Shown: positions 1 to 64,000 of the stretch, in pieces | Layout: every line of letters starts with the position of its first letter | Numbering within the stretch: position 1 is the stretch's first letter | DNA from: a virus | Taxonomy: Duplodnaviria > Heunggongvirae > Uroviricota > Caudoviricetes | IMG/VR virus record: IMGVR_UViG_3300028887_000105 | Reading direction: 5' to 3' (one strand) | DNA: 64,000 bases | Position numbers and translations under genes: made by a program | The notes under the pieces: model-generated | Databases searched by the model: none | Told to the model about the DNA's origin: nothing | The model's input: only the letters and a program-made list of their open reading frames with translations

Positions 1-1
1 T

Positions 2-229
2 GTTGACCACGTTTGGAAAGAAATTTTCAATAAATTAAATGAAATTGGTTCCCAACTTGGGCATGATTTTTGTTACAATAAAACCATTGACCAGGACGAA
101 TTTCTTAAAGGAATGGAAAAGAACATTCATTACAGGGAGATCCTGGATGAGTTGATGTTAATCGCATTTAACAAAATAACTAATGCAAAATTAGGACAAG
201 ATTATAATGAAATTAAACAAAGAATATAA
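2..229 (+). CDS. hypothetical protein, 5' partial (runs off window start)
   Basis: open frame from window edge to TAA near 227-229; no motif recognised. Confidence 0.35.
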   Translation, partial: VDHVWKEIFNKLNEIGSQLGHDFCYNKTIDQDEFLKGMEKNIHYREILDELMLIAFNKITNAKLGQDYNEIKQRI

Positions 230-698
230 ACAATTAAACGTTAATAGTTTTGTTGGTACCAAGAAGAGACCAGACGGTATGTATGAGCAATTTATGGATT
301 ACGATGCCTTGAAAGGTAAAGTGGTTGATAAGGTTGCTTTTACAGATAGAGGATACTCTGATGAGAACCTGTTCATCATTATGTTTACCGACAAGACGTA
401 TATTGCTGTTGGTACCCATTATAAGGACCTGGATGCACATAATACCGAACCTCAATTGGAAAATTATTATGTGATGGATCCTAAATGTTGCAATAGTGGT
501 AATTACGAAAATCATTGTTGGGTTGACAGTGAAGGTAAGGTACATTTTGATGAATGGATTACCATTTTGAAAGACCTTGGCCTTTGGGAAATGGAGGATG
601 ATGAGGTCCTTAAGATTATTGAGGAAGACAAGAAGAAAGAAGAAGAGCGAGAGTATCAACAATACATTCGTTTGAAAGAAAAATTTGAAAAAAATTGA
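207..698 (+). CDS. hypothetical protein with acidic/Lys-rich C-terminus
   Basis: 163-aa ORF, ATG start, same-strand tiling. Confidence 0.55.
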   Translation: MKLNKEYKQLNVNSFVGTKKRPDGMYEQFMDYDALKGKVVDKVAFTDRGYSDENLFIIMFTDKTYIAVGTHYKDLDAHNTEPQLENYYVMDPKCCNSGNYENHCWVDSEGKVHFDEWITILKDLGLWEMEDDEVLKIIEEDKKKEEEREYQQYIRLKEKFEKN

Positions 699-709
699 TT
701 TCTGGATCA

Positions 710-827
710 GTTTGGCACGGTATTTGTAGGATAAAAGTGCGGGGGAAAATAGACATTTCACTCTCGCACTTTTGAAATTAATTAAAAAGTGTTACCTTTG
801 TAGCAGAAAATTAAAAAATAAGAAATT
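710..827 (+). promoter_or_regulatory. conserved upstream element copy 1: TGGCACG-N4-TTGTA core plus sigma-A-like -33 TTTG / -7 TAccTTTG module
   Basis: near-identical to 2969-3079 and 18975-19106; module B has TTTG-N18-TAccTTTG about 30 nt before ATG 828. Confidence 0.6.
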
Positions 828-1082
828 ATGAAGACTATTAAATTTAATGACATCAAAGTTGGTTCTATTGTAAAGGTTTATGACAGTTATATTGGACAGT
901 ATGCTGTTGGTATTGTTGAGGAAAAGAAGGAAGACTATACTGATAAAATGATCGGTGTACGTTTTGGTTTTTCTAATGATTTAAAGAATCCTAAGTTGCA
1001 ATACATTTGTGTTGAATACAAGGATCCTGACGATAAAAGAGATGTAACAATGACTGTTGATGAAATTATTGGTGAAGTTTAA
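828..1082 (+). CDS. small KVG-motif beta-domain protein
   Basis: 84 aa; IKVGSIVKV motif shared with ORFs at 7829, 13462, 63317 and repeats inside 25769. Confidence 0.55.
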   Translation: MKTIKFNDIKVGSIVKVYDSYIGQYAVGIVEEKKEDYTDKMIGVRFGFSNDLKNPKLQYICVEYKDPDDKRDVTMTVDEIIGEV

Positions 1083-1116
1083 AAATAGAATATAAAGAAT
1101 TAAAAAATAGAAAAAT

Positions 1117-1698
1117 ATGACAGTTTTAGAATTGATTAAAAAGGATCTTGAGGCAAAGGGTTTGCTCAAGAAGTACGTTATCCTGAAAAAGGATGAAAAG
1201 GGTTATTACATTGAGTATGCGTTCACCGAGGGTGCCCCGCACGACAACCGTTGTTTGTCTTGGTACAATTCTTATCAACCGAATGCGTATAAACGAAACG
1301 GATGGTTTAAAACTGCCGATGGTAAAGATCTTCCTGAAGAGGAAACCGCTGCTCGTCTTGACCAACTTCGTCGCGAACGTGAAAATAGAGTAGGCTTGAT
1401 TTTTGAGTTGTCTTCTTTTACTTGTGGTTATGAAGAAAATGAAGAAGAAGCGTTAAAGGAGTCTAAGAAGGCTTGGGATAAATTTTACCCAAATGATGAG
1501 TTTATTCCTGAGGATCATATCTGTAAGGTTGGGTGTCCGTCAAAGAGTTGCACCTGGTGTAAGAAAACGTGGACATATGAAGAGCCTGTAAAGTGTGCTT
1601 GCTGGTTCCTTGAGAATAAGGCTACAATGGAAGATTTTATTAACAATTACAAAATTACAATGCCTGCTGTAGAGTTGGTTAACTTCTTTAAAAATTAG
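1117..1698 (+). CDS. hypothetical protein, Cys-rich C-terminal half
   Basis: 193-aa ORF, ATG start; CKVGCPSKSCTWCKK cluster. Confidence 0.55.
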   Translation: MTVLELIKKDLEAKGLLKKYVILKKDEKGYYIEYAFTEGAPHDNRCLSWYNSYQPNAYKRNGWFKTADGKDLPEEETAARLDQLRRERENRVGLIFELSSFTCGYEENEEEALKESKKAWDKFYPNDEFIPEDHICKVGCPSKSCTWCKKTWTYEEPVKCACWFLENKATMEDFINNYKITMPAVELVNFFKN

Positions 1699-1703
1699 GA
1701 AAT

Positions 1704-1955
1704 ATGACACAGGAAGAAATAAAGAAAATGACTTGGCAAGTAGAGGCTGAACATAGTATCTACGATGCAGTACAAGATTGGGACTATCATAGGTTTGTTT
1801 GTCTCATGAAAGATAACACCATTCAGGTTTTTAGTGGAATGAACGACGAAACCTATAATGGTGAGATAAACACTCATATAGATTGTGTTAGTGACTATAG
1901 CCACTATAATACTGACGAAATTTTGATGTGGATTGAAGTGCCAGGAATCGGTTAA
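1704..1955 (+). CDS. hypothetical protein
   Basis: 83 aa; starts ATGACACAGGAAGAA (MTQEE start context). Confidence 0.5.
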   Translation: MTQEEIKKMTWQVEAEHSIYDAVQDWDYHRFVCLMKDNTIQVFSGMNDETYNGEINTHIDCVSDYSHYNTDEILMWIEVPGIG

Positions 1956-1978
1956 ATTTATTAGTAGCAATATTGATT

Positions 1979-2191
1979 ATGACATTTTTTGAAATTTTAG
2001 AAAGATTTAAGAACGGCGAAAAGATTCGCAGAGAATGTTGGGATAAGAATCTGTGGATGGAGTTCAATAAGAACTCAAATTTAAGTCGTCTGTATTCAAA
2101 ACAAGATTTTGGCATTAAACTTCTTAGTATTGATATCCATTATACCACCGACGATATAATGGCTGACGATTGGTGTATTTACGAACAATAA
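1979..2191 (+). CDS. hypothetical protein
   Basis: track ORF begins at TTG 1973; first ATG at 1979. Confidence 0.45.
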   Translation: MTFFEILERFKNGEKIRRECWDKNLWMEFNKNSNLSRLYSKQDFGIKLLSIDIHYTTDDIMADDWCIYEQ

Positions 2192-2204
2192 AATTTAGAA
2201 AATT

Positions 2205-2795
2205 ATGAGTTGTCATACTTGGGCTTATAGAAAAGTCAAAAATCAGGATTTTCCTGAATTTAAAAAAGACGTATTAGAACGTGTAACGAAGTGCTGGGAT
2301 TATATTCCTGAGGGTGTTGATCCATTTAAACACGTTGACGAAAAATACGCCAAACTTATGGAGGTTTACAAGCCTGAGGATATATTTACCAAGGAAGAAT
2401 TTACTGAGGAAATTCTTGGACAGTACCTTGGCCGTCGTCAGTTCGTTAAGGACCTGGAGGCGTGTGAAAGCCTGAAAGATTTCGTTAAGAAAGATATGGA
2501 AGTTGGAATGAACAGATATTATGACGGCATTAAATATATTTTCCGAGGCGAATCTTTGTACGTGGAATGTGGTAATGATGAACCTGTTCGTATCTACGGA
2601 TATCCTGTAGAACAGTTCACTGACGCTGAAGAGTTTATCAACTGGATTAAAAAGAAGGAATCCAAAGGTAAAACTATTTCCAGACTGTACGATGACAATT
2701 ACGGTTTCATTGACGGTATATGTGGTGAAATGGAAAAAGCCATTCGTGATTTTTGGGAGAAATACGATAACGAAGTATACATTGAATTTGGATAA
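2205..2795 (+). CDS. hypothetical protein
   Basis: 196-aa ORF, ATG start. Confidence 0.55.
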   Translation: MSCHTWAYRKVKNQDFPEFKKDVLERVTKCWDYIPEGVDPFKHVDEKYAKLMEVYKPEDIFTKEEFTEEILGQYLGRRQFVKDLEACESLKDFVKKDMEVGMNRYYDGIKYIFRGESLYVECGNDEPVRIYGYPVEQFTDAEEFINWIKKKESKGKTISRLYDDNYGFIDGICGEMEKAIRDFWEKYDNEVYIEFG

Positions 2796-2797
2796 TT

Positions 2798-2968
2798 ATG
2801 ACTGCAGAAGAATTATATAACAAACTTGAGGAATTAATCCTTAGTGGGTACGGTTCGTGTAAAGTACTTATGGAAGTACCCGATGAGACTGGGTTTGAAG
2901 AGGGTGCTGTAGCCAGTTACGCTGCTGAAGAAGTTGAGGCATATGACAAATATGTTATACTGAAATAA
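2798..2968 (+). CDS. small acidic hypothetical protein
   Basis: 56-aa ORF filling the gap before upstream element copy 2. Confidence 0.3.
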   Translation: MTAEELYNKLEELILSGYGSCKVLMEVPDETGFEEGAVASYAAEEVEAYDKYVILK

Positions 2969-3079
2969 GTTTGGCACGGTATTTGTAGGATAAATTGCGA
3001 GGGTCGATCAAACATTTCACTCTCGCAGTTTTGGAATTAATAAAAAAGTATTACCTTTGTGGTATAAAATTAAAAAATT
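2969..3079 (+). promoter_or_regulatory. conserved upstream element copy 2 (TGGCACG-N4-TTGTA core + sigma-A-like module)
   Basis: GTTTGGCACGGTATTTGTAGGATAAA ... CACTCTCGCAGTTTTGGAATTAATAAAAAAGTATTACCTTTGTGG directly upstream of ATG 3080. Confidence 0.6.
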
Positions 3080-3550
3080 ATGGATATTCAATTTATTGAC
3101 ATTACATCTTATAGAGGCATTTCCTCTAATGCAGAACATTATTACGCTAAGGTTGGTAAACCACAGCACACACAAGAATATTATCTCGTTAACTCAATTT
3201 GCGAGGTAAATGAAGGTGTGTGGTTTCAAGATGAGGAACACCTATTGTTTTATCCAACAAAGGAGGAGGCAACACAACTTTGGGAGAAGGATAATAAGTG
3301 GGATAAAAATGAGTTTGTTATCAAACATAAAGAAGACTCTATTATGGAAATGGTAGAAGATGGCACATATCGCTTCCCATCGATTATTGAGGTTGTTAAA
3401 GCAGCCAAGAAAAAGTTTCCAGATTCACTTCTGTGTTTTTCTTTGCAGCATAGCAGAAAAGAGTTTGCAAGGTGGCTTACTAAATGCTATGAAAACGAGA
3501 AAACTAAAGCATATGTGATTGAAGTTTTAGATATTATTGGAGTTAAATAA
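3080..3550 (+). CDS. hypothetical protein
   Basis: 156-aa ORF just downstream of conserved promoter element. Confidence 0.55.
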   Translation: MDIQFIDITSYRGISSNAEHYYAKVGKPQHTQEYYLVNSICEVNEGVWFQDEEHLLFYPTKEEATQLWEKDNKWDKNEFVIKHKEDSIMEMVEDGTYRFPSIIEVVKAAKKKFPDSLLCFSLQHSRKEFARWLTKCYENEKTKAYVIEVLDIIGVK

Positions 3551-3675
3551 TGAAAAAGCGTAAAGGAGAATATAAATTTTGGAAGAAACTCGGTTTCAAT
3601 TCCTATAAAGAATATAAGGAACACGAGGAATGGTACAGTGAAATACTGGACGATATGCACGGAGGTTATATTTAA
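3550..3675 (+). CDS. small basic hypothetical protein
   Basis: 41-aa ORF, ATGA overlap with upstream stop. Confidence 0.25.
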   Translation: MKKRKGEYKFWKKLGFNSYKEYKEHEEWYSEILDDMHGGYI

Positions 3676-3688
3676 AATTTAAATAATT

Positions 3689-4006
3689 ATGCGTTTAAAA
3701 ACATTATTAATTGATATACTTGGCAGGCTTGATGATGTTGTTAGTGGGTTAGATTTTGTTACATCAGGTAATATAGCACATCAACTTCCGTCTATCAAGA
3801 GTAAAGTAAAACAAATCATACAAGAGATAAACGAACATTTGCATGATGAACAATATGTTTATGTCGTTACTCGTTGTGAAGAACATAGTGATTATGTTGA
3901 AAAAGTTTTTATTTATCAAACTGCAGCCGAAAAATATTGCGAACAGTTTAACAATAACGAGGATGCATATCATCGTGACATAACTAAAATAAAATTAGAA
4001 TTATGA
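3689..4006 (+). CDS. hypothetical protein
   Basis: 105-aa ORF. Confidence 0.5.
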   Translation: MRLKTLLIDILGRLDDVVSGLDFVTSGNIAHQLPSIKSKVKQIIQEINEHLHDEQYVYVVTRCEEHSDYVEKVFIYQTAAEKYCEQFNNNEDAYHRDITKIKLEL

Positions 4007-4590
4007 CTTATACATTTACAAAAATACAACCCAAAGTACAGCCTAATGGGGAAAAGCCTAAGGCATACTGGCTATTCAAGCCTAAGACTGAGGAACAAAT
4101 AATGGAGCACTGGAAAAAGTACGCTGCTTCCACTATCAAAGAAGGTGCCAGAATCCTTGCCAATAAATTGGTAAAGGGTTACCAAGGACATTTTAGAAAT
4201 GACTTTGAAAGTGCCGTTGAGGTTTACCAAACATCGATGGGCGACAATCTTATTTCTTCAATGCTTAAAGTGGAAAACGAAACAATGAGTAATCGCCTTA
4301 GAGCGTTCCGTGAGGGTAGAAACATTTACCTTAATCACAGTATTCAAGTGGTTATGGCTGACAGTCGATTTGTTGACATTGTAGATACTGTAGAACGCGA
4401 CGTGCTTACTTTTCCAGATGAAGATAAACCAACAATAGATGATGTTAAGATCCTTGTTTGGGATGGTGGAACTCATTATTATGCCAAAATCGGTAAACTT
4501 GACATTGTTGACGAAAAGGGTAACCAGAAATGGAATACCAGGAAAGAAGCGGAAGACGCTGCTAAATGGTATATTGAAAAATATTGGTAA
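4003..4590 (+). CDS. hypothetical protein
   Basis: 195-aa ORF, ATGA overlap with upstream gene. Confidence 0.55.
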   Translation: MTYTFTKIQPKVQPNGEKPKAYWLFKPKTEEQIMEHWKKYAASTIKEGARILANKLVKGYQGHFRNDFESAVEVYQTSMGDNLISSMLKVENETMSNRLRAFREGRNIYLNHSIQVVMADSRFVDIVDTVERDVLTFPDEDKPTIDDVKILVWDGGTHYYAKIGKLDIVDEKGNQKWNTRKEAEDAAKWYIEKYW

Positions 4591-4594
4591 AATT

Positions 4595-4774
4595 ATGAGG
4601 GCATATAAAAACGACGATATATGTAAAAAATGTTATTGGGCGCACGCATTTAATTATCATAAATGCCATTACACGGTATCTATTGGTGATTATTTTAAGC
4701 CCGCTGTCAGTGGTAGAAAAGGGCTATCTAAAGATGGTTATTCTTGTAAATATTTTAGTGATAAAAAGAGTTAA
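4595..4774 (+). CDS. small Cys/His-rich protein
   Basis: track ORF 4439 overlaps upstream gene; first non-overlapping ATG at 4595; CKKCYWAH...HKCH. Confidence 0.4.
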   Translation: MRAYKNDDICKKCYWAHAFNYHKCHYTVSIGDYFKPAVSGRKGLSKDGYSCKYFSDKKS

Positions 4775-4779
4775 AAATT

Positions 4780-4983
4780 ATGACACTTAGAGAAACGATT
4801 AACAGACTTGAGAAGTTGTCTAAAAATGGGTTGAATGACAATTTGCCAGTTGTTATAAATGATGGTAAATCATGTTTTTATCCAGAAATAACGTCGGCAT
4901 ATATAAATCAGGAATCTGATTACAATTTTGATGAATCAAATTGTGGCCCAGACCAATGGGTTGAATTGAATGTTGAACAATAA
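4780..4983 (+). CDS. hypothetical protein
   Basis: 67-aa ORF. Confidence 0.45.
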   Translation: MTLRETINRLEKLSKNGLNDNLPVVINDGKSCFYPEITSAYINQESDYNFDESNCGPDQWVELNVEQ

Positions 4984-4994
4984 AATTTAGAATT

Positions 4995-5180
4995 ATGAAT
5001 AAAAAATATAAAGACAAATGTACAGATTGTCCATTTAATGATACTGAATGTCCTGGTGGTATGTGGTGTTCTATAAAAGAAAAAGAAGAAAACCTTTCAT
5101 ACTACAAAAGAAACCTTTCATACTACAAAAGAAAAGTAAAAGAAACCGAAGAAGAAATAAAGAAACTTAAAAATCTATAA
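4995..5180 (+). CDS. small Cys-containing protein with internal tandem duplication
   Basis: 61 aa; CTDCPF...CPGGMWC; 24-nt direct repeat encodes ENLSYYKR x2. Confidence 0.45.
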   Translation: MNKKYKDKCTDCPFNDTECPGGMWCSIKEKEENLSYYKRNLSYYKRKVKETEEEIKKLKNL

Positions 5181-5182
5181 TT

Positions 5183-6184
5183 ATGGATTACGAAAAATTA
5201 CATAAAGAAACACTTGAAAATCTTCAAGTTATGGTAAACGAGGGTAAGATTACCGAAAATGTTGCAAAAGGAATTTGTTCTGATTTCAAATTTGAAAGTG
5301 AGGATGAAAGAATAAGGAAAACATTAATGCACATAGTAAAAGGTGCTTGTGATAAATATGGCATAAAGTATCAAGAAAAAGAAATAACTGAAGAAAAATT
5401 ACTTTCTTGGCTTGAAAAGAAAGGCACTGAAAATACCGCAGAATTGCCCAATGGTGAAGACTATGGTATTGACGGTATGTATGCGGCTATTGATATTCTT
5501 ACAAGGACTTTGGGTGAAGTTGAAGGATATCAGTCTGACGATGGTATACTGGAGCATGAATGTGCGATCTCTGCTGTTAAGGCTTTGTATGAGCGAAAGC
5601 ATAATGGCTGGACAGAAGAGGATTCACACATAAAGGGTGCTATCATAGAATACTTGGTTGATAACAATCTTACAGAATGGGCAAATTGGTTGAATAATAC
5701 CATTATGTTGGGGTGTGGTGAGCCGTTTACTATTGAGCACGGTAAATTCTATTACTGTATCAAAGATTACTTCTCTGGTGGCCATAAACGTGCCTCTAAG
5801 GGTGATGTTGTTCAGGCGTTGAATGGACTAAGTATGATGGGTCTTACCAGCGAAAAGGCTGCAGTGTATTTCCGTCCAGTAAACAAGATTGAAGGTGATC
5901 CTTTGAAGTGGACTAAAGAGGATGAAATTTGTTTAACCAACACACTTATTATGATGAAAGAGTGTGCTGCACATCATTATACTAAAGAAACTGTAACTAG
6001 ATGTGTTAATTGGCTTAATGGTATTGAGGAGAAAGTAAAACATCAAACTCATTGGAAACCAACTATAGATCAAATGTATGCAATACAAACGGCAGTTAGT
6101 CACTTGGATAATACTCCTTTTTATGAAATAAAGGAGTTGAAGTCACTGCACGAAGATCTTAAAAAATTGGGTTATGAAGAATAA
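5183..6184 (+). CDS. hypothetical protein, N-terminal region homologous to the 25769 mosaic protein
   Basis: 333 aa; shares MDYEK..., ESEDE[KR]IRK, SWLEK[KQ]G and W[ST]KEDE.C with ORF 25769. Confidence 0.6.
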   Translation: MDYEKLHKETLENLQVMVNEGKITENVAKGICSDFKFESEDERIRKTLMHIVKGACDKYGIKYQEKEITEEKLLSWLEKKGTENTAELPNGEDYGIDGMYAAIDILTRTLGEVEGYQSDDGILEHECAISAVKALYERKHNGWTEEDSHIKGAIIEYLVDNNLTEWANWLNNTIMLGCGEPFTIEHGKFYYCIKDYFSGGHKRASKGDVVQALNGLSMMGLTSEKAAVYFRPVNKIEGDPLKWTKEDEICLTNTLIMMKECAAHHYTKETVTRCVNWLNGIEEKVKHQTHWKPTIDQMYAIQTAVSHLDNTPFYEIKELKSLHEDLKKLGYEE

Positions 6185-6377
6185 TACAATTTACCAGATT
6201 GGGACAAAAGTATGTAAAAAATCAGGAAAGCCATTTCTTTCTACATATAAGGTAAACACGATTAAAGACGTGGTTGAACACCCTTATAAGAAAGTTAATG
6301 GTATTCCTGTAAAGGCATACACATTTGTTGAGGATAACTCAATTGTCGAATGTTCAATATGTAAAATTTTTGTATAG
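6174..6377 (+). CDS. hypothetical protein
   Basis: 67-aa ORF overlapping upstream stop. Confidence 0.45.
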   Translation: MKNNTIYQIGTKVCKKSGKPFLSTYKVNTIKDVVEHPYKKVNGIPVKAYTFVEDNSIVECSICKIFV

Positions 6378-6379
6378 TT

Positions 6380-6661
6380 ATGACACAAGAAGAAAAAAAG
6401 CAGTTGAAAGAATTCATAACATATTATGAAAATGAAAATTTTTATCTGAAAAAGAATAATAATATTTTTGATGGAGATGACAAGAATGTGACCAAGAAGG
6501 TTTTGGATTTTATTATGGCTAATGAGGCATTGATTTTAGATTATTTTTCATTCAATGTTTTTTTGAAACCATTAATTAAAAAACTAGGAAAGAAGTTATT
6601 TAATTATGGCATGATAACTGCTGATGATTGCTTGTATTATATAAATATTAGTTTGAGATGA
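6380..6661 (+). CDS. hypothetical protein (MTQEE start)
   Basis: 93-aa ORF. Confidence 0.45.
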   Translation: MTQEEKKQLKEFITYYENENFYLKKNNNIFDGDDKNVTKKVLDFIMANEALILDYFSFNVFLKPLIKKLGKKLFNYGMITADDCLYYINISLR

Positions 6662-7059
6662 CACAGGAAGAAAAAGATTTATTGTTAAAAGACCTTTGTG
6701 CAAGGTTGCCATATGGTGTAATATGTGATAGATTAGAAAAGCCAAAGAAACTATTAGGGGTTTATCCAACTAAAAAATTCCCATTGGAGTTTGATAATGG
6801 GGAATATATGCCAAGTGACTATGAGTTAGAGGACATTAAGCCATATCTTCGTCCAATGTCAAGTATGACTGAGGAAGAGAAAGAAGAGTATATTCATATT
6901 AAACAAGGGGAATGCAATGGCTGTGTTCTTACAGGAAAAGGTGACCCAAATACAGAATTTTTATTGGTAGATTTTTTCAATACACACCATATAGATTATC
7001 GTGGTTTGATACCTATGGGACTTGCTCTTCCTGCACCAGAAGGAATGTATAAAAATTAA
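6658..7059 (+). CDS. member of the DLCARLPYGV / YLRPMSSMTEEE / HHFDYRGLIxxGLALEAP paralog family (isolated copy)
   Basis: 133 aa; motifs shared with five tandem copies at 60035-62314. Confidence 0.6.
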   Translation: MTQEEKDLLLKDLCARLPYGVICDRLEKPKKLLGVYPTKKFPLEFDNGEYMPSDYELEDIKPYLRPMSSMTEEEKEEYIHIKQGECNGCVLTGKGDPNTEFLLVDFFNTHHIDYRGLIPMGLALPAPEGMYKN

Positions 7060-7070
7060 AAAATTGGATT

Positions 7071-7355
7071 ATGAAAGTATTTGGTTGTAGAATGCATGGA
7101 GGCTACAGAGGAGGTGTAATTCTTGTTGCGGCCAATGATGTAAAGGAAGCATATATTACAGCATCAAAGAATAAAAAAATTAAATGGATGTTTGACTGCT
7201 ATTCTGAAGATGGCATTTGGATTGACCAAGATACACATCCTGATGTAATTCCTATATGTTATTTCTATCCTTTTAAAGAATGGCATGAGTATGAACATTT
7301 ATCCACAGACTTTACAACACCTCATGTAATTTTAGAAGAGAGTTATGTTGAATAA
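7071..7355 (+). CDS. hypothetical protein
   Basis: 94-aa ORF. Confidence 0.5.
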   Translation: MKVFGCRMHGGYRGGVILVAANDVKEAYITASKNKKIKWMFDCYSEDGIWIDQDTHPDVIPICYFYPFKEWHEYEHLSTDFTTPHVILEESYVE

Positions 7356-7425
7356 TTTCATCCTCCGCAATAGAATAATAAATAAAAACAATAAGAGTTA
7401 AACATCACGAAAAAGAAATATAATT

Positions 7426-7569
7426 ATGACACAAGAAGAAATTATTAGAAAAGAAGTCACCGAAGAAATTTATGCGTGGCTTAAAGGTTATGCCTGGGTT
7501 GATAGTGAAAGAGTAAACTATTCAACACTTATGCACGATTTTTTTAAAGATTTTCGTAAATATATGTGA
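7426..7569 (+). CDS. small hypothetical protein (MTQEE start)
   Basis: 47-aa ORF in gap. Confidence 0.3.
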   Translation: MTQEEIIRKEVTEEIYAWLKGYAWVDSERVNYSTLMHDFFKDFRKYM

Positions 7570-7571
7570 TT

Positions 7572-7832
7572 ATGATTAAGAAAAGAAAAATAGTAAAAAA
7601 TTACCATAAAAACGGTAGTGTTTCGTACACAATCAAATACAGAGTATGGCCCTTCTGGTTCACAGAAGAAGAAGATATGGGCTATTATACCGTGGTTTGT
7701 AAGGAAATTGGAAACCTTAGTGACGCAATCGCGATAATGGAACGATTGAATAAAAAAGAGGCTGAGTACGAGGCACAAAAAATCGTTAAAAGAGAACGAG
7801 TAACCATTAAAAAAGAAGACGTAAAAGTATGA
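7572..7832 (+). CDS. hypothetical protein
   Basis: track start 7566 is GTG; ATG at 7572. Confidence 0.45.
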   Translation: MIKKRKIVKNYHKNGSVSYTIKYRVWPFWFTEEEDMGYYTVVCKEIGNLSDAIAIMERLNKKEAEYEAQKIVKRERVTIKKEDVKV

Positions 7833-8083
7833 AAACAAAAGAACCAAAATATAAAGTAGGGGATGTCGTTAAATATCAACGTGCATATGACGATGGTAAC
7901 TCTTTTGGTATATTCCGAATAGACCGTATTGAGAAAGACCAATATGGTAGGTTCGTTTATTATAGAGATTATTCAGAATCCGTTCATTGTTTTATCTATG
8001 ATGAATATATCATTGGTAAGATGGACAATGAAGAGGAGTATGAATTATATTTGAAACTAAAAGAAAAATACGGAGACTTGTAA
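7829..8083 (+). CDS. small KVG-motif beta-domain protein
   Basis: 84 aa; YKVGDVVKY motif. Confidence 0.5.
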   Translation: MKTKEPKYKVGDVVKYQRAYDDGNSFGIFRIDRIEKDQYGRFVYYRDYSESVHCFIYDEYIIGKMDNEEEYELYLKLKEKYGDL

Positions 8084-8092
8084 TTATTAAAG

Positions 8093-8261
8093 ATGATCCA
8101 TATGAAAACAAAAAGTAAACTCGGTCTGATTAATAAAATAAAACTTAATTGGTTTGGCATTTGTCCAGAATGTGGTGCCAATGTTACATCATCCTGGTAC
8201 TCATTCTTGGATATGAAAGATGTGTGCAAATGTGATAAGTGTGGTTCTATGTATAAGTAAT
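8093..8261 (+). CDS. small Zn-ribbon protein
   Basis: 55 aa; CPECG...CKCDKCG. Confidence 0.3.
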
Positions 8262-8269
8262 TAGAAAAG

Positions 8270-8572
8270 ATGACGGTAAAAGAGAAAATAATTAAACGTC
8301 TTAACAAAGGTTTTGGGTTTGATATACCATTGGATGCAAATTGGAAAACCCACGATGCCAGGGGATATTATCGAAGTGCTGGTGCACATTCGTGGTATTT
8401 TGTTGATACGAGATTACCACTCAATCAGCATATTGGAAGTGCAGATGCAGCGACGGAATGTCTCAAATGGAAACGTTGGCTTATTGACACGTCAGAACGA
8501 GAAATTTTCCAATACGTAGAAGGGGTAACAACGTACGATAAGGAAAAAGATTTACTTGAAGAAATAGATTAA
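8270..8572 (+). CDS. hypothetical protein
   Basis: 100-aa ORF. Confidence 0.5.
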   Translation: MTVKEKIIKRLNKGFGFDIPLDANWKTHDARGYYRSAGAHSWYFVDTRLPLNQHIGSADAATECLKWKRWLIDTSEREIFQYVEGVTTYDKEKDLLEEID

Positions 8573-8585
8573 TTTTTATATAATT

Positions 8586-8763
8586 ATGAAGGGTAAAACT
8601 TTAATAATGAAAAACTGCGGAGAAAACTCCGAAGAATGGGAATATTTTGTTAAATCAAGAAACGCCCGTGGTAAAAAGGATTCATGGTGTAAAGCAGAAG
8701 CCAAACGCGCTTCTAGAAATATCCGTAGAAACAACAAAGTTAATTTAAACGATTATGGTAACT
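8586..8763 (+). CDS. small basic hypothetical protein
   Basis: 58-aa ORF in gap. Confidence 0.3.
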
Positions 8764-9111
8764 GAAGATTATGTTAGCCTTGAAACAGCAAAAGTGCTGA
8801 AAGAAAAAGGTTTTGATAATAATGATGCTCAAGCATGGTATAATCCAAATTCTGATGATCCAAATTATCCATCACCTGTTGGATTAAAAGGATGTTTATC
8901 GGCAATCACTCTTCAAATGGCTAGAAAGTGGTTAAAGAAAGAACATAATTTGTTCATTGCTCCCCAAATTAGTAAATATTGCCAATATTATTGTTCGGTA
9001 TTTGATTTAGAAAACGATGATTGGTGTTCTTGGGGTCTTGATGCAAAACTTTATGATACTGAAGAAGAAGCCATTGAAGAAACAATAAAAATCGCTTTAA
9101 AAAAAATTTAA
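8755..9111 (+). CDS. paralog family A protein (YVSxETAKxLKxxGFD ... LQMAxKWL..HNLFI)
   Basis: 118 aa; similar to ORFs at 48352 and 48783. Confidence 0.55.
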   Translation: MVTEDYVSLETAKVLKEKGFDNNDAQAWYNPNSDDPNYPSPVGLKGCLSAITLQMARKWLKKEHNLFIAPQISKYCQYYCSVFDLENDDWCSWGLDAKLYDTEEEAIEETIKIALKKI

Positions 9112-9113
9112 TT

Positions 9114-9497
9114 ATGGTGACGAGTATTGAACAAAGTAAAAAATTGATCGAGTTAGGTGTAGACCGCAAAACTTCAGATATGTGTTATCCGAAAGATGCA
9201 TTTTCACCGCATTATGAGGAACCAAGATGTGTTCGTTCACTTGCTGGCTTAGCCCTTTCAGCCTGGTCCCTGGATGCACTATTGAAACTAATGCCTAAAT
9301 CAATAGATGATGGCCAAGTATATACTTTTTCATTGTTACCAACTTGGGATAAAACTTGGTGTGCGGTATATGGAACGGATGATTACGATGTAGCACACAG
9401 TGTGGAAGAAAAGGAGCCGCTTAATGCGGTTTATAAAATGTTACTTTGGGTAATTAAAAATGGATATTTAAAAGAAGAAGAAAATGACAAGAACTGA
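9114..9497 (+). CDS. paralog family B protein (IEQSKxLxxxGxD ... AWSxxxLxxLMP)
   Basis: 127 aa; similar to ORF 59359. Confidence 0.55.
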   Translation: MVTSIEQSKKLIELGVDRKTSDMCYPKDAFSPHYEEPRCVRSLAGLALSAWSLDALLKLMPKSIDDGQVYTFSLLPTWDKTWCAVYGTDDYDVAHSVEEKEPLNAVYKMLLWVIKNGYLKEEENDKN

Positions 9498-9717
9498 ATA
9501 TTGGACCGCTATTGCAGCCCTGGGTGTTAAACCAGTTTATCATTTGACTGCCGATGTTTGGGAGTTTAAATATATGGATATGAACGGTGTATTTGTTAGC
9601 GCATTTGGTTCAACCATTGATGTTGCTGCTGAAAATTTTGGCGCTGCACTTCAAAACAAAGTTGAAGTATTAAGAAATAAAATTACAAAAAATGGAAAGT
9701 TTGAAAAAACGAGTTGA
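9484..9717 (+). CDS. hypothetical protein
   Basis: 77-aa ORF. Confidence 0.45.
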   Translation: MTRTEYWTAIAALGVKPVYHLTADVWEFKYMDMNGVFVSAFGSTIDVAAENFGAALQNKVEVLRNKITKNGKFEKTS

Positions 9718-9883
9718 CGAAGTTTATAAAGAATGGCTAGACTATAAAGTAAGATCCAAACAACGTGATATTCTTTATAAAGACAGTCTTGTTAAAAAAG
9801 CGTATAATGATTTATACATCAATTGGAATGAAAGACATGCCGATTTCTTTATTTATGCTGTTGAAAAATTTATAAAACAATAA
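9692..9883 (+). CDS. hypothetical protein
   Basis: 63-aa ORF. Confidence 0.45.
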   Translation: MESLKKRVDEVYKEWLDYKVRSKQRDILYKDSLVKKAYNDLYINWNERHADFFIYAVEKFIKQ

Positions 9884-9886
9884 TTT

Positions 9887-10618
9887 ATGGGAAGAGAATT
9901 AAGACGAGTGCCAATGGATTTTGATTGGCCGCAAGGACACATTTGGAAGGGTTATATCAATCCTTATCACGGAGTAAAATGCCCGTATTGTGAGCACGAT
10001 GGTTGCAGTAACGGTGAAACTGTAGAGGCCCGCAAGTACGTAGATACTTTCTATGGTTTTGCAATGGGATATCGATACATTCCACATCCTTACATTCCAG
10101 GGCGTGATTACTGTCCGTATGCTAAACCGTATAAGTGGGACCGTTGGGAATATGATTTCATTGTATCTAACCCAGAATTGTCAAAAAGTTTATTTGGTGA
10201 TCAAGAGGTACCAGCGTTTGAGGATTTGAGAGAGTATTTCTTGACCCATGAATACCCAGTTGGGGTACCTTGTGAGATTCAATGGGCACTTACAAAGGAA
10301 TACTGCAGACGTAACGGTTATGATTATCAATGTCCGCATTGTGATGATGGTGTCGTATACATCAACGACGAGATAAAGAAACTACACGATGAGTGGGAGC
10401 CAGTGGATCCACCTGCAGGTGACGGTTATCAGTTGTGGGAAACCACATCTGAAGGTAGCCCTAAGAGTCCAGTATTTGCTACCCTGGATGAACTTTGTGA
10501 GTGGTGTGAAACAAACGCAACCACGTTTGCTCATTTCAGAGCAACAAAGGAACAGTGGAAGAAAATGCTCGAAGATGACTTTGTTTACCACGAAGAAGGT
10601 AACGCAATATTTATTTGA
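9887..10618 (+). CDS. Cys/His-rich hypothetical protein (putative Zn-binding), locally elevated GC
   Basis: 243 aa; CPYCEHDGC and CPHCDDG motifs; visibly higher GC than flanks. Confidence 0.6.
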   Translation: MGRELRRVPMDFDWPQGHIWKGYINPYHGVKCPYCEHDGCSNGETVEARKYVDTFYGFAMGYRYIPHPYIPGRDYCPYAKPYKWDRWEYDFIVSNPELSKSLFGDQEVPAFEDLREYFLTHEYPVGVPCEIQWALTKEYCRRNGYDYQCPHCDDGVVYINDEIKKLHDEWEPVDPPAGDGYQLWETTSEGSPKSPVFATLDELCEWCETNATTFAHFRATKEQWKKMLEDDFVYHEEGNAIFI

Positions 10619-10803
10619 TCATTATGAAAAAAACAGAATGGATTGAAGAACATAATGAAGAAATGAGACAATACGATAAGTCAATGCTGTCACATGATGA
10701 TGGCACTGACTTACTCGCGGACTATGAAAGTAATCAATTCAAACATTGGGTTGAAGATAATAACGAAGATTGGTATGAACCAATGGGACATTTTAAAGAT
10801 TAA
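10615..10803 (+). CDS. hypothetical acidic protein
   Basis: 62-aa ORF, ATGA overlap. Confidence 0.45.
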   Translation: MIIMKKTEWIEEHNEEMRQYDKSMLSHDDGTDLLADYESNQFKHWVEDNNEDWYEPMGHFKD

Positions 10804-10808
10804 GAAGT

Positions 10809-11192
10809 ATGAAAAAAATAATGAAAAAACCTAACGACTTGAGTCGTTTAACTGTTAGTTATTTTACTGGCCAAGATGTAAAAAACAAATTTTATAGTCG
10901 GCAAATCGGATATGGTTCTTTTACGGTAGATAATATTCCACGGGAACTCAAAGACAAGAAGTGGGTTCCTGAGGATAATAAAAAATATGAATGTCATTGG
11001 TATTATACTAATCCAGCAGACCCTGCAGACCCAGGGGAAGATGTTTTGATATACATCGAAGAAATAGAAGAAGACGTAGCCGATAAAATGCGAACTGACT
11101 ATATATCGAAAATAGATAAAATAGTAAACAAATTATCATTAGATGATTTAAACGACTTATTAAAAGTTTTAAAAAGAAGATATTATATATGA
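10809..11192 (+). CDS. hypothetical protein
   Basis: 127-aa ORF. Confidence 0.5.
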   Translation: MKKIMKKPNDLSRLTVSYFTGQDVKNKFYSRQIGYGSFTVDNIPRELKDKKWVPEDNKKYECHWYYTNPADPADPGEDVLIYIEEIEEDVADKMRTDYISKIDKIVNKLSLDDLNDLLKVLKRRYYI

Positions 11193-11695
11193 GAATAGCA
11201 TTAGTAGCACACGATAGTAGAAAAAAGGAACTCGTTGAATGGGTTACCTATAATATGGAAGAGTTGAAGAAACACGAACTCTTCGCAACAGGTACAACTG
11301 GTAGATTACTCAAAGAAATTGAAGGTAAAATTAGATGGGAACCAACAGGAGGAAATGGTGATGGTTCAATATGGAGTAGATATTGCGAATATCCACTAGA
11401 GGATAAAGTTACCTGTTTGAAATCTGGACCGCTTGGTGGCGATCAGGAAATTGGTGCAATGATTGCAGAAGGAAAACTAGATGTACTTATTTTCTTCTGT
11501 GATAACCTTATTCAACAAGGGCACCAAAATGATGTATCTGCATTAACAAGACTTGCGTCGCTTTATAATATTGCATTTGCAACAAACAGAACCACTGCCG
11601 ATATGATCCTTACTTCATCATTATTCAACAATGAAAAATACAAGAAGGTTATGCCTAATTGTATCCAGGAATACATTTCACGAAGTGTTTTCTAA
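11189..11695 (+). CDS. mgsA: methylglyoxal synthase (MGS family) with ~25-aa loop insertion
   Basis: IALVAHD...ATGTTG...SGPLGGDQEIGA...GKLDVLIFF...GHQNDV..LTRLA...ATN..TAD aligns with bacterial MgsA incl. catalytic His/Asp positions. Confidence 0.85.
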   Translation: MRIALVAHDSRKKELVEWVTYNMEELKKHELFATGTTGRLLKEIEGKIRWEPTGGNGDGSIWSRYCEYPLEDKVTCLKSGPLGGDQEIGAMIAEGKLDVLIFFCDNLIQQGHQNDVSALTRLASLYNIAFATNRTTADMILTSSLFNNEKYKKVMPNCIQEYISRSVF

Positions 11696-11716
11696 TTTTT
11701 TTTATATATTTGTAAT
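11696..11716 (+). promoter_or_regulatory. TATATTTG (-7-like TAnnTTTG) box immediately before ATG
   Basis: TTTTATATATTTGTAATATG; same 15-mer precedes ATG 29401. Confidence 0.35.
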
Positions 11717-11876
11717 ATGAATAATTTTAGATATACAGTAAAACTATGTAGCACAACAAATAAACCCGATTCAAACGGTAGGGTTTATCCGAAATCGGTA
11801 ATAGAAGAAGCGATCGAAAAATACAACGAAGAATTAAAAAACAATAAAAAAGAAAAAATATACGGAATTTTTTAAG
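11717..11876 (+). CDS. small hypothetical protein
   Basis: 52-aa ORF. Confidence 0.3.
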
Positions 11877-11877
11877 T

Positions 11878-12060
11878 ATGATAACGTGTCAATTTAAAAA
11901 GGATGCAACAATTGATGAAGCAGTCAATTTCTTGCACGAGCAAGCGAAAATTCAAAACGACATTTGCCGTGGACTATACGGCAATGTAATGTTCTATTCT
12001 ACCGACGATTTCACAACTGCATGTGAAAGATTTTACGGGCATTATGGTGTAAATCAATGA
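11878..12060 (+). CDS. hypothetical protein
   Basis: 60-aa ORF. Confidence 0.4.
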   Translation: MITCQFKKDATIDEAVNFLHEQAKIQNDICRGLYGNVMFYSTDDFTTACERFYGHYGVNQ

Positions 12061-12210
12061 CAGGAAAGAAGTATGAGGTATATGATAAAAGCGGTGGGTT
12101 ACTGGCTTATGGCTGGCACTATGCACCTATTTCGTACAAAGCCCTGGAGAAGGAACTCAAGAGTAAAAACCCAGAGTCGGGTAAAATAATAATTGCAAAA
12201 ATTTAAAGTT

Positions 12211-13272
12211 ATGGCAGTAAAAAGCGATATATTAACAAACGACAACAAACACCTTTCCATTATGGAAAATGGTGACGGTATTGAAGTCGATAAATCTCTG
12301 TTGAAATACTCATCGATCAAAAAAGAAATTGATGAGTTTAGAAAAGAACATTCTGGTGGTAATGCGTCTGAGTTCACTATTAACAATTCATTCGTAACGC
12401 CAGACGGAGTTAGTGACGCTTTCAAGGAGAAAGAGGAAATTAAGAATCTGGCTAAGAACTATGAGATTATCAAAGACAGTGATGTACACGGTGTAAACCT
12501 GTTTGTTAGCAAACACATTGCTAATAATTTATTCTCATCTTTCAATGAGTTTGTTGTAACTAACAACGTTACCTGGAACGGTATTGGTAACGTTAACAAC
12601 GCTCGTAATGTTGCGGACCAGAATGAGAAACCTGGTTTCTTCAAACGCCTTGCTGACCTGTTTAACTTTAAGTCAAAGGAAGCCGAGGAAATTTATACCT
12701 TGGACGTACTTGATTTCTTCTCCAATGTAAAGGGTCTCACCAAGGAGAATAAGGACCTGTATGTTAACCGTCTTACTGGTTACATTGTTGCTCTGAAGAA
12801 CTGTGACGTTTCTGGCCAGGTAGCATTGAAGGAGAAACTTCTTCGTGATATGGTTGTTAACAAGTACGAGTCAGTTCTTTATGCTAACGGTATTTATTAT
12901 GTAGTTACAGAAGATCAAATTGTTAACTTCGTAAAGAAAACCCAGAAAGGTGTTCGTCTTACTTATGTTAAGAATTATCTTCGTGTAATTCCGCCTGAGG
13001 TGGTAGAGAAGATGAACAAGGCTAACGAACTTGAAATCTTTGATAATTACGCAATTCTGCATTATGATCCAGAAGCAAAGAGTTACGCTGAGACTATCAA
13101 AGAAACACAAAAACGTAGGGATCCTATTCTATTTGGCTTGATTCGTGGGTCAAATAAACTATATTATATTACAGACTGGATTGACGAATACTGCGACTTG
13201 ACGTTGGATAAATTCGTTGAGACTCTGCAGATTGACAAAGAAAATTTGAAGATTGAAAACATTAAAATGTAA
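12211..13272 (+). CDS. hypothetical protein
   Basis: track ORF starts at TTG 12193; first ATG 12211; 353 aa. Confidence 0.6.
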   Translation: MAVKSDILTNDNKHLSIMENGDGIEVDKSLLKYSSIKKEIDEFRKEHSGGNASEFTINNSFVTPDGVSDAFKEKEEIKNLAKNYEIIKDSDVHGVNLFVSKHIANNLFSSFNEFVVTNNVTWNGIGNVNNARNVADQNEKPGFFKRLADLFNFKSKEAEEIYTLDVLDFFSNVKGLTKENKDLYVNRLTGYIVALKNCDVSGQVALKEKLLRDMVVNKYESVLYANGIYYVVTEDQIVNFVKKTQKGVRLTYVKNYLRVIPPEVVEKMNKANELEIFDNYAILHYDPEAKSYAETIKETQKRRDPILFGLIRGSNKLYYITDWIDEYCDLTLDKFVETLQIDKENLKIENIKM

Positions 13273-13277
13273 TTATT

Positions 13278-13460
13278 ATGGAAAAATTAGTGAATTTAAT
13301 TCTTGCGATTGGCATCGCACTGTTCATTTTCATTTTGATTGGTGTAGTAATAGCCATTTTCTACTTCAGTAGAACATCAACAATGCTTGCACTCGGTCTT
13401 ATGGGCGTGCTATTGTTTTGTTTCGTGGTATATCTTATTTACCAATCGCTAAAACGTTAA
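13278..13460 (+). CDS. small membrane protein
   Basis: 60 aa, two hydrophobic helices. Confidence 0.5.
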   Translation: MEKLVNLILAIGIALFIFILIGVVIAIFYFSRTSTMLALGLMGVLLFCFVVYLIYQSLKR

Positions 13461-13461
13461 A

Positions 13462-13683
13462 ATGGGAAAGAAAGAAGATTTCAAAGTTGGCGATATTGTT
13501 TGTTGGCAAGAGACACCAACATATATGGGTATTGGTAGAATAGATGGTTTATGTAAAACACAAGCCAGGATTGTACCTAAGAATATATATTTATATGAAC
13601 CAGGCCAAGTGGTAATTTGGCGATCATATAAGAAACTTAAAATAATGAATGAAAATGATGTAAAACGTGAAGAAAGAAGTTAG
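13462..13683 (+). CDS. small KVG-motif beta-domain protein
   Basis: 73 aa; FKVGDIVCW. Confidence 0.5.
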   Translation: MGKKEDFKVGDIVCWQETPTYMGIGRIDGLCKTQARIVPKNIYLYEPGQVVIWRSYKKLKIMNENDVKREERS

Positions 13684-14251
13684 AGACATAATTAAAAAGT
13701 TGTTGGCTGGTAAGCAGCATGTAAAAATTAGTGACGTACAAATATTAATGAAATGCTTGCTTGGTAATACTGGCCAATACGGTATTGCTGCGTCTGATAT
13801 CATCGAACGCGCATTCAATGACGGTATTATAACCGAAGATGATGTAATTACTTTGATTGAGGAAATGATTGACGATAACAACAATGACAGGATTACTTTT
13901 CCAACAATTCCAGTGGATCCAATTCAAACACCTGTGAATCCATGGCGTGATAATATCACTGTAATGTATGGTGTGTCAATAGAGCCTTATACTTATGATA
14001 ATAACAGCGTAACTGGTGTTCTTAACAGTGAGGATTCCAGTGCAATAACTGAGGCATACAACCAAGCGGATGTACAGACAGCACAATCACTTAGTGGTGC
14101 CCTGGATGATGAAGCAAGGCGTAAGGTAAAGTATGGTATTCCAAATTTCAATAAACAAGATAAGGAATACACACCGTACACACCGTTTTATGGGGAGAAG
14201 CCTAAGAAAAATAAAGTGAAAAAACCAAAATTAGGAAAAGGCGATGTATGA
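13667..14251 (+). CDS. hypothetical protein
   Basis: frame opens with GTG at 13667 (first in-frame ATG 13748); 194 aa. Confidence 0.5.
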   Translation: MKKEVRDIIKKLLAGKQHVKISDVQILMKCLLGNTGQYGIAASDIIERAFNDGIITEDDVITLIEEMIDDNNNDRITFPTIPVDPIQTPVNPWRDNITVMYGVSIEPYTYDNNSVTGVLNSEDSSAITEAYNQADVQTAQSLSGALDDEARRKVKYGIPNFNKQDKEYTPYTPFYGEKPKKNKVKKPKLGKGDV

Positions 14252-14436
14252 TTTTAAATATCTTGGTATAATCGATGGGGTTCCTACTGTAAGTTGTATG
14301 TTTTTGAAGCCTATTGATGAGATTGTTATATATATGACAATTACTTCCTCAACAAATGGATAAACCAAAGAGTGTAGAGGATTAAGATTGCAATAACGAA
14401 ACGTACATCGTAATCGTCAGCGGTATTATTTATTAC

Positions 14437-14457
14437 TTCTAGAAACATATTCTAGAA
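14437..14457. promoter_or_regulatory. operator-like pair of palindromic TTCTAGAA octamers
   Basis: TTCTAGAA-ACATA-TTCTAGAA in 308-bp non-coding gap. Confidence 0.35.
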
Positions 14458-14473
14458 TAAATACTGTTTTAAA

Positions 14474-14505
14474 ATGGAAAGTGAGAAAACACCTTCCATT
14501 TTTTG
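14474..14505 (+). terminator. rho-independent terminator
   Basis: ATGGAAAGTG-AGAAAA-CACCTTCCAT hairpin followed by TTTTT, then TTTGTA motif. Confidence 0.6.
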
Positions 14506-14565
14506 TATTTATATATGAGATATTTTTTGTATCTTTATAATAATGAAAATAAAAACTAATTGAAT

Positions 14566-15213
14566 ATGAAACAAATTATAGACAACTTTGACTTAGTTCT
14601 TGAGAAGTTCTTTGATGAACCTTTAACAGAAGATGAATTTTATTTTATTGACATAATACAACGAATAAAAGACGGTAATTTCAAAGGTAAAAAAACATTA
14701 CATAAACTTATTGCTTATTACCCAATTACAAGTAAACAGCAATTTATTGATTTGAAAGACGAATTGATTAGATTGAGTAGAGAAAATAATGCACGAGTAT
14801 ATTTTGATGTAAATAAACGAAGTTTTGCGCAAGTAAATAATTTTGTAACTTATATTGAAAATAAACATAAAAATAACGGGCATGTTCACAAATCAGCAAA
14901 AACTTTCCATTTGAAATTATCAGAACATGACGAATTATTTTATCATGCTTGTGATTTTTTTGTTCCAGATACAGCAACAAAGTATCTTTTAGATCTCGAC
15001 AATATTAAAATTGGTGACGAAAAATATAACGAAATACTTTCATTTATAGGTGAAGATAATGTATTTCTTGCACTTCCAAGTAAAACTGGAACACATCTTG
15101 TGACTAAAAATGTTATAGATGAACACGAATTCAGAGAAAGATTTAAATTTGACATTAGTAAAACATGGCCGATTACCCTTTATTTTGAATGGGATGACGG
15201 TTTAAACGAATAA
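14566..15213 (+). CDS. tandem paralog 1 (DNFDL...EDEFYF...NNAR.Y...KRSF family)
   Basis: track start TTG 14560, ATG 14566; homologous to adjacent ORF 15225. Confidence 0.6.
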   Translation: MKQIIDNFDLVLEKFFDEPLTEDEFYFIDIIQRIKDGNFKGKKTLHKLIAYYPITSKQQFIDLKDELIRLSRENNARVYFDVNKRSFAQVNNFVTYIENKHKNNGHVHKSAKTFHLKLSEHDELFYHACDFFVPDTATKYLLDLDNIKIGDEKYNEILSFIGEDNVFLALPSKTGTHLVTKNVIDEHEFRERFKFDISKTWPITLYFEWDDGLNE

Positions 15214-15224
15214 TAATAAACAAA

Positions 15225-15869
15225 ATGAAAAAAGTAGTAGACAATTTTGATCTATTTGGTCAAAAACTTTTCGAGAAAGAATTGAATGAGGATGAATTTT
15301 ACTTCCTCCAGGTCCTTGTGCGTGGTAAAGACGGTAACGCTGTAAGCGGTAATAACAAGAACCGCCTGGTACGTTACTATACCATTACTAACAAAGATCA
15401 ATTTTTTAGAATTAAGGATGAGGTTTTGGCATTGTGCCGAGTAAATAACGCACGTGCTTACATTCACCCAACTAAGCGTAGTTTCCAGGAAGTAGCAAAC
15501 ATTGTTTTGCAACTCACTGCTAAGACCTTTGTATCAAAGCAATGGAAGGGTCTTAAAAGCACGTATTCTACCGCTTGTGGACAAAGTTATATCACTGGTG
15601 ATAAGAAGTTCATTGTGGACCTGGATGACATTACAGATAAGGATGAGAAATTCAAGGAGATTGAAGAGTTCATCTTCAAACTTCGTGGACACGGTGGTGA
15701 GAACAGTGACAAGGTATTTATGAAGGTTCCAACAAAGAGTGGTTGGCACCTTATCACTTATCCGTTTGATCTTGGTACGTTCAGTGCTAAGTATCCAGAC
15801 ATTGATGTTCATAAGAACAATCCAACATTACTTTATTACGAATGGGAGGTAGCAGATGAAAGCATTTAA
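15225..15869 (+). CDS. tandem paralog 2 (DNFDL...EDEFYF...NNAR.Y...KRSF family)
   Basis: 214 aa; shared motifs with 14566 ORF. Confidence 0.6.
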   Translation: MKKVVDNFDLFGQKLFEKELNEDEFYFLQVLVRGKDGNAVSGNNKNRLVRYYTITNKDQFFRIKDEVLALCRVNNARAYIHPTKRSFQEVANIVLQLTAKTFVSKQWKGLKSTYSTACGQSYITGDKKFIVDLDDITDKDEKFKEIEEFIFKLRGHGGENSDKVFMKVPTKSGWHLITYPFDLGTFSAKYPDIDVHKNNPTLLYYEWEVADESI

Positions 15870-16269
15870 GGATCTACAAAAGGGCGATAAGATATATACG
15901 TTTGACAAAGACGATATCGGTATCGAAACAGTAGTTGAGGTTGGAAAAAAGGAAATGTACAACCTTGACAATTCTAAAAAGGGTACATTTTGTATCACCA
16001 CGAACAAGACAACATATCCGTTATATTACCACGAGGAAAATGGGAATATTTACGTTGCTTGTAATTTCAGTACCGAGTTTGGATTGTCTATTATGGCTAC
16101 GTCCGTTGATACCATAAAGAATTATATTCTAAAACGTAGACAAGAAGAAATTGATGGGAAGAAAAAAGCAATGGAAAATTTTGAAAGAGGTATTAAGTTG
16201 TTTGAAGAGTTTCTTGATAACTTCTATACCGCCAGAGATAAAAATAAAGCATTGAAAAAAGTAAAATAA
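15856..16269 (+). CDS. hypothetical protein
   Basis: 137-aa ORF. Confidence 0.55.
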   Translation: MKAFKDLQKGDKIYTFDKDDIGIETVVEVGKKEMYNLDNSKKGTFCITTNKTTYPLYYHEENGNIYVACNFSTEFGLSIMATSVDTIKNYILKRRQEEIDGKKKAMENFERGIKLFEEFLDNFYTARDKNKALKKVK

Positions 16270-16270
16270 A

Positions 16271-16450
16271 ATGTCAGATGAATATTCAAGCGAAGTAGAT
16301 TTGTCACAAATTGATCATATTATTTATGAGACAGTAGATAAAGTTTGTGACGAACTAAGTTATTCGAAAGATTTATACTGGGGTGCTGGTTTTAATTCTT
16401 TAATGAACAGAATAAATGAATTACATAAAATGAGTATTAAAGGAAATTAA
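16271..16450 (+). CDS. small hypothetical protein
   Basis: 59-aa ORF. Confidence 0.35.
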   Translation: MSDEYSSEVDLSQIDHIIYETVDKVCDELSYSKDLYWGAGFNSLMNRINELHKMSIKGN

Positions 16451-16451
16451 T

Positions 16452-17354
16452 ATGAAGTGTGAAGGAAAAATATTGATCATATTACAAGGTCCTCCTTGTT
16501 CTGGAAAGTCCACATGGGCAAAGGAATATCAGGAAAAGTATCCTGATACATTGGTTGCCAATCGTGATACTATTCGTTATACGCTTGGCGAAGGTAAGTA
16601 TACAATGGACAGAGAAGATGAGGTCACTGAGATTGAAATGGCCCAGGTAAAGGGTGCAATGGGTGCTGGTAGAACTGTTGTTATTGACGACACTAACCTT
16701 AATCCTAAGTATCTTAAGCCTTGGTTAGACCTTGCTGAAGAAAAAGGCTATGAGGTAAGATATGAGAAATTGTACATACCTTATGGCGAGGCAATGGAAC
16801 GTTCTAAGAAGCGTAAGGAAGAAGGTGGTCTTTACATATCAAAAGATGTAATGCAGCGTTTCTATAAGAAATACTTCAAGGAAGAATTCGAGAAGGAAAT
16901 GACTGATTATCGTGTATTCAATATGAATAAGTATGACGATAAATTACCTAATTGTGTTATATGCGATTTAGACGGTACTATTGCTATGCATACGGGCCGA
17001 ACACCATTCGAGTGGGACAGATTATTCGAAGACCAAATTGATTGGCGTATGAAGGATATTTTGCGTGCCCTGGCTGCTACTGGTGCTGAGATTATATTCT
17101 TGACTGGTAGACAGGAATCTGTAAGAGAGAAGACAGAGGAATGGCTTACAGCCAATTTCGGTTGGAAACATCAGTTGATTATGCGTCCAGACAGAGAGTT
17201 TGGTAAGGGTAATGCTGTTAAGAAGGAACTATACGAAAAGTACGTTAAGGGTAAGTATAATGTAATCTGTGTGTTTGATGACGCAAATTATTGCGTTGAT
17301 ATGTGGCGCAATGAGGGATTGTTAACATTACAGGTTCAAGATTCAGATTATTAA
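16452..17354 (+). CDS. pnk: polynucleotide 5'-kinase / 3'-phosphatase (T4 Pnk-like)
   Basis: N-terminal P-loop GPPCSGKSTWA and DTNLNP; C-terminal HAD phosphatase DLDGT, LTGRQE, FDDA..VDMWR; collinear with T4 Pnk. Confidence 0.9.
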   Translation: MKCEGKILIILQGPPCSGKSTWAKEYQEKYPDTLVANRDTIRYTLGEGKYTMDREDEVTEIEMAQVKGAMGAGRTVVIDDTNLNPKYLKPWLDLAEEKGYEVRYEKLYIPYGEAMERSKKRKEEGGLYISKDVMQRFYKKYFKEEFEKEMTDYRVFNMNKYDDKLPNCVICDLDGTIAMHTGRTPFEWDRLFEDQIDWRMKDILRALAATGAEIIFLTGRQESVREKTEEWLTANFGWKHQLIMRPDREFGKGNAVKKELYEKYVKGKYNVICVFDDANYCVDMWRNEGLLTLQVQDSDY

Positions 17355-17356
17355 TT

Positions 17357-17545
17357 ATGGGTAAGATTATTACATTGTCATTGTTCATCATTGTAACGGT
17401 TATTTTTGTGGTTGATATTGCTTCAATTGTTTATAATTTATATCTCTCCGCAAAATATAAACATAATTACGAAAAACAGTTGTGGCCAGAATTGATATTA
17501 CTGATTTTCTGGTCCATATTATTATCAATTTTAATTGTGTATTAA
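17357..17545 (+). CDS. small membrane protein
   Basis: 62 aa, two TM helices. Confidence 0.45.
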   Translation: MGKIITLSLFIIVTVIFVVDIASIVYNLYLSAKYKHNYEKQLWPELILLIFWSILLSILIVY

Positions 17546-18013
17546 ATGGAAAAAGAAGAATTACTGAAAACAGTGAACGGCAAAAACGTCACGTGTGCCG
17601 TTGTTATGATTGATAAGGAAGGTTCAATCCTGGGATGTCACCCGACCAGCAGATCTGAGGTCTATGACTTCCCTAAGGGTTGTGCTGGATTTGCTGAGAA
17701 GGATGAGGATGCCGCAGTACGGGAACTACAGGAAGAAACCAGTATTCTATTAACGCCTAATGAGTTGGCTCGACTTGTTGATGGTGGTATACACCCACAT
17801 ACTAAAGAGAAACTTATTCACATTTTTATATTGAGGGTGGATGAATTACCAGATCCAGAATCATTGGTGTGTGAGTCATTCTATGAATACAAAGGGAAGA
17901 CATATCCTGAGGTAGATAGATATGCAATTATTACTAGGGATAAGAGAAATCTGTTCTTTGGGTGCCTGCAGGACAAATTTGAAATAATTGACAGTATAGC
18001 AAGTCTGATGTAA
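17546..18013 (+). CDS. Nudix hydrolase
   Basis: Nudix box GCAGFAEKDEDAAVRELQEETS (Gx5Ex7REUxEExGU). Confidence 0.8.
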   Translation: MEKEELLKTVNGKNVTCAVVMIDKEGSILGCHPTSRSEVYDFPKGCAGFAEKDEDAAVRELQEETSILLTPNELARLVDGGIHPHTKEKLIHIFILRVDELPDPESLVCESFYEYKGKTYPEVDRYAIITRDKRNLFFGCLQDKFEIIDSIASLM

Positions 18014-18017
18014 TATT

Positions 18018-18245
18018 ATGAATAAGTATTTATTGTGTTTCATTATAATATATGCAATAGGCTGGATTGCGTTTACGATTGGATTTCTAGTAATATGTAA
18101 TGATGCTAGACCAAAAAATCGTACTTTATGGAATTATGTACCACGTTCAATGTTGTTCTCGCTTATATGGCCATACATTCTTTATGAATATATTGCTCTT
18201 TGGGTAATACCTGAAATTAAAGAAAAAAGAAAGAAAAAAGTATGA
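18018..18245 (+). CDS. small membrane protein
   Basis: 75 aa, two TM helices. Confidence 0.5.
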   Translation: MNKYLLCFIIIYAIGWIAFTIGFLVICNDARPKNRTLWNYVPRSMLFSLIWPYILYEYIALWVIPEIKEKRKKKV

Positions 18246-18448
18246 AAAATGATCCAAAATATAACAAATGGCCATTTTGGAGTTATTGTGAAGACTGTAT
18301 ATATTTAAGAGAAGATTCATTATCTTGTGAAGAATATGGTTATTATAATTCTTGTGGTAATAGTGAATCTGAAAATTATTATGGCAGAGAAGATGATTTA
18401 AGTATACTCTATCCAGGAGAAAAATGTCCAGATAAAGAAATTGAATAA
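18242..18448 (+). CDS. hypothetical Cys-containing protein
   Basis: 68-aa ORF. Confidence 0.45.
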   Translation: MKNDPKYNKWPFWSYCEDCIYLREDSLSCEEYGYYNSCGNSESENYYGREDDLSILYPGEKCPDKEIE

Positions 18449-18451
18449 AGT

Positions 18452-18853
18452 ATGAGAAAGAAAAAAGAAGAAGTAACAGAAGAGTTGGTACAGGAAGTTA
18501 AGTATCCAACAGTAGAAGAATTGGTAATTGAGTGTATTAAACACGACATACCAGTAAACGGTGTTGACTATAATGGTAGAAACCTGGAGTATGAGATTGG
18601 CGGTTTCTCAAAGAGTGGTACTGGAAAACTTACCACTGATGAGGACGGTAATACAATCTTAGTTACCAGATATAATACAGTAAACGAAGTAAGATCCTTT
18701 GAGGATATTGCTGACGTTGCATATGATTGGTATTATAACTACCGAGACAGAGAACCATTTACACAGCCAGATTATAACTGGGCACCAATATTTGTTGAAA
18801 TGGGTCTAATTGAGGAACGAATTGTTAAGACCTACGTCCCTGTAGTTCAATGA
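18452..18853 (+). CDS. hypothetical protein
   Basis: 133-aa ORF. Confidence 0.55.
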   Translation: MRKKKEEVTEELVQEVKYPTVEELVIECIKHDIPVNGVDYNGRNLEYEIGGFSKSGTGKLTTDEDGNTILVTRYNTVNEVRSFEDIADVAYDWYYNYRDREPFTQPDYNWAPIFVEMGLIEERIVKTYVPVVQ

Positions 18854-18910
18854 ATAGAACGTGGGTTTCCTAAACCTAAGATCTGCGTTTGATTCGCAGC
18901 AGGGGTACTT

Positions 18911-18941
18911 AAAAAGAGAGGATTAATTCCTCTTTTTTTTG
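18911..18941 (+). terminator. rho-independent terminator
   Basis: AGAGAGG-ATTAATT-CCTCTTT hairpin + T8, followed by GTATAATTAC. Confidence 0.65.
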
Positions 18942-18974
18942 TATAATTACTACACTTTCTTTCTGTTCGGATCA

Positions 18975-19106
18975 GTTTGGCACGGTATTTGTAAGATAAA
19001 AATTGAGGCGCATAGTGAACAACTCACTCTCGCAGTTTTGAAATTAAAAAAAAATGTGTTACCTTTGCGGTACGAAATTGAAAAAACAGATTAAAATTTT
19101 AGTAAT
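18975..19106 (+). promoter_or_regulatory. conserved upstream element copy 3 (TGGCACG-N4-TTGTA core + sigma-A-like module)
   Basis: GTTTGGCACGGTATTTGTAAGATAAAA ... CACTCTCGCAGTTTTGAAATTAAAAAAAAATGTGTTACCTTTGCGG upstream of ATG 19107. Confidence 0.6.
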
Positions 19107-19358
19107 ATGAAAAAAGTAAAAACAGAGTATGTTGCAATTGTTAATGGCGATAAATACGTTATTTTTTCGCCAGATATTTCTAGAATTAATCCACATACCG
19201 TTTTGGGTTGCGTATTGTATGAGGGTAGTGCTCATAGTTCTTTGTATTACAACGAGGGTAACTATTCAAAAGAAGAACTAGAAAGTGCTGGTTATGGTAT
19301 TGTCGATGAAATAGTTAAAGTTGACACATATACAGAAGAAACAACAATTTATAAATAA
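19107..19358 (+). CDS. hypothetical protein
   Basis: 83-aa ORF downstream of conserved element. Confidence 0.5.
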   Translation: MKKVKTEYVAIVNGDKYVIFSPDISRINPHTVLGCVLYEGSAHSSLYYNEGNYSKEELESAGYGIVDEIVKVDTYTEETTIYK

Positions 19359-19386
19359 TCTTTAATATAGAATTAAATTTATTGTT

Positions 19387-20202
19387 ATGGAAGAGAAATT
19401 TTTAACTAGAGAAATTGTACAACAAAACGGCTGGGACGAACTAGAGGTTATAACAGCCGACATGCTTGATGGGTATACGGAAATTGGATATGCTGCTTTC
19501 GGTAATTGTTACAATATTACTTCAATTACTATTCCAAATAGCGTAACATATATTGGCAATTCGGCTTTCGCTGGTTGCGACAGTCTTACATCTGTTATTG
19601 TTCCAAACAGCGTCATAACCATTGGTGCGAGTGCTTTTAGGGGTTGTTCAAATCTTAAATCAATTAATATTCCAGATAGTACAAAAGAAATTGGAGAATA
19701 TGCTTTCCATAGATGCAAAAGTCTTACTTCAATTACCATTCCAGATAGTGTAACACGTATGGAAAGCGGCGCTTTCGATGGTTGCTCCAGCCTTACATCT
19801 GTCACTATTCCCAACAGTGTAACATACATGGGATATTGGGTTTTCAACCATTGTTCATTCAAAACCCCAAAAAGATATGATGAACAAGGTCGTTTAATTG
19901 CCTATAAGGGATTTAATGCCGACATGTCATGTCGTGGTTTTCAATATGAGGAGGGTGAAACTTATGAAATGGATGGTGAGATTAAATTATGCGAACGAGG
20001 CTTTCATGCGTGCACAAACCCACTAGATTGTTTGAATTTCTATGGTGGTGAAATATGCAAAGACGTTGTATACCACGAGGTTTACCTTGAAGATGTATCT
20101 GATGAGAGTGGTGATGATTCAAAGGTAGTTGCAAGGAAAATCACCATTGGGCACGAAATAACGCTATCCGAAATGGCAGATATTGCAAGTGGTAAAAAAT
20201 AA
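19387..20202 (+). CDS. BspA-type leucine-rich repeat protein with unique C-terminal domain
   Basis: five to six ~23-aa repeats IPxSVTxIGxxAFxxCxSLTS; no signal peptide. Confidence 0.75.
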   Translation: MEEKFLTREIVQQNGWDELEVITADMLDGYTEIGYAAFGNCYNITSITIPNSVTYIGNSAFAGCDSLTSVIVPNSVITIGASAFRGCSNLKSINIPDSTKEIGEYAFHRCKSLTSITIPDSVTRMESGAFDGCSSLTSVTIPNSVTYMGYWVFNHCSFKTPKRYDEQGRLIAYKGFNADMSCRGFQYEEGETYEMDGEIKLCERGFHACTNPLDCLNFYGGEICKDVVYHEVYLEDVSDESGDDSKVVARKITIGHEITLSEMADIASGKK

Positions 20203-20231
20203 AATTGTGTAATTACGATGTGCCCTTATCA

Positions 20232-20324
20232 GTTTGGCACGGTATTTGTACTGAAAAAAGTACGACCGTATTTATTAGGTCTGTAAAGTAAAAGTAGAAT
20301 ATTAACTAAAACAAATAAAATAAA
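20232..20324 (+). promoter_or_regulatory. upstream element copy 4 (TGGCACG-N4-TTGTA core only)
   Basis: CAGTTTGGCACGGTATTTGTACTGAAAAAAGTAC...; module B absent. Confidence 0.45.
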
Positions 20325-20744
20325 ATGAAAAGAATTAAGTATTGGAAAGTCGTTAAAGACGGAGTTGACATTGAAACCGCTAACAATATGCTTAAAGCAC
20401 AGGCGGTTGAAGGACATTTGTATGACAGATTGGCCGTGCGCCTGAAAGGTGATGGTAACATCTACGAATACGGTACTGACCTTATGAGTCGCAACTTTAC
20501 CGCTAAGGTTGTACTTCACGGAACCTGGGAGATACTGATCCCTGATGACGGAGAAGAGGAACGTCTGGATAAACTGCGTAAGATTGTTAAGGATGAAAAT
20601 TTCCTTACGGTAAATCACGAGGCTATTGACAATATGAATATCGATGCTATCTGGAAAAAGGTCGTCGATCGTATTGACAGTAATAAAGCCAAGTACGTGG
20701 TTATCAAGGCTATTGTCGAAAACAAATTGTATAAAGACAAGTAA
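20325..20744 (+). CDS. hypothetical protein
   Basis: 139-aa ORF. Confidence 0.55.
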   Translation: MKRIKYWKVVKDGVDIETANNMLKAQAVEGHLYDRLAVRLKGDGNIYEYGTDLMSRNFTAKVVLHGTWEILIPDDGEEERLDKLRKIVKDENFLTVNHEAIDNMNIDAIWKKVVDRIDSNKAKYVVIKAIVENKLYKDK

Positions 20745-20745
20745 T

Positions 20746-20985
20746 ATGTGGTTAAAAATTGATGATAACAAATTGATCAATCTTGATTTAGTCAAAGCGA
20801 TTGATAAGGGATTTAACGATATGATTATCATTCGTTATGAATTAGATCAAGATGTTATTAATTTCAGAAACGAATGGACTAGAGACGCTGCTTTCGATGA
20901 CATTCAGAAGTATATTAAAAGTGGTCCGTTGATGACGGACATTAAAACAGGTAATGATGAAAAAGAAGATTTATCTAGCATCTAG
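20746..20985 (+). CDS. hypothetical protein
   Basis: track ORF 20644 overlaps upstream gene; non-overlapping ATG at 20746 (MWLKIDDNK...). Confidence 0.45.
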   Translation: MWLKIDDNKLINLDLVKAIDKGFNDMIIIRYELDQDVINFRNEWTRDAAFDDIQKYIKSGPLMTDIKTGNDEKEDLSSI

Positions 20986-21388
20986 TATGAACAGCGATCG
21001 TAGGGATGAATACTACTTCGCTAAAAAGGCTCTTGAAGCCGCTGGCTTTGAAGTTTACTATCCAGTGGAACATTGCATTGACCACGCCTGGGATTATCCC
21101 AATCAAGAGTGGGGTCTGATGGTGTTCCAAAACGATATGTCCGCAATACTTGCTTGTGACTATATGGTTCTTCTTTCTTATGGAAGAAACTCCACTGCGG
21201 GTGCCAATTGGGAGGCTGGTTATGCTTTCGGTATTGGTAAAAAAGTGATCGTTGTTGAAATGACCGATGAGGTTATGTCTCTTATGGTCGCTAACGGTAG
21301 ATATGCTACAGTTAAGGGCTTGGAAGGTCTTAAAAAGTATGATTGGGAGAATATGCCCATGAGTAGAACAAATACAGAACAAAAGTAA
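20954..21388 (+). CDS. nucleoside 2-deoxyribosyltransferase-like (NDT/Rcl-family) enzyme
   Basis: KIYLASSM N-terminal strand and GANWEAGYAFGIGKKVIVV matching the DxGTxFExGYAxAxGKPV catalytic-Glu motif. Confidence 0.7.
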   Translation: MMKKKIYLASSMNSDRRDEYYFAKKALEAAGFEVYYPVEHCIDHAWDYPNQEWGLMVFQNDMSAILACDYMVLLSYGRNSTAGANWEAGYAFGIGKKVIVVEMTDEVMSLMVANGRYATVKGLEGLKKYDWENMPMSRTNTEQK

Positions 21389-21401
21389 AATTTATGGAAT
21401 T

Positions 21402-21827
21402 ATGAAACTAGAAAAAGATTATTTAGACTATCTCGTGATCGAACTGGAAGAAACGATTGGTACTAGTCCTCATAGTCGAGAGGCCATTAAGGATATCCTG
21501 CAGAAGGCTGCTGATTTTGGTAAAGACAAAAAAGAGCCTGTAAACGAGGACTTGGAGAAAGAAGTGAAAGAATGTTGGGATTATGTTTTTGCTCTTGGTT
21601 GGGATGAGAACTCTTTAATGACAATGAATCACAAAGAGTTTGTAGCGTTTGCTCGTCACTTTGCTGAGTGGCAAAAAGAACAGATGATGAAAAATAGTAC
21701 AGATGCATATATTCACAGAAACAGGTACACCAAGACAAATGTGCTGCACCTTGACGTGACTTGTGATGCTGTCCAAGTTTTCAAAGACAATGATAAACTG
21801 AAAGTTATTTTCGTTAAAGAAGATTAA
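21402..21827 (+). CDS. hypothetical protein
   Basis: 141-aa ORF. Confidence 0.55.
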   Translation: MKLEKDYLDYLVIELEETIGTSPHSREAIKDILQKAADFGKDKKEPVNEDLEKEVKECWDYVFALGWDENSLMTMNHKEFVAFARHFAEWQKEQMMKNSTDAYIHRNRYTKTNVLHLDVTCDAVQVFKDNDKLKVIFVKED

Positions 21828-21828
21828 T

Positions 21829-21933
21829 TATGGATCCCGTAATTGAAGTATTATCTTGTATCGTTATCTCGTGCGTTATTGTACTGATAATGGTTATATG
21901 GGATTATTTTACTCACGATAAAAGACAAAGATA
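21829..21933 (+). CDS. tiny membrane protein
   Basis: 34 aa, one TM helix. Confidence 0.3.
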
Positions 21934-21934
21934 A

Positions 21935-22117
21935 ATGGAAAAATTAGCAACAATAAACGAGGCTCTTGCTTTTGGAAAAAAGGAAATGCTTGAAAAAGCA
22001 ATTAAGTGGTTATCGGAAAACGCTGGTTATTATACCTGGTATAACGAATTTGAAGGTGAATCGGGTATGATGGAAGAGTTCATTCCTGAGTTCCGTAAAG
22101 CAATGGAGAAAGAATGA
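21935..22117 (+). CDS. hypothetical protein
   Basis: 60-aa ORF. Confidence 0.4.
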   Translation: MEKLATINEALAFGKKEMLEKAIKWLSENAGYYTWYNEFEGESGMMEEFIPEFRKAMEKE

Positions 22118-22593
22118 TAGTAGAGTACGGCACATATATGAGTGAGCGGGAGAAAAAGAAATATTTGAAAAGGATTAAACGTCCTGTTCATTTATATCAT
22201 ATTTCTCTTAAAAATCACGATGGTGAGGTTTTCAAACCACGAGTTCCTGAGGATTTCGGAAACAACGAAGACTATACCATACCGCGAGTGTGCTTTTCTT
22301 CCACGATTTCTGGCGCGTACAGGGCGATCACATTCGAAGATATACATGGGGAAGATTGCTATGTTCACGTGCCTGAGAACGCCGTTTCTTTGTTTAAGAA
22401 CGGCAATGTATATAAACCAGGCGAGGAACTTGTATGGGATACTTATTTCACCGACGAATATTGGGTGAAAAGACCAGTCAAAATGAAATGCATTGGTAAG
22501 GCTAGGTTCTATTATAAAGAATCACTTGGTTTATTTTGTTCTGGACCCTGGAGACCACCAGTGAAATTCAAATGGTTAGAAAAATATAATTAA
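22114..22593 (+). CDS. hypothetical protein
   Basis: 159-aa ORF. Confidence 0.55.
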   Translation: MIVEYGTYMSEREKKKYLKRIKRPVHLYHISLKNHDGEVFKPRVPEDFGNNEDYTIPRVCFSSTISGAYRAITFEDIHGEDCYVHVPENAVSLFKNGNVYKPGEELVWDTYFTDEYWVKRPVKMKCIGKARFYYKESLGLFCSGPWRPPVKFKWLEKYN

Positions 22594-22746
22594 ATGGAAA
22601 AGAAACACGAGAAATTAAAGAAAAGATGTTTTAATTGCAAATTTAGTGAAATGGGCTGTGAGGATCGGTTCAGAGTTAGAAATACATTTGGCTACACTGT
22701 TTGCAGTAAATGGAGAAATAATCAAAGTTTAATTGAAAAGAAATGA
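22594..22746 (+). CDS. small Cys-containing protein
   Basis: 50 aa; CFNCKFSEMGCED...C. Confidence 0.3.
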   Translation: MEKKHEKLKKRCFNCKFSEMGCEDRFRVRNTFGYTVCSKWRNNQSLIEKK

Positions 22747-23243
22747 GCGCAACAAATTCATTACATTACAATTTATGTCTGGAAGGTGCCAAGTGGCTTA
22801 AGAGAAAAAATAACCATGAGTATTATGAAACACCGTGGAAGTATATCGCGGTGGAGATCGTCGTATATGGTTGTGAGAACCCAGACATATGGGCTTTCAA
22901 CGGCTGGAGTACTATAGTTGTTGAGGTTAAGACTTCTCATGCTGACTTTCTAAATGACAAGAAGAAGTGGTTTAGACAAGTTGGTAATGAATGTGGAGAT
23001 CCAGGTAACTATAGGTACTATTTAACACCTAAGGGCCTGTTAAAGCCAGAGGAACTACCAGAAGGCTTTGGATTGCTTGAGTGGGACGGTAAGAATATTG
23101 AACGTGTCATAAAGGCAACCAAGCGAACAGTTACCAATCACGCTGACGGTATTATTATGGCAAGCATACTTAGACGCGAGCATTTCCCAGAAAAAATATA
23201 TAATTATCGTGGGGAACCAACAACTATACATCCCCAAGAGTAA
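22743..23243 (+). CDS. PD-(D/E)xK-fold nuclease
   Basis: IAVEIVVYG...ENPDIWAF...IVVEVKTS = E / PD / ExK catalytic triad order. Confidence 0.6.
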   Translation: MSATNSLHYNLCLEGAKWLKRKNNHEYYETPWKYIAVEIVVYGCENPDIWAFNGWSTIVVEVKTSHADFLNDKKKWFRQVGNECGDPGNYRYYLTPKGLLKPEELPEGFGLLEWDGKNIERVIKATKRTVTNHADGIIMASILRREHFPEKIYNYRGEPTTIHPQE

Positions 23244-23256
23244 ATTATTTTAGCGT

Positions 23257-23439
23257 ATGAGATATGTAGAATATGAGGAAATGGAAAAGTTTCTGTTAGA
23301 AAAAGTAGATGACATTGATAAAAGAATGGAAGAATGTACAGAAGATGACCTAACTTACAGATCACATTTATATGGTGTGAAAATAGGTTATCTGAATGCA
23401 CTTGGTTATTTAATTGCAAGACAAAAAATAAGAATTTAA
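23257..23439 (+). CDS. hypothetical protein
   Basis: 60-aa ORF. Confidence 0.4.
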   Translation: MRYVEYEEMEKFLLEKVDDIDKRMEECTEDDLTYRSHLYGVKIGYLNALGYLIARQKIRI

Positions 23440-23443
23440 AGTT

Positions 23444-23713
23444 ATGTTTGAAAGACTTGGTAAAAAGGTTGCGTACATCGTTGAGAACTATATGGAGTTC
23501 ATCTTTGCCCTTGCTGCACTAGCAATAATCTTTGCTGTGATTGGGCACTATGGTACGTGTGGTTTTAACTGGAAATGGTTCCTGTTCTTTGAACTTCCGT
23601 TGTATCTGTTCTTAGCCTGGGCTATATATGCTTCATGTCAGTTGTATGTAGAAGCCAAAAAGATACAGGAAGCAATGACAAAGAAAGAGAAAAAAGAGGA
23701 AGAAAATAAATAA
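23444..23713 (+). CDS. small membrane protein
   Basis: 89 aa, two TM helices, Lys/Glu tail. Confidence 0.5.
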   Translation: MFERLGKKVAYIVENYMEFIFALAALAIIFAVIGHYGTCGFNWKWFLFFELPLYLFLAWAIYASCQLYVEAKKIQEAMTKKEKKEEENK

Positions 23714-23719
23714 AAAGAT

Positions 23720-24088
23720 ATGGAAAAAGAAATAATCAAAACGATCAAATTAAAACCAATTAAATGTATCCGTCAATCAAAAAACAATCCATATATGCGT
23801 GGATTGGTAATGAAAAGAGGATTAACAACAAGGGAAGCCTGTCATATTTACAGAGAAATATTCTTGTTTAATCTTGATCTATCGCTAGATGATTTCGAAG
23901 ATAGAGAAGAAAAGAACTATTTCTATAATGATATTACTGAGAAGATGAATGATTATATCAAAGGAGACGTTGCATGGAATGATTTGTGTGACGCAACTTA
24001 CTGTTATGATGAAGACGATGATAGCGGTCCTTCTATCGCTTCTCATTTAAAATTAGTAGAGTATCTACAAAAAAGAGAGGTTATTTAA
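23720..24088 (+). CDS. hypothetical protein
   Basis: 122-aa ORF. Confidence 0.5.
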   Translation: MEKEIIKTIKLKPIKCIRQSKNNPYMRGLVMKRGLTTREACHIYREIFLFNLDLSLDDFEDREEKNYFYNDITEKMNDYIKGDVAWNDLCDATYCYDEDDDSGPSIASHLKLVEYLQKREVI

Positions 24089-24089
24089 G

Positions 24090-24242
24090 TATGATAATGT
24101 TTAAGGATTACCCGAAGGATTCGAGATATTCGAGTAGCAAGCGGTGGTTAAAAGTAAAAAAGAGAATTAAGAAAATTTTCCATACGAAATTACGTAGGGG
24201 AGAATGTGATAAACCATATTCACAAGGAGAAGTAATATTATA
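24090..24242 (+). CDS. small basic protein
   Basis: 50-aa ORF. Confidence 0.25.
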
Positions 24243-24253
24243 ATTGATCAAAA

Positions 24254-24472
24254 ATGAGTAAGAAAAGATTAACGTACGAAGAAGCATCCCAAATTGAATG
24301 GGACAATGTTGAACCAATTCCGTGTGGTAATAGAGTAATCGTCGGTCAAAGTAAAGACGGTAAGTATTACTACGAGGATGACACCAGAACTGCTGATCAT
24401 CGAATCCTGGACGCGGAGACAGGAGAGGAACTGTATAGTTATTATGAAGATTTTTATAACGGAAGAAGATGA
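24254..24472 (+). CDS. hypothetical protein
   Basis: 72-aa ORF. Confidence 0.45.
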   Translation: MSKKRLTYEEASQIEWDNVEPIPCGNRVIVGQSKDGKYYYEDDTRTADHRILDAETGEELYSYYEDFYNGRR

Positions 24473-24705
24473 GTAGAAAAGACGAAATAATTGCTAAAGC
24501 GAAGGATAAACTTTCGTATTCTTCTATCCAGCAGAGTGGTTTTATCCAAGGTGCTGAATGGGCTGATCAATCAATGCTTGAAAAAGTAATCAAGTGGGCC
24601 AAAAAGAATGCAAGAAAATATGCTTGGCACGATGATGCCAATGATACTTGCGGTTTTTCAGTTAACATATTTATTAAAGATTTAAAAAAAGCAATGGAGG
24701 AATAA
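24469..24705 (+). CDS. hypothetical protein
   Basis: 78-aa ORF, ATGA overlap. Confidence 0.45.
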   Translation: MSRKDEIIAKAKDKLSYSSIQQSGFIQGAEWADQSMLEKVIKWAKKNARKYAWHDDANDTCGFSVNIFIKDLKKAMEE

Positions 24706-24708
24706 ACT

Positions 24709-24894
24709 ATGGAAGAAATGACTCACGATCTTAAAATGTTACTAACATTTTTGTTGGTTATGATTGCAACTAGTCTTATTGGACTTATTGGTGCAATGTC
24801 TGATAAAAAAATGGTATACGGTGGTGCTGGTATAGCATTATTCGTTGAAATGTTTATTCTTATCGGCTATCTAATTTATAGCCTTTGGACTTAG
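24709..24894 (+). CDS. small membrane protein
   Basis: 61 aa, two TM helices. Confidence 0.5.
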   Translation: MEEMTHDLKMLLTFLLVMIATSLIGLIGAMSDKKMVYGGAGIALFVEMFILIGYLIYSLWT

Positions 24895-24898
24895 AATT

Positions 24899-25267
24899 AT
24901 GGAAACTAAAGAATTAAAAGAATATTTGGAGAAACGAATCCAAAAGTACGAAAAGAAAGCATTGCGTTATAAAGATATAGGTAGCGCAGGAATTGCTACA
25001 GAAGATAAAGCAATCCTTAGATATATCAAGTCTAAGGAAAAGAAAGGTGTTGATTACGAACTGTTAAAGAAACAACTTGACGAGGCCCTGGCTAAAGAAA
25101 CCAAGGAGTCTTGGAATTCGTTTATAGATGGCACTATCGATTGTAAAGTGTCATGGTATGATGGATTTATGCTGGATTATACCCAGGAACAATTGGACAA
25201 TGCTTTGTTAAAGATTGGTGCCGAAGTTGGAGACAAAGTAAAAGTAATTGTTTTAAAAGATGATTAA
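24899..25267 (+). CDS. hypothetical protein
   Basis: 122-aa ORF. Confidence 0.5.
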   Translation: METKELKEYLEKRIQKYEKKALRYKDIGSAGIATEDKAILRYIKSKEKKGVDYELLKKQLDEALAKETKESWNSFIDGTIDCKVSWYDGFMLDYTQEQLDNALLKIGAEVGDKVKVIVLKDD

Positions 25268-25282
25268 AAAGAAAATACAATT

Positions 25283-25486
25283 ATGAATACAAAAGAAAAG
25301 AAAGAAATAGAAAGTGTAATCAAGAAATTTGAAAATTGGGAGACTGGTTGTATGACCCAAATGGCGTGGTGTCATGAACACAATTTCCTGTTGGAAAATA
25401 TGGCTATGGATTACAAACGAAAAGCATACAGTGACTGTAGAATGGAATTAAGGTATGTGTTAAATCAACTTATTAAAAAAGATTAG
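25283..25486 (+). CDS. hypothetical protein
   Basis: 67-aa ORF. Confidence 0.45.
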   Translation: MNTKEKKEIESVIKKFENWETGCMTQMAWCHEHNFLLENMAMDYKRKAYSDCRMELRYVLNQLIKKD

Positions 25487-25488
25487 TT

Positions 25489-25758
25489 ATGAGTAAAGGT
25501 AAATCAAGAACAGCAACATATAGGCGTGTTAATGATATGTTAGCCACTCGTGGTACGGAATGTGAATGGTGGGATGGAGGTTATCCAGAATGCATGTTAC
25601 CTTGGGCTAAAAAAGGTCCAAAAGGATGTAATGGGAATCCATTTGTTTGTAAAAAATTATATTTACACCACCTTGCAGCGGCAAAAAAAATCGATAAATA
25701 CGCAAAATTAGATTTTGAAGAACGAGAAAAAAACACTTACAAGATAAAACCAATTTAA
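25489..25758 (+). CDS. hypothetical basic Cys-containing protein
   Basis: 89-aa ORF. Confidence 0.45.
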   Translation: MSKGKSRTATYRRVNDMLATRGTECEWWDGGYPECMLPWAKKGPKGCNGNPFVCKKLYLHHLAAAKKIDKYAKLDFEEREKNTYKIKPI

Positions 25759-25768
25759 TTAAATAATT

Positions 25769-27982
25769 ATGGATTACGAGAAAGCATATAAAGAATTAGA
25801 AACAAAAGCGAAGTCATTTATTGCTAGATGGGAAGGCATCGAAGCAATTAATTCTGAACTTGCATTGAAAGAACTAAAGGATATGTTCAATGAATTCACA
25901 GAGAGTGAGGATGAGAAAATAAGGAAAGAACTGATTTACTTTTTTCAAAATAGAAGAAAGCAACAAGAAGAAGATAAGTACTATCAAGGCGTAGAGATTC
26001 TTGACAGATGGATTTCTTGGCTTGAAAAGCAAGGTGAACAGAAACCTATCTCTAAATTTAAGGTCGGAGACCGCATATACGACAAAAGAGATAGTTACAA
26101 CAGAAATGTTATTAGAGAGGTAGGTAAGGATTACTACATAAATGCTTTTGGCCAGAAGATGGATATGGCTTATACCAATGCCAACTTTGAATTTCTAGAG
26201 CATTTAGAGGACGACCATATCGATAGTAAGCCTGCCGAGTGGAGTAAAGAGGATGAAGAAATATGTCAAGGAATAATAAACACACTTGAAGGCTTGTACG
26301 AATCTGCATCAAGCGACACGGTTAAGGCTTTATATGCTGCGAAAGCAGATTGGCTCAAACACCTCAAACCGAAACCGAGACCAGAGTGGAGTGAAGAGGA
26401 TGAAAGTGTAGATACTAGATTTGCGTTTTACACATACAAAGACGAACCTAATGTATTGTATTTGTCAAATGTTTTTGTTGAAGAATCTAGTCGAAACGAA
26501 GGTAAAGGTACCGAAATACTCAAAGTTGCCGAGCAAGTCGCTAAATCACTCAATAAGACTACAATTCGTCTGAAAGTTAAAAAGGAATCTGAAGCAAACG
26601 AGTGGTATTATAAGCATGGGTATTCACTTATACAATGTGAAGATGAATATAATTGGCTTGAAAAGAAAATAGAGCAGAAGCCTATTATGATTCAATGGAC
26701 TGGAGATAATCTCAAAGACGTAACTGAGTTTACTGGTTATTCTCCTAAATTCAGCGAGTGGTTTAAGAATTGGGAAGAATATGAAACTTATGTTCATTCT
26801 CACAACAATATCTTTAAGATGTTTAATGAAGATGGTTCTCACTACGAAGTTCCTGTCGGTGCATGGATTGTAAAAACTCCAGACGGACATAATGTTGCTT
26901 CAAAAGCAACTTATATTCAGAAGCCTGCTTCCAAGGTTGAACCAATGTTTAAGGTTGGTGATTGGATTATATCTGACAAGGCACATGAGGATTATCGTAT
27001 CTGTAAAATTATTGAGGTTGGTAACGGAAATTATAAAATAGAGTCGATACACGGATATTGTGGTTATAACGAATATAAGTATTTTGACAATATATATAGA
27101 CTTTGGACCATTGAGGATGCAAAACCAGGTGATGTACTTGTAGATAATCATCCGTTTATTTTTGAAAAAGTTGATACTTCTGGCCACTGTTATGCTTATT
27201 GCGGTTTAAATCCGTTTGATGAGTTTATGATAGAGTCTGAGGGAGAATCGGGAGAATGGACGTGGCATCCTAATGTACATCCTGCAACAAATGAACAGAT
27301 TAACTTGTTATTTCAGAAAATGGAAGAAGCAGGTTATGAGTGGGATTCCGAAAAGTTAAAGTTGGTCAAAATTGATCAAGAAGAAGAGGACACCCCAAAG
27401 TTTAAGGTAAAAAAAGGTGAATGGTACGTTTGTACTAATACTTTTGTATTAAAAGGTAAAATTATTGCAATTAAGGGACAAACATATCAATCAAAACAAC
27501 AAGATAATACTATAACTTGTGAAGATAATTGTCTTTTTATTGATAGACATGATGGTAAGGCATCAGACTATTTTCGTCTTTGGACTATCCAAGACGCAAA
27601 GCCTGGTGATATCCTTACTGACAAAGATGGTTGTACCTTCATCTTTAGAGAATTAGACGCTGATTTTGACGAAACTATGGCTATGGCTTATTGCGGCATT
27701 AACAGTGATGGTTATTTTATTCTTTGCGAAAAAGGTAGAGTTTGGACAGATCCAGAAGAGGTATATCCAGCAGATTCAGACGATCGTAATCATTTGTTTG
27801 ACAAAATGAGGGACGCTGGTTATGAATGGGATTCCACAAAACTTGAGTTAAAAGTGGTCAAACAGGAACCACCAGTTGTAAAAAATGAAAATAAAGAACG
27901 TTTTGAACGTATTGTTGGATTTCTAAGATATAAAGGGTTTGAAGATGATGCTGACTGGCTCGAATCATCGAAATTTCATTAA
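25769..27982 (+). CDS. mosaic protein: N-terminal helical domain (shared with 5183), GNAT acetyltransferase domain, KVG beta-domains and two ~95-aa tandem repeats
   Basis: GNAT motif A LSNVFVEESSRNEGKGTEIL (RxxGxG); repeats FRLWTIEDAKPGDVL...AGYEWDSEKLKL / FRLWTIQDAKPGDIL...AGYEWDSTKLEL; three FKVGD motifs. Confidence 0.7.
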   Translation: MDYEKAYKELETKAKSFIARWEGIEAINSELALKELKDMFNEFTESEDEKIRKELIYFFQNRRKQQEEDKYYQGVEILDRWISWLEKQGEQKPISKFKVGDRIYDKRDSYNRNVIREVGKDYYINAFGQKMDMAYTNANFEFLEHLEDDHIDSKPAEWSKEDEEICQGIINTLEGLYESASSDTVKALYAAKADWLKHLKPKPRPEWSEEDESVDTRFAFYTYKDEPNVLYLSNVFVEESSRNEGKGTEILKVAEQVAKSLNKTTIRLKVKKESEANEWYYKHGYSLIQCEDEYNWLEKKIEQKPIMIQWTGDNLKDVTEFTGYSPKFSEWFKNWEEYETYVHSHNNIFKMFNEDGSHYEVPVGAWIVKTPDGHNVASKATYIQKPASKVEPMFKVGDWIISDKAHEDYRICKIIEVGNGNYKIESIHGYCGYNEYKYFDNIYRLWTIEDAKPGDVLVDNHPFIFEKVDTSGHCYAYCGLNPFDEFMIESEGESGEWTWHPNVHPATNEQINLLFQKMEEAGYEWDSEKLKLVKIDQEEEDTPKFKVKKGEWYVCTNTFVLKGKIIAIKGQTYQSKQQDNTITCEDNCLFIDRHDGKASDYFRLWTIQDAKPGDILTDKDGCTFIFRELDADFDETMAMAYCGINSDGYFILCEKGRVWTDPEEVYPADSDDRNHLFDKMRDAGYEWDSTKLELKVVKQEPPVVKNENKERFERIVGFLRYKGFEDDADWLESSKFH

Positions 27983-27998
27983 AAAAATTTTTAAGCAA

Positions 27999-28241
27999 AT
28001 GAAAGTAGGACGAGATTATTCTTGGTGGGTTCAATACTCCTGGAAGTATAAATGGTATGACAAAGATGAAGAAGTTTGGGAAATCGACGACTTCGGCTCT
28101 GGAAGATTTACGTGTACCAAAAAGGAAATAAAAAAGGCTGTTACCGAACATATTGAAAAATATGAACTAGCGGATACACAATATTGTGATTTGGAAGTTA
28201 GTATTGATGACGCTTATATGACAACTACGGAAGAAGTATGA
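27999..28241 (+). CDS. hypothetical protein
   Basis: track ORF 27939 overlaps; non-overlapping ATG 27999 (MKVGRD...). Confidence 0.45.
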   Translation: MKVGRDYSWWVQYSWKYKWYDKDEEVWEIDDFGSGRFTCTKKEIKKAVTEHIEKYELADTQYCDLEVSIDDAYMTTTEEV

Positions 28242-28346
28242 CCACAGAAGAAGAATTATTGGAATGGACCTTGGATGAATTAAAACAACATCCAAGGCAC
28301 TACAATTCAGCGATTGATTTTGTAAATGAGTTAAAAGATTTAATGT

Positions 28347-28586
28347 ATGGACCAGGATGTAATTATAAACCCAAGAGAAGGGCTAGAAAGAGTAAAAAGC
28401 GGTAGTTCGTTAGATACCGAAACTAAACTACGCTTGGCTGAAGAAATGATTCAACAGGCAAAGAAACTACTTTGGGATGAATGGAACGACTATGCCGATG
28501 TCCAAATGTGGATGCACGACATGGAAATGGCAAGAATGAAAACCTCAATCTTGTTGAGTAGTTATCTACACGGACAATGGAAATAA
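28347..28586 (+). CDS. hypothetical protein
   Basis: 79-aa ORF; a 55-aa MTTEEE ORF (approx 28238-28405) overlaps its 5' end in another frame. Confidence 0.4.
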   Translation: MDQDVIINPREGLERVKSGSSLDTETKLRLAEEMIQQAKKLLWDEWNDYADVQMWMHDMEMARMKTSILLSSYLHGQWK

Positions 28587-28600
28587 TTGATCAATAAACA

Positions 28601-28858
28601 ATGAATGATATGAAAACAAAAAAAATTTGGATTACCAGAGACAAGGAAGGTGATTTATTTGTGTTCGATGCCAAACCCATTCGAAACAAGGAATACGGTA
28701 TATTCGTATGTGATAAACATGAAGATAATTGCCGTGAAATAGAAGAAGAACCATCAGAACGTTTTGACCCCTTCTATGGATTATTCCCAGATTTAACCTG
28801 GGAGAATAGCCCAATTGAATTTGTATTAAAAGAAAACGAAGATGAAGGAGTTTTATAA
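28601..28858 (+). CDS. hypothetical protein
   Basis: 85-aa ORF. Confidence 0.45.
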   Translation: MNDMKTKKIWITRDKEGDLFVFDAKPIRNKEYGIFVCDKHEDNCREIEEEPSERFDPFYGLFPDLTWENSPIEFVLKENEDEGVL

Positions 28859-29135
28859 AGCACTACTTTCCGTCGCCAATAAAACGGAAGACGGTATGTT
28901 CCACGTCAATCTGGATGATGTCACACAGAAGTTTAAAGAGGCTGGATGGCACATTTATGATTTTGGTGGTGAACAGATATGGTCTAAGAGAGAACTCACA
29001 CCAGAAGAATATGCTGCATATAAACAAAAATATGACGATGGAATTAATGCAATGGTTGAGGGTCTAACCAAAGACATTGACAAGAAAATACTCGAAAAAA
29101 TATTAAAAGAACATAAGTATGATACTGTTAAGTAA
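28842..29135 (+). CDS. hypothetical protein
   Basis: 97-aa ORF. Confidence 0.5.
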   Translation: MKEFYKALLSVANKTEDGMFHVNLDDVTQKFKEAGWHIYDFGGEQIWSKRELTPEEYAAYKQKYDDGINAMVEGLTKDIDKKILEKILKEHKYDTVK

Positions 29136-29388
29136 AAAAGACATTCAAGCAAGGGCGGATAAATTATATCCAATTGTGCCTCTTAAAACCAGGACAGACG
29201 AGGATCCGAGTGTAGTTGTTAATGACAGCGAGTTACTTGAGAATTTCCGTCTCACTATTCAATCGACCTGTTCCAATATGGCGTATGTACGTGGTTATAA
29301 CGACGCTGCTAATGATTGGTTCACTACAGTTATTTCTGTTTTAATCGGTTTACTTATTGGCTTTTTCGCGTGTGTAATATTTTTTTAA
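29119..29388 (+). CDS. hypothetical protein with C-terminal TM anchor
   Basis: 89 aa; C-terminal hydrophobic helix. Confidence 0.45.
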   Translation: MILLSKKDIQARADKLYPIVPLKTRTDEDPSVVVNDSELLENFRLTIQSTCSNMAYVRGYNDAANDWFTTVISVLIGLLIGFFACVIFF

Positions 29389-29400
29389 TATATTTGTAAT
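29381..29400 (+). promoter_or_regulatory. TATATTTG (-7-like) box immediately before ATG
   Basis: TTTTTTAATATATTTGTAATATG, same as at 11696. Confidence 0.35.
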
Positions 29401-29868
29401 ATGTTAATAACTGAATTAAACATAGGAGATTACGTATATTCCAAAAAGAATATAACAAACGAACCATATATTGTCGATGGGATACTTAAACATTCAATCA
29501 TAACAACAGAAGGCAAATCAATTGAAGTTGACGATCTTGAACCAGTTAAAATGAATCAAAGTGTATTATTATCTAACGGTTTTACACAAGATGGTACATT
29601 AAAAAACTGGTATTCAAGGATGTACGGCAAAAAACATGTAACTGTTTGTCTGCACGTTGTGGAAGATAATGTTTACGGTTACGACTTTTGGATTAATCAA
29701 CCTTGGGGTGTTTCTATCCAAACTAAGATATCTAATGTTTGGAATAAAATGGACGGATTTACATATAAACTTGGCGCTCGTCCAACTTGTGCTGATGCAA
29801 TTGGCGTTCACATACTTCAGCACGCATATACATTCGCTGAAATTGAAGAAAAATTAATAATTAAATAA
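29401..29868 (+). CDS. hypothetical protein
   Basis: 155-aa ORF. Confidence 0.55.
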   Translation: MLITELNIGDYVYSKKNITNEPYIVDGILKHSIITTEGKSIEVDDLEPVKMNQSVLLSNGFTQDGTLKNWYSRMYGKKHVTVCLHVVEDNVYGYDFWINQPWGVSIQTKISNVWNKMDGFTYKLGARPTCADAIGVHILQHAYTFAEIEEKLIIK

Positions 29869-29869
29869 T

Positions 29870-30115
29870 ATGGATACAACAGGAATTATAGTATTAATAG
29901 TTTATGTTATCGGGTATTTTCTTAGTTTCTTTCTGACAATCAAATACTGCAGAAATAATAAGGAGTATCTGACACTCTCAGAATTTGCTTGGATGTCGTT
30001 TATGTCACTTGCGTCATGGATTAGTGCAATTACACTTTATATCTTTACGCACGAGGACAAACCCGTGATGAGATTCAAGGATAAATCAATCTTTACTGAG
30101 AAAGACGATTTTTAA
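29870..30115 (+). CDS. small membrane protein, paralog of 54369
   Basis: TGIIVLIVYVIGYFLSF...YLTLSEFAWMSFMSLASWI vs ITGIIILFVYLFGFAISF...YITLSELVWMSFLSLFSWI. Confidence 0.55.
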   Translation: MDTTGIIVLIVYVIGYFLSFFLTIKYCRNNKEYLTLSEFAWMSFMSLASWISAITLYIFTHEDKPVMRFKDKSIFTEKDDF

Positions 30116-30215
30116 TTATGGAAAATAAAAATATATTAGATGGAGTAACCTGGAAATACGAAACTGGAGAGTTGGCGTTTTACAGTTGGTTACACAGTTA
30201 TGACGACGATTAATT

Positions 30216-31055
30216 ATGATACATTTTAGACTTAGATGTAAACATTGTCAAAAGGAATATACGTATTGTACCTACGGTAACGGTCAAGAATATGGTACCG
30301 AAGAAGGGTGCAGTATGGAGTATTGTGCCGAATGTCAAAAAGCAATCGACAAGGCCCTGGGTAAAATACCAGTAAAGTTTGAGTCAAGACAAATGGAGAT
30401 AAAAGAAGATAGATTATTTCCATTGTTTGAAAAGATCAAAACTGAGGTAGAAGAAGAACGAAAGAAATCTATTTACTTCAATGCTTGTATATGTGTTGGT
30501 CATCCAGAAGCATCTAATTACGACATTATAGAGGAATATCACCACGATGGTATTCATTACTTTGTGAAATGGTTAGATGAAAGTCCAGAGGATAAACATA
30601 TCTTTGTTGATATGGAATATGATATCAAGAAGAAGAAATTCACTGGACAACCTTGGAAATACGATGATAAGGGTAAAGATTATTATTCTTCACATCGGAA
30701 TATGGCAAAGGATTTCGTAAAACGAATGCAGGCACTAGATGTTGTGGATCCAATGCCAATGCCAATGTCTGAACCACAAGGATTATTGTTTTATTCAGAA
30801 CCAGTAATCGATTGGGAACTTACTGGTCCAAAGACGCAACCACGTCAGAGATCACATGAACTAAGACAATTTGATCTTCCTTATACTGGAGGACAGATTC
30901 CGTCTGTAATAGAACACGGTTGGTATCAGACCACAGTAAAGGTTGCTCAAGGTGTAGATGTAGAGCATTTGATCAATTTCTTAAATTATAATTGTATATT
31001 TGTTCAGTACGACGACGAAGACGTTGCTACATTGATCAAAATAGAATGTGTTTAA
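30216..31055 (+). CDS. hypothetical protein with N-terminal Cys4-type zinc finger
   Basis: 279 aa; CKHCQ...CAECQ. Confidence 0.6.
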   Translation: MIHFRLRCKHCQKEYTYCTYGNGQEYGTEEGCSMEYCAECQKAIDKALGKIPVKFESRQMEIKEDRLFPLFEKIKTEVEEERKKSIYFNACICVGHPEASNYDIIEEYHHDGIHYFVKWLDESPEDKHIFVDMEYDIKKKKFTGQPWKYDDKGKDYYSSHRNMAKDFVKRMQALDVVDPMPMPMSEPQGLLFYSEPVIDWELTGPKTQPRQRSHELRQFDLPYTGGQIPSVIEHGWYQTTVKVAQGVDVEHLINFLNYNCIFVQYDDEDVATLIKIECV

Positions 31056-31073
31056 TTTAAAGATTTAATCATT

Positions 31074-31334
31074 ATGGAAGGTGATATGAAACTTTTAAAA
31101 TTTTTGTGTATATTTAACACTGTCGCAACTGTACTGCTTTGGGTTTTCGTCTTGGTGACCAGCGACCTTAAAGGTATCGCTATGGATAGAACCGAGGAAC
31201 TTGCAAGAAAACAGAAACAACTTGAAGAAAAGGTTGAATTTATCCAGGAATCCGCCAAAGTAGATACTCTTGTAGTTAGAATGACTATTGATGAAATTAA
31301 ACAAGTAAAAAACAATATTAAAAAAACAAAGTAA
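31074..31334 (+). CDS. small membrane protein with coiled-coil tail
   Basis: 86 aa. Confidence 0.5.
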   Translation: MEGDMKLLKFLCIFNTVATVLLWVFVLVTSDLKGIAMDRTEELARKQKQLEEKVEFIQESAKVDTLVVRMTIDEIKQVKNNIKKTK

Positions 31335-31340
31335 GAAATT

Positions 31341-31508
31341 ATGAGATTCTTTTTATTGATTCTTTTTGCAGTACTGTTCCTGGTACTGTTGTATTATGTA
31401 ACGGTGATTATCCACCTGTTTACTGGGATGTTCGGTAAAGACATCAAATTTAGCAGAACCCTTATTCCGTTCTACGGATGGACGAAATGGTTCCAAGATC
31501 TAGACTAA
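31341..31508 (+). CDS. small membrane protein
   Basis: 55 aa, hydrophobic N-terminus. Confidence 0.3.
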   Translation: MRFFLLILFAVLFLVLLYYVTVIIHLFTGMFGKDIKFSRTLIPFYGWTKWFQDLD

Positions 31509-31550
31509 TCAAAAAAAATGTTAAACAATATTAATTAAAAAAAGTACAAA

Positions 31551-32714
31551 ATGGAAAGTAAAAAAATTGTTATTACCAGCGTCATCGCTGTGTTTGTAAT
31601 CATTGTTCTCTGCTGCATTGGCAGTCTTGTTGAGGACGTAAAGAATGAAACTATCGTCGTTAACCAGGTACCTATTACAGGTACGATGGAAGTATGGAGC
31701 CAGCCTGGTATGTATGTCCAGAAGTTCGGCCACACCACGACCTATCACAAGACCGAGCAACTTTGGTTCGGTGCCCAGGAAAATGGTGAACCTATCAAGG
31801 TAATTTTTAACGACGCTTCTAATGGTTTGATTTATGGCTCACTTCGAGTAAAGTTGCCGACAGACCGAGAGCATATGCTTCGTATTCAAACCGATTACAA
31901 CGGTACGGACCGACTTATGAATGACCTTATCCGTCCTACTGTTACCAAGGTTGTATACGCTTCAGGCCCGCTTATGAGTGCATTCGAATCTTATGCAGAG
32001 AAGAAAAACAACTTGATCGAATACATTACGGACCAGTTGAACAACGGTGTTTACACTACCACAGTTCGCACAGTTGATGTTGTTGACCCGATTACAGGCG
32101 AGACCAAGACACAGAAAGTAGCCGCACTTATCCCCGACAGTTTGTCAGCAGGTGGATTCCGCCGTTCCGAGAGTTCTCCGTTTGAGTTCTACGGAATTGA
32201 GATTGGCCAGGTATCCGTTTCTGAGATTGACTATGAGGACAAAGTTAAACAGCAAATCGCACAGCAACAGGAGGCAAACATGTTGATCCAGACCTCTAAG
32301 TCCAAGGCTGCTGCAGCACAACAGGAAGCCATTCGTGCAGAGCAAGAAGGTAAGGCATCTGCAGCAAAGGCTAAGTGGGAGCAGGAGAAGATTAAGGCTA
32401 TCGAGGTTACAAAGGCTGAGCAGGAGCGTGAGGTTTCTCGACTTGCAGCAGAAAAGGCTGAGTTCGATAAGAAACGTATCATTGCCGAAGGTGAGGCAGA
32501 GGCTGCTGCTAACCGTGCAAAGGTTGCCGCAGGTTTGACCCCGCAGGAACGTGCCGAATGGGATTACAAGACCAGAGTTGGTGTTGCAGAGGCCGTTGCT
32601 AAGGTTACACTTCCGAAGGTTGTTATGGGCGGAAATGGACAGGGTGGAAACGCAACTATGGACATCATGAGTCTCAAGTTTGCTACCGACCTTGTTGAGA
32701 AACTTAGCAAGTAA
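31551..32714 (+). CDS. SPFH/band-7 (HflK/C-, prohibitin-like) membrane protein
   Basis: N-terminal TM helix, SPFH core, long Ala/Glu/Lys coiled coil (AEQEREVSRLAAEKAEFDKKRIIAEGEAEAAANRAK); GC clearly higher than genome background. Confidence 0.8.
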   Translation: MESKKIVITSVIAVFVIIVLCCIGSLVEDVKNETIVVNQVPITGTMEVWSQPGMYVQKFGHTTTYHKTEQLWFGAQENGEPIKVIFNDASNGLIYGSLRVKLPTDREHMLRIQTDYNGTDRLMNDLIRPTVTKVVYASGPLMSAFESYAEKKNNLIEYITDQLNNGVYTTTVRTVDVVDPITGETKTQKVAALIPDSLSAGGFRRSESSPFEFYGIEIGQVSVSEIDYEDKVKQQIAQQQEANMLIQTSKSKAAAAQQEAIRAEQEGKASAAKAKWEQEKIKAIEVTKAEQEREVSRLAAEKAEFDKKRIIAEGEAEAAANRAKVAAGLTPQERAEWDYKTRVGVAEAVAKVTLPKVVMGGNGQGGNATMDIMSLKFATDLVEKLSK

Positions 32715-32736
32715 ATAACAATGAAACAACAAAAAT

Positions 32737-32768
32737 GCGTGCTAAGGGCCACTTTGGCACGCTTTTTG
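32737..32768 (+). terminator. rho-independent terminator overlapping a TGGCACG-N4-TTGTT element
   Basis: GCGTGC-loop-GCACGC + TTTTTG; 3' arm forms CTTTGGCACGCTTTTTGTT. Confidence 0.55.
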
Positions 32769-32798
32769 TTTGACTTTTAATAAAAAATTTGTATAATT
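32751..32798 (+). promoter_or_regulatory. upstream element variant (TTTGGCACGC-TTTT-TGTT) + TTTGTATAATT box before ATG 32799
   Basis: seen in sequence; same core as copies at 710/2969/18975. Confidence 0.4.
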
Positions 32799-33248
32799 AT
32801 GATACATGAAAAAATCAATGGGCTGATCATGGAATCAATGAAAGCCCGCAACGATATACGTACGGAATCACTCCGTGCAATCAAGACCGCTTTCCTTAAC
32901 TGGAAAACGGAAAAAGAAAACGTTGGCAAGGAACCTGACGAGGCTTCAGAGTTGCAGATGCTTAGGAAACTCGTTAAACAGCGCCAGGAGTCAATTGAAA
33001 TGTACAATGCTGCTGGCAGAACCGATTTGGCTGAAGCAGAGGCCGCACAGATTAACGTTATCAAAGAATTTCTTCCTGCTGAAGCAACAGAGGAAGACGT
33101 TCTTAAGGCTTTCAACGAGGTTCTTACTGATCTGGACATTGAGCCAGTAAAGAAGAATATGGGTGCCTTTGTAAAGAACATCAAGACTATCTTGCCTAAC
33201 GCAGACGGTAAGTTGGTAGCAAGTGTTGTACAAAAACAATTGCATTAA
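32799..33248 (+). CDS. GatB/YqeY-domain protein
   Basis: 149 aa; collinear with bacterial YqeY (KARND.R.ESLRAIK...QRQESIEMY..AGR.DLAEAE...EFLP...EE...........MGAFVK.....DGKLV..VV). Confidence 0.8.
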   Translation: MIHEKINGLIMESMKARNDIRTESLRAIKTAFLNWKTEKENVGKEPDEASELQMLRKLVKQRQESIEMYNAAGRTDLAEAEAAQINVIKEFLPAEATEEDVLKAFNEVLTDLDIEPVKKNMGAFVKNIKTILPNADGKLVASVVQKQLH

Positions 33249-33490
33249 TGGATATAATAGAACGCGGAATACGATCTCACTTGACAATGGACGGTAGGCC
33301 GAAGAAGGGTTTATCCGAAAACGATGCAGTGAAACTGTGTTATCGGTTAAACTGTAACCCTTTTTCCATTCATCAAGTAGTGGCATACAAATGTGTGTCC
33401 TGTGGTAAATTCCATATCGGCCACACCCGCGTTGTATTAACCGACGAAAAAAAGGAAACTTATAAGAAAAAATTACTTAAATTGGAATAA
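33248..33490 (+). CDS. small Zn-ribbon-like protein
   Basis: 80 aa; CVSCGKFHIGH. Confidence 0.45.
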   Translation: MDIIERGIRSHLTMDGRPKKGLSENDAVKLCYRLNCNPFSIHQVVAYKCVSCGKFHIGHTRVVLTDEKKETYKKKLLKLE

Positions 33491-33491
33491 A

Positions 33492-33833
33492 ATGTCAAAC
33501 ATATTTTTTAGTACTGATAAAAAAATATCAGATTATCTACATGGAAAATTCTTCAGATGTGTTGGCCGATTTCTTCCCTGGTTGAAAATAGGTGAAACAT
33601 ACTGGTTTGAATATCATGGAAATGGAGAATATGAGGTAAGAAGTGATAATAATCTTGGTAAAAGATTTAATATGAGTCAATTACAACTTATCACTAAATT
33701 TGTTCCAACAGAAGTTGAAGATGATATATCATTTGCTTTAACATATGGATTTTGGTTGTCAGACAGAGGAGTTCATCACACAAATCTTGACAATATGATA
33801 AATTATTATCACAACAAAAAAGAGAAATTATAG
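33492..33833 (+). CDS. hypothetical protein
   Basis: 113-aa ORF. Confidence 0.5.
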   Translation: MSNIFFSTDKKISDYLHGKFFRCVGRFLPWLKIGETYWFEYHGNGEYEVRSDNNLGKRFNMSQLQLITKFVPTEVEDDISFALTYGFWLSDRGVHHTNLDNMINYYHNKKEKL

Positions 33834-33850
33834 GAAAAAATTACTTAAAT

Positions 33851-34408
33851 ATGGATAAATTACGTTGGAATAGATTTAAATGGAAAATGCGTGAACTACG
33901 AGACAAAGTGGTTTACTATGTTACTATGCCGTATGTCAGACTACGTAATTATGTGCTTGTCAAGAAATTTCCTTTTTTGAAACCACAGTGTGGATGGGGT
34001 GTTGATATGGAATACCATAAACCAGGGTATAAATACCGTTATGAGGAAACCTGGCTTGACGGAATGCCTAAAGCCTGGAGACGCAGTTTTGGTATTCAGT
34101 TATGTATAAACCTGAAACATATCATTGAACGCGATGGTTTAACTGATTACAAAGTACGTCAGGTAAAAGAGAAATTTGGCGGTTTACGTTGGTATGACGA
34201 AGGTGGTAACAAATACACCGCTATGCTAATTGAGAGTTACGAACATCTTAGTATGACAATGTGCTTTTACTGTGGTAGAAAAGCAGAATATGTTGGTACC
34301 GAATGGATTGTTTTCTATTGTCCGAAATGTGCAAAAAAAGCGATGAAACGCGGAAGACAATGTGTGCCACTTAAAAATGGAATTGGAGTAATAAGAACAG
34401 AATTATGA
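33851..34408 (+). CDS. hypothetical protein with C-terminal Zn ribbon
   Basis: 185 aa; CFYCGRK...CPKC. Confidence 0.55.
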   Translation: MDKLRWNRFKWKMRELRDKVVYYVTMPYVRLRNYVLVKKFPFLKPQCGWGVDMEYHKPGYKYRYEETWLDGMPKAWRRSFGIQLCINLKHIIERDGLTDYKVRQVKEKFGGLRWYDEGGNKYTAMLIESYEHLSMTMCFYCGRKAEYVGTEWIVFYCPKCAKKAMKRGRQCVPLKNGIGVIRTEL

Positions 34409-34665
34409 AAATATTTGGAATATTAATACTTGTGGTATTGTACCTGCTTATGGGTGTTTTGATTTTGAGCATGTATTCACTGGTTAAAGATTACGACATA
34501 CCATTTAGTAAAGATAACGATGATGAAACAAGTGCAAAACAAATGTTAGTTTGGTCATTCTGGCCATTTTACCTTTTGTATTTGATCATTTACTGTATTG
34601 CATGGTATATCAATAAAATGTGTTTTTCTATAAAATACATATTAAACAAATTCAAAAATAGTTAA
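34405..34665 (+). CDS. small membrane protein
   Basis: 86 aa, two TM helices. Confidence 0.5.
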   Translation: MKIFGILILVVLYLLMGVLILSMYSLVKDYDIPFSKDNDDETSAKQMLVWSFWPFYLLYLIIYCIAWYINKMCFSIKYILNKFKNS

Positions 34666-34668
34666 GAT

Positions 34669-35085
34669 ATGGAAGAAAAAGAATTTATTGTAAATGAAAA
34701 AAGAATCCCTATGATTCTAAAGGACATTAAATATGTTCTGCAAGAGGTTTATGATAATTTTAGGGCTGTTGGAGATACAAATGAATACTTGGAAAAAGAA
34801 AATAAGAGATTGAAATCTGAGCAATACAAAGACGAGGAACTTTCAAGACTGAAAGAAGAAAACGAAAGGCTCAAAGCAGATTATTACAGAGGATTTCCAA
34901 TTTCTGAAGAAGAGAAAAAGAAAATTGACGAGTGGAAAGATTCACTACCAGAAGTTCCTATTTCAAAATTGGGATCAATTGGTGGAAGGTATACTTACGA
35001 ATTTACCCCAACATCAATTGGTATTTCTGGAACAATTCGTGACTCAATATCTGGTAGAAGTTTTGAATTTCAAGAACTTAGTTAA
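34669..35085 (+). CDS. coiled-coil hypothetical protein
   Basis: 138 aa; repeated ENxRLK heptads. Confidence 0.5.
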   Translation: MEEKEFIVNEKRIPMILKDIKYVLQEVYDNFRAVGDTNEYLEKENKRLKSEQYKDEELSRLKEENERLKADYYRGFPISEEEKKKIDEWKDSLPEVPISKLGSIGGRYTYEFTPTSIGISGTIRDSISGRSFEFQELS

Positions 35086-35086
35086 T

Positions 35087-35281
35087 ATGGAAAAGAAACC
35101 GTTGAAAGAATTAACAGATGAAGAATTGGATGTTAGAATCATCTATTCTGGCCTGGATGATATTGTTGAAAACTTGGAACGTATGACAAGTGGAAACTTT
35201 ATGCATAACAAGATGAACTGTATCTATATGGCAAAACAAGTTAGACAAGCAGTTGAACGTTTAGGAATTAAAGAAGTATGA
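35087..35281 (+). CDS. hypothetical protein
   Basis: track ORF 34925 overlaps; non-overlapping ATG 35087. Confidence 0.4.
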   Translation: MEKKPLKELTDEELDVRIIYSGLDDIVENLERMTSGNFMHNKMNCIYMAKQVRQAVERLGIKEV

Positions 35282-35682
35282 CGGATTATATGCACCTGTC
35301 AATCGAAGAGATTGATAAAAAAATAGCAGAAAACGACAAAGTTCTCAAGAAGTACTGGGAAATGGAGACTGGTTCATGGGAAGAGTATCGTGAATTGTGT
35401 CAACCTTATTGGGATGATAACAGCGATTTGGAGGCAGCAAAGACATTGAAGACACCCCGCGAAGAAATCGAACTAAGGCCATTTTCAGAACTTGATAAAG
35501 AATGTCTAATGGACATTAAGGACTTTACCGAATGCTGCAAAGAAGGATTTTTAACGTCCTGGGATGGCGTTGGTTATTATGCAACAGAGGATTCAGTTTC
35601 TTGGCTTATTGCTAGTACGTACGCATTCAAGCACGGTATGATCCGTCCAGACTTTGATTATGTTTGTTGGTACAATAAATGA
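35278..35682 (+). CDS. hypothetical protein
   Basis: 134-aa ORF. Confidence 0.5.
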   Translation: MTDYMHLSIEEIDKKIAENDKVLKKYWEMETGSWEEYRELCQPYWDDNSDLEAAKTLKTPREEIELRPFSELDKECLMDIKDFTECCKEGFLTSWDGVGYYATEDSVSWLIASTYAFKHGMIRPDFDYVCWYNK

Positions 35683-35781
35683 ATACAGAAAAAGTAATTG
35701 AGATTATATACGTATTACTGGTGGCAGGTGGATTATTCTATCTTCTAAAAGATGCGTATGACACTTTATTCAAAAAATAAT
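35680..35781 (+). CDS. tiny membrane protein
   Basis: 33 aa. Confidence 0.25.
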
Positions 35782-35782
35782 T

Positions 35783-36349
35783 ATGACAGTAATATACGGA
35801 AATCGTGGAGATATGGACACCCTTATGCTACCTAGCATATGGGAGAGATTAGACAATGTAAATGTTGTTGAAATCGGTCTTAGAACGTTTCACTTCGAAG
35901 ATAGAGTAGCAGAGGCAATAGCCAATGAGGATGATACTCTTATTCTTTGCGGCCACGGAACGTCCTGGGGCCTTCTACACCCCAATTTCCATACTGGACA
36001 GTATATTATTCACGAGAACAATTATCGTGACATACACGCAAGAAATTTGATATGTGTATGGTGCCATGCTGCTGACTTTGCTGAGAGATATCACGTAAAC
36101 GGTTTTTTTAGTTCAATGTTCATATCGAACGTTAATGAAGCACAAGAGCACCTTGGTAATGGTACAGACCTTACACAAGATCAGATTGGAGACTCGGAAT
36201 TGATATTCTGCAGAAGACTTAATGCACTTCTTAGGGATGGTACACCACTTAACGAGTGGGTGCCTACTTTGAAGAGTTTAATGAATGAAAATAATATGGT
36301 GGAGAGATATAATTATAATGGTTTAAAATTTTTTGAGAATTATGAATGA
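35783..36349 (+). CDS. hypothetical protein with His/Cys dyad arrangement (LILCGHG ... LICVWCHAAD), possible clan-CD-like peptidase fold
   Basis: 188 aa; spacing of GHG and hydrophobic-strand + Cys resembles caspase-like dyad; weak. Confidence 0.5.
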   Translation: MTVIYGNRGDMDTLMLPSIWERLDNVNVVEIGLRTFHFEDRVAEAIANEDDTLILCGHGTSWGLLHPNFHTGQYIIHENNYRDIHARNLICVWCHAADFAERYHVNGFFSSMFISNVNEAQEHLGNGTDLTQDQIGDSELIFCRRLNALLRDGTPLNEWVPTLKSLMNENNMVERYNYNGLKFFENYE

Positions 36350-37811
36350 GATTTTTACACAAAGTGAAAACATCAAGCACGAGTACTGTTGTACTATCGT
36401 GCGCATCGGCGAGATCAAGCCAATCGAGGGCAGGGATCGAATTGTACAGACACTGGTAAACGGTTTGTCTATGGTAATTCGTAAGGACCAGGTAAAAGAG
36501 GGTGACCTTATGATTTACGCGATGAACGAAACACAGTTGTCCGAGAAGTTCCTTGCTGCTAATAACCTGTATGCTATCGACTGTTACGAAAAGAACAGTA
36601 ATGCCCCAGAGGTGGGTCAATTACTATTCGACGGTAAGAACGATGAGGCAAAGGAACACGTTGGTTTCTTCAATAAGTATGGCCGAGTGAAATTGATTAG
36701 ACTTGGTGGTGTACCTTCATTCGGATACCTCTTCACTGTTAACGAACTTGCAAAGGTATATCCTGAGGTTCTTAATGTTAACCTTGAGGAACTGGTAGAC
36801 ACCGACTTCGATACCGTATGCGGTGAGGAATTTGTAAAGGTATATATGCCACCTGTAAAGGAAGCAACACCTCGTGGTTCAAAGGAAGCAAAAATGCAGC
36901 GTAAACTCGCTAAGTTTGATCGTATGCTTCCAGGCCAGTTTGCTTTCCACTATGAGACAAAGCAACTCGCAAGGTACATTTCTTACATCAAGCCTACCGA
37001 CGTGGTAACCATTTCTGTTAAGATGGACGGTACTTCATTTATTGTTGGTAATATCCTTGTTAAGTTCCCTAAGTGGGATGGTTTCTACAAGAAGATATTC
37101 CCATATCTTCCTAAGTTCCTACAATTCACTCGCGAGGATTATGATATTGTTTATTCTTCACGTAAGGTGATTATCAATAAGGATATTAATCCTAACAAGG
37201 GTGAAGGATGGGATGGTGGTTCTGTACAGAAGGCCATTACTGTAGTTGCCGATCTTATCAGGGACTATGTTCCTAAGGATATGACTATCTACGGTGAGAT
37301 TGTTGGTTATTACAATCAGACTAACAAGGCTATCCAAACTCGTGGTGGTAAGGATTATGACTATGGTTGCCCAGTGGGTACCAACAGGTTTATGCCTTAT
37401 CGAATTGTTACAAAGAACGAGGATGGTACAAATCACGAATGGAACGTTTGTGAGGTTTACGATTGGACTATCAATTTCATGAAGGAACATGAGGACCTTG
37501 CTAAGTACGTACAACCAATCGTTATCGTTTACCACGGTACGCTTGCTGACCTTTATCCACAACTTGACGTTGAGAATCATTGGCACGAGAATGTTCTTGA
37601 GGCTATGAAGAACGACAAGAAGACACTTGGTCTTGAGGTATATGAGCCAATGTGTAAGGATAAGGTATGGCGTGAAGGTGTAGTACTCCGTGTTGACGAC
37701 GATATGGTTAACGAAGCCTTCAAGTTGAAGAGTGTTAAATACTCTGAGAAGGAACGTGAGGATTACGACAAGGGTGTCATTGACCAGGAAGCAATGGAAG
37801 GATACCTTTAA
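36342..37811 (+). CDS. RNA ligase (covalent nucleotidyltransferase superfamily) with N-terminal OB-like domain
   Basis: track start 36333 is TTG, ATG at 36342; motif I ISVKMDGTS (KxDG), III TIYGEIVG, IV REGVVLRV (EGxxxR/K), V FKLKSVK; ~200-aa N-terminal OB-like domain as in Rnl5-type ligases; GC above background. Confidence 0.8.
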   Translation: MNEIFTQSENIKHEYCCTIVRIGEIKPIEGRDRIVQTLVNGLSMVIRKDQVKEGDLMIYAMNETQLSEKFLAANNLYAIDCYEKNSNAPEVGQLLFDGKNDEAKEHVGFFNKYGRVKLIRLGGVPSFGYLFTVNELAKVYPEVLNVNLEELVDTDFDTVCGEEFVKVYMPPVKEATPRGSKEAKMQRKLAKFDRMLPGQFAFHYETKQLARYISYIKPTDVVTISVKMDGTSFIVGNILVKFPKWDGFYKKIFPYLPKFLQFTREDYDIVYSSRKVIINKDINPNKGEGWDGGSVQKAITVVADLIRDYVPKDMTIYGEIVGYYNQTNKAIQTRGGKDYDYGCPVGTNRFMPYRIVTKNEDGTNHEWNVCEVYDWTINFMKEHEDLAKYVQPIVIVYHGTLADLYPQLDVENHWHENVLEAMKNDKKTLGLEVYEPMCKDKVWREGVVLRVDDDMVNEAFKLKSVKYSEKEREDYDKGVIDQEAMEGYL

Positions 37812-37815
37812 CATT

Positions 37816-37856
37816 CGAAAGGCAGGCTGAAAGGCTTGCCTTTTTAATTTTTTTTG
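37816..37856 (+). terminator. rho-independent terminator
   Basis: AAAGGCAGGC-TGAAAG-GCTTGCCTTT hairpin + TTTTTAATTTTTTTT, then GTATATTTAAA. Confidence 0.65.
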
Positions 37857-37885
37857 TATATTTAAACAATAAAAGATAATTAACT

Positions 37886-38413
37886 ATGGGATACGAAATT
37901 TCATTTAAACCTACAGAAGAGGCGATGGCTAAATTAAAGCCCTGGGGTGATTCATACCAATCATCAACCAAGAAACAACGAATTGAGTTGATTGCATATT
38001 GTATGAGAAAGTCGGATGAACCGACAATAAAAATATATGATAACATTAATTTCTATCTTAGATTTTTGAAAGAAAGTGTTAGAACCGACGAACGCGCATT
38101 TGCTTATAAAAGATGGAAAGAAAACGAAGAAAAAGAAATATGGTATTGCGGTTGGGAATTTTCCCGTCCTTCCAGTGTCGACATTGATGAGGTTATTGAA
38201 TTTACAACACAGGAATTAACAATTTTAACCGCTGTGGTTGAAACACCAGACTATTTTGAAAATAACGATAAATTCTACGAAAAGTATCGTGAAGTGATAA
38301 AAAGAATTGACGATTTCATTGACACAATGGAAGAAGTTACTATACATGAAATAATTGAAGAACTTGACGAATTTAAAGAGAAATACGAAGAAGAAAATGA
38401 TCAAGAAGTATAG
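37886..38413 (+). CDS. hypothetical acidic protein
   Basis: 175-aa ORF. Confidence 0.5.
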   Translation: MGYEISFKPTEEAMAKLKPWGDSYQSSTKKQRIELIAYCMRKSDEPTIKIYDNINFYLRFLKESVRTDERAFAYKRWKENEEKEIWYCGWEFSRPSSVDIDEVIEFTTQELTILTAVVETPDYFENNDKFYEKYREVIKRIDDFIDTMEEVTIHEIIEELDEFKEKYEEENDQEV

Positions 38414-39311
38414 AATAATAGGGGATATTCATGGTAGAACTAATTGGCATAAGTTAGTAGAACCATTTGACGAAGAAACAATGTACATCTTCGTCGGGGA
38501 TTATGTGGACCCATACTATCATCTGGAAGATGTTACATTTGATCAAATGTTTTCTGAAATGGAATCTATCTTCAAAATGAAACAGGAACATCCTGATAAT
38601 GTAATTATTCTGCTTGGTAACCACGATCTTCAATATATTATAAAATATGGAGAAACAAGTCGTTATGAAATAAGCATCAGTAAAAGGAACAAATTGTTCA
38701 ACTTTTTTGACGAGAATTTGAAATATACAGATGGTGTTGCGTATCAAATTAACAACAAATATCTTATCACGCACGCTGGTGTTACTAAAGAGTGGTATGA
38801 AACATACTTTGGCGAATTTAAAAAAGACACAACGCTTGAAGAAATAGTTAAAAACATAAATGAACTGTGGGAAAACAACAAGTCTGCATTTTATTTTTGT
38901 GGTAAATTCTCAGATTCTTACGGTGTATCGGAATCTCAAGGACCATTATGGATACGACCTGAAACATTATGGTATGCAAATTTATTTGGCTTTGACAGTG
39001 GTATAATTCAAATTGTTGGACATACACCATATGAATCAGATTTCCCTGGTTTGGCACCTAATGATGATAATCGTATAGCAACAATTGGCACCGTAAAAAT
39101 ACCAGCAGACAAAGAAGAAATCGAAAATGATTTATATTTTAATGACGGTACAAATATTTGTCAACGAATTGATAATAAACCATTACATGTAGATATTATA
39201 CTCGTTGATTGTTTACGTCGGGAAACCGCTTGTCTCGACATTGGTGCTGAAACTAACGGTTGGAAACAAGTATATTTTGGTGATGTTGAAAATAAAAAAA
39301 TTAAATGGTAA
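38397..39311 (+). CDS. PPP-family Ser/Thr-phosphatase-like metallophosphoesterase (lambda PPase / ApaH-like)
   Basis: GDIHGR, GDYVDPY (GDxVDRG-like), GNHD, HAGV, GHTP motif series. Confidence 0.8.
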   Translation: MIKKYRIIGDIHGRTNWHKLVEPFDEETMYIFVGDYVDPYYHLEDVTFDQMFSEMESIFKMKQEHPDNVIILLGNHDLQYIIKYGETSRYEISISKRNKLFNFFDENLKYTDGVAYQINNKYLITHAGVTKEWYETYFGEFKKDTTLEEIVKNINELWENNKSAFYFCGKFSDSYGVSESQGPLWIRPETLWYANLFGFDSGIIQIVGHTPYESDFPGLAPNDDNRIATIGTVKIPADKEEIENDLYFNDGTNICQRIDNKPLHVDIILVDCLRRETACLDIGAETNGWKQVYFGDVENKKIKW

Positions 39312-39925
39312 ATATGGAATATAATTATAAATTTACAAGTGGTAAGAATATTTGGTTTACATCTGATATTCATTTTAATCATAAAAACATAATTAAGTAC
39401 TGCCAACGTCCCTGGGAAACAGTAGACGAAATGAATGAGGCGTTAATTGCCAACTGGAATTCGGTTGTTAAAAAAGACGACACGGTATTTATACTCGGAG
39501 ACATTGGATTTGGAAGTGTTACTAAGACAGTAGAATTGGTGTCACGATTAAACGGGCATAAAATTCTATTACCTGGTAATCATGATAGGGAATTCATTCA
39601 TAAAGAAGAGGTTAGAGCGTTATTTGACGACATCCTACCATTGGCATATATTAAAATTGAAGAATTTCATATATATTTATGTCACTTCCCATTCTTATGT
39701 TTCGACGGTGCATACAGTGGTGAAAAAGCAACTTGGCAATTGTTTGGCCACTGCCACTCAAAGAAAGGTTCATTTGGATTGGATTCACAAAGATTGATTC
39801 ATTGTTATCCTACACAATATGATGTAGGTGTTGACAATAACAATTATTTTCCAATCTCATTTGAAACGGTTAAGGAAAAAATTTATGATCAGCAACAAAG
39901 TTTAAATTTGATTAGAGAATGTTAA
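39305..39925 (+). CDS. calcineurin-like metallophosphoesterase
   Basis: SDIHFNH, LGDIGFG, PGNHD, GHCH motifs. Confidence 0.75.
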   Translation: MVNMEYNYKFTSGKNIWFTSDIHFNHKNIIKYCQRPWETVDEMNEALIANWNSVVKKDDTVFILGDIGFGSVTKTVELVSRLNGHKILLPGNHDREFIHKEEVRALFDDILPLAYIKIEEFHIYLCHFPFLCFDGAYSGEKATWQLFGHCHSKKGSFGLDSQRLIHCYPTQYDVGVDNNNYFPISFETVKEKIYDQQQSLNLIREC

Positions 39926-40161
39926 TAGAATTTAAGAAAGAGGTAAACTTCTGCAGTTTATGTCCTCATGGATTTACAGATGGCCCGTACTGGAACCCTG
40001 ATTTTGAAGAGGAAGATTATAAGGTTTATTGCATGATATTGGACAAAGTAGTTCACGAAGATTTACATTGGACTGAATGCGCAGCCAAGACTTCAAAAAG
40101 AACTGGGCTTGATGTACCTGGAGATTTTTGCCCGTTTAGTGAAAATAACAAACAACAATAA
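39919..40161 (+). CDS. small Cys-rich protein
   Basis: 80 aa; CSLCPHG...C...C...C. Confidence 0.45.
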   Translation: MLIEFKKEVNFCSLCPHGFTDGPYWNPDFEEEDYKVYCMILDKVVHEDLHWTECAAKTSKRTGLDVPGDFCPFSENNKQQ

Positions 40162-40180
40162 TAATTAAAAATTAAAAAGT

Positions 40181-41056
40181 ATGAAGAAATTATTTTATTT
40201 ATTTGCATTAGTTGGTTCGCTAATGCTTGCAAGTTGCAATCCAGAACCAAAGCCAGCAGAGGTAACATTTGCAATTGGTGTTAGTGACATTACTGCTACT
40301 AGCGCACTTGTTACAGTTACTCCTTCTGACACAAACGCACTTTATTACTTCGACCTTTTCTCACAGGAAGTATATGATGAGTTCGAGACACCTACACAGG
40401 CTGCTGAGGACCTTCTACAATACATTCTTGATGGTGTTGAGGAATATCAAGAGTATGGTTATGACGTAGAACTTGTAGACTGGTTGTCTCAAGGCCAAGA
40501 TCACTATGAATTCAGTACCCTAAGTCCTGAGACTTCATATGTAGTTGTTGCATTTAGAGTTGACACAGCAACAAGTGCAGTTGTAGGTACTGTTTATCAC
40601 GAGGCTTTCACAACACATCCAGTTGAACAGGTCGATCTTACATTTAATACCGAAGTAACTGATACAGCAATTTGGTTTGTACCAAATCTTGATGAGGTTG
40701 AATATTTCGCCACATTTATTGATGCAGATACACTACAGGCATATGGTGTTACCGCTACTGAATATTTTGAGTATTTGGTAACTTACTACGGCGAATACAT
40801 TGAATACTTCACAATGCACGGACCTATCTATGTGGAACTTAGTGAGTTGAATCCTGGCTCTGATTACGTTTTCTTAGCACAGGCATACACAGGTGGTGTA
40901 TGGAACTCAGATTTGTTCGCTGGATATTTTAGCGCACCTACTGATGAACCAGCAGAAATTGCTCCTTCACGTCAGAAGATGTCATTCAATCACAAGGTCT
41001 ATAAGAAGATGGCCAAGAGATTGACTATTGAAAATAACAAAATTCAAAAACTCTAA
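40181..41056 (+). CDS. lipoprotein (SPase II signal MKKLFYLFALVGSLMLASC), acidic/Tyr-rich, elevated GC
   Basis: lipobox L-A-S-C; Cys followed by NPEPKPAE; GC above background. Confidence 0.7.
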   Translation: MKKLFYLFALVGSLMLASCNPEPKPAEVTFAIGVSDITATSALVTVTPSDTNALYYFDLFSQEVYDEFETPTQAAEDLLQYILDGVEEYQEYGYDVELVDWLSQGQDHYEFSTLSPETSYVVVAFRVDTATSAVVGTVYHEAFTTHPVEQVDLTFNTEVTDTAIWFVPNLDEVEYFATFIDADTLQAYGVTATEYFEYLVTYYGEYIEYFTMHGPIYVELSELNPGSDYVFLAQAYTGGVWNSDLFAGYFSAPTDEPAEIAPSRQKMSFNHKVYKKMAKRLTIENNKIQKL

Positions 41057-41062
41057 TTAATT

Positions 41063-41281
41063 ATGAAGAATTGGACATGGCAACAGTGGACTGCACTTGG
41101 TATCATCGCTGCAGTCATTATCGCAGCAGTTGTACTTCACTTGGTACAACCTGAGGTATCATTTGCCTTCTTCGAGATTGGTGCCCTTGTAATGTTCGCC
41201 GTAGGCGTTGTTGCAGGATATCTTTTGAAGAAGAAGAACATTGTTAACGAAGAACCCGCAAAGCAACTTCTAAAAGACTAA
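41063..41281 (+). CDS. small membrane protein
   Basis: 72 aa, two TM helices. Confidence 0.5.
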   Translation: MKNWTWQQWTALGIIAAVIIAAVVLHLVQPEVSFAFFEIGALVMFAVGVVAGYLLKKKNIVNEEPAKQLLKD

Positions 41282-41285
41282 AAGT

Positions 41286-42026
41286 ATGAAGATTTGCGCT
41301 ATATCTGATTTACACGGAACGCTCCCCAGTATTGGGGAGTGCGACGTGGTTTTCATTTGCGGTGATATCTTTCCGACCAGGATTGATACGATGACAAAAG
41401 AATGCCACGAGTGGTTCAACGGTCCATTTGCCGATTGGATCAATGAGTTACCTTGCAAACAAGTTTTTCTTATTGCTGGTAATCACGATTTTTATTTGGA
41501 AAGCGAATTGTCATACTTCGGTGAAAATGAACAACACTATACTGAATTAAGCCGAATTAAAAGAATTATTCGTGAAAACGAGAAAATGAAGGATAAACTT
41601 GTGTACCTTCAAGATGAAAGTTATACACTTGAAAACGGTATGAAAGTTTATGGTACACCTTGGTGTATTAGTCCTAAAGGATTTGCTTTCATTGATAGTT
41701 CAGGAAAACCATATGAAGAAATTCCAATGGATTGTGACATCTTGTTAGTACATCAGCCACCAAGGGTAGGTAAATTAGGGTGTTCAAATCCTAATACACA
41801 ATATGAAGTTAACTATGCAAGTAAATCACTTGCAAATGCAATTGCTGACAGACATATCAAGTATGTGTTCTGTGGGCATATTCATAGTGGAATTCACGGT
41901 GGTATATACGTAGATGATACAAAAGAAACATTATATCCGTTCTACAAGGATACTTTGTATTATAACGTATCAATTAAAGATGAAGAATATAAGGTTCGTT
42001 ATGAACCAACTTTTGTAATGATATAA
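41286..42026 (+). CDS. calcineurin-like metallophosphoesterase
   Basis: SDLHG, CGDIFP, AGNHDFY, HQPP, CGHIHSG motifs. Confidence 0.75.
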   Translation: MKICAISDLHGTLPSIGECDVVFICGDIFPTRIDTMTKECHEWFNGPFADWINELPCKQVFLIAGNHDFYLESELSYFGENEQHYTELSRIKRIIRENEKMKDKLVYLQDESYTLENGMKVYGTPWCISPKGFAFIDSSGKPYEEIPMDCDILLVHQPPRVGKLGCSNPNTQYEVNYASKSLANAIADRHIKYVFCGHIHSGIHGGIYVDDTKETLYPFYKDTLYYNVSIKDEEYKVRYEPTFVMI

Positions 42027-42536
42027 ATGGAAACACTTAAATTTAAAAAAGTAGATGAACGTGCGGTAATACCGTTCTATGCACATCCAGGGGATATCGG
42101 GATGGATGTTGTAGGTATTGACCTCACTTATGATTTGGAACACGATATGTATATTTATCGCACTGGACTTGCGTGTGAAATGGCACCTGGCTTTGCTATG
42201 TTCTGCCTCCCACAGAGTCGTAACACCAAGACTGAGGGTTATATTCCTAACTCACCTGGTCTTGTGGATCCAGCAACCTATCGTGGAGAGATACAATTCC
42301 GATATAAAAACCGTGATAAACTCAACGTTTGTTGGTTAACCAAAAAGTTGTATGATAAGTTTGACTTTATAAAGGCCAGAATTGACCGTTACGCGCTTTC
42401 TAAGGCACCTTATGCCGTCGGTGAACGAATTGGTCAATTCGTAATAGTTAAGGTCCCAGAAGTCGAAATTATTGAGACTAATGAATTATCCGAAACAAGT
42501 CGTGGTACTGGCGGATTTGGTAGCACAGGTAAATAA
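42027..42536 (+). CDS. dut: dUTP diphosphatase (dUTPase)
   Basis: GDIGMDV, RTGLA, ATYRGEIQFR, GERIGQFV, SRGTGGFGSTG = dUTPase motifs I-V. Confidence 0.9.
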   Translation: METLKFKKVDERAVIPFYAHPGDIGMDVVGIDLTYDLEHDMYIYRTGLACEMAPGFAMFCLPQSRNTKTEGYIPNSPGLVDPATYRGEIQFRYKNRDKLNVCWLTKKLYDKFDFIKARIDRYALSKAPYAVGERIGQFVIVKVPEVEIIETNELSETSRGTGGFGSTGK

Positions 42537-42537
42537 T

Positions 42538-42894
42538 ATGAAAATCGCAATTGTAGGTAGCAGGATATTTAACGATTATGACAAGTTGGAATCGTTCATA
42601 ACGAACACTTGTCAGGACAACGACTACGAAGTTACCGAAGTTATATCTGGTGGTGCCAGGGGTGCTGATTCACTTGGAGAATTGTACGCAAAAAAATACG
42701 GACTGAAAACTACGATCTTCAAACCTGATTGGGAAAAATACGGTAAGAGTGCTGGATTTAGAAGAAACGTAGATATTATCAAAGCCTGTGACATTTGCTT
42801 TGCATTCTGGGATGGTGAATCTCACGGCACCAAACACGACATTGAGTTGTGTAAACAATACGATAAACCTTGTTATATTTGTTATTTTAAATAA
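42538..42894 (+). CDS. SLOG/DprA-like Rossmann nucleotide-binding protein (DUF2493-like)
   Basis: MKIAIVGSR...VISGGARGADSLGE; ATG 1 nt after dut stop (track ORF 42472 extends upstream in overlap). Confidence 0.55.
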   Translation: MKIAIVGSRIFNDYDKLESFITNTCQDNDYEVTEVISGGARGADSLGELYAKKYGLKTTIFKPDWEKYGKSAGFRRNVDIIKACDICFAFWDGESHGTKHDIELCKQYDKPCYICYFK

Positions 42895-42896
42895 TT

Positions 42897-43307
42897 ATGA
42901 GAATAATTGATTCATTTAGAGAGTTTCATAAAATCGTACGTAAGTACTTTAAGAGACATTGTGTGAAACGTGTTGATTATTTCAGCACTGGAAGATGTGT
43001 TTCTTATTGGGAGAAGGAAGATTGGATTGGCATTGCAATCACGAAACCAGAACAATTGGAAGATATTGGCATTGTCAGGTCCGTTGAATTAATGGTTGAT
43101 CCAATGGTACGTGCTGAATTTATTCACGATTTTAGAAAATATCTCAAGGAACCTCATCAGTTATTTGATGAAGGTGGTATTGTTTACAACCTACTTGGTT
43201 TGATGTTAACAAATCGAGACGTATATTACCTGGTAGAAAAAGACGGACAACAATACTTGCGTCCTATTTACGATTATAAAGAAAAACATTTAATTCAAAA
43301 AGTATGA
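42897..43307 (+). CDS. hypothetical protein
   Basis: 136-aa ORF. Confidence 0.5.
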   Translation: MRIIDSFREFHKIVRKYFKRHCVKRVDYFSTGRCVSYWEKEDWIGIAITKPEQLEDIGIVRSVELMVDPMVRAEFIHDFRKYLKEPHQLFDEGGIVYNLLGLMLTNRDVYYLVEKDGQQYLRPIYDYKEKHLIQKV

Positions 43308-43729
43308 GTGAACCAAAAGAAATAAAAATGGGTGTTATTGCTGACTTATGGCGTGATATCTGTAATGACTATTTGTACTTTTTTTGTGAAAAGCATAAAT
43401 TCAGATATGACGATACAATGTGGGTTGCAGACAACCCAGGTACAGTTGTTATGGTTGCTGACATGTACATTGATATGGAAGATATTCGTTACGACATCGA
43501 TAACAAAGTGAGAGAAGATAAGTTCGAAAAGTGGTACTGGAAAAATCTAGAACTCCACGAACTTGGTGTAAAACACTGGATGAATTATTCCAGTTATTGT
43601 AAAGGTGCTCCAGACGAATGGACCGAGGAACGTATGAACAAGGCACGTGAAATGCGTAAAGGCATTCATGAACTTGAGGAAAATTTAAGAGAACTAATTG
43701 AAGAAACAGGACATGAACCAGAATTTTAA
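43304..43729 (+). CDS. hypothetical protein
   Basis: 141-aa ORF. Confidence 0.5.
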   Translation: MSEPKEIKMGVIADLWRDICNDYLYFFCEKHKFRYDDTMWVADNPGTVVMVADMYIDMEDIRYDIDNKVREDKFEKWYWKNLELHELGVKHWMNYSSYCKGAPDEWTEERMNKAREMRKGIHELEENLRELIEETGHEPEF

Positions 43730-43731
43730 TT

Positions 43732-44460
43732 ATGGAAAAAGATGTTAAGATAGTAAAGGAATACGATGTTCCACGCAGTAAACAAATAGATGTATTGTGT
43801 GGAATGGCAGACGAAAAGGATAGTTTCGGTATCTGGTTTGCTGCTCATATTAAAACACCAATCCTGGTATGGTGGAATGATCTAATCAATTGTATTAAAA
43901 ACCATATTCTTTTCCACCAGGAATTGAAGAAATGGAGAAGTTGGGATTACCATTATCAAGTGGAAATGTTTTCCTTCTGTTTAAGACAGATGTCTGATTA
44001 TCTTTTTAATAATGGTCACGAGATTTATGATACCAGAATTAAAAAAATTAAGGCGATCAATGAACTTGCCAAAGAAATTGAGCGTGACTATGAGGCTGAT
44101 GTACGTGAACAATTACGTAAGGAAACAAAGGACCTTGAAGAAAAGGCTACAACTCATGTAACAGAATACGAAGATGGTAGTATTGGTTTCGAAGAAGTTG
44201 AAAACGAATACAGTAAAGCAATCCGTGAGCGGTATAAGAGATACTTTGACGAAATTAAAGAGGCGCGTGAAAAACACTATGATAAGATATTCAAACTTAT
44301 CAAGGGGCAGGATAAAGATGAAATAAATCAACGTATTGAGAATTTCGTTGAACATACCGTTTTTCCAGAAAAAGCAGATAAATGGTCTGTTGAAAAATAT
44401 CGGCAAGAATTATACAACAGGCTATACGACGGTAGTGGTATAGAAAATTGGTGGGATTAA
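43732..44460 (+). CDS. hypothetical protein, C-terminal coiled-coil
   Basis: 242-aa ORF. Confidence 0.55.
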   Translation: MEKDVKIVKEYDVPRSKQIDVLCGMADEKDSFGIWFAAHIKTPILVWWNDLINCIKNHILFHQELKKWRSWDYHYQVEMFSFCLRQMSDYLFNNGHEIYDTRIKKIKAINELAKEIERDYEADVREQLRKETKDLEEKATTHVTEYEDGSIGFEEVENEYSKAIRERYKRYFDEIKEAREKHYDKIFKLIKGQDKDEINQRIENFVEHTVFPEKADKWSVEKYRQELYNRLYDGSGIENWWD

Positions 44461-44462
44461 AA

Positions 44463-44498
44463 TTATTGGTTCTCGTTTGGGAACCAATTTTTTTTTTG
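44463..44498 (+). terminator. rho-independent terminator
   Basis: ATTGGTTC-TCGTTTGG-GAACCAAT hairpin + T10, then GTATAATTAC. Confidence 0.7.
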
Positions 44499-44523
44499 TA
44501 TAATTACTAAAAATATTGATAAT

Positions 44524-44751
44524 ATGACAAAAGATGAGTTAATAGAAAAACTAACGTATAGTGCCAACACGTATACATATGGTAAACTGTACAAGAAAAC
44601 TATCTTCGGTGTTAAAGAAATTGTTGATGCTTATTGGAAAGGTATTGACGATACATTGTTAGCGCTTGGTTTAATTGATAAGCCAGGCGGTGAATACGTG
44701 GAAGGTAAGAAAATAATTGAATTTGTAAACGAAGAACAAAATGGAAATTGA
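44524..44751 (+). CDS. hypothetical protein
   Basis: 75-aa ORF. Confidence 0.45.
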   Translation: MTKDELIEKLTYSANTYTYGKLYKKTIFGVKEIVDAYWKGIDDTLLALGLIDKPGGEYVEGKKIIEFVNEEQNGN

Positions 44752-45166
44752 TCAAAAAGAATGGTTCAATTTAACAGAGGAGGAAAAAAGAAGAATAATT
44801 GACGATGCGCGTTGGATAATTGAAACCAATGAAAGACTTTCAACCGAAATACTTGAATCTGACGTAGAAAACAATCGAATCATTATTCATCTTCCAAAAG
44901 AAGTTGCTGCATTTATCGAAATGGAAGAGGGTCGTAGAAAAGCAGTCGAAGAAATGCGTAAGAAAAAAGAGGGGCTTGAAAGATTTCCAGAAGGTTCTGT
45001 TGCTGTATTGAATTTACAAAAGTTTTTCGACGACATATCAGATGTTGAAAAAATGTATTTATTCGAACAATATAGTTCAATAACATTCCAAATGGTTGAA
45101 AACACATTGAAAATGATTTTTGAACGTTTACAATATAGACACCCAGATTACATAAAATACATTTAA
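44741..45166 (+). CDS. hypothetical protein
   Basis: 141-aa ORF. Confidence 0.5.
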   Translation: MEIDQKEWFNLTEEEKRRIIDDARWIIETNERLSTEILESDVENNRIIIHLPKEVAAFIEMEEGRRKAVEEMRKKKEGLERFPEGSVAVLNLQKFFDDISDVEKMYLFEQYSSITFQMVENTLKMIFERLQYRHPDYIKYI

Positions 45167-45167
45167 T

Positions 45168-45305
45168 ATGGAACAAAATAAATTAATGGAAGAAACACCA
45201 CAGTATAAAGCCTGGGTGGAATGGTGGACAGAAATGAATAAAAAACTAATTCAAGAAATAAACAAAAATAATTCATTTGATAATAATAAACCAATAAGAT
45301 GTTAA
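45168..45305 (+). CDS. small hypothetical protein
   Basis: 45-aa ORF. Confidence 0.25.
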   Translation: MEQNKLMEETPQYKAWVEWWTEMNKKLIQEINKNNSFDNNKPIRC

Positions 45306-45847
45306 AGATTAACGAAGAAAACAAAAAATTCTGGGACGATACATTTGCTCAAGTCCCACCTACTCGCGACGAAGATTGTTGCTGTGAATGTTCAGGTAAA
45401 GACGATAGTGACGACGAAGTAGAATGTTGCTGTGGATGCTGCTGCGAAGACGAAGACGGTAATTGGAAGCCTGCAGTACCACTTGGCTACGATGACGACA
45501 TGAAAGAATATAGTGCCGTTAAGGACCTTACAGAAGACGCAATTAAAAACAGGACTTACAGGTGCTGGAAAGTTGGTAGTTATCTTGTAGAATCATACTG
45601 TGAAAATCCTGAGGAACTACGTCTGTACGACGTATTGTTCTTATTTACCGAAAGTTGGGAAGAACCACTGTTTACGGTATTACTCACTGGCATTGATGAA
45701 GAAAACCACAAACTTAAAGTGATGTATATTGATAACAATAAAGACAAAGTTATCAAGGCTGATGCTAAATACACACCTCCAGTAAATCTTACTTTCAATG
45801 ATAAAAGAACTCTTCCAAAGGAAAATAATTTAGATCCAAGAGGATAA
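45299..45847 (+). CDS. hypothetical protein with poly-Cys cluster
   Basis: 182 aa; DCCCECSGKDDSDDEVECCCGCCCED. Confidence 0.55.
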   Translation: MLKINEENKKFWDDTFAQVPPTRDEDCCCECSGKDDSDDEVECCCGCCCEDEDGNWKPAVPLGYDDDMKEYSAVKDLTEDAIKNRTYRCWKVGSYLVESYCENPEELRLYDVLFLFTESWEEPLFTVLLTGIDEENHKLKVMYIDNNKDKVIKADAKYTPPVNLTFNDKRTLPKENNLDPRG

Positions 45848-45852
45848 TAATT

Positions 45853-46215
45853 ATGGTAATAGCATTAGAATATAAAGGATACGCATTATTCGATATTGAA
45901 TGGTGGGTCCACAAGGAAGATTCGTGCAAGACTGAATATTGCTGGTATTCAAAGATTAAATCTCTTCCTTGTGTAGAAGGTATTACACGTTTCCTTCAGG
46001 ATAAATTGAAAGACGATAATTTCAACGTAGAAGAGTTTATTACACTTTCTGAAGGAATTAGTGAACTCGCTGGTTGGTTATGGGAACTTCACAAGAATCA
46101 CCCTGTGGATTTAAAACACGCTGAACAACGTCATTATCATGAGTTTGAACCAGAACTAATGAAAATAATTAATCAGTACTGTGACAAGTACGGATTGGAA
46201 AAACACGTAGATTAA
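45853..46215 (+). CDS. hypothetical protein
   Basis: 120-aa ORF. Confidence 0.5.
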   Translation: MVIALEYKGYALFDIEWWVHKEDSCKTEYCWYSKIKSLPCVEGITRFLQDKLKDDNFNVEEFITLSEGISELAGWLWELHKNHPVDLKHAEQRHYHEFEPELMKIINQYCDKYGLEKHVD

Positions 46216-46217
46216 AT

Positions 46218-46775
46218 ATGAAAGTATTTTTTGATACAGAATTTACTGGTTTACACAAAAATACAACGCTTATTAGCCTTGGTTGTGTAGACGAAGACGG
46301 TAGATCTTTTTATGCTGAGTTTGCCGATTATGACAGGAACCAATGCGATGACTGGATTAAGAAACACGTATTGAAAAACCTCAAGTTTGACCGTGGTGAT
46401 AGTATTGTAGGTCAACTTAATTCTGATGAAGTAACTGAAATTTACGATGACAAGGAACACGTAAAAGAGGCCCTTGCAGAATGGTTGTCAGTATATGACG
46501 AAGTTCAATTAGTTTCTGACGTATGCCATTACGATATGGTATTGTTAATTGACTTGTTTGGTAGTGCATTTGATTTACCAAAGAACGTTTGTCCGTCCTG
46601 TCACGATATTAACCAGGACATTGCTGAACATTACGGTTGTTCTGAAAGAGAGGCGTTTGATAAGTCTCGTGAAGGTATCTTGGCTGATTATGAATTGGAA
46701 ATTAGTGGGGACAAACATAATGCATTGTATGATGCGAAAGTAATTAAACGTTTGTACTTATACGTTTTAAAATAA
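46218..46775 (+). CDS. DEDDh 3'-5' exonuclease (DnaQ/RNase T/oligoribonuclease-like)
   Basis: FFDTEFTG (Exo I), middle Asp motif, HNALYDAKV (Exo III with His). Confidence 0.75.
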   Translation: MKVFFDTEFTGLHKNTTLISLGCVDEDGRSFYAEFADYDRNQCDDWIKKHVLKNLKFDRGDSIVGQLNSDEVTEIYDDKEHVKEALAEWLSVYDEVQLVSDVCHYDMVLLIDLFGSAFDLPKNVCPSCHDINQDIAEHYGCSEREAFDKSREGILADYELEISGDKHNALYDAKVIKRLYLYVLK

Positions 46776-46795
46776 TTAATATAAAAAAGTAAGAA

Positions 46796-47293
46796 ATGCA
46801 AGTAAATGTTAGTATTGACATCGATGAGGCTTACGACAACCTACTCGGTGAACAAAAAAGAAATTTCCTAAGAAGTCATATTGTTGAATTAGGCTTTGAA
46901 GAACTAATGGAAGCAGCACAAGACGCAGACAGACTTCCAGATGTTAAAGTTATAATTAAAAGTGATCATAACAGAACACTCAAGAATGGCCCTGTATATG
47001 TTGCTGATAGTGAAAATAAAAAAGAAGCCGATCAAGGTGTTGAAGGTGAGGGTGAATACGCACCTGGAAAAGTAACAGAGCGTAATTTCACTCGTCCATA
47101 CAAGAAGATGGGTACCGTTGAACCACGCTATACTGATAAATATAACATCGTAGGAGGTGAAATCAAAGACACAGCACTTGGTTTCATTTATGGTGCCATT
47201 AAGAAATATGGCGGTGATCTTCAATATGTTGATGATCTTAAGATTTATATTAAGATGATGGCCGATAGAATCGGTGACGAAACAATTAATTAA
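46796..47293 (+). CDS. hypothetical protein
   Basis: 165-aa ORF. Confidence 0.5.
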   Translation: MQVNVSIDIDEAYDNLLGEQKRNFLRSHIVELGFEELMEAAQDADRLPDVKVIIKSDHNRTLKNGPVYVADSENKKEADQGVEGEGEYAPGKVTERNFTRPYKKMGTVEPRYTDKYNIVGGEIKDTALGFIYGAIKKYGGDLQYVDDLKIYIKMMADRIGDETIN

Positions 47294-47294
47294 T

Positions 47295-47504
47295 ATGGAA
47301 CTATTAGAAAATAACTATGGTAAGGTACGGTGTCGCACATGTGACTCCGTACTAAAACCTGGTAAAGAGGATATACACTCAAACTATGATAATGAATATT
47401 ATGTAATTTGTCCAGTTTGTGGTCAAGATATTTGGTTTGATGGAAAGCCAAGTACTAATCCAGTTCTTAAACATATAATTCATGGTGGATTACCACATAG
47501 ATAA
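47295..47504 (+). CDS. small Zn-ribbon protein
   Basis: CRTCDS...CPVCGQ; non-overlapping ATG inside track ORF 47274. Confidence 0.45.
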   Translation: MELLENNYGKVRCRTCDSVLKPGKEDIHSNYDNEYYVICPVCGQDIWFDGKPSTNPVLKHIIHGGLPHR

Positions 47505-47555
47505 GTTTGGCACAGTTTTTGTATATTTGTTGTAGTAACTTAAAAATTTAAAATA
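47505..47555 (+). promoter_or_regulatory. upstream element variant: TTTGGCACA-GTTT-TTGTA followed by TATATTTG box
   Basis: AGTTTGGCACAGTTTTTGTATATTTGTTG 25 nt before ATG 47556. Confidence 0.45.
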
Positions 47556-47780
47556 ATGAAACATTTGACAGAAAAAGAACTTTTTCCAGGTAAAGCGGTT
47601 AGATACTATCCTTTCATTGATGGCGACGGTAATCCAGATAGCGAACCTAAACTTGGTATTGTAGCCAGTGGTCCTTACTATATATGTGGTAGTGTATGCT
47701 ACAAACTCGCTGAGGTAAGTGCTGTAGTAGACATTGAAAATCTATTTGATGTATGGGACGAAGACAAAGTTAGTGAATAA
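47556..47780 (+). CDS. hypothetical protein
   Basis: 74-aa ORF. Confidence 0.45.
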   Translation: MKHLTEKELFPGKAVRYYPFIDGDGNPDSEPKLGIVASGPYYICGSVCYKLAEVSAVVDIENLFDVWDEDKVSE

Positions 47781-47781
47781 T

Positions 47782-47988
47782 ATGAAACAAATTAAAGTAA
47801 CAACAACCGCATCTGCAGTAGTAACCTTAGATGGTTTGGATATTGACGATGTAATTCAGCAAGCAGCAGACCTGGCACACGAGGTCCTGGAGGAACTGTC
47901 AATCTATAGACAGGAACACGATTTGGATCCACTTACATTCAGTTGTGAGGGAAGTTGCTGTGCATTTTTGGACTTAATAGATGATTAA
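47782..47988 (+). CDS. hypothetical acidic protein
   Basis: non-overlapping ATG inside track ORF 47734. Confidence 0.4.
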   Translation: MKQIKVTTTASAVVTLDGLDIDDVIQQAADLAHEVLEELSIYRQEHDLDPLTFSCEGSCCAFLDLIDD

Positions 47989-47990
47989 TT

Positions 47991-48362
47991 ATGACAAAGA
48001 CAGCAGTAATGCAATCGGATTTTAACATCACTGGAGAAATAGGTGGTGTTAAATATAAATATATAAAGATTCCATGGGTTGAACATCTAGAGATATATAA
48101 GTATTATCATGATAGTCAATCTGCGGAAAGAATTAATGAACGTGGTGGTTTTGGTGTAAGAGAAGCCGCTTATATGGGTTATAATCCTCTAGTTATTTGG
48201 GTAATTTATGATTACAGCGAAAAAGATAGTGATTGGACAAAAGTAGCACTCCTTTTTGATAAAGACTCTGATTTTAGATCATACCGTTACAGGGTTTTAA
48301 CTGAAGAAGAATACAAAAGTCTTGATATATTTGAAAAAATTAAAGATACGTATGATAATTGA
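47991..48362 (+). CDS. hypothetical protein
   Basis: 123-aa ORF. Confidence 0.5.
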   Translation: MTKTAVMQSDFNITGEIGGVKYKYIKIPWVEHLEIYKYYHDSQSAERINERGGFGVREAAYMGYNPLVIWVIYDYSEKDSDWTKVALLFDKDSDFRSYRYRVLTEEEYKSLDIFEKIKDTYDN

Positions 48363-48780
48363 AAATGAAAATTATGTTAGTTTTGAAACAGCAAAACTAT
48401 TGAAAGATAATGGATTTGATTGGTCTTGCCGAGCAAGATACGGAAGTGCTGGTTCTTTCTGTTATGAAAAATATCCGATTGAAGCAAGTGGATGTGAAAT
48501 GCACAATTGTATACTTTGTCCAACTCTTCAAATGGCTAAGAAATGGTTAGAAGAAGTTCACAATCTTTTCATTACTATTGAAATAAAAGGTGATCCACGA
48601 AAAGAGGATTTCATTTATTATAAATGGTCTGTTGCAAAATTTTGTTGTGTTAAAATTGAAAGAATTGATAACGGTTTAAACACACCAGAAGATTATTGGC
48701 TTGCACCTGAGGAAGAGGATGAAAAACCTGAATATGCGTGTGAAGCAGCAATTAAATATTGTCTTGAAAATTTGATTTGA
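48352..48780 (+). CDS. paralog family A protein
   Basis: MIIENENYVSFETAKLLKDNGFD ... LQMAKKWLEEVHNLFI ... ACEAAIKYCLENLI. Confidence 0.55.
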   Translation: MIIENENYVSFETAKLLKDNGFDWSCRARYGSAGSFCYEKYPIEASGCEMHNCILCPTLQMAKKWLEEVHNLFITIEIKGDPRKEDFIYYKWSVAKFCCVKIERIDNGLNTPEDYWLAPEEEDEKPEYACEAAIKYCLENLI

Positions 48781-48782
48781 TT

Positions 48783-49202
48783 ATGATAGAAGAAGCATAC
48801 GTTAGTTTTGAAGTGGCAAAACTTCTGAAAGAGAAGGGTTTTGATGTTGATACTCCAACAAGATATGCTATTGAAAAGGTAACAGAATCTTGGTATGATG
48901 ATTATCGGGAAAGAGTTGTTAAATTCGATTGGGATAGCGGTTATTTTTTAGGCATAAATGATATAAAACACGATATTAGTGGAGATACTATATCTGCTCC
49001 TACCCAACAGATGGCAATGCAATGGTTGAGAAAAATGGGTTGGTTTATTCATATTGATGTCATTCGAGAGGTGTCCTGCTGGACAGCAGATATTCAAGAT
49101 ATAAAGAATGATGTTGCCATTTATGCGGTTGAAAAAGAATTTCCCAACTATGAACAAGCATGTGAAGCAGCAATTAAATATTGCCTTGAAAATTTGATCT
49201 AA
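48783..49202 (+). CDS. paralog family A protein
   Basis: track start 48777 is TTG; ATG 48783; EEAYVSFEVAKLLKEKGFD ... identical C-terminus ACEAAIKYCLENLI. Confidence 0.55.
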   Translation: MIEEAYVSFEVAKLLKEKGFDVDTPTRYAIEKVTESWYDDYRERVVKFDWDSGYFLGINDIKHDISGDTISAPTQQMAMQWLRKMGWFIHIDVIREVSCWTADIQDIKNDVAIYAVEKEFPNYEQACEAAIKYCLENLI

Positions 49203-49204
49203 TT

Positions 49205-49402
49205 ATGACTAAGGAAGATAGAGTAGAATTACAAAAGGCTGTATCTAATTTTCTTTACTCGTTTTCGAGCGAGGAAACACGAATGTATGCGCCGTGGGCA
49301 TTTGATTCAACTGGTTTTCAAAAGCCACTTTCAATTGCTGAATTTGCGGCTACATGGATGGAAAGACGTTTGTTAAACAAAATTAAAAATAAAATAAAAT
49401 GA
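49205..49402 (+). CDS. hypothetical protein
   Basis: 65-aa ORF. Confidence 0.4.
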   Translation: MTKEDRVELQKAVSNFLYSFSSEETRMYAPWAFDSTGFQKPLSIAEFAATWMERRLLNKIKNKIK

Positions 49403-50223
49403 AATTTAAAAGTCTAGAAGAAAAGTGTTTGTATTACAGAGGTTTAACTGATTATAAACTTCTGCCTAACAGTAATATTCTTGTCATGCTTGACGGTAAA
49501 AACTTTAGTCGTCTCATCAAGAATAACTTTAAGAAACCGTTTGATGATGATTTTATCAGAATGATGAACAACACGGCTAAGTTCCTGTGTGAAAACGTAC
49601 AGGGATGTAAGTTTGCATATGTTCAGTCTGATGAGATCTCATTGCTCATTACCGATTATGACACACCAGAGACCGACTTGCTGTTTGGTGGTAGACTTTG
49701 CAAGATTGAATCTATTCTTGCTTCCCTGGCTACGTCAGAGTTCAATCGCCAATTCATTAAGTATCACTTGTTTGAGAAGAGAGAAAATTGGTCTGGTGTT
49801 GGTTTCGCAGGCCTTTCTGATCAACTTGATAAAATGAAGATGGCTCAGTTTGACTGCAAGGCTTGGACTGTACCTAATTTTAACGATGCATTTGCTTGGT
49901 TCCTATATCGTCAGATTGACTGTATCCGTAACTCAAAGCAGCAGACTGCTCAAACCTATGTTCCACACAAAGAACTGGTTAAAAAAGATACTGATCAACA
50001 AATTGCAATTTGTAGAGAAAAAACCGATATTGATTGGAATGATTTTGCCAACCAATACAAATATGGTAGATTTGTTTACAAGGTAGAAAAGGAACTTACT
50101 ACTACTCTTCCTGACGGTAAGGAAATCACTTATTTCAGAAACAAATTCGAGGCTGTACCAGCGTTTGAATTGACGAAGGAAGGAAATAAAGACAAGTTTA
50201 TCAATCTTATTTTCGAATCATGA
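49399..50223 (+). CDS. Thg1-like 3'-5' nucleotidyltransferase (tRNA-His guanylyltransferase family, TLP)
   Basis: ILVMLDGKNFSRL...KPFDDDFIRMMNNTAKFL...FAYVQSDEISLLI aligns with Thg1 VVRLDGRNFHRF...KPND...AYGQSDEYSFVF incl. catalytic Asp residues. Confidence 0.85.
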   Translation: MKFKSLEEKCLYYRGLTDYKLLPNSNILVMLDGKNFSRLIKNNFKKPFDDDFIRMMNNTAKFLCENVQGCKFAYVQSDEISLLITDYDTPETDLLFGGRLCKIESILASLATSEFNRQFIKYHLFEKRENWSGVGFAGLSDQLDKMKMAQFDCKAWTVPNFNDAFAWFLYRQIDCIRNSKQQTAQTYVPHKELVKKDTDQQIAICREKTDIDWNDFANQYKYGRFVYKVEKELTTTLPDGKEITYFRNKFEAVPAFELTKEGNKDKFINLIFES

Positions 50224-50504
50224 ACAGTGAACAACCAACATATTATCAACCGCTGACGCTTGAAAAATTGAATCAAGCGGTTGCAGAACTCGCTAGGCAC
50301 CAGGCTATTCAAGAAAGAAACTTTGAGGCCTGGTACCAAAAAGCGTGTCAGATGAACCCAGACTTAAGAAAACAAGTTGAGGCAGAAATTCGAAGAGAGG
50401 TTAGTAAGTGGCGTAATGATAACTGTGATTTTGAAGTCACTGAAAATCAAATAAGATCTTATTTAAAAACTAAACTAAGAGAACTTAGTGTATTTACAAG
50501 TTAA
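50220..50504 (+). CDS. hypothetical protein
   Basis: 94-aa ORF. Confidence 0.45.
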   Translation: MNSEQPTYYQPLTLEKLNQAVAELARHQAIQERNFEAWYQKACQMNPDLRKQVEAEIRREVSKWRNDNCDFEVTENQIRSYLKTKLRELSVFTS

Positions 50505-50506
50505 TT

Positions 50507-51340
50507 ATGGAAAACGAACACGTTGAATTTTTTAAGAAATTATCAGAATATAGGAAAGAATGTGATGAACATTCTCCTGATTCATTTAGTATAGTTGCTC
50601 AGGAACTATACGGTATGAGTGTAAAAGAAGCCCAAATGCTTTTTACGAAGTATAAGAGGATCCTTGCTGGTTGGTGGGATTGGGAAGAAAATGAAGATGA
50701 AGGTATTGAAGTTGCCACAAAGGGTAAAGCAGTACTTGAGCATTCATTTAAACTAACTCCTTCCAAAAAGTGGGATGGTATTAAATCATACCTTGATAGT
50801 GACGAATACGGATATAAAAACCACATTGCTGTATGGGTTAAATATACCGATAAAGAGCAGCCACAAATGCTTGAATTAAAGATTGATTCGGTAAAGAACC
50901 TTGCTATGATTCACGATTTAGCCGAAAGGGAAGACGTTGAGGTTTTATGTATTGTACCTAGTGTTGATAGTATTTCAAATTTACAAGATTGTGAAAATGA
51001 CGTTGATACCAGGAATGGTAGAATGCGTGTATATGATGGAGACATTTTTGTTCTTTCCAATCATGGTGCTGATGACTATTGGAATAGACCGAAAGAGAAC
51101 GGTGTATATGTATGTATGCACGGTGCATATCGCAGATTGCTTTACACTATTGGTAGAGGTTATGTTAATACCAGTAAGCAGCCTAACATAGCAAATAATA
51201 GTAGTCGTGATGACGATTATGGTGAGGTATTCACATATCACGAGGGTAAATGGAACCAGCATTTGCTTACTATGGATCACAAATGGAAACGAATTGGTAA
51301 TATCCACGCAGATATAAGCCTGTTAATGGAAAAAAATTAG
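50507..51340 (+). CDS. hypothetical protein
   Basis: 277-aa ORF. Confidence 0.55.
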   Translation: MENEHVEFFKKLSEYRKECDEHSPDSFSIVAQELYGMSVKEAQMLFTKYKRILAGWWDWEENEDEGIEVATKGKAVLEHSFKLTPSKKWDGIKSYLDSDEYGYKNHIAVWVKYTDKEQPQMLELKIDSVKNLAMIHDLAEREDVEVLCIVPSVDSISNLQDCENDVDTRNGRMRVYDGDIFVLSNHGADDYWNRPKENGVYVCMHGAYRRLLYTIGRGYVNTSKQPNIANNSSRDDDYGEVFTYHEGKWNQHLLTMDHKWKRIGNIHADISLLMEKN

Positions 51341-51347
51341 TATAATT

Positions 51348-51743
51348 ATGACAAGAGAAGAATTTAAAGAACTTGCCGAGAAGAAATATCCAGTACAGAA
51401 TGTAACTGTCAAAAGTAATGTAGGTGATTTTTATACAACGCATGATGTTAATGAATTACCTAGAAAGGCTTTTATGGAGGCTTACGAGATATTGTTACTG
51501 GAACATATGGCTGACATAGACAAGACCATTGACGAGACCAAGAAGTATATGCTTGGTAAATTGCCAAAATGGCACAAGGCTGATAGAGATATTGACACTG
51601 ACATATTGGAGTATGCAATATTATTTAGACAGGATGGCGGAGATTATCCTGATTATGACACTGTTGAAGTAACCAACAGGTTACACAAAGGTGAATGGTA
51701 TTTTGAATTATCTGATTTACAGAAACTATTAAAAGAAGAATAA
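51348..51743 (+). CDS. hypothetical protein
   Basis: 131-aa ORF. Confidence 0.5.
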   Translation: MTREEFKELAEKKYPVQNVTVKSNVGDFYTTHDVNELPRKAFMEAYEILLLEHMADIDKTIDETKKYMLGKLPKWHKADRDIDTDILEYAILFRQDGGDYPDYDTVEVTNRLHKGEWYFELSDLQKLLKEE

Positions 51744-51747
51744 GAAT

Positions 51748-51933
51748 ATGGATGATATAGACTGGGGAAGAATAATTACCGCTTTAGTCCTTACAGTATT
51801 AATAATCGGTTTAATTTGTTTGCTATTATGGTTAGCAAAATATCATCCAGTTATTTTAGGCTGGTTACTTGGAGCAGTTTTTGTATTTAGTTTATTTATA
51901 ATAATTTACGAAGAACTTGACGATTTATGGTAA
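51748..51933 (+). CDS. small membrane protein
   Basis: 61 aa, two TM helices. Confidence 0.45.
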   Translation: MDDIDWGRIITALVLTVLIIGLICLLLWLAKYHPVILGWLLGAVFVFSLFIIIYEELDDLW

Positions 51934-52298
51934 GAGTATTTTGGTTTTGTGTAGATAGTAACGGTGATGAGAAAATAACATCAAACCGTGATGGTTGGCA
52001 AAGGTTTTCACCATCTTTGTATTATGGAATATACAATGGTACTGTTGCTGATTTAGAAGAATTCCATAGGAAACAGCGTGCTGAAAAGAAGAAAGTAATT
52101 TCTTGGTATGATACACGAATGAAATATGACCATTGGGTCGAACTTCATGATGAAATTGATATTGAGGCACCACGTGAAGGTTATCATCCAGATTGGAACT
52201 ATCTACCTAAGGGTAGTATTGAAAAAATAACAGGAAAGAAAATAACATGGGCCGATGAGCCTATTAAAATAGAAGAAGAATATGATAGCGAGAATTAA
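51927..52298 (+). CDS. hypothetical protein
   Basis: 123-aa ORF. Confidence 0.5.
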   Translation: MVRVFWFCVDSNGDEKITSNRDGWQRFSPSLYYGIYNGTVADLEEFHRKQRAEKKKVISWYDTRMKYDHWVELHDEIDIEAPREGYHPDWNYLPKGSIEKITGKKITWADEPIKIEEEYDSEN

Positions 52299-52719
52299 AA
52301 AAGAATTATGTGACCCAGTAAATGGGGAAGTAGTAGGTCCTTACTATCACTTGTATAAAGTAAAGGACGATGGAACCGAAGAATTGATCGAATCATTCAA
52401 TGGCGATATAAAAGCAGCAGCACGCAGAGCAGAACAAATTGTGGACCTTGAGGCCTTGGATATAGCATATGAACAAAATCCAAATTGCTTTAGTTCCGTT
52501 GCATTTCCTCCTAATTATTATAATGTTAGAAGTAATGCGCCTGGGGCATTTAAACCAATTGAAGTTGATTCATACGAAGGTAAAGTAACTCGTGTAAACG
52601 AGGATTTCGTAGCGGTCAATTACAAGGATGAAACTGGTGAGAACCAGATATTCTATGCAAACCCAGGTAAATACAAAATGGGAGATAAAGTACAAATTTT
52701 AGTTTGGCCAACAGAATAA
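52282..52719 (+). CDS. hypothetical protein
   Basis: 145-aa ORF. Confidence 0.5.
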   Translation: MIARIKKELCDPVNGEVVGPYYHLYKVKDDGTEELIESFNGDIKAAARRAEQIVDLEALDIAYEQNPNCFSSVAFPPNYYNVRSNAPGAFKPIEVDSYEGKVTRVNEDFVAVNYKDETGENQIFYANPGKYKMGDKVQILVWPTE

Positions 52720-52728
52720 TAAAAAGTT

Positions 52729-53010
52729 ATGAGAAAGTACACATTATTTGAAGGTGAACTGTTAGACGGTTCGATTAATGAAGTAATTCCAGGATTAATT
52801 CAAACAGCAAAGTTGAAAAACGAAGACGTATTTCTTCGCTGGAATGGTGCAACTGTAAGAATTATGCCAGACTCTACCGCAGAATCTGTTCATCGTGATT
52901 ATCAATACCTGTTACATGAACAAGATTTGTTTACTAAAGAACGAAATGGAGAACTTATTTCCGTTCAAGATTTAGCACAAAAAATAGCAAAAACATTAGT
53001 GAATTTATGA
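52729..53010 (+). CDS. hypothetical protein
   Basis: 93-aa ORF. Confidence 0.45.
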   Translation: MRKYTLFEGELLDGSINEVIPGLIQTAKLKNEDVFLRWNGATVRIMPDSTAESVHRDYQYLLHEQDLFTKERNGELISVQDLAQKIAKTLVNL

Positions 53011-53219
53011 AAAAACGAAAACTTGAATACGATATTTGGGATTTAAATGCCGCTAAGAGAAGGGCGGTTGAAGAAACCGAAGAACGTCTTGCGTTGGATT
53101 GGAAAGATATCGAATTGATCGATTGTATTTTGAAAGAACTCAGGAAATATCACAAATATAAACACCCTTATTATGAGGATGTTTTAAGTGAATTTAATAG
53201 ATACAGAAGAAAAAAATGA
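53007..53219 (+). CDS. hypothetical protein
   Basis: 70-aa ORF. Confidence 0.45.
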   Translation: MKKRKLEYDIWDLNAAKRRAVEETEERLALDWKDIELIDCILKELRKYHKYKHPYYEDVLSEFNRYRRKK

Positions 53220-53262
53220 TAGAAAATTTTTATATTATGACAAAATATAAAATTATAGAGCA

Positions 53263-53751
53263 ATGAAGAAAGATGCATTGGAATATCTCGAAAGAGTTAA
53301 AGAGACAACACAGAAATCTCATTATGTACCTCACGGTTGGGGTATTGATGATATGATGGTACGTGAAAGTTATGATGTTCAATCAGTGCCATATGATAAG
53401 GCTGTATATGCTGTAGAAATTGCTAATAAAGGTATGACTGCACGACCAAAACCAGAATGGATTGACTACAAGAAGCAGAAACCTCCATATGGCGAAGAAG
53501 TATTAGCATATCATCACTTATGGGTCAGAGAAGATTCTACCCCTGATGGTATTCGTGTAGGATTTCGTTCAGAAGGAGTTGTTGATGATAATGATGATTT
53601 TATATCATCGTATTGGTGGAATTATCAAGAGTGTTATGTCACTATCAGTAGATTTGAAGTAAAAGACAATCTTTCATTCGACCAAAAACTTCTTGAATGT
53701 ATAGAGCCAGAGTATTGGATGAAAAAACCGAAATTCTCTAAGAGTAAATAA
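53263..53751 (+). CDS. hypothetical protein
   Basis: 162-aa ORF. Confidence 0.5.
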   Translation: MKKDALEYLERVKETTQKSHYVPHGWGIDDMMVRESYDVQSVPYDKAVYAVEIANKGMTARPKPEWIDYKKQKPPYGEEVLAYHHLWVREDSTPDGIRVGFRSEGVVDDNDDFISSYWWNYQECYVTISRFEVKDNLSFDQKLLECIEPEYWMKKPKFSKSK

Positions 53752-53812
53752 TTACCTAAAATATAAGATAAACTAATTTAATTTGAGATTATACGGAAAC
53801 AAAATATAGATT

Positions 53813-53944
53813 ATGAATTGTAAAATATGCAATAAAACAGAATATTGTGAGTACAAAAAAAGCGGTACTTTATGTCCTTACATTGGATTAGGATTAGATG
53901 ACGATTATATAAATAGTCTGAGTACTTCGTCAGGTGATTTATAA
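53813..53944 (+). CDS. tiny Cys-containing protein
   Basis: 43 aa; MNCKICNKTEYC...LCPY. Confidence 0.25.
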   Translation: MNCKICNKTEYCEYKKSGTLCPYIGLGLDDDYINSLSTSSGDL

Positions 53945-53950
53945 TCGTAT

Positions 53951-54043
53951 AGTCAGTGGGAGAGCATACTCTAATATATTTTATCCAACTTAGCTTGGTG
54001 GAGTATGTGAATATTTTACCAAGCGATGCTCTCGCCACTGACT
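53951..54043 (+). ncRNA. candidate structured RNA / long bulged hairpin with nested hairpin
   Basis: 17-bp stem AGTCAGTGGGAGAGCAT / ATGCTCTC(G)CCACTGACT with 1-nt bulge enclosing 7-bp stem GCTTGGT/ACCAAGC; in 357-bp non-coding gap. Confidence 0.35.
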
Positions 54044-54108
54044 TTCTAAAGATAACAATTAATTAAAGATATAGCCAACATGTATATCGTTACCAAAAAT
54101 TTTATATT

Positions 54109-54372
54109 ATGACAAAAGATAAACTTGAAATACTAAATAGTTTAAAAAAACGTATTGAAGAATACGAACGTGCGCTTAAAAAACTCGCATTGAACGGTAG
54201 TAATCGTGAACATGGAATACATGATTATCAATTTGGGTTGCTTTGGGAAAATCCAGTTTCATTTGATTATGAGCGTTCCATCGTATTTGTTGATGATAAA
54301 TTAACAAAAGAATTCACTGTAATATTAGAAAAACGGCTTGAAGAATTGAAAAAACAATTTAATGAATTATGA
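54109..54372 (+). CDS. hypothetical protein
   Basis: 87-aa ORF. Confidence 0.45.
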   Translation: MTKDKLEILNSLKKRIEEYERALKKLALNGSNREHGIHDYQFGLLWENPVSFDYERSIVFVDDKLTKEFTVILEKRLEELKKQFNEL

Positions 54373-54590
54373 GTATAACTGGAATAATTATTTTATTTGT
54401 ATACCTTTTTGGGTTTGCAATTTCTTTTTGGATATTAGCAGCATATATAAGAAATAATGCTGATTACATAACCTTGTCAGAATTAGTGTGGATGTCGTTT
54501 TTGTCATTATTTTCTTGGATTGTTGCGTTTTCATTGTATATGGCTATATATAGTGACAAACCAATTATTAAATTTAAGAAAAAACATTAA
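54369..54590 (+). CDS. small membrane protein, paralog of 29870
   Basis: 73 aa; see 29870. Confidence 0.55.
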   Translation: MSITGIIILFVYLFGFAISFWILAAYIRNNADYITLSELVWMSFLSLFSWIVAFSLYMAIYSDKPIIKFKKKH

Positions 54591-54593
54591 AAT

Positions 54594-55361
54594 ATGGTAG
54601 AAAAATTACAACATATTACGTTTACTGGTGTCGACGGTAAAACCGACCTTGGTAGAATGTATGAAATTCAGGAAAAGTATCCACTTGTAGAGTGGGGCGT
54701 TCTCGTTGCCAAGAATTGGAGAGAGAACGGTAATCGTTATTTCAATCCAAGTTATCTTAGTGCATTAGACGGCACTGGATTAAAACTATCTGCACATATG
54801 TGTGGTAGTATTGCCCGCGCTGCAGTACAAGGTGATCTTAACCCATTCTTTGATTGGAGTAGAGGATATTGTCATATGTTTAATCGTTGTCAATTGAACA
54901 TTTCAACTTCAAAAGAAAACCCTGCAATTTTCAAGTATGAAGGTGATATATCAAATTATTTCAATGAAGTAATTCTTCAGCAAAAATCAGTACGTGACTG
55001 TGAATTATATGTTAAAAGTAAACTACACAGAATCGACGAAGCAAGGAAAGATGGAATCACCTGTCTTATTGGTGCCGTAGCATTTGACAGGATTACTATG
55101 CTGCTTGATGCGTCTGGTGGTCTTGGTATTGATACACCTGTTGAAGTATATCCTAATATAGATAAAGTTGGATATGCTGGCGGTATGAATGCATATAACG
55201 TTGCTGATAAGTTGGAATATCTTCTTACCAATGACGACGTTCATGATTTCTGGATTGATATGGAATCTGGCGTACGTACAGATGATTGGTTCGATCTTGA
55301 CAAGGTTGAAGAGGTCCTTGAAATATGCCAGGGTGTAATAAATAAACACAGTAATAAATAA
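54594..55361 (+). CDS. hypothetical protein (possibly alpha/beta-barrel enzyme; not assignable)
   Basis: 255-aa ORF. Confidence 0.55.
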   Translation: MVEKLQHITFTGVDGKTDLGRMYEIQEKYPLVEWGVLVAKNWRENGNRYFNPSYLSALDGTGLKLSAHMCGSIARAAVQGDLNPFFDWSRGYCHMFNRCQLNISTSKENPAIFKYEGDISNYFNEVILQQKSVRDCELYVKSKLHRIDEARKDGITCLIGAVAFDRITMLLDASGGLGIDTPVEVYPNIDKVGYAGGMNAYNVADKLEYLLTNDDVHDFWIDMESGVRTDDWFDLDKVEEVLEICQGVINKHSNK

Positions 55362-55365
55362 AGAT

Positions 55366-55629
55366 ATGAACGAGAAACTGGATATTAAAAAGGCTCTTGA
55401 ATTATCTTGTGAGATATTTTTAAATCTTGCCAGTCCTAAGATGTGGGGTTTAAAACCCGAAAAGGGTTGGTGTAGACCTTGTGTAATTGAACACGAGGGT
55501 GAATATTACTGTTTAAGAAACCCGAACGAAGAGGTTTATTTCGAAGAGGCTTATTCTGATTTTACAGAAGATATAAAAAACGGAGTTTATGTTCCGACTG
55601 GAATAAAAGTAAATGAATCATATTTATAA
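55366..55629 (+). CDS. hypothetical protein
   Basis: 87-aa ORF. Confidence 0.45.
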   Translation: MNEKLDIKKALELSCEIFLNLASPKMWGLKPEKGWCRPCVIEHEGEYYCLRNPNEEVYFEEAYSDFTEDIKNGVYVPTGIKVNESYL

Positions 55630-55877
55630 TGGAAAAACCAATAGATAGACTATACAAATTTCTCCAAGATAACCACCCTGGTTATGACGAGTGTATGGTA
55701 TGCAAATGTAAAGAAAAAGATTATGAAGGAAACGATAAAATTGAATACCTAATAATCGAAAAACATGAATGTGCTAGTGGAGATTTATTTCTCATTAACA
55801 CACGTTTGTGGTATGATTACGATTTCAAGTGGAGAGACGGAGATCCTAATTGGGAAATAATTTTTAAAAGTAAATAA
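55629..55877 (+). CDS. hypothetical Cys-containing protein
   Basis: 82-aa ORF. Confidence 0.45.
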   Translation: MEKPIDRLYKFLQDNHPGYDECMVCKCKEKDYEGNDKIEYLIIEKHECASGDLFLINTRLWYDYDFKWRDGDPNWEIIFKSK

Positions 55878-55878
55878 T

Positions 55879-56085
55879 ATGAAAGTAAGAGTAATTACAA
55901 GAGGTCCATTATTTTATTCTCAGTATTACAATGAGGATAAATCAAAATGGTGTGAAACACATAGGCACGATGGTGCTTCTATTCAAAATCAGTTTAGTAC
56001 GATACAGGAGGCTATTGAAGAATGCAAATGGTTTGCAGAAAATAGTAACCAACCTAAAGTTGTTTGGGAAGGAGTAGTAGCATGA
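55879..56085 (+). CDS. hypothetical protein
   Basis: 68-aa ORF. Confidence 0.45.
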   Translation: MKVRVITRGPLFYSQYYNEDKSKWCETHRHDGASIQNQFSTIQEAIEECKWFAENSNQPKVVWEGVVA

Positions 56086-56369
56086 AATATACAACATTTG
56101 AAATAAAAGAAGTGGAGATAGACGTTGATTTTCAAAAGATATACGACTATATCTCCAGTGAAGATCACACAGATGATATTAATATCATAGGCGAAGATTT
56201 CGGTGATAATTTCCAACACTATATGTGGCAAGCCCTTGGCATTGAAATGGATAATGGATTCCTTGGTAGAGTACCGTCTGAATTTGATGGTCGTTATCTT
56301 GAACTCAATGATTTGGAAGATAAAATCTGTGACGATTTCTACGAGTGGTTAAAAGAAAACAAGAAGTAA
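56082..56369 (+). CDS. hypothetical acidic protein
   Basis: non-overlapping ATG inside track ORF 56064. Confidence 0.45.
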   Translation: MKYTTFEIKEVEIDVDFQKIYDYISSEDHTDDINIIGEDFGDNFQHYMWQALGIEMDNGFLGRVPSEFDGRYLELNDLEDKICDDFYEWLKENKK

Positions 56370-56370
56370 T

Positions 56371-56721
56371 ATGGAACGAGTAATAGCAGCAGCATATAAG
56401 GTAAAACCTGAATTTGTATGCCATAAAAAACATGGCATAGCCAAGGTTGGTACTAATAGAACTGAGGTGGATGATATCTATCAGTGCAGAATTGGTCGGC
56501 ACCACGCAGAGATACTTCATATATTTGGTAAAGAAGTTGATCATCATACAGATGGATTCTATACTTCTTATGGTAGATATGTAGACAGAGAAGAAGCGGC
56601 AAAGATTGCTATTGCTGCAGGACAAATAAAAGAATGTCACTATTGGGGTCATAACAAACTTGATTCCAGTGACCTTTTTGATTTAGATTACGATGGTTAT
56701 CCAATAGAATTTGATGAATAA
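56371..56721 (+). CDS. hypothetical His-rich protein
   Basis: 116 aa; GRHHAEILH...DHHTDG. Confidence 0.5.
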   Translation: MERVIAAAYKVKPEFVCHKKHGIAKVGTNRTEVDDIYQCRIGRHHAEILHIFGKEVDHHTDGFYTSYGRYVDREEAAKIAIAAGQIKECHYWGHNKLDSSDLFDLDYDGYPIEFDE

Positions 56722-56728
56722 ATGAATT

Positions 56729-57163
56729 ATGAAAACAAGTGAACTTCAAAACGAAACCAGTTCTTTGATAAAAGAACATAGCAAATTGTATAAATTAATT
56801 GACGAAAAAGAAGAAGCCATTACAGTTAAAGCAAGGGAATTACTAAATGAATTGCGTAAACTGGATAATTGGGAGGTAATGATTGACGAGTGTAAAGACC
56901 ACTATGAACGATTTCCTGACGAATTCTTTGATTGGTGTCATGTAGAATTTGAAAAAAATAAGGTTTATTTTGTGAAGAATTATAGTGATGACGATGACGA
57001 TTATTATGTTCTTACTATTGATTTGTCTAAGCCTTTAGAAGATCAAATAAAGGAAAAACAAGAAAAGATAAAAAAAGACGAGGAAAAAGAAAAAGAAAAA
57101 ATTAAGGCAAAAGAACTTGCCGAATTAAACCGTTTAAAAGAAAAATATGAAACATTACGATAG
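56729..57163 (+). CDS. coiled-coil hypothetical protein
   Basis: 144 aa; KEKEKIKAKELAELNRLKEKYE. Confidence 0.5.
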   Translation: MKTSELQNETSSLIKEHSKLYKLIDEKEEAITVKARELLNELRKLDNWEVMIDECKDHYERFPDEFFDWCHVEFEKNKVYFVKNYSDDDDDYYVLTIDLSKPLEDQIKEKQEKIKKDEEKEKEKIKAKELAELNRLKEKYETLR

Positions 57164-57824
57164 TATACCGAGAATACAAGATGATGGCACTTTGAAAGGT
57201 GAAATGGTTGTAGGTTATAACAAACTGGATGGCCAAAACTTTTGTGTAGCATATAATTGTAGAAAGAAAACCTGGGGTCCTTACGGTTCCAGGACAGTGA
57301 CTGTAGATGAAAACTCTGAACAGTTTGGAGAAACTGTAAAGTTCTTTAACAACTCTGATTACAAGGAGATTCTGGAAAGAATTGTGAAGGAGTTTTCTGG
57401 AAAGGGTGACGTGTTTAACGGTGTTGATGAAATCACATTCATATTTGAATGGTATGGATGGAATTCATTTGCTGGGAAGCATAAAGAAGGTGATACGATG
57501 AACCTGGCTCTTATTGATGTATTCCTCAAAAAGAGAGGTTATATTGAACCAAAGAATTATGAAATGTGTTTCAGATATTGTGGTATTGAACTTCCCGATC
57601 TAATTTATTCAGGGCCGCTAAATAGCGAAATTATTGAAAAAGTTCAGAACAACGACTGGACACAACCTGATTGTTGGAATCCACACGTTCACGAAGGTGT
57701 TGTATTTAAAAGAACAACATTGCTTAAGGGTCAGCGTAGACCGTCTGTAAAGGTAAAAACAAAGTGGTGGATAGATAAACTTCATTCAATGTATAGTGAA
57801 GAGGAATGTAAAAAACTTGAGTAA
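57147..57824 (+). CDS. Rnl2-like adenylyltransferase-domain RNA ligase (stand-alone NTase domain)
   Basis: motif I YNKLDGQN (KxDG), III ITFIFEWYG, IV HEGVVFKR (EGxxxK), V VKVKTK; size/layout like T4 Rnl2 N-terminal domain. Confidence 0.75.
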   Translation: MKHYDSIPRIQDDGTLKGEMVVGYNKLDGQNFCVAYNCRKKTWGPYGSRTVTVDENSEQFGETVKFFNNSDYKEILERIVKEFSGKGDVFNGVDEITFIFEWYGWNSFAGKHKEGDTMNLALIDVFLKKRGYIEPKNYEMCFRYCGIELPDLIYSGPLNSEIIEKVQNNDWTQPDCWNPHVHEGVVFKRTTLLKGQRRPSVKVKTKWWIDKLHSMYSEEECKKLE

Positions 57825-57825
57825 T

Positions 57826-58218
57826 ATGACACCTGAAGAATTTAATACTAAAGTAGACTCTTTGAAAAAAGAATTTGACGATGTGGTTTATGAATATATA
57901 GATTCCAATAAAAAATATAGTATTGGTGATATTTTGAGGATATCATTCACTAAACGTGAAAAGAAATATTCATACAATTGTAAGATTGTAAACGTATATC
58001 TTAAACCAAATATGGTCGCATTATCATTAACACAATGGCCAACATCAACCATACACTATTTTGCAAGATATTGTTGGAAAGATAAAGAATCTGGAGATAT
58101 TGTAATTGGTGACCATTGTCCGATTGGTTATCTTGAAGGTGGGCATATTATTTGTGGCCATTTAGGAATAGATATGGATACATTAAAAATAGAAGTTATT
58201 GGAGTAAAAGATTTGTAA
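57826..58218 (+). CDS. hypothetical protein
   Basis: non-overlapping ATG inside track ORF 57796. Confidence 0.5.
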   Translation: MTPEEFNTKVDSLKKEFDDVVYEYIDSNKKYSIGDILRISFTKREKKYSYNCKIVNVYLKPNMVALSLTQWPTSTIHYFARYCWKDKESGDIVIGDHCPIGYLEGGHIICGHLGIDMDTLKIEVIGVKDL

Positions 58219-58219
58219 T

Positions 58220-58507
58220 ATGGAAACACAAACTAGAACAAAGACTGTAGATTATACAGTGTACGTCGCAGAAGACGGTAAAGAATTTGATAAGAAGTCA
58301 GATTGCGAACTCCACGAGAAGTTCCTACATGGAGACGCAAAAGAATGCCCTGAATGTCACGGAAAGGGTGAATTATGGGAAGAGTATGAAGATACCAATT
58401 ACCACACAGGAGCACCTGAGACATATACACGTTTTTATAAATGTCCTAAGTGCCAGGGTAAAGGTTATTTAATTAAGAAAGTTAAAACACAAACTTTTTG
58501 GGTATAA
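58220..58507 (+). CDS. Zn-binding hypothetical protein
   Basis: 95 aa; CPECHGKG ... CPKCQGKG. Confidence 0.5.
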   Translation: METQTRTKTVDYTVYVAEDGKEFDKKSDCELHEKFLHGDAKECPECHGKGELWEEYEDTNYHTGAPETYTRFYKCPKCQGKGYLIKKVKTQTFWV

Positions 58508-58508
58508 T

Positions 58509-59165
58509 ATGGATAAAGATTTTGAACAATACAAACAAGAGGCAAAGGACCGACTATTGAAAGCAATAGAGGAACAGGACAAACTTATCAAAGCAAAGGA
58601 AGAACTTATTAAGGAACTTCAGACTGACTTTGATAGGATTGCTCGTTTTCAGCCTGGTAGTTTTATTGTTAATGAATATGGGCGTGGTTTAGAACCAACT
58701 TATTTTCTAATTGTTGGTATGCCGATAATTGAGGCGGGTAAGATAAAAATACCAATTAGACACCATATTTATCCAATCTTTCATGGGACATCCATTTCTC
58801 TGAATATGTCTGGTGTTATTGATATGGTAGTGGCACCACTGGATAAGATGGATAAAATTAAAATTATCACCGCCCAAGAGTATTTTGAATTACAGAAGTC
58901 TAAATTAAAAGATGATTTCGAAAAAAGTATTCCTGCCTATGAAAAACGTATTGAAAACTGCAGAGAAGAAATCAACGAAATTAAGAAAGATATAAAACAC
59001 TATCAAGATATAATTAAGGAATATAAATCGATTGATTTTGACACGGTGTATTCCGAATATATTGATAAATATTTGAAAACTGATAGATACAATGATGCGG
59101 TGTTCAAAACTAAAAAATCAAACTATTGTGATTCATATAGATATAATATAGATTTAAATGTATAA
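58509..59165 (+). CDS. coiled-coil hypothetical protein
   Basis: 218-aa ORF. Confidence 0.5.
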   Translation: MDKDFEQYKQEAKDRLLKAIEEQDKLIKAKEELIKELQTDFDRIARFQPGSFIVNEYGRGLEPTYFLIVGMPIIEAGKIKIPIRHHIYPIFHGTSISLNMSGVIDMVVAPLDKMDKIKIITAQEYFELQKSKLKDDFEKSIPAYEKRIENCREEINEIKKDIKHYQDIIKEYKSIDFDTVYSEYIDKYLKTDRYNDAVFKTKKSNYCDSYRYNIDLNV

Positions 59166-59167
59166 CT

Positions 59168-59356
59168 ATGATAATCGTTAAAGATTTAAGAGTACACAAC
59201 AAGTACAGATTCACACATTTGGGCTGTTGTGAGTTCATTGCAGAAGGTAATGAATTTAAATGGACAACTGTAGGATATAATGAAACAGTTGCCGATGTTA
59301 TTTGTCCACAGTGTGGTAAACAATTTTATGATAGTCCAACAGTAATACCAGAATAA
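59168..59356 (+). CDS. small Zn-ribbon protein
   Basis: 62 aa; GCCEF...CPQCG. Confidence 0.45.
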   Translation: MIIVKDLRVHNKYRFTHLGCCEFIAEGNEFKWTTVGYNETVADVICPQCGKQFYDSPTVIPE

Positions 59357-59358
59357 TT

Positions 59359-59751
59359 ATGGAACAGTTTGTTTGTACAACAATAGAACAGAGTAAGGCA
59401 TTGCTTGACGCAGGCCTGGACATTGAATCTGCAGATATGTATTATCGTTACGATTATAACGAACATACCTGTGAAAACAGTGTACCAAAAATACTTGAAG
59501 TATCAGTATGGGATGATCCTAATTGTAAAGATATACCAGCCTGGAGTGTTGGTAAATTGATCAATCTTATGCCTGATACAATGTATGGGCCATATCCGCC
59601 CGATCATTCAACGGACCTTATGATAAATAATAAGGTAGTTAATTACTTTGACTGGACTGGAATGCAACATGGTCCCGATTTTACTGGCGGCAGTTTACGA
59701 GATAACTGTGTAGAAACAATAAAATGGCTATTAAAAAACGAAATCATATGA
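59359..59751 (+). CDS. paralog family B protein
   Basis: TTIEQSKALLDAGLD ... PAWSVGKLINLMPD; similar to 9114. Confidence 0.55.
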   Translation: MEQFVCTTIEQSKALLDAGLDIESADMYYRYDYNEHTCENSVPKILEVSVWDDPNCKDIPAWSVGKLINLMPDTMYGPYPPDHSTDLMINNKVVNYFDWTGMQHGPDFTGGSLRDNCVETIKWLLKNEII

Positions 59752-60038
59752 CAAAGACATTTAGACAATTAGAACGAGGTGATAAGATTTTAGTTAAAAA
59801 CATAACAAAACATGTACCTTGCAATGTTACAATAGACGACCATCATTACATAACGGAAGTTGTTAGTGAAGATAAAACAATGACTATTGACACATTCTCT
59901 CATTATGATAATGGTCTTGGAGGTAAGTTGGTAGAGTTTTATGCATATCCTTATTTAGGTGTAACTCTCAGATTTGAAATGGCTGTAGACGACTTAGATA
60001 AAACAGAAACAGAAAAATATAAAATATTAGACATATGA
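59748..60038 (+). CDS. hypothetical protein
   Basis: non-overlapping ATG inside track ORF 59724. Confidence 0.45.
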   Translation: MTKTFRQLERGDKILVKNITKHVPCNVTIDDHHYITEVVSEDKTMTIDTFSHYDNGLGGKLVEFYAYPYLGVTLRFEMAVDDLDKTETEKYKILDI

Positions 60039-60433
60039 CAAATCAAGATAAAGAACTATTATTGAAAGACCTTTGTGGAAGGTTGTATTATGGCGTTAAA
60101 TTTCACTATTTCTCAGAATTTGCTGATGGTGAAGACCCAGAATTTGATAATACTATCGTAATGATAGATATGGCTGATGAGCAAATCCTTGACGAAGACC
60201 ATGAAGATTATATTCCAATCAGACAGATAGTGCCGTATCTCCGTCCATTATCTAGTATGACTGATGAAGAAGATAAAGAATTTGCTCTTCTTCAAACTGA
60301 CTTTTATGTTGATGGGTTTCTTTATCCAATTGCAGCAGTAAATATGATTAATTGGCTTAATAAACATCATTTTGACTACAATGGATTAATTGAAAAAGGC
60401 TTAGCATTGGAGGCACCTAAAGATATGTATTAA
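60035..60433 (+). CDS. tandem family copy 1 (DLCGRLYYGV / YLRPLSSMTDEE / HHFDYNGLIEKGLALEAPKDMY)
   Basis: 132 aa; family motifs. Confidence 0.6.
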   Translation: MTNQDKELLLKDLCGRLYYGVKFHYFSEFADGEDPEFDNTIVMIDMADEQILDEDHEDYIPIRQIVPYLRPLSSMTDEEDKEFALLQTDFYVDGFLYPIAAVNMINWLNKHHFDYNGLIEKGLALEAPKDMY

Positions 60434-60435
60434 TT

Positions 60436-60840
60436 ATGGAAAAAGAAAAACAATATTTTAAGACTCAGATTACACGCAATGGATTAGATCTTATCGTTAA
60501 AGATATGTCTGCTCGTATAGCATACGGAGTAATGGTTTCCGATGTACATATGGATGGAGATGTATTAACCTCGCCATATAAATTGTGGGATATTATTATT
60601 GATGACTGGTACGATGAAAATTTTGATAATTACCAAATGTGCTATCTTCGTCCCATGTCAAGTATGACAAAAAAAGAAAAAGAAGAGTTTGAAAAAACTT
60701 GTTTCTTTTCCAATGAGATTGGTACTATTCAAACTATAGAAAGTGCTGATTGGTTAAATGCACATCACTTTGATTACCGTGGTTTAATTGAATTAGGTTT
60801 AGCATTTAAGGCCCCTAAAGATATGTATAAATTCGAATAA
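60436..60840 (+). CDS. tandem family copy 2 (divergent N-terminus; CYLRPMSSMTKKEKEEF / HHFDYRGLIELGLAFKAPKDMYKFE)
   Basis: 134 aa. Confidence 0.6.
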   Translation: MEKEKQYFKTQITRNGLDLIVKDMSARIAYGVMVSDVHMDGDVLTSPYKLWDIIIDDWYDENFDNYQMCYLRPMSSMTKKEKEEFEKTCFFSNEIGTIQTIESADWLNAHHFDYRGLIELGLAFKAPKDMYKFE

Positions 60841-60842
60841 TT

Positions 60843-61277
60843 ATGACACAAGAAGAAAAAGAATTATTAGCAAAAGATATTTTTAGTCGTGCAATGTGTG
60901 GATTAAAGGTACAATATCATGGAGAAATATATACTTTGGGATATAACCTTTATCTGGAAGAAAGTTCAACAGCGTTTGAAAGTTATCCAATGAAATGTTT
61001 TCTAAGTAAGATTGAGGAAATTAAACCCTATCTTCGCCCAATGTCAAGTATGACTGAGGAAGAACGTAATGATTTTGAAGATGAATCTCATGGCTGGTTT
61101 TATGTTAATGATGATGGTGAAATATATCCTATTGGTCAATTTACTGATAGTGGTGAATTTGAAGATGGAATATTAGGTGGTATAGAATATTTAAATAAAA
61201 ACCATTTTGATTACCGTGGTTTAATTCATAGAGAACTTGCTCTTGAAGCACCTGAAGATATGTATAAAACAAAATAA
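60843..61277 (+). CDS. tandem family copy 3
   Basis: 144 aa; MTQEEKELLAKDIFSRAMCGL / YLRPMSSMTEEERNDF / HFDYRGLIHRELALEAPEDMY. Confidence 0.6.
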   Translation: MTQEEKELLAKDIFSRAMCGLKVQYHGEIYTLGYNLYLEESSTAFESYPMKCFLSKIEEIKPYLRPMSSMTEEERNDFEDESHGWFYVNDDGEIYPIGQFTDSGEFEDGILGGIEYLNKNHFDYRGLIHRELALEAPEDMYKTK

Positions 61278-61279
61278 CT

Positions 61280-61729
61280 ATGACACAAGAAGATAAAGAA
61301 CTATTATTGACAGACATTTGTGCAAGACTACCTTATGGTGTTAAAGTAGAAAATACAAGTTTTTCAGAATCACAAATACATACACTGTTCGGTAGAGTTT
61401 CTGATGATGAATTTCTGATGTTAGAAACATATAAAAGTGTTGGTGGTGAAGATTATAGAAGAGTTACCGATGATATACATTATACAGGTTATTTAGAAAA
61501 CATTAAACCTTATCTCCGTCCTATGTCAAGTATGACTGAAAAGGAATGTTATGAATTGCATTTCATTAGAAGCAATTTTACGGATAATTGGAAGTACATC
61601 AAGACTCCGATTCCGTTGAGTATCGCTAACTATAATCAAGTCGATTGGCTCAACAGTCATCACTTTGATTATCGAGGTTTAATTGAAAAAGGGCTTGCAC
61701 TTGAAGCACCTGCAGATATGTATAAATAA
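61280..61729 (+). CDS. tandem family copy 4
   Basis: 149 aa; MTQEDKELLLTDICARLPYGV / YLRPMSSMTEKECYEL / HHFDYRGLIEKGLALEAPADMY. Confidence 0.6.
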   Translation: MTQEDKELLLTDICARLPYGVKVENTSFSESQIHTLFGRVSDDEFLMLETYKSVGGEDYRRVTDDIHYTGYLENIKPYLRPMSSMTEKECYELHFIRSNFTDNWKYIKTPIPLSIANYNQVDWLNSHHFDYRGLIEKGLALEAPADMYK

Positions 61730-61740
61730 CTTTTATTGAT

Positions 61741-61941
61741 ATGATAAAGACATGTTACTATGCTATTATAGATAAATGGTATGATACGTATATTGGCAAT
61801 GACAACAAGAAACACCGTAAATACTATACTAATATAATACATTATATGGAAGGTGGATATCCAATGAAATACATAGAAAATATTAATAAACTACCTAGAC
61901 ATCAATATAGTTATATTTGGAGTTTTTGTCCAATTAAGTAA
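61741..61941 (+). CDS. hypothetical Tyr-rich protein inserted in tandem array
   Basis: 66-aa ORF. Confidence 0.4.
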   Translation: MIKTCYYAIIDKWYDTYIGNDNKKHRKYYTNIIHYMEGGYPMKYIENINKLPRHQYSYIWSFCPIK

Positions 61942-61954
61942 ATAATAGATAGAT

Positions 61955-62314
61955 ATGACACAGGAAGATAAAGAATTATTATTGAAAGATCTTTGTGCAA
62001 GGTTACCTTATGGCGTAATGTTATATGTTGAAGGTATAAAGAAAAATATTAAGTTATTTGCAGTTGAAGATACTGGAATAAACGGTTTTCAATTTCAGTT
62101 TGTTAAACCATATCTCCGTTCAATGTCTTCGATGACAGAAGATGAAATAGAAGAATATAATAATATAACTCTTATTCATACTCCTTGGGGCATTATGACA
62201 GACAGAATAATCGAATTAATCAATTTTCTCAACTCTCGCCACTTTGACTACAGAGGACTCATAGATAAAGGTATTGCACTTGAAGCACCTAAAGATATGT
62301 ATAAATTTGATTAA
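61955..62314 (+). CDS. tandem family copy 5
   Basis: 119 aa; MTQEDKELLLKDLCARLPYGV / YLRSMSSMTEDEIEEY / HFDYRGLIDKGIALEAPKDMYKFD. Confidence 0.6.
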   Translation: MTQEDKELLLKDLCARLPYGVMLYVEGIKKNIKLFAVEDTGINGFQFQFVKPYLRSMSSMTEDEIEEYNNITLIHTPWGIMTDRIIELINFLNSRHFDYRGLIDKGIALEAPKDMYKFD

Positions 62315-62315
62315 T

Positions 62316-62477
62316 TATGAAAAAATATCACTCAAAAGGTACATGTTCTCAATGTCTTTTTGGTCCATATTATAAAAATGGTAAGAATTGGTGTACTGAG
62401 CATAATAGAGAAATTAAAAATCCAAATATAGAACATTGTAATCAATTTTGGAGAGGTGATTTTGCAAAAAGAAAATA
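62316..62477 (+). CDS. small Cys-containing protein
   Basis: 53 aa; CSQCLFGPYY...C. Confidence 0.3.
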
Positions 62478-62488
62478 ATTTAAAAATT

Positions 62489-62644
62489 ATGACACAAGAA
62501 GAAATTAAACAATATCTTAAAGACAATTTGAAATTGGGATATTTTAAATATAGATCGTGCGGTCAAAATTACATAGGTTTTAAACTTACGTTAGGCGAAG
62601 AAATAATCAGTGAAATTAGACCAAGTATAAAATCCTTTTTTTAA
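62489..62644 (+). CDS. small hypothetical protein (MTQEE start)
   Basis: 51 aa inside track ORF 62456. Confidence 0.35.
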   Translation: MTQEEIKQYLKDNLKLGYFKYRSCGQNYIGFKLTLGEEIISEIRPSIKSFF

Positions 62645-62646
62645 TT

Positions 62647-62826
62647 ATGATCACAGTAATAAATAATTACATACAGTGTGACGAATGTGGTAGGGATTTG
62701 GCATATGACAATAGTGATACCTATGAATCCTGGAACTGGAACCATAGATATAGAGTAATATATTTGGATTGCCCTAAATGTGGTAATTCTATTGCAATAA
62801 GACGATTAGAAGAAAAAAATGTATAA
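62647..62826 (+). CDS. small Zn-ribbon protein
   Basis: 59 aa; CDECG ... CPKCG. Confidence 0.3.
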   Translation: MITVINNYIQCDECGRDLAYDNSDTYESWNWNHRYRVIYLDCPKCGNSIAIRRLEEKNV

Positions 62827-62828
62827 TT

Positions 62829-63155
62829 ATGTACAGAAAGTATGGAATAGCAATTTTACCTTGGAGAGGGGACCCAAAAACATTAATCGAATGGAGAAGT
62901 GAAGATGATGCATTCGTTAATGTAAGTGATGAACATTTTGGAGGTATACCAGAAGACAAGGTTGATTTTGATATTGATCACGTCGTAGATTTTCTATTAG
63001 GTGAAGGAAGATACCAAATGGGATTATACTTACCTGATGAAATATTAAAATTAATGAAACAAAGATGCCCAGAATCGGAAACTTGGTTGATGGGACAAAT
63101 TGATTATATGATTAGGCAAAACAGAAGATATTATGACACAAGAAGAATTATTTGA
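62829..63155 (+). CDS. hypothetical protein
   Basis: 108-aa ORF. Confidence 0.5.
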   Translation: MYRKYGIAILPWRGDPKTLIEWRSEDDAFVNVSDEHFGGIPEDKVDFDIDHVVDFLLGEGRYQMGLYLPDEILKLMKQRCPESETWLMGQIDYMIRQNRRYYDTRRII

Positions 63156-63339
63156 AATAGTAGCAAAAGGATATGAAGCAGCATTAAGTTCATGTTTTGA
63201 CGGTGGAGCATTATATGCAAGAGGATTTGTCGACGGAATGGCATTTCAAAAAGATGGAACCATTCCAATGAGCAAACTAGATAGAATACTTAAAGAAATA
63301 GAAGATAAAAAGAAAAATGAAAAGACCGAAGAAAATTGA
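63133..63339 (+). CDS. hypothetical protein (MTQEE start)
   Basis: 68-aa ORF. Confidence 0.45.
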   Translation: MTQEELFEIVAKGYEAALSSCFDGGALYARGFVDGMAFQKDGTIPMSKLDRILKEIEDKKKNEKTEEN

Positions 63340-63571
63340 AATTGGAGACACTGTTACGTGGATTAAAGAAAAAAGACACGTTGTATCATTCCTGGAAGAT
63401 AATAAAGAGCCATTAGTTGTTTTTAAAATTTGGTACCCGTCTAGAGGGTGGAAATATTATTGTGAATATCTTAAGTTGTTCCTTTATAATATTTGCCTGC
63501 AGGAAGAATACACTAAAGCAAAAAGAAATAAACTTTACAAATTAAATGGATTAGTATATGGAGAATGGTAA
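63317..63571 (+). CDS. hypothetical protein with IEIGDTV beta-motif
   Basis: 84-aa ORF. Confidence 0.45.
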   Translation: MKRPKKIEIGDTVTWIKEKRHVVSFLEDNKEPLVVFKIWYPSRGWKYYCEYLKLFLYNICLQEEYTKAKRNKLYKLNGLVYGEW

Positions 63572-63890
63572 TGTAAACATAATGATCCCAGTACCAACAA
63601 AAGAATTTACTGAGGAATTGAAAGAAAAAAAAGGCGTTGATATTAATGACGTATTAGCCAGACTTGTGTATGACTTTCTGGATAACGTTAAAAAAGACAA
63701 CCCAACTGAAATAATACAAATTAGTGTTACTGTAAAACAACTTGCCGAACTGGACGTTTATAATATAAATGCTCCAGCAATGATAACATCCGCATTTAAA
63801 AAAGAATTAGAGGCTTTATTAGATAGTTGTGAAAAAACTGATAAAAATATACATCAACCAAACGGTCAAGTAAGGTTTGACAAATTATAA
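63558..63890 (+). CDS. hypothetical protein
   Basis: 110-aa ORF. Confidence 0.5.
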   Translation: MENGNVNIMIPVPTKEFTEELKEKKGVDINDVLARLVYDFLDNVKKDNPTEIIQISVTVKQLAELDVYNINAPAMITSAFKKELEALLDSCEKTDKNIHQPNGQVRFDKL

Positions 63891-63932
63891 AATGATCAAA
63901 ATTTTTATAAATCATTTAAAACATTATAATAT

Positions 63933-64000
63933 ATGAATACATTTGAATTAATTATTATTACATTAGCACTTGTTTATGTTGTTTCTTCACTGTATTTTGC
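63933..64000 (+). CDS. small membrane protein, 3' partial (runs off window end)
   Basis: ATG then hydrophobic MNTFELIIITLALVYVVSSLYF. Confidence 0.3.
   Translation, partial: MNTFELIIITLALVYVVSSLYF

Follow-up and report, generated by a model that had tools for sequence, protein, structure and literature searches.

A short repeated sequence, here called module A, is on balance the principal recurring promoter in a clade of jumbo phages that infect Bacteroidales and, to judge from its bases and spacing, belongs to the sigma-54 class. That the repeat is real and is a promoter we regard as very likely; that it falls within the sigma-54 sequence class appears likely; and that it is the sigma-54 of the host that would read it is the assignment towards which we lean. 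The window, by which we mean the whole stretch of DNA analysed (64,000 nucleotides), corresponds to positions ~52,967–116,966 of ENA contig ERZ27257203:k141_2048293 (253,946 bp), of which 84 kb, about one third, was read. Its source is a jumbo phage of ~254 kb from gut or rumen.

A megablast search with 20 kb of the window returned no match among GenBank phages, hence no close relative there. GC skew and ORFs describe a one-strand array of ~150–190 small genes with very few intergenic gaps. Several lines point to a Bacteroidales host: the SPFH protein of the phage is 46% identical to its counterpart in Bacteroides phage crAss001, its RNA ligase is 30–34% identical to the ligases of Prevotella Lak phages, and BACON and BspA-type LRR domains are present in relatives (in a bulk Pfam scan that shows multi-member families only and lets single genes escape detection). 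Moreover, the second module described below has a Bacteroidota -7 box, leaders are A-rich and lack a Shine-Dalgarno sequence, and one relative carries the gene for a ‘primary sigma factor’ copy of 287 aa. A scan of the window for sigma-70-type promoters and terminators was uninformative for this type of host.

Module A reads AGTT-TGGCACGGTATTTGTA and occurs exactly six times in the window, always on the + strand and always between genes. The core 16-mer TGGCACGGTATTTGTA is exact at 713, 2972, 18978, and 20235; the copies at 47508 and 32755 are degenerate, differing from it by 2 and 3 bases, respectively. With up to 3 mismatches allowed, the window yields 8 hits against 0.53 expected, a number reached by none of 100 shuffles; the remaining two (12574 and 39478) fall within ORFs and have low scores. 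We trained a weight matrix on 118 sites of other phages, excluding the window; it gave the six sites 23.8–32.2 bits and the next best window site 13.7 bits, and shuffled windows contained at most 2 hits at ≥10 bits. Since a matrix built from other phages retrieves these six sites and nothing else, six is the full count for the window. This agrees with the preliminary description of this DNA, which had reported at least six repeats and listed full copies at 710–827, 2969–3079, and 18975–19106 (all three were found where it had placed them) and module A alone at 20232, 47505, and 32751. The sites, each with its predicted transcription start and the ORF start directly downstream, are as follows.

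709–728, + strand: module A copy 1, AGTT-TGGCAC-GGTAT-TTGTA, 30.8 bits; GG at 714–715 (-25/-24), G at 726 (-13), T at 727 (-12); predicted start ~739; ORF start at 828.
2968–2987, + strand: module A copy 2, 30.8 bits, starting on the stop codon of the preceding ORF; predicted start ~2998; ORF start at 3080.
18974–18993, + strand: module A copy 3, 30.4 bits; predicted start ~19004; ORF start at 19107.
20231–20250, + strand: module A copy 4, without module B, 29.1 bits; predicted start ~20261; ATG at 20325.
32751–32770, + strand: module A copy 5, without module B, ACTT-TGGCAC-GCTTT-TTGTT, 23.8 bits; predicted start ~32781; ATG of a YqeY-like gene at 32799.
47504–47523, + strand: module A copy 6, without a module B box, AGTT-TGGCAC-AGTTT-TTGTA, 32.2 bits; predicted start ~47534; ATG at 47556.

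A sigma-A-like TAtaTTTG at 47522–47529 overlaps the 3′ end of copy 6. In all six copies the GG and TTG blocks stand at exactly the sigma-54 spacing and the -12 base is T, as had been noticed earlier (TTGT in place of TTGC). The 84 kb of the contig contain 9 strong module A sites, 5 of them accompanied by module B. The six window sites, all intergenic and all oriented with the genes, speak for promoter function, and the proposal of a phage-wide regulatory signal is supported.

The family extends well beyond this phage, with at least 142–181 sites in jumbo-phage contigs of IMG/VR. The exact 18-mer TTTGGCACGGTATTTGTA is found in 12 stretches of IMG/VR contigs of 45–361 kb (at least 10 jumbo contigs). 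Because the flanks in these contigs are unrelated to the window, and their proteins share no more than ~40% identity with those of the window or are undetectable, the motif must be conserved for its own sake, and far better than the genes behind it. When those and additional loci were scanned less strictly, motif density reached 1.3 copies per kb, with every copy on the gene strand. The 142 unique sites give the consensus aGTT-TGGCAC-G-n-T-W-T-TTG-(C/T)-A-tata; 129 of them have an ORF start within 200 nt, the ATG following the -12 base (C/T) after a median of 43 nt. The motif also precedes tRNA genes, standing 14–16 nt before the first gene of 24–25-tRNA arrays in loci L007 and L010 (in tandem in L007) and 23 nt before a run of tRNA genes starting with tRNA-His in L004. 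A broad IMG/VR scan for TGGCAC-N5-TTGCATAT returned mostly scattered contigs among the matches listed. The motif is not general to Prevotella megaphages, since a 50-kb piece of a Lak megaphage and a gut phage scaffold reached through RNA-ligase similarity contain no TGGCAC-N5-TTG. One ‘factor’ common to motif-bearing lineages proved to be a sugar dehydratase and was rejected.

Two roles had been proposed for module A, a promoter for a modified or alternative holoenzyme and an enhancer or operator. The first is favored and the second is not, because the module stands alone before protein genes and 14–23 nt before tRNA arrays, usually with no other promoter-like box behind it; at most A-only sites there is no sigma-A-type box between motif and gene. 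We consider it distinctly unlikely that module A is instead the site of a regulator, made of two TKGCA half-sites 11 bp (one helical turn) apart and serving a weak core promoter just downstream as its operator or activator site; for that promoter the ‘tata’ stretch or module B would be the candidate. Such a site would account for the similarity of the pentamers TGGCA and TTGCA/TTGTA 11 bp apart, for the face-to-face motif palindromes in other IMG/VR contigs, and for the tandem arrays in the terminal inverted repeats of 11-kb phi29-like phages, where the NFI site in adenovirus origins offers an analogy for a DNA-binding protein at terminal arrays. In the jumbo family, however, the motif occurs singly, points strictly in the direction of the genes, and stands as far from ATGs and tRNAs as a promoter would; behind most A-only copies no core promoter can be recognised; and the mismatch profile, with GG and the G at -13 nearly invariant, fits sigma-54 and not two equivalent half-sites. 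The phi29-like podoviruses, whose 11-kb genomes are complete, carry four tandem motif copies in each terminal inverted repeat and encode no detectable sigma, so that a host factor would read these arrays if they are promoters. They may be replication-origin elements instead, and are suggestive only.

With module A taken as a promoter, its class can be assessed from the sequence itself. The sigma-54 consensus is TGGCAC-N5-TTGC(A/T) (PMC12316311; PMC7057263). The copies in relatives such as L215, L188, L166, L009, and L012 are mostly TGGCAC-N5-TTGCA, with TTGCA almost exclusive in L215 and L188, and about half of the relatives’ sites have the canonical TTGC; the TTGT of the window phage is thus a variant of the canonical motif. 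We compiled an unbiased mismatch profile from 181 sites with at most 3 mismatches at 17 specified positions. Mismatches are rare at GG (8 in total), A4 (1), T11 (1), and G13 (-13; 3), and the changes that are tolerated (C5 to T, 35; G6 to A, 38; A15 to T, 21) amount to TGGCAY-R...TTGCW, which are the known degeneracies of sigma-54. The sole departure is the -12 base, which across the family is split between T (68 sites) and C (62), with 7 further sites having A and 1 having G. Bacteroidota possess sigma-54, and their experimentally mapped -24/-12 promoters drive chaperone, protease (protein-quality-control), and envelope-stress genes (PMC9723704; PMC12316311).

In the mechanism that we favor, the sigma-54 holoenzyme of the host would bind GG at -25/-24 and TTG(T/C) at -15 to -12, and transcription would begin ~12 nt downstream, at the starts listed above. 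Sigma-54 promoters initiate 11–13 nt beyond their -12 element. Starts so placed would put tRNA 5′ ends at +5 to +14 and give leaders of ~31 nt, which is compatible with sigma-54 starts. Counted against sigma-54 are the T at -12 in all window copies, a position at which C is nearly invariant in bacteria; the lack of precedent, beyond the YuA promoter discussed below, for bulk phage transcription, tRNAs included, via sigma-54; and the resemblance of the 3′ half of the motif (TTTGYAtata) to the -7 region of box-dependent promoters in L011 and L131.

The same bases could be read by a factor that the phage encodes, whether a very divergent protein of sigma-54 type, a different sigma, or an RNA polymerase of its own, with a recognition sequence that copies or descends from the sigma-54 consensus. 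We judge this unlikely. An encoded RpoC is reported for the gut ‘Jug’ jumbo phages of Bacteroides (PMC12880540), relatives of the window phage encode a sigma-70-family protein, the -12 C is not conserved, and module A has TTTGCATATA in common with box-dependent promoters of a type other than sigma-54; most proteins of these genomes, including most large ORFs of the relatives, are also unannotatable. Yet tblastn with RpoN and with fragments of RpoB, RpoC, and RpoD detected no RpoB, RpoC, or RpoN similarity in the family loci searched, and the site of an unrelated factor would be very unlikely to match the sigma-54 consensus by chance to such depth (~11 positions, exact spacing, and the same degeneracies). 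As for the sigma-70-family protein, which is encoded in L042 (with a partial copy in L009) and has regions 1.2, 2, 3, and 4, its homologs are 287 aa long, 76–100% identical, and named ‘RNA polymerase primary sigma factor’. It was rejected as reader of module A, being a near-copy of primary sigma-A; this captured sigma should, by its similarity, read TAnnTTTG promoters instead.

Sigma-54 is the one bacterial sigma unable to open DNA without an ATP-driven activator, and its promoters normally need an enhancer-binding ATPase bound ~80–150 bp upstream. The holoenzyme forms a closed complex, and opening requires an AAA+ enhancer-binding protein (bEBP) (PMC7057263). No enhancer (UAS) was found at the phage sites: no 8-mer occurs in more than 3 of the 9 upstream 200-nt regions of the window phage, and the 142 unique family sites carry no information, and no conserved sequence, upstream of -4 (counted from the T of TGGCAC). 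The motif is often directly adjacent to genes, as where a stop codon at 2966–2968 is met by a motif running from 2968/2969. Nor was an activator gene found in the sequence covered, which includes about one third of the window’s contig. A tblastn search of 4.7 Mb of loci with E. coli RpoN and PspF detected neither in motif-dense loci, and its matches were confined to host-like contigs with few motif copies. Back-translated scans of IMG/VR gave 7 contigs for the RpoN box, none from the module A family, and for GGTLFLDE only host-like, motif-poor contigs among the matches listed. Among GenBank ‘phage’ records, the only ones with rpoN or bEBP genes are host-contaminated entries; the genuine phages have none. 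PHROG and Pfam scans of the ORFs of the largest relatives returned nothing.

Since there is neither a conserved enhancer nor a detected activator gene, the ATPase step would have to come from elsewhere, and host Bacteroidota possess both sigma-54 and bEBPs (PMC9723704). A host bEBP, possibly activated by the stress of infection, could work from solution; an unrecognised phage protein could remodel sigma-54; or the non-consensus T at -12, together with the easily melted ‘tata’ at -10 to -6, could lower the need for an activator. Promoter DNA determinants of activator bypass were reportedly described by Wang, Syed, and Gralla in 1997. We advance only tentatively, and with some doubt, the wider proposal that the clade runs most of its transcription, tRNA arrays included, via host sigma-54 from enhancer-less -24/-12 promoters, as small, unrelated phi29-like phages may also do. 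If true, it would mean either a phage-encoded bypass of the AAA+ requirement or the hijacking of a stress-activated host activator working from solution, and the C-to-T variant at -12 would tune activator dependence. What stands is that module A works like a -24/-12 promoter; its membership of the sigma-54-dependent family is not established, because no enhancer was found beside it, the -12 C is variable, and starts and factor dependence are predicted only.

Three of the six module A copies in the window are followed by module B, which on the evidence of its sequence is a second, separate promoter class specific to the phage lineage, composed of the box ACTCTCGC, a fixed 25 nt, and a sigma-A -7 box. 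Its core CACTCTCGCASTTTTGRAATTAA occurs in the window only at 759, 3018, and 19025, where 0 occurrences are expected.

760–767, + strand: module B upstream box ACTCTCGC, copy 1, at ~-45 to -38 from the predicted module B start.
771–774, + strand: -33-like TTTG, copy 1, present in the copies of the window phage and not in the relative contig.
793–800, + strand: -7 box TAccTTTG, copy 1; predicted sigma-A-type start ~805, conserved leader GAAAATTAAAAA, then ATG at 828.
3019–3059, + strand: module B copy 2, with the box at 3019–3026, N25, and TAccTTTG at 3052–3059; predicted start ~3064; ATG at 3080.
19026–19067, + strand: module B copy 3, with the box at 19026–19033, N26, and TAccTTTG at 19060–19067; predicted start ~19072; ATG at 19107.

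The -7 boxes of these three copies stand 20–40 nt before the ATG, and the starts are predicted from the Bacteroidota -7 box geometry, in which the G of TTTG is placed at -5 (PMC9723704). Five cassettes of the window phage align on an invariant ACTCTCGCA, followed by TTTG, a spacer, GT(A/G)TTA(C/T)CTTTG, and a conserved leader (A/G)AAATT(A/G)AAAAA; the spacing from box to TAnnTTTG is N25, and once N26. The exact pattern occurs in just one other IMG/VR contig, 3300028887_000155, which has the ACTCTCGC box 41 times in 32 kb, often as back-to-back divergent pairs (GCGAGAGT-N5-ACTCTCGC). For 39 of the 41, the distance to TAnnTTTG is N25 or, for a second version with TTTGCATATA at its end, N24. The -33 TTTG, found in each of the 5 window-phage cassettes, is missing from most B-type promoters in L011 and L131, and since it is usually absent from 3300028887_000155, the box is the conserved upstream element there.

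Across 185,579 bacterial and archaeal genomes the module B pattern gave 77 single hits scattered over phyla, which is chance level, and none of these genomes held multiple copies. We therefore rejected module B as a host promoter type and regard it as a phage-specific class. The preliminary description had called it a textbook Bacteroidota sigma-A promoter; this is right for the -7 box, but module B is not simply a host signal, its invariant part being the phage-specific ACTCTCGC box. It is probably read by sigma-A RNA polymerase together with a phage-encoded factor on the box, in the manner of T4 MotA.

Module A, a hairpin, and module B form a unit of ~115 bp. The Rfam scan detected tRNA alone in the window, so the cassette corresponds to no known RNA family. 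What had been taken for a variable spacer between the two modules is, in 4 of the 5 cassettes (713 and 2972 in the window, L218:11521, and L220:8106), a conserved hairpin of 13–15 bp with a U-run, whose 3′ arm consists of the module B box and the T-run that follows it. The four hairpins fold at -17.5 to -19.6 kcal/mol (z -5.5 to -5.7), a stability that none of 200 shuffles attained.

732–774, + strand: hairpin of copy 1, with 14 pairs including 2 G·U and flanks AAAA and UUUU(G); -17.5 kcal/mol, z -5.7.
2992–3031, + strand: hairpin of copy 2; 3′ arm at the module B box (3019–3026); -17.5 kcal/mol, z -5.5.
18917–18941, + strand: canonical terminator AGAGGATTAATTCCTCT followed by T8, after tRNA-Arg(CCT) (18836–18908) and just upstream of cassette 3.

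Cassette 3 (18978) has no hairpin between its modules (z 0.06) and is alone in being preceded by a separate canonical terminator. In the other four, the base after CGCA covaries with its partner, as C:G at 713, G·U at 2972 and in L220, and U:A plus C:G in L218. Because several pairs are G·U, the hairpin is specific to the + sense RNA. Its stem is bordered by an A-tract and a U-run, resembling an intrinsic terminator; the loop is 8–15 nt, and the U-run (UUUU(G) or UUUUU) is short and partly paired to the A-tract. The hairpin was not listed by a simple terminator scan. Its probable role is to terminate the upstream operon. The predicted module A starts at 739 and 2998 fall within the 5′ arm, leaving half a hairpin of ~-9 (-9.3) kcal/mol. 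From the arrangement of the five cassettes we infer that the hairpin would end transcription of the upstream operon, while transcripts begun at module A would carry half of the stem and escape, and module B would act downstream. Each A+B cassette would then be an operon boundary, a stop followed by a restart from two promoter classes.

We give very little credence to the idea that the unit is mainly a mobile or recombinogenic cassette resembling the PeSL elements of T4, repeated through gene shuffling rather than regulatory selection. Copies 1 and 2 are indeed ~90% identical over 67 nt and share an identical 20-nt module A, and the cassettes flank small ORFs without annotated function, in a part of the genome where paralogous gene arrays abound. 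But each of the two modules is also found without the other and is conserved among phages that have no detectable proteins in common, and within the unit only the functional blocks are invariant, the spacer varying with compensatory changes; moreover, mobility would add to a promoter function and not replace it.

Phage transcription built on a sigma-54-type promoter has hardly been reported, and we know of no phage shown to build its transcription programme on sigma-54. Unusual here are the scale, with hundreds of sites in a clade that comprises dozens of distant relatives, tRNA arrays among them, and the lack of enhancers and activators. If host sigma-54 reads the sites, the phages must supply or evade the activation step, which would point either to phage transcription factors of a new class or to a novel natural mechanism of activator bypass; infection would also be linked to the sigma-54 stress regulon of Bacteroidota. 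The motif also provides a sharp, searchable marker of operon starts in unannotatable gut and rumen jumbo phages, and the A/B cassettes offer compact parts, each a terminator with dual promoters, for engineering Bacteroidales.

Module A shares with bacterial sigma-54 promoters the GG and TTG(C) at exact spacing, the T and G beside them (TTGGCACG), the degenerate positions -21 (Y), -19 (R), and -11 (W), and a promoter-like distance from genes. It differs in its -12 base, which is T in the window and in about half of the family, in its added T-rich spacer (T-W-T) and downstream ‘tata’, and in having no conserved enhancer and no activator gene that we could find. Usage differs as well: the phages have up to 1.3 sites per kb, serving nearly every small operon and the tRNA arrays, whereas bacteria employ such promoters for few stress and nitrogen operons. 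In the literature covered here, no families of sigma-54-type promoters are described in phages, the single case of Pseudomonas phage YuA excepted. As cited in one preprint (Ceyssens et al., 2008, in bioRxiv 10.1101/2023.10.13.562163), YuA has a promoter resembling those of sigma-54, with promoter-trap and cappable-seq support. By that account it is the only one of its kind, beside sigma-70-like and phage-specific promoters, whereas module A is a dominant, clade-wide motif.

Module B shares with the sigma-A promoters of Bacteroidota its TAccTTTG, the TTTG 18 nt upstream in the window, and an A-rich leader without a Shine-Dalgarno sequence (PMC9723704). Unlike them, it has an invariant ACTCTCGC that lies outside the host consensus and is enriched in 0 of the 185,579 genomes. 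T4 middle promoters combine a MotA box with a sigma-70 -10 element and depend on sigma appropriation by MotA and AsiA. Module B likewise joins a host-type downstream element to a phage box at fixed spacing, and in the relative contig, which usually lacks the -33 TTTG, the box replaces the upstream element of the host. In contrast to T4, the box is centred at ~-42 rather than ~-30, the host is one of the Bacteroidota with -33/-7 geometry, and no homologue of MotA or AsiA was identified. The closest likeness to the whole cassette lies in the PeSL (promoter-early stem-loop) cassettes of T4-type phages, reportedly described by Arbiol and colleagues in 2010: both are repeated units of ~100 bp with promoter and stem-loop, set between small novel ORFs in a plastic region, but here the stem-loop is flanked by two promoters of different classes.

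Both promoter types of the window phage, module A (the repeated sigma-54-type motif TGGCAC-N5-TTG(T/C)) and module B (the phage-specific box at fixed spacing before a Bacteroidota sigma-A -7 box), are also present on contig IMGVR_UViG_3300028887_000155, although the L011 and L131 parts of that contig showed no detectable protein in common with the window phage, as judged on 84 kb of its sequence. The elements there follow a triple tandem order: a terminator comes first, then ACTCTCGC-N24-TTTATTTGCATATA, with module A some 60 nt further on and module B roughly another 30 nt beyond that, ahead of the gene. The same parts also carry divergent box pairs that are perfectly palindromic.

The motif extends to smaller phages. 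Seven IMG/VR contigs of about 11 kb (L098, L034, L070, L134, L143, L148 and L202) are complete phi29-like podovirus genomes encoding the Phi29 MCP, connector, gp16 ATPase and protein-primed PolB, and each of their terminal inverted repeats holds four tandem, inward-pointing copies of TGGCACGGTTTTTGC(T/A). These genomes have no protein in common with the motif-bearing jumbo-phage family, and BLAST found no sigma gene in them; the terminal arrays may serve either as promoters that a host factor recognises or as origin-binding sites. Face-to-face pairs, TGGCAC-N5-TTGCAtatatGCAA-N5-GTGCCA, occur on five other IMG/VR contigs (L351, L390, L457, L146 and L138; 36–60% GC), together with dense arrays of canonical sigma-54-like sites. 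Two further loci with polysaccharide-type genes, L140 and L141, may come from a host.

A jumbo-phage relative, contig IMGVR_UViG_3300021399_000099, encodes a sigma factor to which metagenomes are rich in proteins 76–100% identical. Its gene is preceded by TTGACT-N17-TAGAAT, not by module A.

L042 2567-3430, minus strand: primary-sigma-A-type factor, 287 aa, with regions 1.2, 2, 3 and 4

Within the window phage, five of the nine module A copies have GGATC or GATC immediately 5' of AGTTTGGCAC, which could constitute a methylation or restriction-type site.

Window 704-712 and 18969-18977: GGATC/GATC beside module A
L220 ~8097-8105, L218 ~11512-11520 and ~13153-13161 (further stretches of the contig): the same

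The third A+B cassette follows a tRNA gene that is also the first gene of the 24–25-tRNA arrays in relatives L007 and L010, where the arrays begin 14–16 nt 3' of module A.

Window 18836-18908: tRNA-Arg(CCT), with a canonical terminator next (within 18836-18941), then the cassette

A TTTTTGTATAATTA-like motif, similar to module A's 3' half but lacking the TGGCAC block, has 13 matches in the window vs 5.1 expected, and its two exact copies each lie immediately 3' of a terminator hairpin. It may represent a third promoter-like class, or simply the U-tract of a terminator combined with an AT-rich box.

Window 18936-18949, 44493-44506, 37851-37864, 14524-14537, 6367-6380 and 32786-32799: TTTTTGTATAATTA-like motif

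Arrays of paralogous small genes, whose products of ~130–150 aa start MTQEEKELL and whose copies are 60–89% identical in DNA, look like a plastic, duplicating accessory region. We also read one ORF as a mobile element inside the phage; it may be TnpB-like, since the ORF set to which it belongs has two unnamed members with matches to the Pfam families OrfB_IS605 and Cas12f1-like TNB.

Window 60013-62530 and 6636-7054, also 8751, 48354 and 48779: paralogous small-gene arrays, repeat families D1-D8
Window 12193-13272: ORF matching a PHROG transposase family

Just past the 3' end of the window lies a group of NAD genes, and L220 additionally carries an adenylosuccinate synthase gene.

L218 16052-19728: NAD synthase, NAPRTase and NUDIX genes

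Gut jumbo phages with ‘NAD+ synthesis’ have been described (PMC11662467); the gene set on L218 and L220 is in keeping with that type.

Follow-up and report, generated by a model that had tools for sequence, protein, structure and literature searches.

A Bacteroidales-type methylglyoxal synthase, probably host-acquired, carrying an apparently weakly constrained hairpin on a jumbo-phage-like contig

Phages are known to carry auxiliary metabolic genes (AMGs) for the central carbon and phosphate metabolism, such as the talC, pstS and phoH genes of cyanophages. Methylglyoxal synthase (MGS) stands at a branch point of glycolysis, where the ATP yield is traded for a fast release of phosphate (Pi) and where a toxic electrophile is made. 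The enzyme is active when Pi is low and dihydroxyacetone phosphate (DHAP) is high (PMC3412212). In the E. coli enzyme, MgsA, an inter-subunit salt bridge between Arg150 and Asp20 takes part in the allosteric phosphate signalling, in which Pro92, Arg107 and Val111 are likewise implicated (PMC4133812). The mgsA gene has been listed once as an AMG in a virome table, on a 120-kb viral scaffold from Lake Baikal (PMC8066274). No published description or test of a phage MGS was found in the literature that we searched, papers on gut and jumbo phages included, nor did we find there any account of phages manipulating the triose-phosphate/Pi overflow. Among the reference collections, PHROGs holds no MGS family, BFVD no MGS structure and INPHARED no record annotated as such. 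The tblastn matches to MGS in INPHARED are all below 45% identity and fall in unannotated fragments, which are probably of the Firmicutes type or bacterial. A megablast search of INPHARED with the 8 kb around the gene described here gave no match that would indicate a close relative among cultured phages.

The window that we analysed, which is the whole stretch of 64,000 nucleotides, is part of a jumbo-phage-like contig of 253,946 bp, k141_2048293 of the ENA assembly ERZ27257203. It contains a complete MGS ORF (Table 1), and a separate gene prediction made on the source contig yielded the same ORF. The sequence-only reading had taken this ORF for a genuine MGS, and this is borne out by the family models, the sequence matches and the predicted fold. 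Indeed, the protein passes the mgsA equivalog model NCBIfam NF003559 (171.9 bits, E 6.3e-51; cutoff 84) as well as Pfam PF02142 (46.1 bits; cutoff 24.1). It scores 138.2 against the older model TIGR00160, which is under the cutoff of 146.9 because the insertion discussed below splits the match into two stretches. A sequence search of the PDB matched 11 MGS structures, including those of T. maritima (1vmd, E 4.2e-41) and E. coli (1b93, E 6.5e-30). With the AF2 single-chain model (pLDDT 84.8), the top 26 Foldseek matches in the PDB are all true MGS, with E values from 3e-12 to 3e-8 and target-normalised TM-scores of 0.73-0.86. The MGS-like domains of CarB, CPS and PurH, whose fold had been named as a possible alternative, come only with E values from 7e-4 to 1.5e-2 and 14-19% identity (CPS/CarB at about 1e-3, with 15-19%), and this assignment is ruled out by the stand-alone 168-aa ORF, the MGS catalytic residues and the NF003559 score. 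We consider it very probable that the ORF belongs to a phage genome and that its MGS is active.

Table 1. Coordinates of the MGS gene, its parts and the adjacent upstream ORF in the window
Feature	Position	Strand	Description and basis
Upstream ORF, 127 aa	10809..11192	+	Stop overlaps the MGS start (ATGA)
MGS ORF, complete	11189..11695	+	ATG start, 168 aa plus stop; ORF list, family models, PDB matches
Residues 1-44	11189..11320	+	beta1-alpha1-beta2-alpha2; His8, Asp9, Lys12 and the T34-G-T-T-G38 phosphate-binding turn; E. coli/T. maritima alignment, AF2 secondary structure
Insertion, residues 45-73	11321..11407	+	Predicted beta-hairpin, then conserved CEYPLED linker into strand beta3; HMMER gap, AF2 model
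Hairpin strands, residues 48-56 and 59-66	11330-11386	+	GGNGDG turn; AF2 model
Catalytic core, residues 79-143	11423..11617	+	Ser79/Gly80, Asp85 (base), Asp105, His112, Asp115, Arg121; invariant columns
C-terminal tail and helix, residues 144-168	11618..11692	+	Arg165 invariant; helix 157-163 in the AF2 model

The three catalytic motifs that had been proposed from the letters of the sequence (AHD, GGDQ and GHQNDV) are all correct according to the alignment with the E. coli and T. maritima enzymes. They contain His8/Asp9, Asp85 and His112/Asp115, which correspond to E. coli His19/Asp20, Asp71 and His98/Asp101, while Asp105 corresponds to E. coli Asp91. These six residues are invariant in 87 members of the clade. 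The phosphate-binding set formed by Lys12, Thr34/36/37, Ser79 and Gly80 (E. coli Lys23, Thr45, Thr47, Thr48, Ser65 and Gly66) is also present, and it is invariant or nearly so among the same members. The catalytic core further includes the motifs FFCDN and QGHQND, which are of the Bacteroidales type. According to the established chemistry of MGS, Asp85 would take a proton from C3 of DHAP, and the resulting ene-diol intermediate would be supported by His112, His8, Asp9, Asp105 and Asp115. The phosphate would be held by Lys12, by the three threonines and by Ser79/Gly80 until its elimination, which would yield methylglyoxal and Pi. We infer this activity from the conservation of the residues and from the dN/dS of the core (0.01-0.05).

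The residues implicated in the regulation by phosphate are retained in part. Asp9, Arg121 (E. coli Arg107) and Arg165 are invariant in the 87 clade members, and Arg165 is likely the equivalent of E. coli Arg150, judging from a by-eye alignment of the tails (EYISRSVF vs RYLADRLK). E. coli Pro92 and Val111 are replaced by Asn106 and Leu125, as in all the Bacteroidales MGS that were aligned, and the regulation by Pi may depart from the E. coli model given the change from Pro92 to Asn106. The comparison of the phage clade with the Bacteroidales enzymes revealed no phage-specific change at the catalytic or allosteric sites; the clade-specific substitutions are few and peripheral (E17, Y21, E25, C76, V99, F146 and K152). 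Since Asp9, Arg121 and Arg165 are kept and no phage-specific change is found near the active site, the enzyme looks as regulated as that of the host, and not deregulated.

The claim that this MGS is phage-encoded is also supported, with a jumbo-phage-like contig and phage-type genes on both sides. Of the window, 94% is coding on one strand, in 152 small ORFs with a mean of about 130 aa, about 90% of them without a Pfam match, and the phage-type gene array extends over at least 20 kb on each side of the MGS gene, all on one strand. Over 84 kb of the contig, the PHROG and Pfam matches include PNK (phrog_505, 3.6e-78), Thg1 (phrog_4717, 2.8e-53), RNA ligases, T4_Y16D, YopX, dUTPase, NUDIX and NadE/NAPRTase. 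No cellular housekeeping gene was found in these 84 kb. No structural hallmark gene (capsid, terminase or portal) was found there either, so the phage identity rests on the gene content, the architecture and the relatives in IMG/VR. The GC content of the gene (36.7%) is close to that of the window (35.0%), and the genes of the relatives likewise match their own phage genomes. The acquisition would be old enough for the gene to have taken on the phage base composition.

The immediate neighbourhood gives few indications of a functional partner. The 127-aa ORF upstream has no match in Pfam or PHROGs and only noise-level ones in PADLOC, none of them credible. Its only homolog among the relatives is located directly downstream of the MGS gene at locus L083, with 47% identity, and we regard the link between the two genes as weak. 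When all the 152 ORFs of the window were compared by tblastn with 19 related loci, no syntenic neighbour emerged as a conserved operon partner, and the MGS gene was the best conserved of the genes that these phages have in common near the locus, the others being 30-50% identical. The Pfam tables of the window contain no glyoxalase, aldo-keto reductase, D-LDH or pst/pho gene, and no gene for methylglyoxal handling or of the pho regulon lies beside MGS in the window or at the other loci examined. A "dehydrogenase" near the MGS gene of locus L102 turned out to be IMPDH/GMP-reductase-like. Membership in a defence system was also considered, and PADLOC returned no match for the MGS.

Relatives of this MGS were found at 63 loci of IMG/VR and in more than 100 protein clusters at 90% identity, and the homologs number about 7,100 in all. 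Their contigs are phage-like and have similar gene contexts, and their lengths range from 140 to 412 kb, clustering at 250-412 kb. The view that an MGS is unusual on a phage thus applies to PHROGs, BFVD and the annotated part of INPHARED, but not to the large uncultured phages of Bacteroidales, in which it recurs. Many phages of the gut and the rumen, all of them uncultured, thus maintain the gene today. Its nearest cellular homologs are the chromosomal mgsA genes of Bacteroidales, with 59-67% identity overall and 75-78% in the core. The true bacterial mgsA loci have ftsZ, amtB and radA as neighbours; that of Segatella bryantii adjoins ftsZ and amtB. In an NJ tree, the point estimate gives a bacteria-free clade of 126 members, and a bacteria-free clade of at least 100 members is recovered in 17 of the 60 bootstrap replicates, so that there is weak support for setting the phage clade apart from bacteria. 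Some IMG/VR sequences, such as L088 and L091, fall elsewhere in the tree; together with the bootstrap values, this led us to reject a clean monophyly of the phage enzymes. A second phage lineage is bacteria-free in 52/60 replicates. The MGS occurs in at least two phage lineages. The gene was probably acquired from a Prevotella-like lineage of Bacteroidales hosts.

The sequence-only reading had pointed to an insertion of about 25 aa in a surface loop. The HMMER match is indeed split in two stretches, 2-45 and 73-159 of the query, and the 27 residues in between (46-72) have 2 counterparts in 1vmd or 1b93, for a net gain of 25 aa; likewise, the spacing from TGTTG to SGPxGGD is 40 aa here and 15 in E. 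coli. The length and the location in a loop were thus correctly seen, with a beta-hairpin predicted by AF2 (pLDDT 78-91 across the region), but the last four residues of the proposed segment, KVTC, belong to strand beta3, and the insert proper spans approximately G46 to D72. Nor is the insertion confined to this gene. The chromosomal MGS of Bacteroidales have 9-18 extra residues in the same alpha2-beta3 loop, predicted as a mini beta-hairpin, so that the window MGS exceeds them by only about 9-14 of its 25 additional residues. The predicted strands have 9 and 8 residues in the window MGS and 3 and 3 in the form with a 26-aa loop, as in the relative P0111, whose shorter predicted hairpin occupies the same site. 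From the topology of the parallel sheet, the extended hairpin would lie at the sheet edge opposite the subunit's own active site.

This loop is variable among the phage copies. Its length has a median of 36 aa (range 26-51) in the phage-clade proteins and of 26 (24-39) in bacterial genomes, and at equal core identity it differs by 5-6 aa between phage pairs, vs 0.2-1.3 aa between bacterial pairs. The nearest relatives of the window MGS, P0006 (89% core identity) and P0025 (86%), have unrelated loops of other lengths, and some members of the phage clade (P0110 and P0111) have the short 26-aa loop. A GG..EG motif is found in 40 of the 141 clade loops. Within the subclade of the window, the hairpin is confidently predicted, and its GGx(x)[E/D]G turn is kept together with an alternation of aromatic residues. 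The loop DNA of the window itself was absent from IMG/VR in our search. The possibility that the loop is the target of a diversity-generating retroelement was rejected, as there is no template repeat: a blastn comparison of nt 11300-11430 with the entire window gave no second copy (the best other match being 29 nt, E 0.001), and the Pfam tables of the examined region contain no reverse transcriptase.

The selection acting on the two parts of the protein differs accordingly. Between the window MGS and its phage relatives, the catalytic core has 95% amino acid identity and a pN/pS of 0.05, with saturated synonymous sites, and its dN/dS is 0.01 in the second phage lineage. For the hairpin, the pN/pS against the phage relatives is 0.34-0.51, and the dN/dS of the loop in the second lineage is 0.95, that is, around 1. 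The core of the phage copies is thus under extreme purifying selection (0.01-0.05), while the hairpin evolves nearly freely (0.34-0.95). No evidence was found that the insertion confers a new function, as no other part of the protein is so little constrained among the phage copies. Since it is weakly constrained and its length has often changed in phages, it is most simply seen as a lengthened host hairpin, tolerated as a surface decoration.

Taken as a whole, the best explanation, to which we give a probability of about 0.6, is that of a catalytically competent, Bacteroidales-type MGS, acquired from the host by a jumbo phage of about 254 kb and acting as an AMG. Several features expected of an AMG were found: the gene is flanked on both sides by phage-type genes, host-derived, adapted in composition and under purifying selection. 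That its selected function is the triose-phosphate overflow and the release of Pi is a more tentative proposal, for which we would put the odds a little below even. When the growth of the host is halted and sugar uptake goes on, such an overflow route would free the Pi that is trapped in sugar phosphates, and the upper glycolysis would keep flowing while the phage makes much DNA. The rumen and the gut are generally phosphate-rich, which weakens a rationale based on phosphate scarcity. We also counted against the best explanation that the host possesses an mgsA itself, which makes the advantage of a second copy less evident, that methylglyoxal, as an agent damaging to DNA and protein, would be harmful to the phage as well, and that no glyoxalase or other methylglyoxal-handling gene, nor any pho-regulon gene, lies beside the MGS at the loci examined.

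The toxicity of the product can be read in another way, which we hold to be unlikely: as an early enzyme, the MGS would flood the cell with methylglyoxal and arrest the growth and the macromolecular synthesis of the host, or poison co-infecting phages or neighbours, with no metabolic service. The gene does lie in a long same-strand array of small ORFs, as is typical of regions for early functions or host takeover, and no detoxification gene is found nearby in the examined region. Methylglyoxal inhibits the growth of E. coli at sub-millimolar levels (PMC3412212), and Prevotella ruminicola, according to Russell 1993 as cited there, is killed by its own methylglyoxal in glucose excess. A weapon of this kind would nevertheless damage the phage's own DNA and proteins, the window MGS has no secretion or targeting feature, and the invariance of Asp9, Arg165 and Arg121, together with the absence of any phage-specific change near the active site, argues against an enzyme freed from phosphate control. 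The hairpin could be what makes the phage copy useful, by blocking the co-assembly with the host MgsA, by altering the allostery of the hexamer so as to escape the inhibition by Pi or by binding a partner from the host or the phage. The systematically longer loops of the phage clade (median 36 vs 26 aa), the confident prediction in the window subclade, with its turn and aromatic residues kept, and the constraint left at a pN/pS of 0.34-0.51 are all consistent with this. The unrelated loops of P0006 and P0025, the short ones of P0110 and P0111, the dN/dS around 1 in the second lineage and the restriction of GG..EG to 40/141 loops make up a pattern more easily reconciled with relaxed constraint than with a conserved role in binding, and we find this reading quite improbable. 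We regard as equally doubtful its extension, in which the hairpin would be a phage device that turns the enzyme into a Pi-insensitive, deregulated generator of methylglyoxal for host takeover or phage competition, its rapid change reflecting an arms race and not neutral evolution.

Least probable of all, and by our estimate very much so, is that the contig is not a phage but a bacterial sequence, an island or a misassembly carrying an ordinary chromosomal mgsA. The lack of capsid, terminase and portal genes in the 84 kb inspected could be taken in this sense, as could the 75-78% core identity to the Bacteroidales MgsA and the nature of the phage-labelled matches in INPHARED, which are unannotated fragments and may be bacterial. 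Against it stand the 152 ORFs of about 130 aa on average, 94% coding on one strand and about 90% without a Pfam match, the phage-typical PNK, Thg1, T4_Y16D, YopX and RNA ligases, and the absence of housekeeping neighbours, unlike the bacterial loci with ftsZ, amtB or radA. The GC content of the gene (36.7%) is also about that of the window (35.0%), and the contigs of the IMG/VR relatives cluster at 250-412 kb. A host-acquired, catalytically competent MGS maintained by phages remains our preferred reading. Prevotella is a dominant genus of the rumen and the gut, and the very strong purifying selection on MGS in many uncultured phages of Bacteroidales points to a recurrent manipulation of the triose-phosphate/Pi overflow in gut ecosystems. 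The chemistry of the enzyme is ordinary and its loop apparently weakly constrained. Among the phage copies, hairpins of different lengths occur naturally on an enzyme that is nearly invariant elsewhere.

Compared with the known systems, the window MGS shares with the E. coli MgsA (1B93, 1EGH, 1IK4) and the T. maritima TM1185 (1VMD) the same fold (Foldseek E about 1e-11, TM-score on the target 0.77-0.81), 42-49% identity and the catalytic and phosphate-binding residues. The Asp20/Arg150 pair of the E. coli enzyme also appears to be kept, if Arg165 is the equivalent that we infer. It differs from the E. coli MgsA by the lack of the 11-residue N-terminal extension and by the changes from Trp90 to Cys104 and from Pro97 to Gly111, and its net 25-aa hairpin insertion is found in no solved MGS structure. 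The MGS-like domains of CarB/CPS1 and PurH have the same superfamily fold, and PF02142 covers both groups, but they are regulatory or other domains within large proteins and are not known to have the catalytic residues of MGS. The MgsA of Bacteroidales (e.g. Segatella bryantii DSM 11371, Xylanibacter ruminicola, Segatella copri and Paludibacteraceae MAGs) has an N-terminus as short as that of the window MGS, the FFCDN/QGHQND motifs in place of the FFWDP/VPHDPD of E. coli, the C-terminal Arg and an alpha2-beta3 insertion that ends in aromatic-Pro-Leu/Phe...Val-Thr. What sets the two apart is the loop, of 24-33 aa (mode 26) in these bacteria and 40 aa in the window MGS, and the location, amid housekeeping genes for the former and in a jumbo-phage gene array for the latter. 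Like the other AMGs of phages, the window MGS is an intact, host-derived metabolic enzyme encoded by a phage whose genome looks lytic, with a phage-matched composition and under strong purifying selection. Unlike the usual ones, its product is a toxic electrophile, and its clade is specific to the phages of Bacteroidales.

The gene at 11189-11695 (+), which starts with an ATG and was called at the same position by the gene caller of the source assembly, encodes a 168-aa protein that all the sequence and structure criteria applied assign to the MGS family. The NCBIfam equivalog NF003559 ('methylglyoxal synthase') recognizes it at E 6.3e-51 (171.9 bits, cutoff 84), Pfam PF02142 scores 46.1 bits (cutoff 24.1), and eleven solved MGS structures are matched by sequence, with T. 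maritima 1vmd (E 4.2e-41) and E. coli 1b93 (E 6.5e-30) as the best; this homology is far beyond chance. The older model TIGR00160 stays under its cutoff (138.2 for 146.9) because an insertion splits the match in two. The motifs that the sequence-only reading had taken as catalytic are indeed the right ones, since His8-Asp9, the base Asp85, and His112/Asp115 align with E. coli His19-Asp20, Asp71, and His98/Asp101; Asp105 (Asp91) completes the catalytic set, and the phosphoryl-binding Lys12, Thr34/36/37 and Ser79/Gly80 are all present. An AlphaFold2 model (input alignment of 87 sequences, mean pLDDT 84.8) was compared to the PDB with Foldseek. The first 26 matches are MGS chains (E 3e-12 to 3e-8); carbamoyl-phosphate synthetase follows with its MGS-like domain only from rank 27 on (E 7e-4, identity 15-19%), and PurH at E 1.5e-2. 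Thus, the CarB/PurH-type fold that the same reading had named as the one to check for is rejected. Model confidence is lowest at the catalytic loop, which is of a Bacteroidales type without solved structure, where E. coli Trp90/Pro92/Pro97/Asp99 are replaced by Cys/Asn/Gly/Gln; in the model of P0111, a homologous MGS, the equivalent residues 94-100 have a pLDDT below 50.

The proposed insertion of ~25 aa is also borne out. In the HMMER alignment, residues 2-45 and 73-159 match contiguous parts of 1vmd and 1b93, and 27 query residues face 2, a net insertion of 25 aa. Its site is the connection from helix alpha2 to strand beta3. The model shows two strands there, 48-56 and 59-66, which pair into a beta-hairpin over a GGNGDG turn; a 'CEYPLED' linker then leads to strand beta3 (74-77). 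Judging from the parallel-sheet topology, this hairpin would sit at the sheet edge opposite the strand ends that bear the active-site residues. It was found in none of the solved MGS structures by PDB sequence and fold searches. Chromosomal Bacteroidales MGS carry an insertion at this site too, so it is not peculiar to this gene. The loop that separates the TGTTG motif from the SGPxGGD motif counts 15 aa in E. coli and 40 aa in the window protein; in 73 GTDB Bacteroidales genomes it is 24-33 aa long (mode 26), apart from a single one of 39 aa, and in IMG/VR viral contigs 28-55 aa, with the exception of one distant match (L140) that has a 15-aa, E. coli-type loop. The model of P0111, whose loop is 26 aa, carries a mini-hairpin (46-48/51-53, pLDDT ~90) at the same site; therefore, the window protein extends a pre-existing hairpin by roughly 9-14 residues. 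The loop thus looks inherited, and its sequence appears to be under weak constraint.

The closest kin of the window protein is the chromosomal MgsA of Bacteroidales, as the best matches among GTDB genomes come from Prevotellaceae, Paludibacteraceae and other Bacteroidales (59-67% identity). They share with it the end of the insert (aromatic-Pro-Leu/Phe...Val-Thr) and the FFCDN/QGHQND motifs, where E. coli has FFWDP/VPHDPD. Judged from their neighbours, the mgsA loci of Segatella bryantii DSM 11371 (adjoining ftsZ and amtB) and of the compared locus L002 (among radA and SpoU-methylase genes) are truly bacterial. Without the loop, core identity to the window protein reaches 89% in the phage clade, 80% in IMG/VR loci, 78% in the best bacterium and 50% in E. 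coli. The clade-specific substitutions outside the loop are few and peripheral (E17, Y21, E25, C76, V99, F146, K152).

The window corresponds to ~52,967-116,966 of a 253,946-bp metagenomic contig (ENA ERZ27257203, k141_2048293). Its 152 ORFs, all on the + strand, cover 94% of it, and ~90% of them have no Pfam match; GC content is 35.0% overall (30-41% per 2-kb window), and there is a single tRNA. The genes with family matches, among them dUTPase-like, NUDIX, nucleoside deoxyribosyltransferase and T4_Y16D proteins recognized by Pfam or PHROGs, are typical of large phages. Just beyond the window, the same contig encodes YopX and several metabolic genes, including a NadE/NAPRTase pair like the NAD+ module of gastrointestinal jumbo phages (PMC11662467). 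Neither cellular housekeeping genes nor virion hallmark genes were found in the 84 kb inspected, and megablast of the 8 kb around the MGS gene gave no match in INPHARED; the region very probably belongs to the accessory or early genes of an uncultured jumbo phage. The RNA-repair/tRNA toolkit dispersed through the window (polynucleotide kinase-phosphatase, RNA ligases, Thg1, metallophosphoesterases and tRNA-Arg(CCT), listed below) suggests a counter-measure against host tRNA-cleaving defences. The ORF upstream of MGS has a single homolog among the relatives, in L083, where it directly follows MGS; the pair is thus adjacent in two phages in reversed order.

Coordinates of the features in the window, on the rest of its contig (L154, L155) and in related loci (other L-numbers)
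Feature	Position	Remark
Catalytic loop of MGS	11489-11548	FFCDNLIQQGHQND, residues 101-120, pLDDT ~69
127-aa ORF	10809-11192	stop overlaps MGS start (ATGA); no family match
Homolog of the 127-aa ORF	L083 ~10504-10900	47% identity
Polynucleotide kinase-phosphatase, T4-type	16452-17354	phrog_505, 3.6e-78
Two RNA ligases	36333-37811, 57147-57824	Pfam/PHROG
Thg1 tRNA-His guanylyltransferase	49399-50223	phrog_4717, 2.8e-53
Three metallophosphoesterases	38355-39311, 39305-39925, 41286-42026	Pfam/PHROG
tRNA-Arg(CCT)	18836-18908	
Tad2-like 70-aa ORF	~1979-2191	weak match to PF11195 (anti-Thoeris sponge family); possible anti-defence gene
Six paralogs, ~120-150 aa	60035-62314, 6658-7059	MTQEEKELLLKDLC.RLPYGV...HFDYRGLIEKGLALEAP.DMYK; five in tandem; all match one same ORF in L092 and L148; no Pfam match
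Second small paralog family	8755-9111, 48322-48780, 48777-49202	VSFETAKLLKEKGFD...AIKYCLENLI; scattered; common to L085, L092, L148
737-aa protein	25769-27982	central GNAT acetyltransferase, only recognisable domain; low-identity counterparts in related phage loci
271-aa LRR_5/DUF7666 protein	19387-20202	low-identity counterparts in related phage loci
PurA (adenylosuccinate synthase); NAD synthase + nicotinate phosphoribosyltransferase; GmrSD_N-domain protein; GH43 glycoside hydrolase	L154 7008-8093; L155 16052-18145, 13634-14254, 19725-20333	
LuxS (autoinducer-2/S-ribosylhomocysteine lyase)	L150 1-211; L151 2459-2965	7-10 kb from MGS
TnpB/Cas12f-like (OrfB_IS605)	L148 10768-11937 (-)	adjoins MGS on opposite strand; 272-kb relative
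1,887-aa GH2-containing protein	L144 12819-18482	2.3 kb downstream of MGS; 362-kb relative

At a threshold of E <= 1e-10, the protein search yielded 7,101 homologs. Full-length identity is 65-78% for the top 120, many of which lie on contigs of 250-412 kb. The sequence-only reading had called MGS on a phage unusual, which holds for the reference collections PHROGs and BFVD but not for IMG/VR, where 63 related loci were found. The context of MGS looks equally phage-like in the four relatives examined (on 178-412-kb contigs), with small unknown ORFs on one strand and Thy1, Thg1, NADAR, LuxS, T4_Y16D, HNH, helicase and primase genes around MGS. At least two phage groups can be told apart: that of the window, mostly on 140-412-kb contigs, and a human-gut group (L093-L143) on 88-178-kb contigs. 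In a neighbour-joining tree of the MGS core (137 highly conserved columns), the window protein lies in a clade of 126 sequences without any bacterial member, 11 of them from IMG/VR or from phage loci verified by context; such a clade of at least 100 members recurs in only 17/60 bootstrap replicates, and the human-gut group is bacteria-free in 52/60.

Of the genes that 19 related loci have in common with the window, MGS is the best conserved (55-77% identity, versus 30-50% for most other common ORFs), and it has no conserved neighbour among them. Between the window and L144 and L081, where synonymous sites are saturated (pS 0.7-0.9), the catalytic core (79-143) shows 95% aa identity and a pN/pS of 0.05, versus 41-50% and 0.34-0.51 for the hairpin (45-66). 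Likewise, two human-gut-group alleles encode an identical protein over residues 67-139 (dN/dS 0.01), and 22 of 25 residues differ in loop 42-66 (dN/dS 0.95). The closest relatives, P0006 (89% core identity) and P0025 (86%, first 37 residues identical), have unrelated loops of other length. DGR-type variation was rejected, as no DGR-like template repeat was found in the window. In the simplest reading, these phages are under strong selection for the activity of the enzyme, and the hairpin is a surface element that is weakly constrained and prone to indels.

As far as sequence and model can tell, active site and fold are intact, the genome is of phage type and the gene is under purifying selection; we put at about 90% the probability that this is an active MGS in a phage genome. 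That the gene is not phage at all is very improbable: GC and GC3 of MGS match those of each phage's own locus (36.7% versus 35.0% for the window; 31.4/32.0 in L102 and 28.9/29.8 in L114), which speaks against a gene captured recently or a chimeric assembly. A functional, phage-specific hairpin appears quite unlikely; at equal core identity (85-95%), loop lengths differ by 5-6 aa in phage pairs versus 0.2-1.3 aa in bacterial pairs, and loop identity is lower in the former.

In established MGS enzymology, DHAP is deprotonated and phosphate is then eliminated, which yields methylglyoxal and Pi; here, Asp85 would take the proton. In the E. coli enzyme, Pi acts as an inhibitor and DHAP as an activator, which means that it switches on once sugar phosphates accumulate and Pi falls (PMC3412212). 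Its allosteric signalling involves an Asp20-Arg150 salt bridge and Pro92/Arg107/Val111 (PMC4133812). Asp9, Arg165 and Arg121 are invariant in the 87-sequence alignment, while Pro92 is Asn106 in the window protein, as in all Bacteroidales MGS. During infection, host growth would halt, sugar uptake may go on and a 254-kb genome would need many replications; a phage-supplied MGS would hold the overflow route open, recycle triose-phosphate Pi and avert a stall of upper glycolysis. This selected function is tentative, at slightly less than even odds, as the host already has its own mgsA, methylglyoxal is toxic to the phage too, and no detoxification or pho genes lie beside MGS in the window Pfam tables and loci examined. 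Gut and rumen are also generally phosphate-rich, which counts against this role. The toxicity could instead be the purpose, with methylglyoxal made deliberately to shut off the host or as a poison, but we consider this unlikely.

PHROGs has no MGS family, BFVD no match at E <= 1e-3, and INPHARED only MGS matches below 45% identity on unannotated fragments. The full-text searches and the gut or jumbo-phage papers covered gave no mention of a phage MGS, apart from a Lake Baikal viral scaffold for which mgsA is listed in passing among the AMGs (PMC8066274); this phage-borne MGS is therefore new and apparently undescribed. As an AMG, it is testable and of ecological relevance, and its toxic product is unusual. 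Its chemistry is ordinary, and it is a widespread member of a well-known enzyme family rather than a new kind of system.

Follow-up and report, generated by a model that had tools for sequence, protein, structure and literature searches.

Predicted RNA end-processing genes dispersed through an accessory arm of a Lak-related jumbo phage

The window analyzed herein, a 64,000-nucleotide stretch of a metagenomic contig of at least 254 kb, comes from a giant (jumbo) gut phage that is distant kin of the Prevotella Lak megaphages, and it carries four genes predicted to encode a polynucleotide kinase/phosphatase (Pnk), two RNA ligases and a Thg1-like protein (TLP). Judging from sequence and model comparisons, we regard the window as probably, though by no means certainly, an accessory counter-defence arm in which RNA end-processing enzymes are dispersed. 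All four ORFs lie on the + strand and are full length with intact catalytic motifs. Their lengths under the standard code agreed with those of their homologues and TAG read-through yielded little extra coding sequence, and thus the standard code suffices for the window.

Four predicted RNA end-processing enzymes

The four genes, together with the sole tRNA gene found in the window, are as follows.

16452..17354, + strand: bifunctional polynucleotide 5'-kinase/3'-phosphatase of the T4 Pnk type, 300 aa (Pfam, PHROG, PDB alignment)
18836..18908, + strand: tRNA-Arg(CCT) (ARAGORN)
36342..37811, + strand: Rnl5-type RNA ligase, N-terminal OB plus nucleotidyltransferase domains, 489 aa (Pfam, PHROG, profile, Foldseek)
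49399..50223, + strand: bacterial-type Thg1-like protein, predicted templated 3'-5' nucleotidyltransferase, 274 aa (Pfam, PHROG, PDB)
57147..57824, + strand: minimal RNA ligase, nucleotidyltransferase domain only, Rnl2-like fold, 225 aa (Pfam, AF2, Foldseek)

The T4-type kinase/phosphatase that an earlier note on this DNA had recognized at 16452 was borne out by Pfam (HAD_PNKP, 9.5e-38; AAA_33, 2.7e-18), by phrog_505 'polynucleotide kinase' (3.6e-78) and by alignment along its whole length with T4 Pnk (1LTQ, residues 8-300 on 4-301, E 1.2e-31) and with Capnocytophaga Pnkp1 (4XRP, 4.8e-37). Its P-loop GPPCSGKST, NRDtiR and phosphatase DLDGT (DxDxT) motifs were present, with the P-loop, Asp/Arg and DxDxT residues aligned. 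Similarly, the product of the gene at 49399 falls inside the Thg1/TLP family as the note had proposed (Pfam Thg1, 7.5e-28; phrog_4717, 2.8e-53). Its best solved relative was the Bacillus thuringiensis TLP (BtTLP, 4KGK, 1.7e-26), whereas eukaryal Thg1 gave 1e-8 to 1e-6. The aligned catalytic residues D32 and S77-D78-E79 were invariant in 36 homologues, and DCIRNSKQ occupies the position of HINNLYN in eukaryal Thg1. These sequence criteria place the protein among the bacterial TLPs and not with eukaryotic Thg1. We found no paper in the literature that characterizes any phage TLP.

The large ligase, counted from the ATG (the mechanical ORF start is a TTG at 36333), matched Pfam RNA_ligase (4.2e-7), the PHA02142 OB domain (2e-6) and phrog_968 (1.6e-38). 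The motifs KMDG (K227), EIVG (E319), EGVVLR (E445) and KLK (K461/K463) were invariant in 42 homologues; the KxDG, KxK and N-terminal OB-like domain that the earlier note had read here were accordingly retained, but its EGxxxK was not, motif IV being in fact EGxxxR. In a search with the 42-sequence profile, the Naegleria RNA ligase was the only PDB family matched (1.7e-5), and the alignment was colinear across the OB domain and motifs I, IV and V. Compared with this Rnl5, insertions lengthen the phage protein by about 150 aa. The AF2 model (pLDDT 89) gave the same picture, the best 13 Foldseek matches all being NgrRnl at E about 1e-14, so that the closest structure is that of the Naegleria nick-sealing ligase. 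The second, minimal Rnl2-like ligase, likewise anticipated in the note, consists of a single nucleotidyltransferase domain (Pfam RNA_ligase, 5.4e-8; phrog_548, 2.5e-14), and its family is made up of standalone proteins about 200-225 aa long. Its K26-L-D-G, E101, E183-G-V-V-F-K and K202-V-K204 were invariant in 50 diverse homologues. The fold of its AF2 model (pLDDT 93.8) was nearest to T4 Rnl2 (2HVR/1S68, 1e-9 to 1e-8), REL1 (9e-9) also being among the best matches, whereas DNA ligases scored no better than 1e-4. However, the C-terminal domain of Rnl2, which binds substrate, is missing, and the activity of the small ligase on its own is thus uncertain.

RNA ligases, DNA ligases and capping enzymes have the covalent nucleotidyltransferase fold in common, and the Pfam RNA_ligase scores were barely over the cut-off (30.7 and 33.6 bits against 27). 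It is nevertheless very improbable that one or both proteins are really ATP-dependent DNA ligases or capping enzymes. The fold searches put RNA ligases well ahead, with NgrRnl at 1e-14 against 1e-4 for the best DNA ligase and 1e-2 for a capping enzyme in the case of the large protein, and with Rnl2 and REL1 at 1e-9 against 1e-4 to 1e-3 for the best DNA ligases in the case of the small one. Furthermore, both lack the C-terminal OB domain typical of DNA ligases and capping enzymes, and the PHROG families of both carry the RNA ligase annotation. Pfam upheld the Pnk, RNA_ligase and Thg1 assignments alike. Neither ligase is of the type of T4 Rnl1, the anti-PrrC ligase of that phage; instead, both resemble sealers of duplex nicks, the large one Rnl5 and the small one Rnl2.

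Conservation and gene neighbourhoods

The four genes span 41 kb and are interrupted by some 70 unrelated ORFs, and none of their immediate neighbours had an informative match. Under uniform placement, the chance of finding four genes inside 41 kb of at least 254 kb is about 4*(41/254)^3 = 0.02, a crude figure that taken alone is weak evidence of clustering. They are a loosely linked set within a larger arm and not one operon. Only 13 of the 158 window ORFs (~8%) had a homologue in Lak-C1, and these included all four genes, as well as the YqeY gene and two metallophosphoesterase genes described below; the hypergeometric probability of all four falling among the retained ORFs, calculated by hand, was ~3e-5. 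Conversely, more than 90% of the ORFs around the four genes were not retained between the source phage and Lak-C1. Homologues of the TLP and both ligases were found in 15/15 Lak records, each Lak phage having a gene 58-60% identical to the small ligase. The Pnk homologue of Lak-C1 (26% identity) lies ~270 kb from the Lak-C1 TLP gene.

Across relatives, homologues are accordingly as close as 0.9 kb and as far apart as about 270 kb. On contigs carrying both genes, in genomes of 130-550 kb, the gaps between TLP and small ligase, computed by hand, were 0.9, 2.2, 3.1, 6.9, 7.0, 12.9, 14.1, about 43, 62, 63 and 87 kb. Close arrangements in other phages took several forms: the Rnl5-type ligase adjoins the TLP in L034, L040 and L056; TLP, RlaP and Pnk are grouped in L022; a span of 3 kb in L013 holds RlaP, small ligase and TLP; and small ligase, KptA and TLP are grouped in L008. 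L009, on the other hand, had zero repair genes inside 10 kb of its TLP. Of the 82 loci, 18 had Pnk or at least one of the two ligases no more than 10 kb from the TLP, which is not far above the expectation from co-occurrence in the same genome alone, and the Rnl5-type ligase was within 10 kb of the small ligase in 13/80 loci. Unbiased clustering of neighbours at the 82 phage TLP loci returned NAMPT (22), PRPP synthetase (19), Macro (12), YqeY (11), HAD_SAK_2 (11), RlaP (7), NADAR (6) and NUDIX (6), a set corresponding to the RNA-repair/NAD+ conflict repertoire of PMC7824862. Genes found next to phage TLP genes also comprise those for RNA ligases, Pnk and KptA, besides RlaP, Swiss-army-knife HAD phosphatases (HAD_SAK) and NAD+ salvage. 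Although gene spacing varies, these neighbourhoods support a role in RNA repair and counter-defence.

The earlier note had considered the combination undescribed and had called it a module, neither of which could be sustained. A paper of 2010 had already put forward the linkage of Thg1, Pnk and RNA ligase together with a tRNA-repair role (PMC2904730), another of 2021 had described RNA-repair toolkits of jumbo phages in which several ligases occur with Pnk-HAD, calcineurin-like phosphatases and Thg1 (PMC7824862), a tRNA-His guanylyltransferase and an RNA ligase are mentioned in the Lak paper (bioRxiv 10.1101/356790), and Lak-C1 encodes all four homologues; given the intervening ORFs and the distant Lak-C1 Pnk, the genes do not make a physical module. 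Since the gene set occurs in published Lak genomes and this type of toolkit has been described before, the window offers a good example of it and not a new kind of system.

A counter-defence role and its alternatives

A plausible function of the gene set would be heal-and-seal repair combined with rebuilding of 5' ends against host defence. Host nucleases cutting tRNA or other structured RNA would leave 2',3'-cyclic phosphate/5'-OH ends or 3'-OH/5'-phosphate nicks; Pnk would convert the former into ligatable 3'-OH/5'-phosphate ends, and the two ligases would seal the breaks. Both ligases share the architecture of enzymes that prefer nicks in duplex RNA, and thus breaks in tRNA stems would be likelier targets than an open anticodon-loop cut, the substrate of T4 Rnl1. 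The TLP, provided with a 5'-monophosphate that Pnk can supply, would rebuild lost 5' nucleotides of the acceptor stem on the 3'-strand template, a Pnk-to-Thg1 hand-off already proposed from bacterial operons (PMC2904730), and the nearby metallophosphoesterases and YqeY may aid 3'-end clean-up and tRNA binding. One defence nuclease, retron Eco2, does nick the double-stranded acceptor stems of tRNAs (PMC12916289); its nick, however, falls in the 3' strand, and we identified no defence system that trims or removes tRNA 5' nucleotides. The earlier note was right as to the enzyme families, and its repair idea is plausible and fits the neighbourhoods in other phages, but its parallel with Rnl1 and PrrC does not extend to the types of the two ligases.

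The same enzymes might instead serve housekeeping tRNA maturation, the TLP adding G-1 to phage tRNA-His or editing 5' mismatches, and Pnk, the ligases and, in some relatives, KptA splicing the intron-containing tRNAs of Lak phages. The Lak paper reports such introns and places the tRNA-His guanylyltransferase under 'genes that modify tRNAs' (bioRxiv 10.1101/356790); KptA/Tpt1, an enzyme of the tRNA-splicing pathway, is directly upstream of the TLP in L008, tRNA gene arrays adjoin the TLP in L015, L055, L056, L057 and L060, and the acceptor stem of Lak-C1 tRNA-His was badly paired in all registers tried. In L015, L055 and L057, however, the tRNA-His beside the TLP has a genomic G at -1 together with C73, the bacterial arrangement, which makes G-1 addition unneeded, and the bacterial-type TLP is without the HINNLYN of the G-1-adding eukaryal Thg1. 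As many as 80 of 97 phage tRNAs showed 7/7 acceptor pairs in a crude fixed-register check, and most of the others look like register artefacts, so that systematic 5' mismatches needing editing were not seen. The tRNA-Arg(CCT) of the window, possibly a substitute tRNA, is intron-free with 7/7 acceptor pairs, and NAD+/repair conflict genes, over tRNA-modification genes, dominate the TLP neighbourhoods. Taken together, these points make maturation without counter-defence unlikely.

Members of the Pnk family act on both DNA and RNA, and ligases of the Rnl5 and Rnl2 types seal nicks having RNA as the 3'-OH strand. Such substrate ranges would fit roles besides tRNA repair, Pnk having for example DNA ends or nucleotide-linked signals as its targets and the ligases having other RNAs or RNA-DNA junctions, and the 41-kb spread among unrelated orphan ORFs and the variable distances in relatives would suit four independent accessory genes that merely share one large arm. 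We consider this slightly less likely still, since all four were kept over very deep divergence against ~8% of the ORFs of the arm, varied adjacent combinations recur across unrelated phage lineages, and equivalent linkage exists in bacterial operons (PMC2904730).

Candidate accessory genes

Four further genes of the window, those for YqeY and the three metallophosphoesterases, are candidate accessories in RNA repair; they are listed here with two genes whose tie to the toolkit is less certain.

17546..18013, + strand: NUDIX hydrolase, 155 aa (Pfam NUDIX, 1.7e-7), 0.2 kb downstream of Pnk
32799..33248, + strand: YqeY (GatB-like) domain protein, 149 aa (Pfam YqeY, 9e-28)
38397..39311, + strand: PPP/calcineurin-type metallophosphoesterase, 304 aa (Pfam Metallophos; weak PP2B-type matches, 1e-5)
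39305..39925, + strand: aq_1665-like metallophosphoesterase, 206 aa (Pfam Metallophos; PDB 1XM7, 3.6e-9)
41286..42026, + strand: MPPED2-like metallophosphoesterase, 246 aa (Pfam Metallophos; MPPED2 3RL4, 1.9e-10)
46218..46775, + strand: Rv2179c-like 3'-5' exoribonuclease, 185 aa (Pfam Rv2179c-like, 2.1e-9; RNase_T, 9.6e-6)

The calcineurin-type gene follows the Rnl5-type ligase at a distance of 0.6 kb. In Lak-C1 and Lak-B2 its homologue and the ligase are 2 kb apart, and 7/82 loci have a homologue no more than 10 kb from the TLP; its product may take part in RNA 3'-end healing. The aq_1665-like gene, also kept in Lak-C1, abuts the TLP upstream in L088 and is one ORF off in L022. The MPPED2-like gene was within 10 kb of the TLP in 5/82 loci and of the small ligase in 6-7 of 80, and its product is possibly a cyclic-nucleotide or cyclic-phosphate diesterase. 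A YqeY gene recurs as neighbour at 10-11 of the 82 phage TLP loci, adjoining in L076, and a tRNA-binding partnership is speculative. No homologue of the Rv2179c-like exoribonuclease was found among the TLP loci, and its tie to the toolkit is uncertain, as is that of the NUDIX hydrolase, a NUDIX gene being no more than 10 kb away from the TLP in 6/82 loci. The same arm also encodes a Tad2-like anti-Thoeris gene, NUDIX and SLOG, and NAD+ salvage genes sit just outside the window.

Family assignment of the four RNA-repair proteins

The earlier note had read four ORFs as an RNA-repair toolkit, and its family calls proved correct by Pfam and PHROG profiles, motifs and folds, as follows:

16452-17354 (+), Pnk, a full-length T4-type polynucleotide kinase-phosphatase (Pfam HAD_PNKP 9.5e-38, AAA_33 2.7e-18; PHROG phrog_505 3.6e-78)
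36342-37811 (+), Rnl5-type RNA ligase (weak Pfam RNA_ligase match at residues 225-470, PHA02142 OB match at residues 20-66, strong PHROG RNA-ligase match)
49399-50223 (+), Thg1-family protein of the bacterial/archaeal Thg1-like protein (TLP) type (Pfam Thg1 7.5e-28)
57147-57824 (+), minimal Rnl2-like ligase of 225 residues, nucleotidyltransferase domain alone (motifs, AlphaFold model, fold search)

The window Pnk could be aligned end to end with T4 Pnk (E 1.2e-31) and with Capnocytophaga Pnkp1 (4.8e-37), the latter being the best among its solved matches. In the kinase domain, a Walker A P-loop (GPPCSGKST) was located at residues 12-20, and an NRDtiR segment lay in register with NRDdyR of T4 Pnk, whose kinase catalytic Asp and Arg are D35 and R38. 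In the phosphatase domain, DLDGT was aligned to D165-V-D-G-T of the T4 enzyme, and the HAD_PNKP match spanned the full profile (positions 1-143). By both domains the protein is a T4-type Pnkp, for which RNA-end kinase and phosphatase activities are predicted from the sequence. A pattern search of IMG/VR returned no close Pnk relatives, and the homologue in the Prevotella Lak megaphage Lak-C1 (MK250029.1) was detected solely via tblastn on the whole genome as assembled from 12 pieces.

The ORF at 49399 fell inside the Thg1/TLP family, its matches to solved relatives being those with BtTLP from Bacillus thuringiensis (4KGK, 1.7e-26), Candida Thg1 (2e-8) and human Thg1 (2e-6). D32 (LDGKNF) and S77-D78-E79 (QSDEIS) aligned with BtTLP and Candida Thg1 and were invariant in 36 homologues; the metal-binding carboxylates of human Thg1 are D29, D76 and E77. 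The anticodon-recognition motif HINNLYN was missing, with DCIRNSKQ standing where Candida Thg1 has DCHINNLYN. The window protein resembles TLPs more than eukaryal Thg1, and templated 3'-5' addition to 5'-truncated tRNA is its predicted activity. Its close relatives in metagenomes number more than 2,000, and our literature search found no experimental test of a phage TLP.

Since single-sequence searches of the PDB gave best E values of only 0.15-0.24 for the two ligases, their classification required profiles and predicted structures. A profile of the larger protein built from 42 homologues matched, as its sole solved family, the nick-sealing ligase of Naegleria gruberi (NgrRnl, Rnl5), and this match was colinear over the OB domain and motifs I, IV and V. 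The motif residues K227-M-D-G, E319, E445-G and K461-x-K463 were invariant in the 42 homologues, and Pfam, the profile and the AlphaFold model (pLDDT 89) all indicated an N-terminal OB domain followed by a nucleotidyltransferase domain, beyond which there is no C-terminal appendage. In the fold search, the top 13 matches were all NgrRnl (E ~1e-14, ~470 aligned columns), followed by REL1, T4 Rnl2, archaeal Rnl3 and T4 Rnl1; DNA ligases and capping enzymes ranked further back, and on the fold-search ranks we rejected such an identity for either ligase.

The phage protein shares with NgrRnl (5COT) and DraRnl the OB plus nucleotidyltransferase architecture and motifs I, III, IV and V, whereas it is longer than NgrRnl (489 versus 340 aa), only 15-17% identical, and poorly superimposable globally (TM ~0.3-0.45), probably owing to domain orientation and insertions. 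From sequence and model together, we call it an Rnl5-type enzyme with ~150 residues of insertions and predicted ligase activity. Rnl5 ligases seal nicks in duplexes with RNA as the 3'-OH strand, and the insertions could have changed this specificity.

In the small ligase, motifs I, III, IV and V (K26/D28/G29, E101/G104, E183/G184 and K202/K204) were invariant in 50 diverse homologues. Its model (pLDDT 93.8) was nearest in fold to the adenylyltransferase domain of T4 Rnl2 and to trypanosome REL1 (1e-9 to 1e-8), with 2HVR, 1XDN and 1S68 as best matches (query-normalised TM 0.61-0.65), so that the nucleotidyltransferase fold and motifs are those of Rnl2. Unlike T4 Rnl2, whose C-terminal helical domain (residues 244-329) serves in substrate binding, it stops 21 residues past motif V after two short helices only; because this domain is missing, we filed the protein as 'Rnl2-like, nucleotidyltransferase domain only' and not as Rnl2. 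Two short helices right after motif V and then the end of the chain are also seen in DpRNL, the 'deviant' 203-aa Rnl2 of Diplonema (PMC4599027). The family comprises ~420 clusters (at 50% identity) of standalone proteins of 200-225 residues, and across the megaphage clade it is conserved unusually strongly, at 58-90% identity and always ~225 residues in length. As to a partner gene providing a substrate-binding domain in trans, no flanking family on either side recurred in more than 5 of the 80 loci collected around small ligases, and the ORF that follows the ligase in the window (57826-58218) had no significant Pfam or PHROG match.

Genomic setting and linkage of the four genes

The window corresponds to ~52,967-116,966 of a 253,946-bp metagenomic contig (ENA ERZ27257203 k141_2048293), has a G+C content of ~35%, and carries every sizeable ORF on the + strand. 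As 10 kb of it gave no match against 50,697 phage records at the nucleotide level, relatives were sought at the protein level. By protein, the nearest deposited phages were the ~540-kb Prevotella Lak megaphages, and many closer relatives were found on metagenomic contigs of 250-470 kb. Lak phages recode TAG. An alternative code was rejected for the window, in which TAG read-through would extend the coding sequence only slightly and the standard code already gives all four ORFs at full length. The TAG stop was rare there (5 of 77 ORFs of at least ~120 aa, versus 56 of 77 for TAA), with no sign that recoding is needed.

The four genes are physically dispersed, spanning 41 kb with ~70 ORFs between them, and the direct neighbours of all four are orphan ORFs. 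When each of the 158 window ORFs was searched by tblastn against the complete Lak-C1 genome, a homologue was found for only 13, among them all four toolkit genes, YqeY and two metallophosphoesterases; the chance of all four being among the 13 retained was calculated by us as ~3e-5 (hypergeometric). These homologues lie at 131.6 kb (Pnk, 26% identity), 306.6 kb (YqeY), 403.9 kb (TLP), 407.5 kb (Rnl5-type ligase), 410.7 and 419.9 kb (metallophosphoesterases) and 446.9 kb (small ligase). TLP and both ligases were present in 15 of 15 Lak records.

Proximity also recurred among 82 viral loci centred on TLP genes. The Rnl5-type ligase is directly downstream of TLP in three of them (L034, L040 and L056) and 2.6 kb off in Lak-B-like contigs; one locus holds a metallophosphoesterase, TLP, RlaP and Pnk together (L022), another RlaP, the small ligase and TLP inside 3 kb (L013), and a third the small ligase, TLP and a Pnk-like gene inside 9 kb (L012). 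In a 473-kb relative (L008), a KptA/Tpt1 RNA 2'-phosphotransferase gene (9149-9721) is directly upstream of TLP, and another 2-5 kb upstream are two small genes resembling RNA ligases. The Rnl5-type ligase was within 10 kb of the small ligase in 13 of the 80 small-ligase loci, and on contigs with both genes the gap between TLP and the small ligase had a median of ~13 kb (range 0.9-87 kb, genomes of 130-550 kb). Unbiased clustering of TLP neighbours gave NAMPT, PRPP synthetase, Nuc_deoxyri_tr2, Macro, YqeY, HAD_SAK_2, RlaP, NADAR and NUDIX, a set that matches the RNA-repair/NAD+ conflict islands already described.

Retention, recurrent proximity and unbiased clustering tie the four dispersed genes together, and their spacing counts against strong linkage: only 18 of 82 loci had Pnk or either ligase within 10 kb of TLP, in some relatives none of them was close, and in Lak-C1 Pnk is ~270 kb from TLP, the maximum separation on a circular genome. 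The clustering also revealed a 166-aa family without a Pfam match (cluster c4), absent from the window, that occurs within 10 kb of TLP in 14 of 82 loci (L062 4875-5375 and 13 others) and lies one ORF upstream of TLP in L040.

Around the toolkit, the following accessory genes were identified in the window and in the flanks of its source contig (L091 downstream, L090 upstream):

1979-2191 (+), 70-aa ORF with a Tad2-like Thoeris anti-defence domain (PF11195, 4.7e-7, exceeding the curated cut-off)
32799-33248 (+), YqeY (GatB-like) protein, 3 kb upstream of the Rnl5-type ligase and kept in Lak-C1
L091 13634-19728 (contig ~120.2-126.3 kb), NAD+ salvage cluster of GmrSD_N, NAD synthase, NAPRTase and a second NUDIX, 3-9 kb past the window end, with NAD synthase, NAPRTase and NUDIX at 6-9 kb
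L090 2032-3117, adenylosuccinate synthase, upstream of the window

YqeY was among the commonest neighbours of phage TLPs (10-11 of 82 loci, among them L076, L062-L064, L087, L015, L034, L040 and L056), being directly adjacent in L076, and we know of no description of such a link. Downstream of Pnk are genes for a NUDIX protein and for tRNA-Arg(CCT), and the window further encodes an Rv2179c-like exoribonuclease, a YAcAr SLOG protein and a nucleoside deoxyribosyltransferase. Three metallophosphoesterases (PPP-like, aq_1665-like and MPPED2-like) follow the Rnl5-type ligase; as none matched the RNA 3'-phosphatase of CthPnkp type, they were kept as candidates only. Pfam and PHROG scans of ten flanking ORFs and ten large orphan ORFs revealed no further RNA-repair gene near the toolkit. 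Taken as a whole, the arm has the look of a region devoted to counter-defence and nucleotide/NAD+ conflict, and the Tad2-like gene supports its counter-defence reading.

Several other ORFs of the window, all on the + strand, were recorded. Five tandem paralogues of ~120-150 aa (starting at 60035, 60436, 60843, 61280 and 61955; span 60035-62314), with a sixth copy at 6658-7059, cluster with genes of seven IMG/VR loci. Just upstream of Pnk are two adjacent phrog_14949 paralogues (217 and 214 aa, 14560-15869), kept in Lak-C1 at ~503.2-503.7 kb, and a 359-aa ORF (12193-13272) matching PHROG transposase family phrog_10081 (6.4e-20) may be a mobile-element remnant. The 3' end of a 188-aa ORF without a family match (35783-36349) overlaps the start of the Rnl5-type ligase; its Lak-C1 homologue (41% identity, 513.4-513.9 kb) is away from the ligase. 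A 737-aa protein with a central GNAT acetyltransferase domain (25769-27982, 1.7e-6) and a 387-aa SPFH/Band-7 protein (31551-32714, 3e-7) have no established link to the toolkit.

Relation to known RNA-repair systems

T4 Pnk and Rnl1 repair PrrC-cleaved tRNA-Lys, and the window had been compared with this heal-and-seal pair. The comparison stands for Pnk, a full-length relative carrying all catalytic motifs, and for the heal-then-seal logic, but not for the kind of ligase, since neither protein belongs to the Rnl1 class: in the fold searches Rnl1 (2C5U) came lower than Rnl5 and Rnl2 for both (1e-6 for the large and 3e-4 for the small ligase), and the Pfam annotation of the window contained no further ligase. 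The Pnkp1-Rnl-Hen1 system of Capnocytophaga gingivalis (4XRP/4XRU), a genus sharing its phylum with the presumed hosts, supplied the best solved Pnk match; no Hen1 or any other methyltransferase was hit by Pfam among the called window genes, and sequence searches against all PDB chains with either phage ligase did not return the ligase of that complex.

The combination, of which the earlier note knew no description as a phage module, was found to have precedents. Iyer, Anantharaman, Krishnan, Burroughs and Aravind (2021, Viruses 13:63) described jumbo-phage RNA-repair/NAD+ conflict gene sets that combine several specialised ligases with Pnk-HAD, calcineurin-like phosphatases, RlaP, CCA-adding enzyme and, in scattered cases, Thg1 (PMC7824862). 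Like these sets, the 254-kb contig unites two non-redundant RNA ligases, a Pnk-HAD fusion, three metallophosphoesterases and an end-restoring nucleotidyltransferase, the TLP (the paper names Thg1), with NUDIX, SLOG/YAcAr and NAD+ salvage genes nearby; RlaP, CCA-adding enzyme, RtcB, 2H, Macro and KptA were not found in the window. Unlike that analysis, from which this phage is absent and in which an Rnl1/Rnl2 pair is stressed, the window has Rnl5-type and minimal Rnl2-like ligases.

From bacteria, Anantharaman et al. (2010) had described gene neighbourhoods of the type Thg1-Pnk-RNA ligase(-Macro); they also pointed to one jumbo phage with Thg1 and proposed a tRNA repair in which Pnk supplies the 5'-phosphate for TLP and ligation proceeds via a 5'-App intermediate (PMC2904730). 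TLP subtype (4KGK), partners and proposed logic are the same here; what differs is the phage origin of the genes and their scattered arrangement, as opposed to a single operon, and no Macro domain was found in the window.

The Lak paper of Devoto et al. names an enzyme that adds a 5'-guanylyl residue to tRNA-His, a cyclic-nucleotide phosphodiesterase and, for tRNA repair, an RNA ligase (bioRxiv 10.1101/356790), and Lak-C1 has homologues of all four genes. Identities with Lak are 52-54% for TLP, 58-60% for the small ligase, 30-34% for the Rnl5-type ligase and 26% for Pnk (Lak-C1); Lak also has YqeY and two metallophosphoesterases, with the order TLP, ligase, metallophosphoesterase kept inside ~17 kb. 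In contrast, nucleotide similarity is nil for the 10 kb searched, the contig measures 254 kb against genomes of ~540 kb, the standard code reads well here, and Pnk shares a 41-kb stretch with the other genes instead of lying ~270 kb off.

The counter-defence repair hypothesis is thus sensible yet already published, and the window adds a compact set of candidate genes, not a new concept. What stands out, modestly, is the use of Rnl5-type and minimal Rnl2-like ligases in place of Rnl1, together with the strong conservation of the minimal ligase.

Possible targets of repair

Immunity that cleaves tRNA is known in growing variety (PrrC/RloC, PARIS, retrons, Cas12a3, Cas13 and Schlafen-like nucleases), and the phage answers known so far are chiefly substitute tRNAs and the T4 Pnk/Rnl1 pair. 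Retention of TLP and two non-Rnl1 ligases over deep divergence, in gut megaphages of a widespread group, suggests that in the gut it matters to repair other tRNA lesions too. The phage setting, in which partners and selective pressure are both clear, is also a good place to probe the role of bacterial-type TLPs.

In the mechanism that we consider the most likely, Pnk would heal 2',3'-cyclic-phosphate and 5'-OH ends, and the two ligases would seal, favouring tRNA stem breaks or duplex-held RNA over an open break in the anticodon loop, because both are built like duplex-nick sealers and not like Rnl1. Such lesions are made by retron Eco2, which nicks double-stranded tRNA acceptor stems, and, according to the same paper, PARIS targets anticodon stems (PMC12916289). 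TLP would refill lost 5' nucleotides with the 3' strand as template, Pnk giving the 5'-phosphate, as PMC2904730 proposed. As we identified no defence system that strips 5' nucleotides from tRNA, the natural substrate of TLP is the weakest link of this mechanism.

A more far-reaching reading is that the Lak-like clade keeps a repair system for several tRNA lesions, tuned to stem rather than anticodon-loop breaks, in which both ligases would reseal the stem nicks of TOPRIM-type nucleases (retron Eco2, PARIS), TLP would rebuild 5' acceptor strands, and the minimal ligase would use either 5'-adenylylated RNA from the TLP activation step or YqeY as a tRNA-binding partner in trans. We regard this whole, with all its parts taken jointly, as improbable; if true, it would involve a hand-off from a 3'-5' polymerase to a ligase, not seen before.

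Two other explanations compete with the repair reading. The four genes may share no pathway at all, which agrees with their dispersal but is at odds with their retention and repeated adjacency. Maturation of the phage's own tRNAs, which we hold to be less likely than repair, is suggested by the Lak paper and by the introns that it reports in Lak tRNAs (bioRxiv 10.1101/356790), and KptA beside TLP in L008 and an odd tRNA-His in Lak-C1 point the same way. It is weakened by the tRNA genes: three tRNA-His genes adjoining TLP genes (in L015, L055 and L057) encode G-1 opposite C73, on which ground we rejected TLP as the G-1 adder for phage tRNA-His, and most of 97 phage tRNAs have fully paired acceptor stems in a crude fixed-register parse, on which ground a role as 5'-editor of mismatched stems was likewise rejected.

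That crude parse gave 17 apparent acceptor-stem mismatches in phage tRNAs. The acceptor stem of the Lak-C1 tRNA-His (MK250029.1 86012-86085) pairs poorly in each register tried or needs a bulged T, and this gene may encode an unusual tRNA or a pseudo-tRNA.
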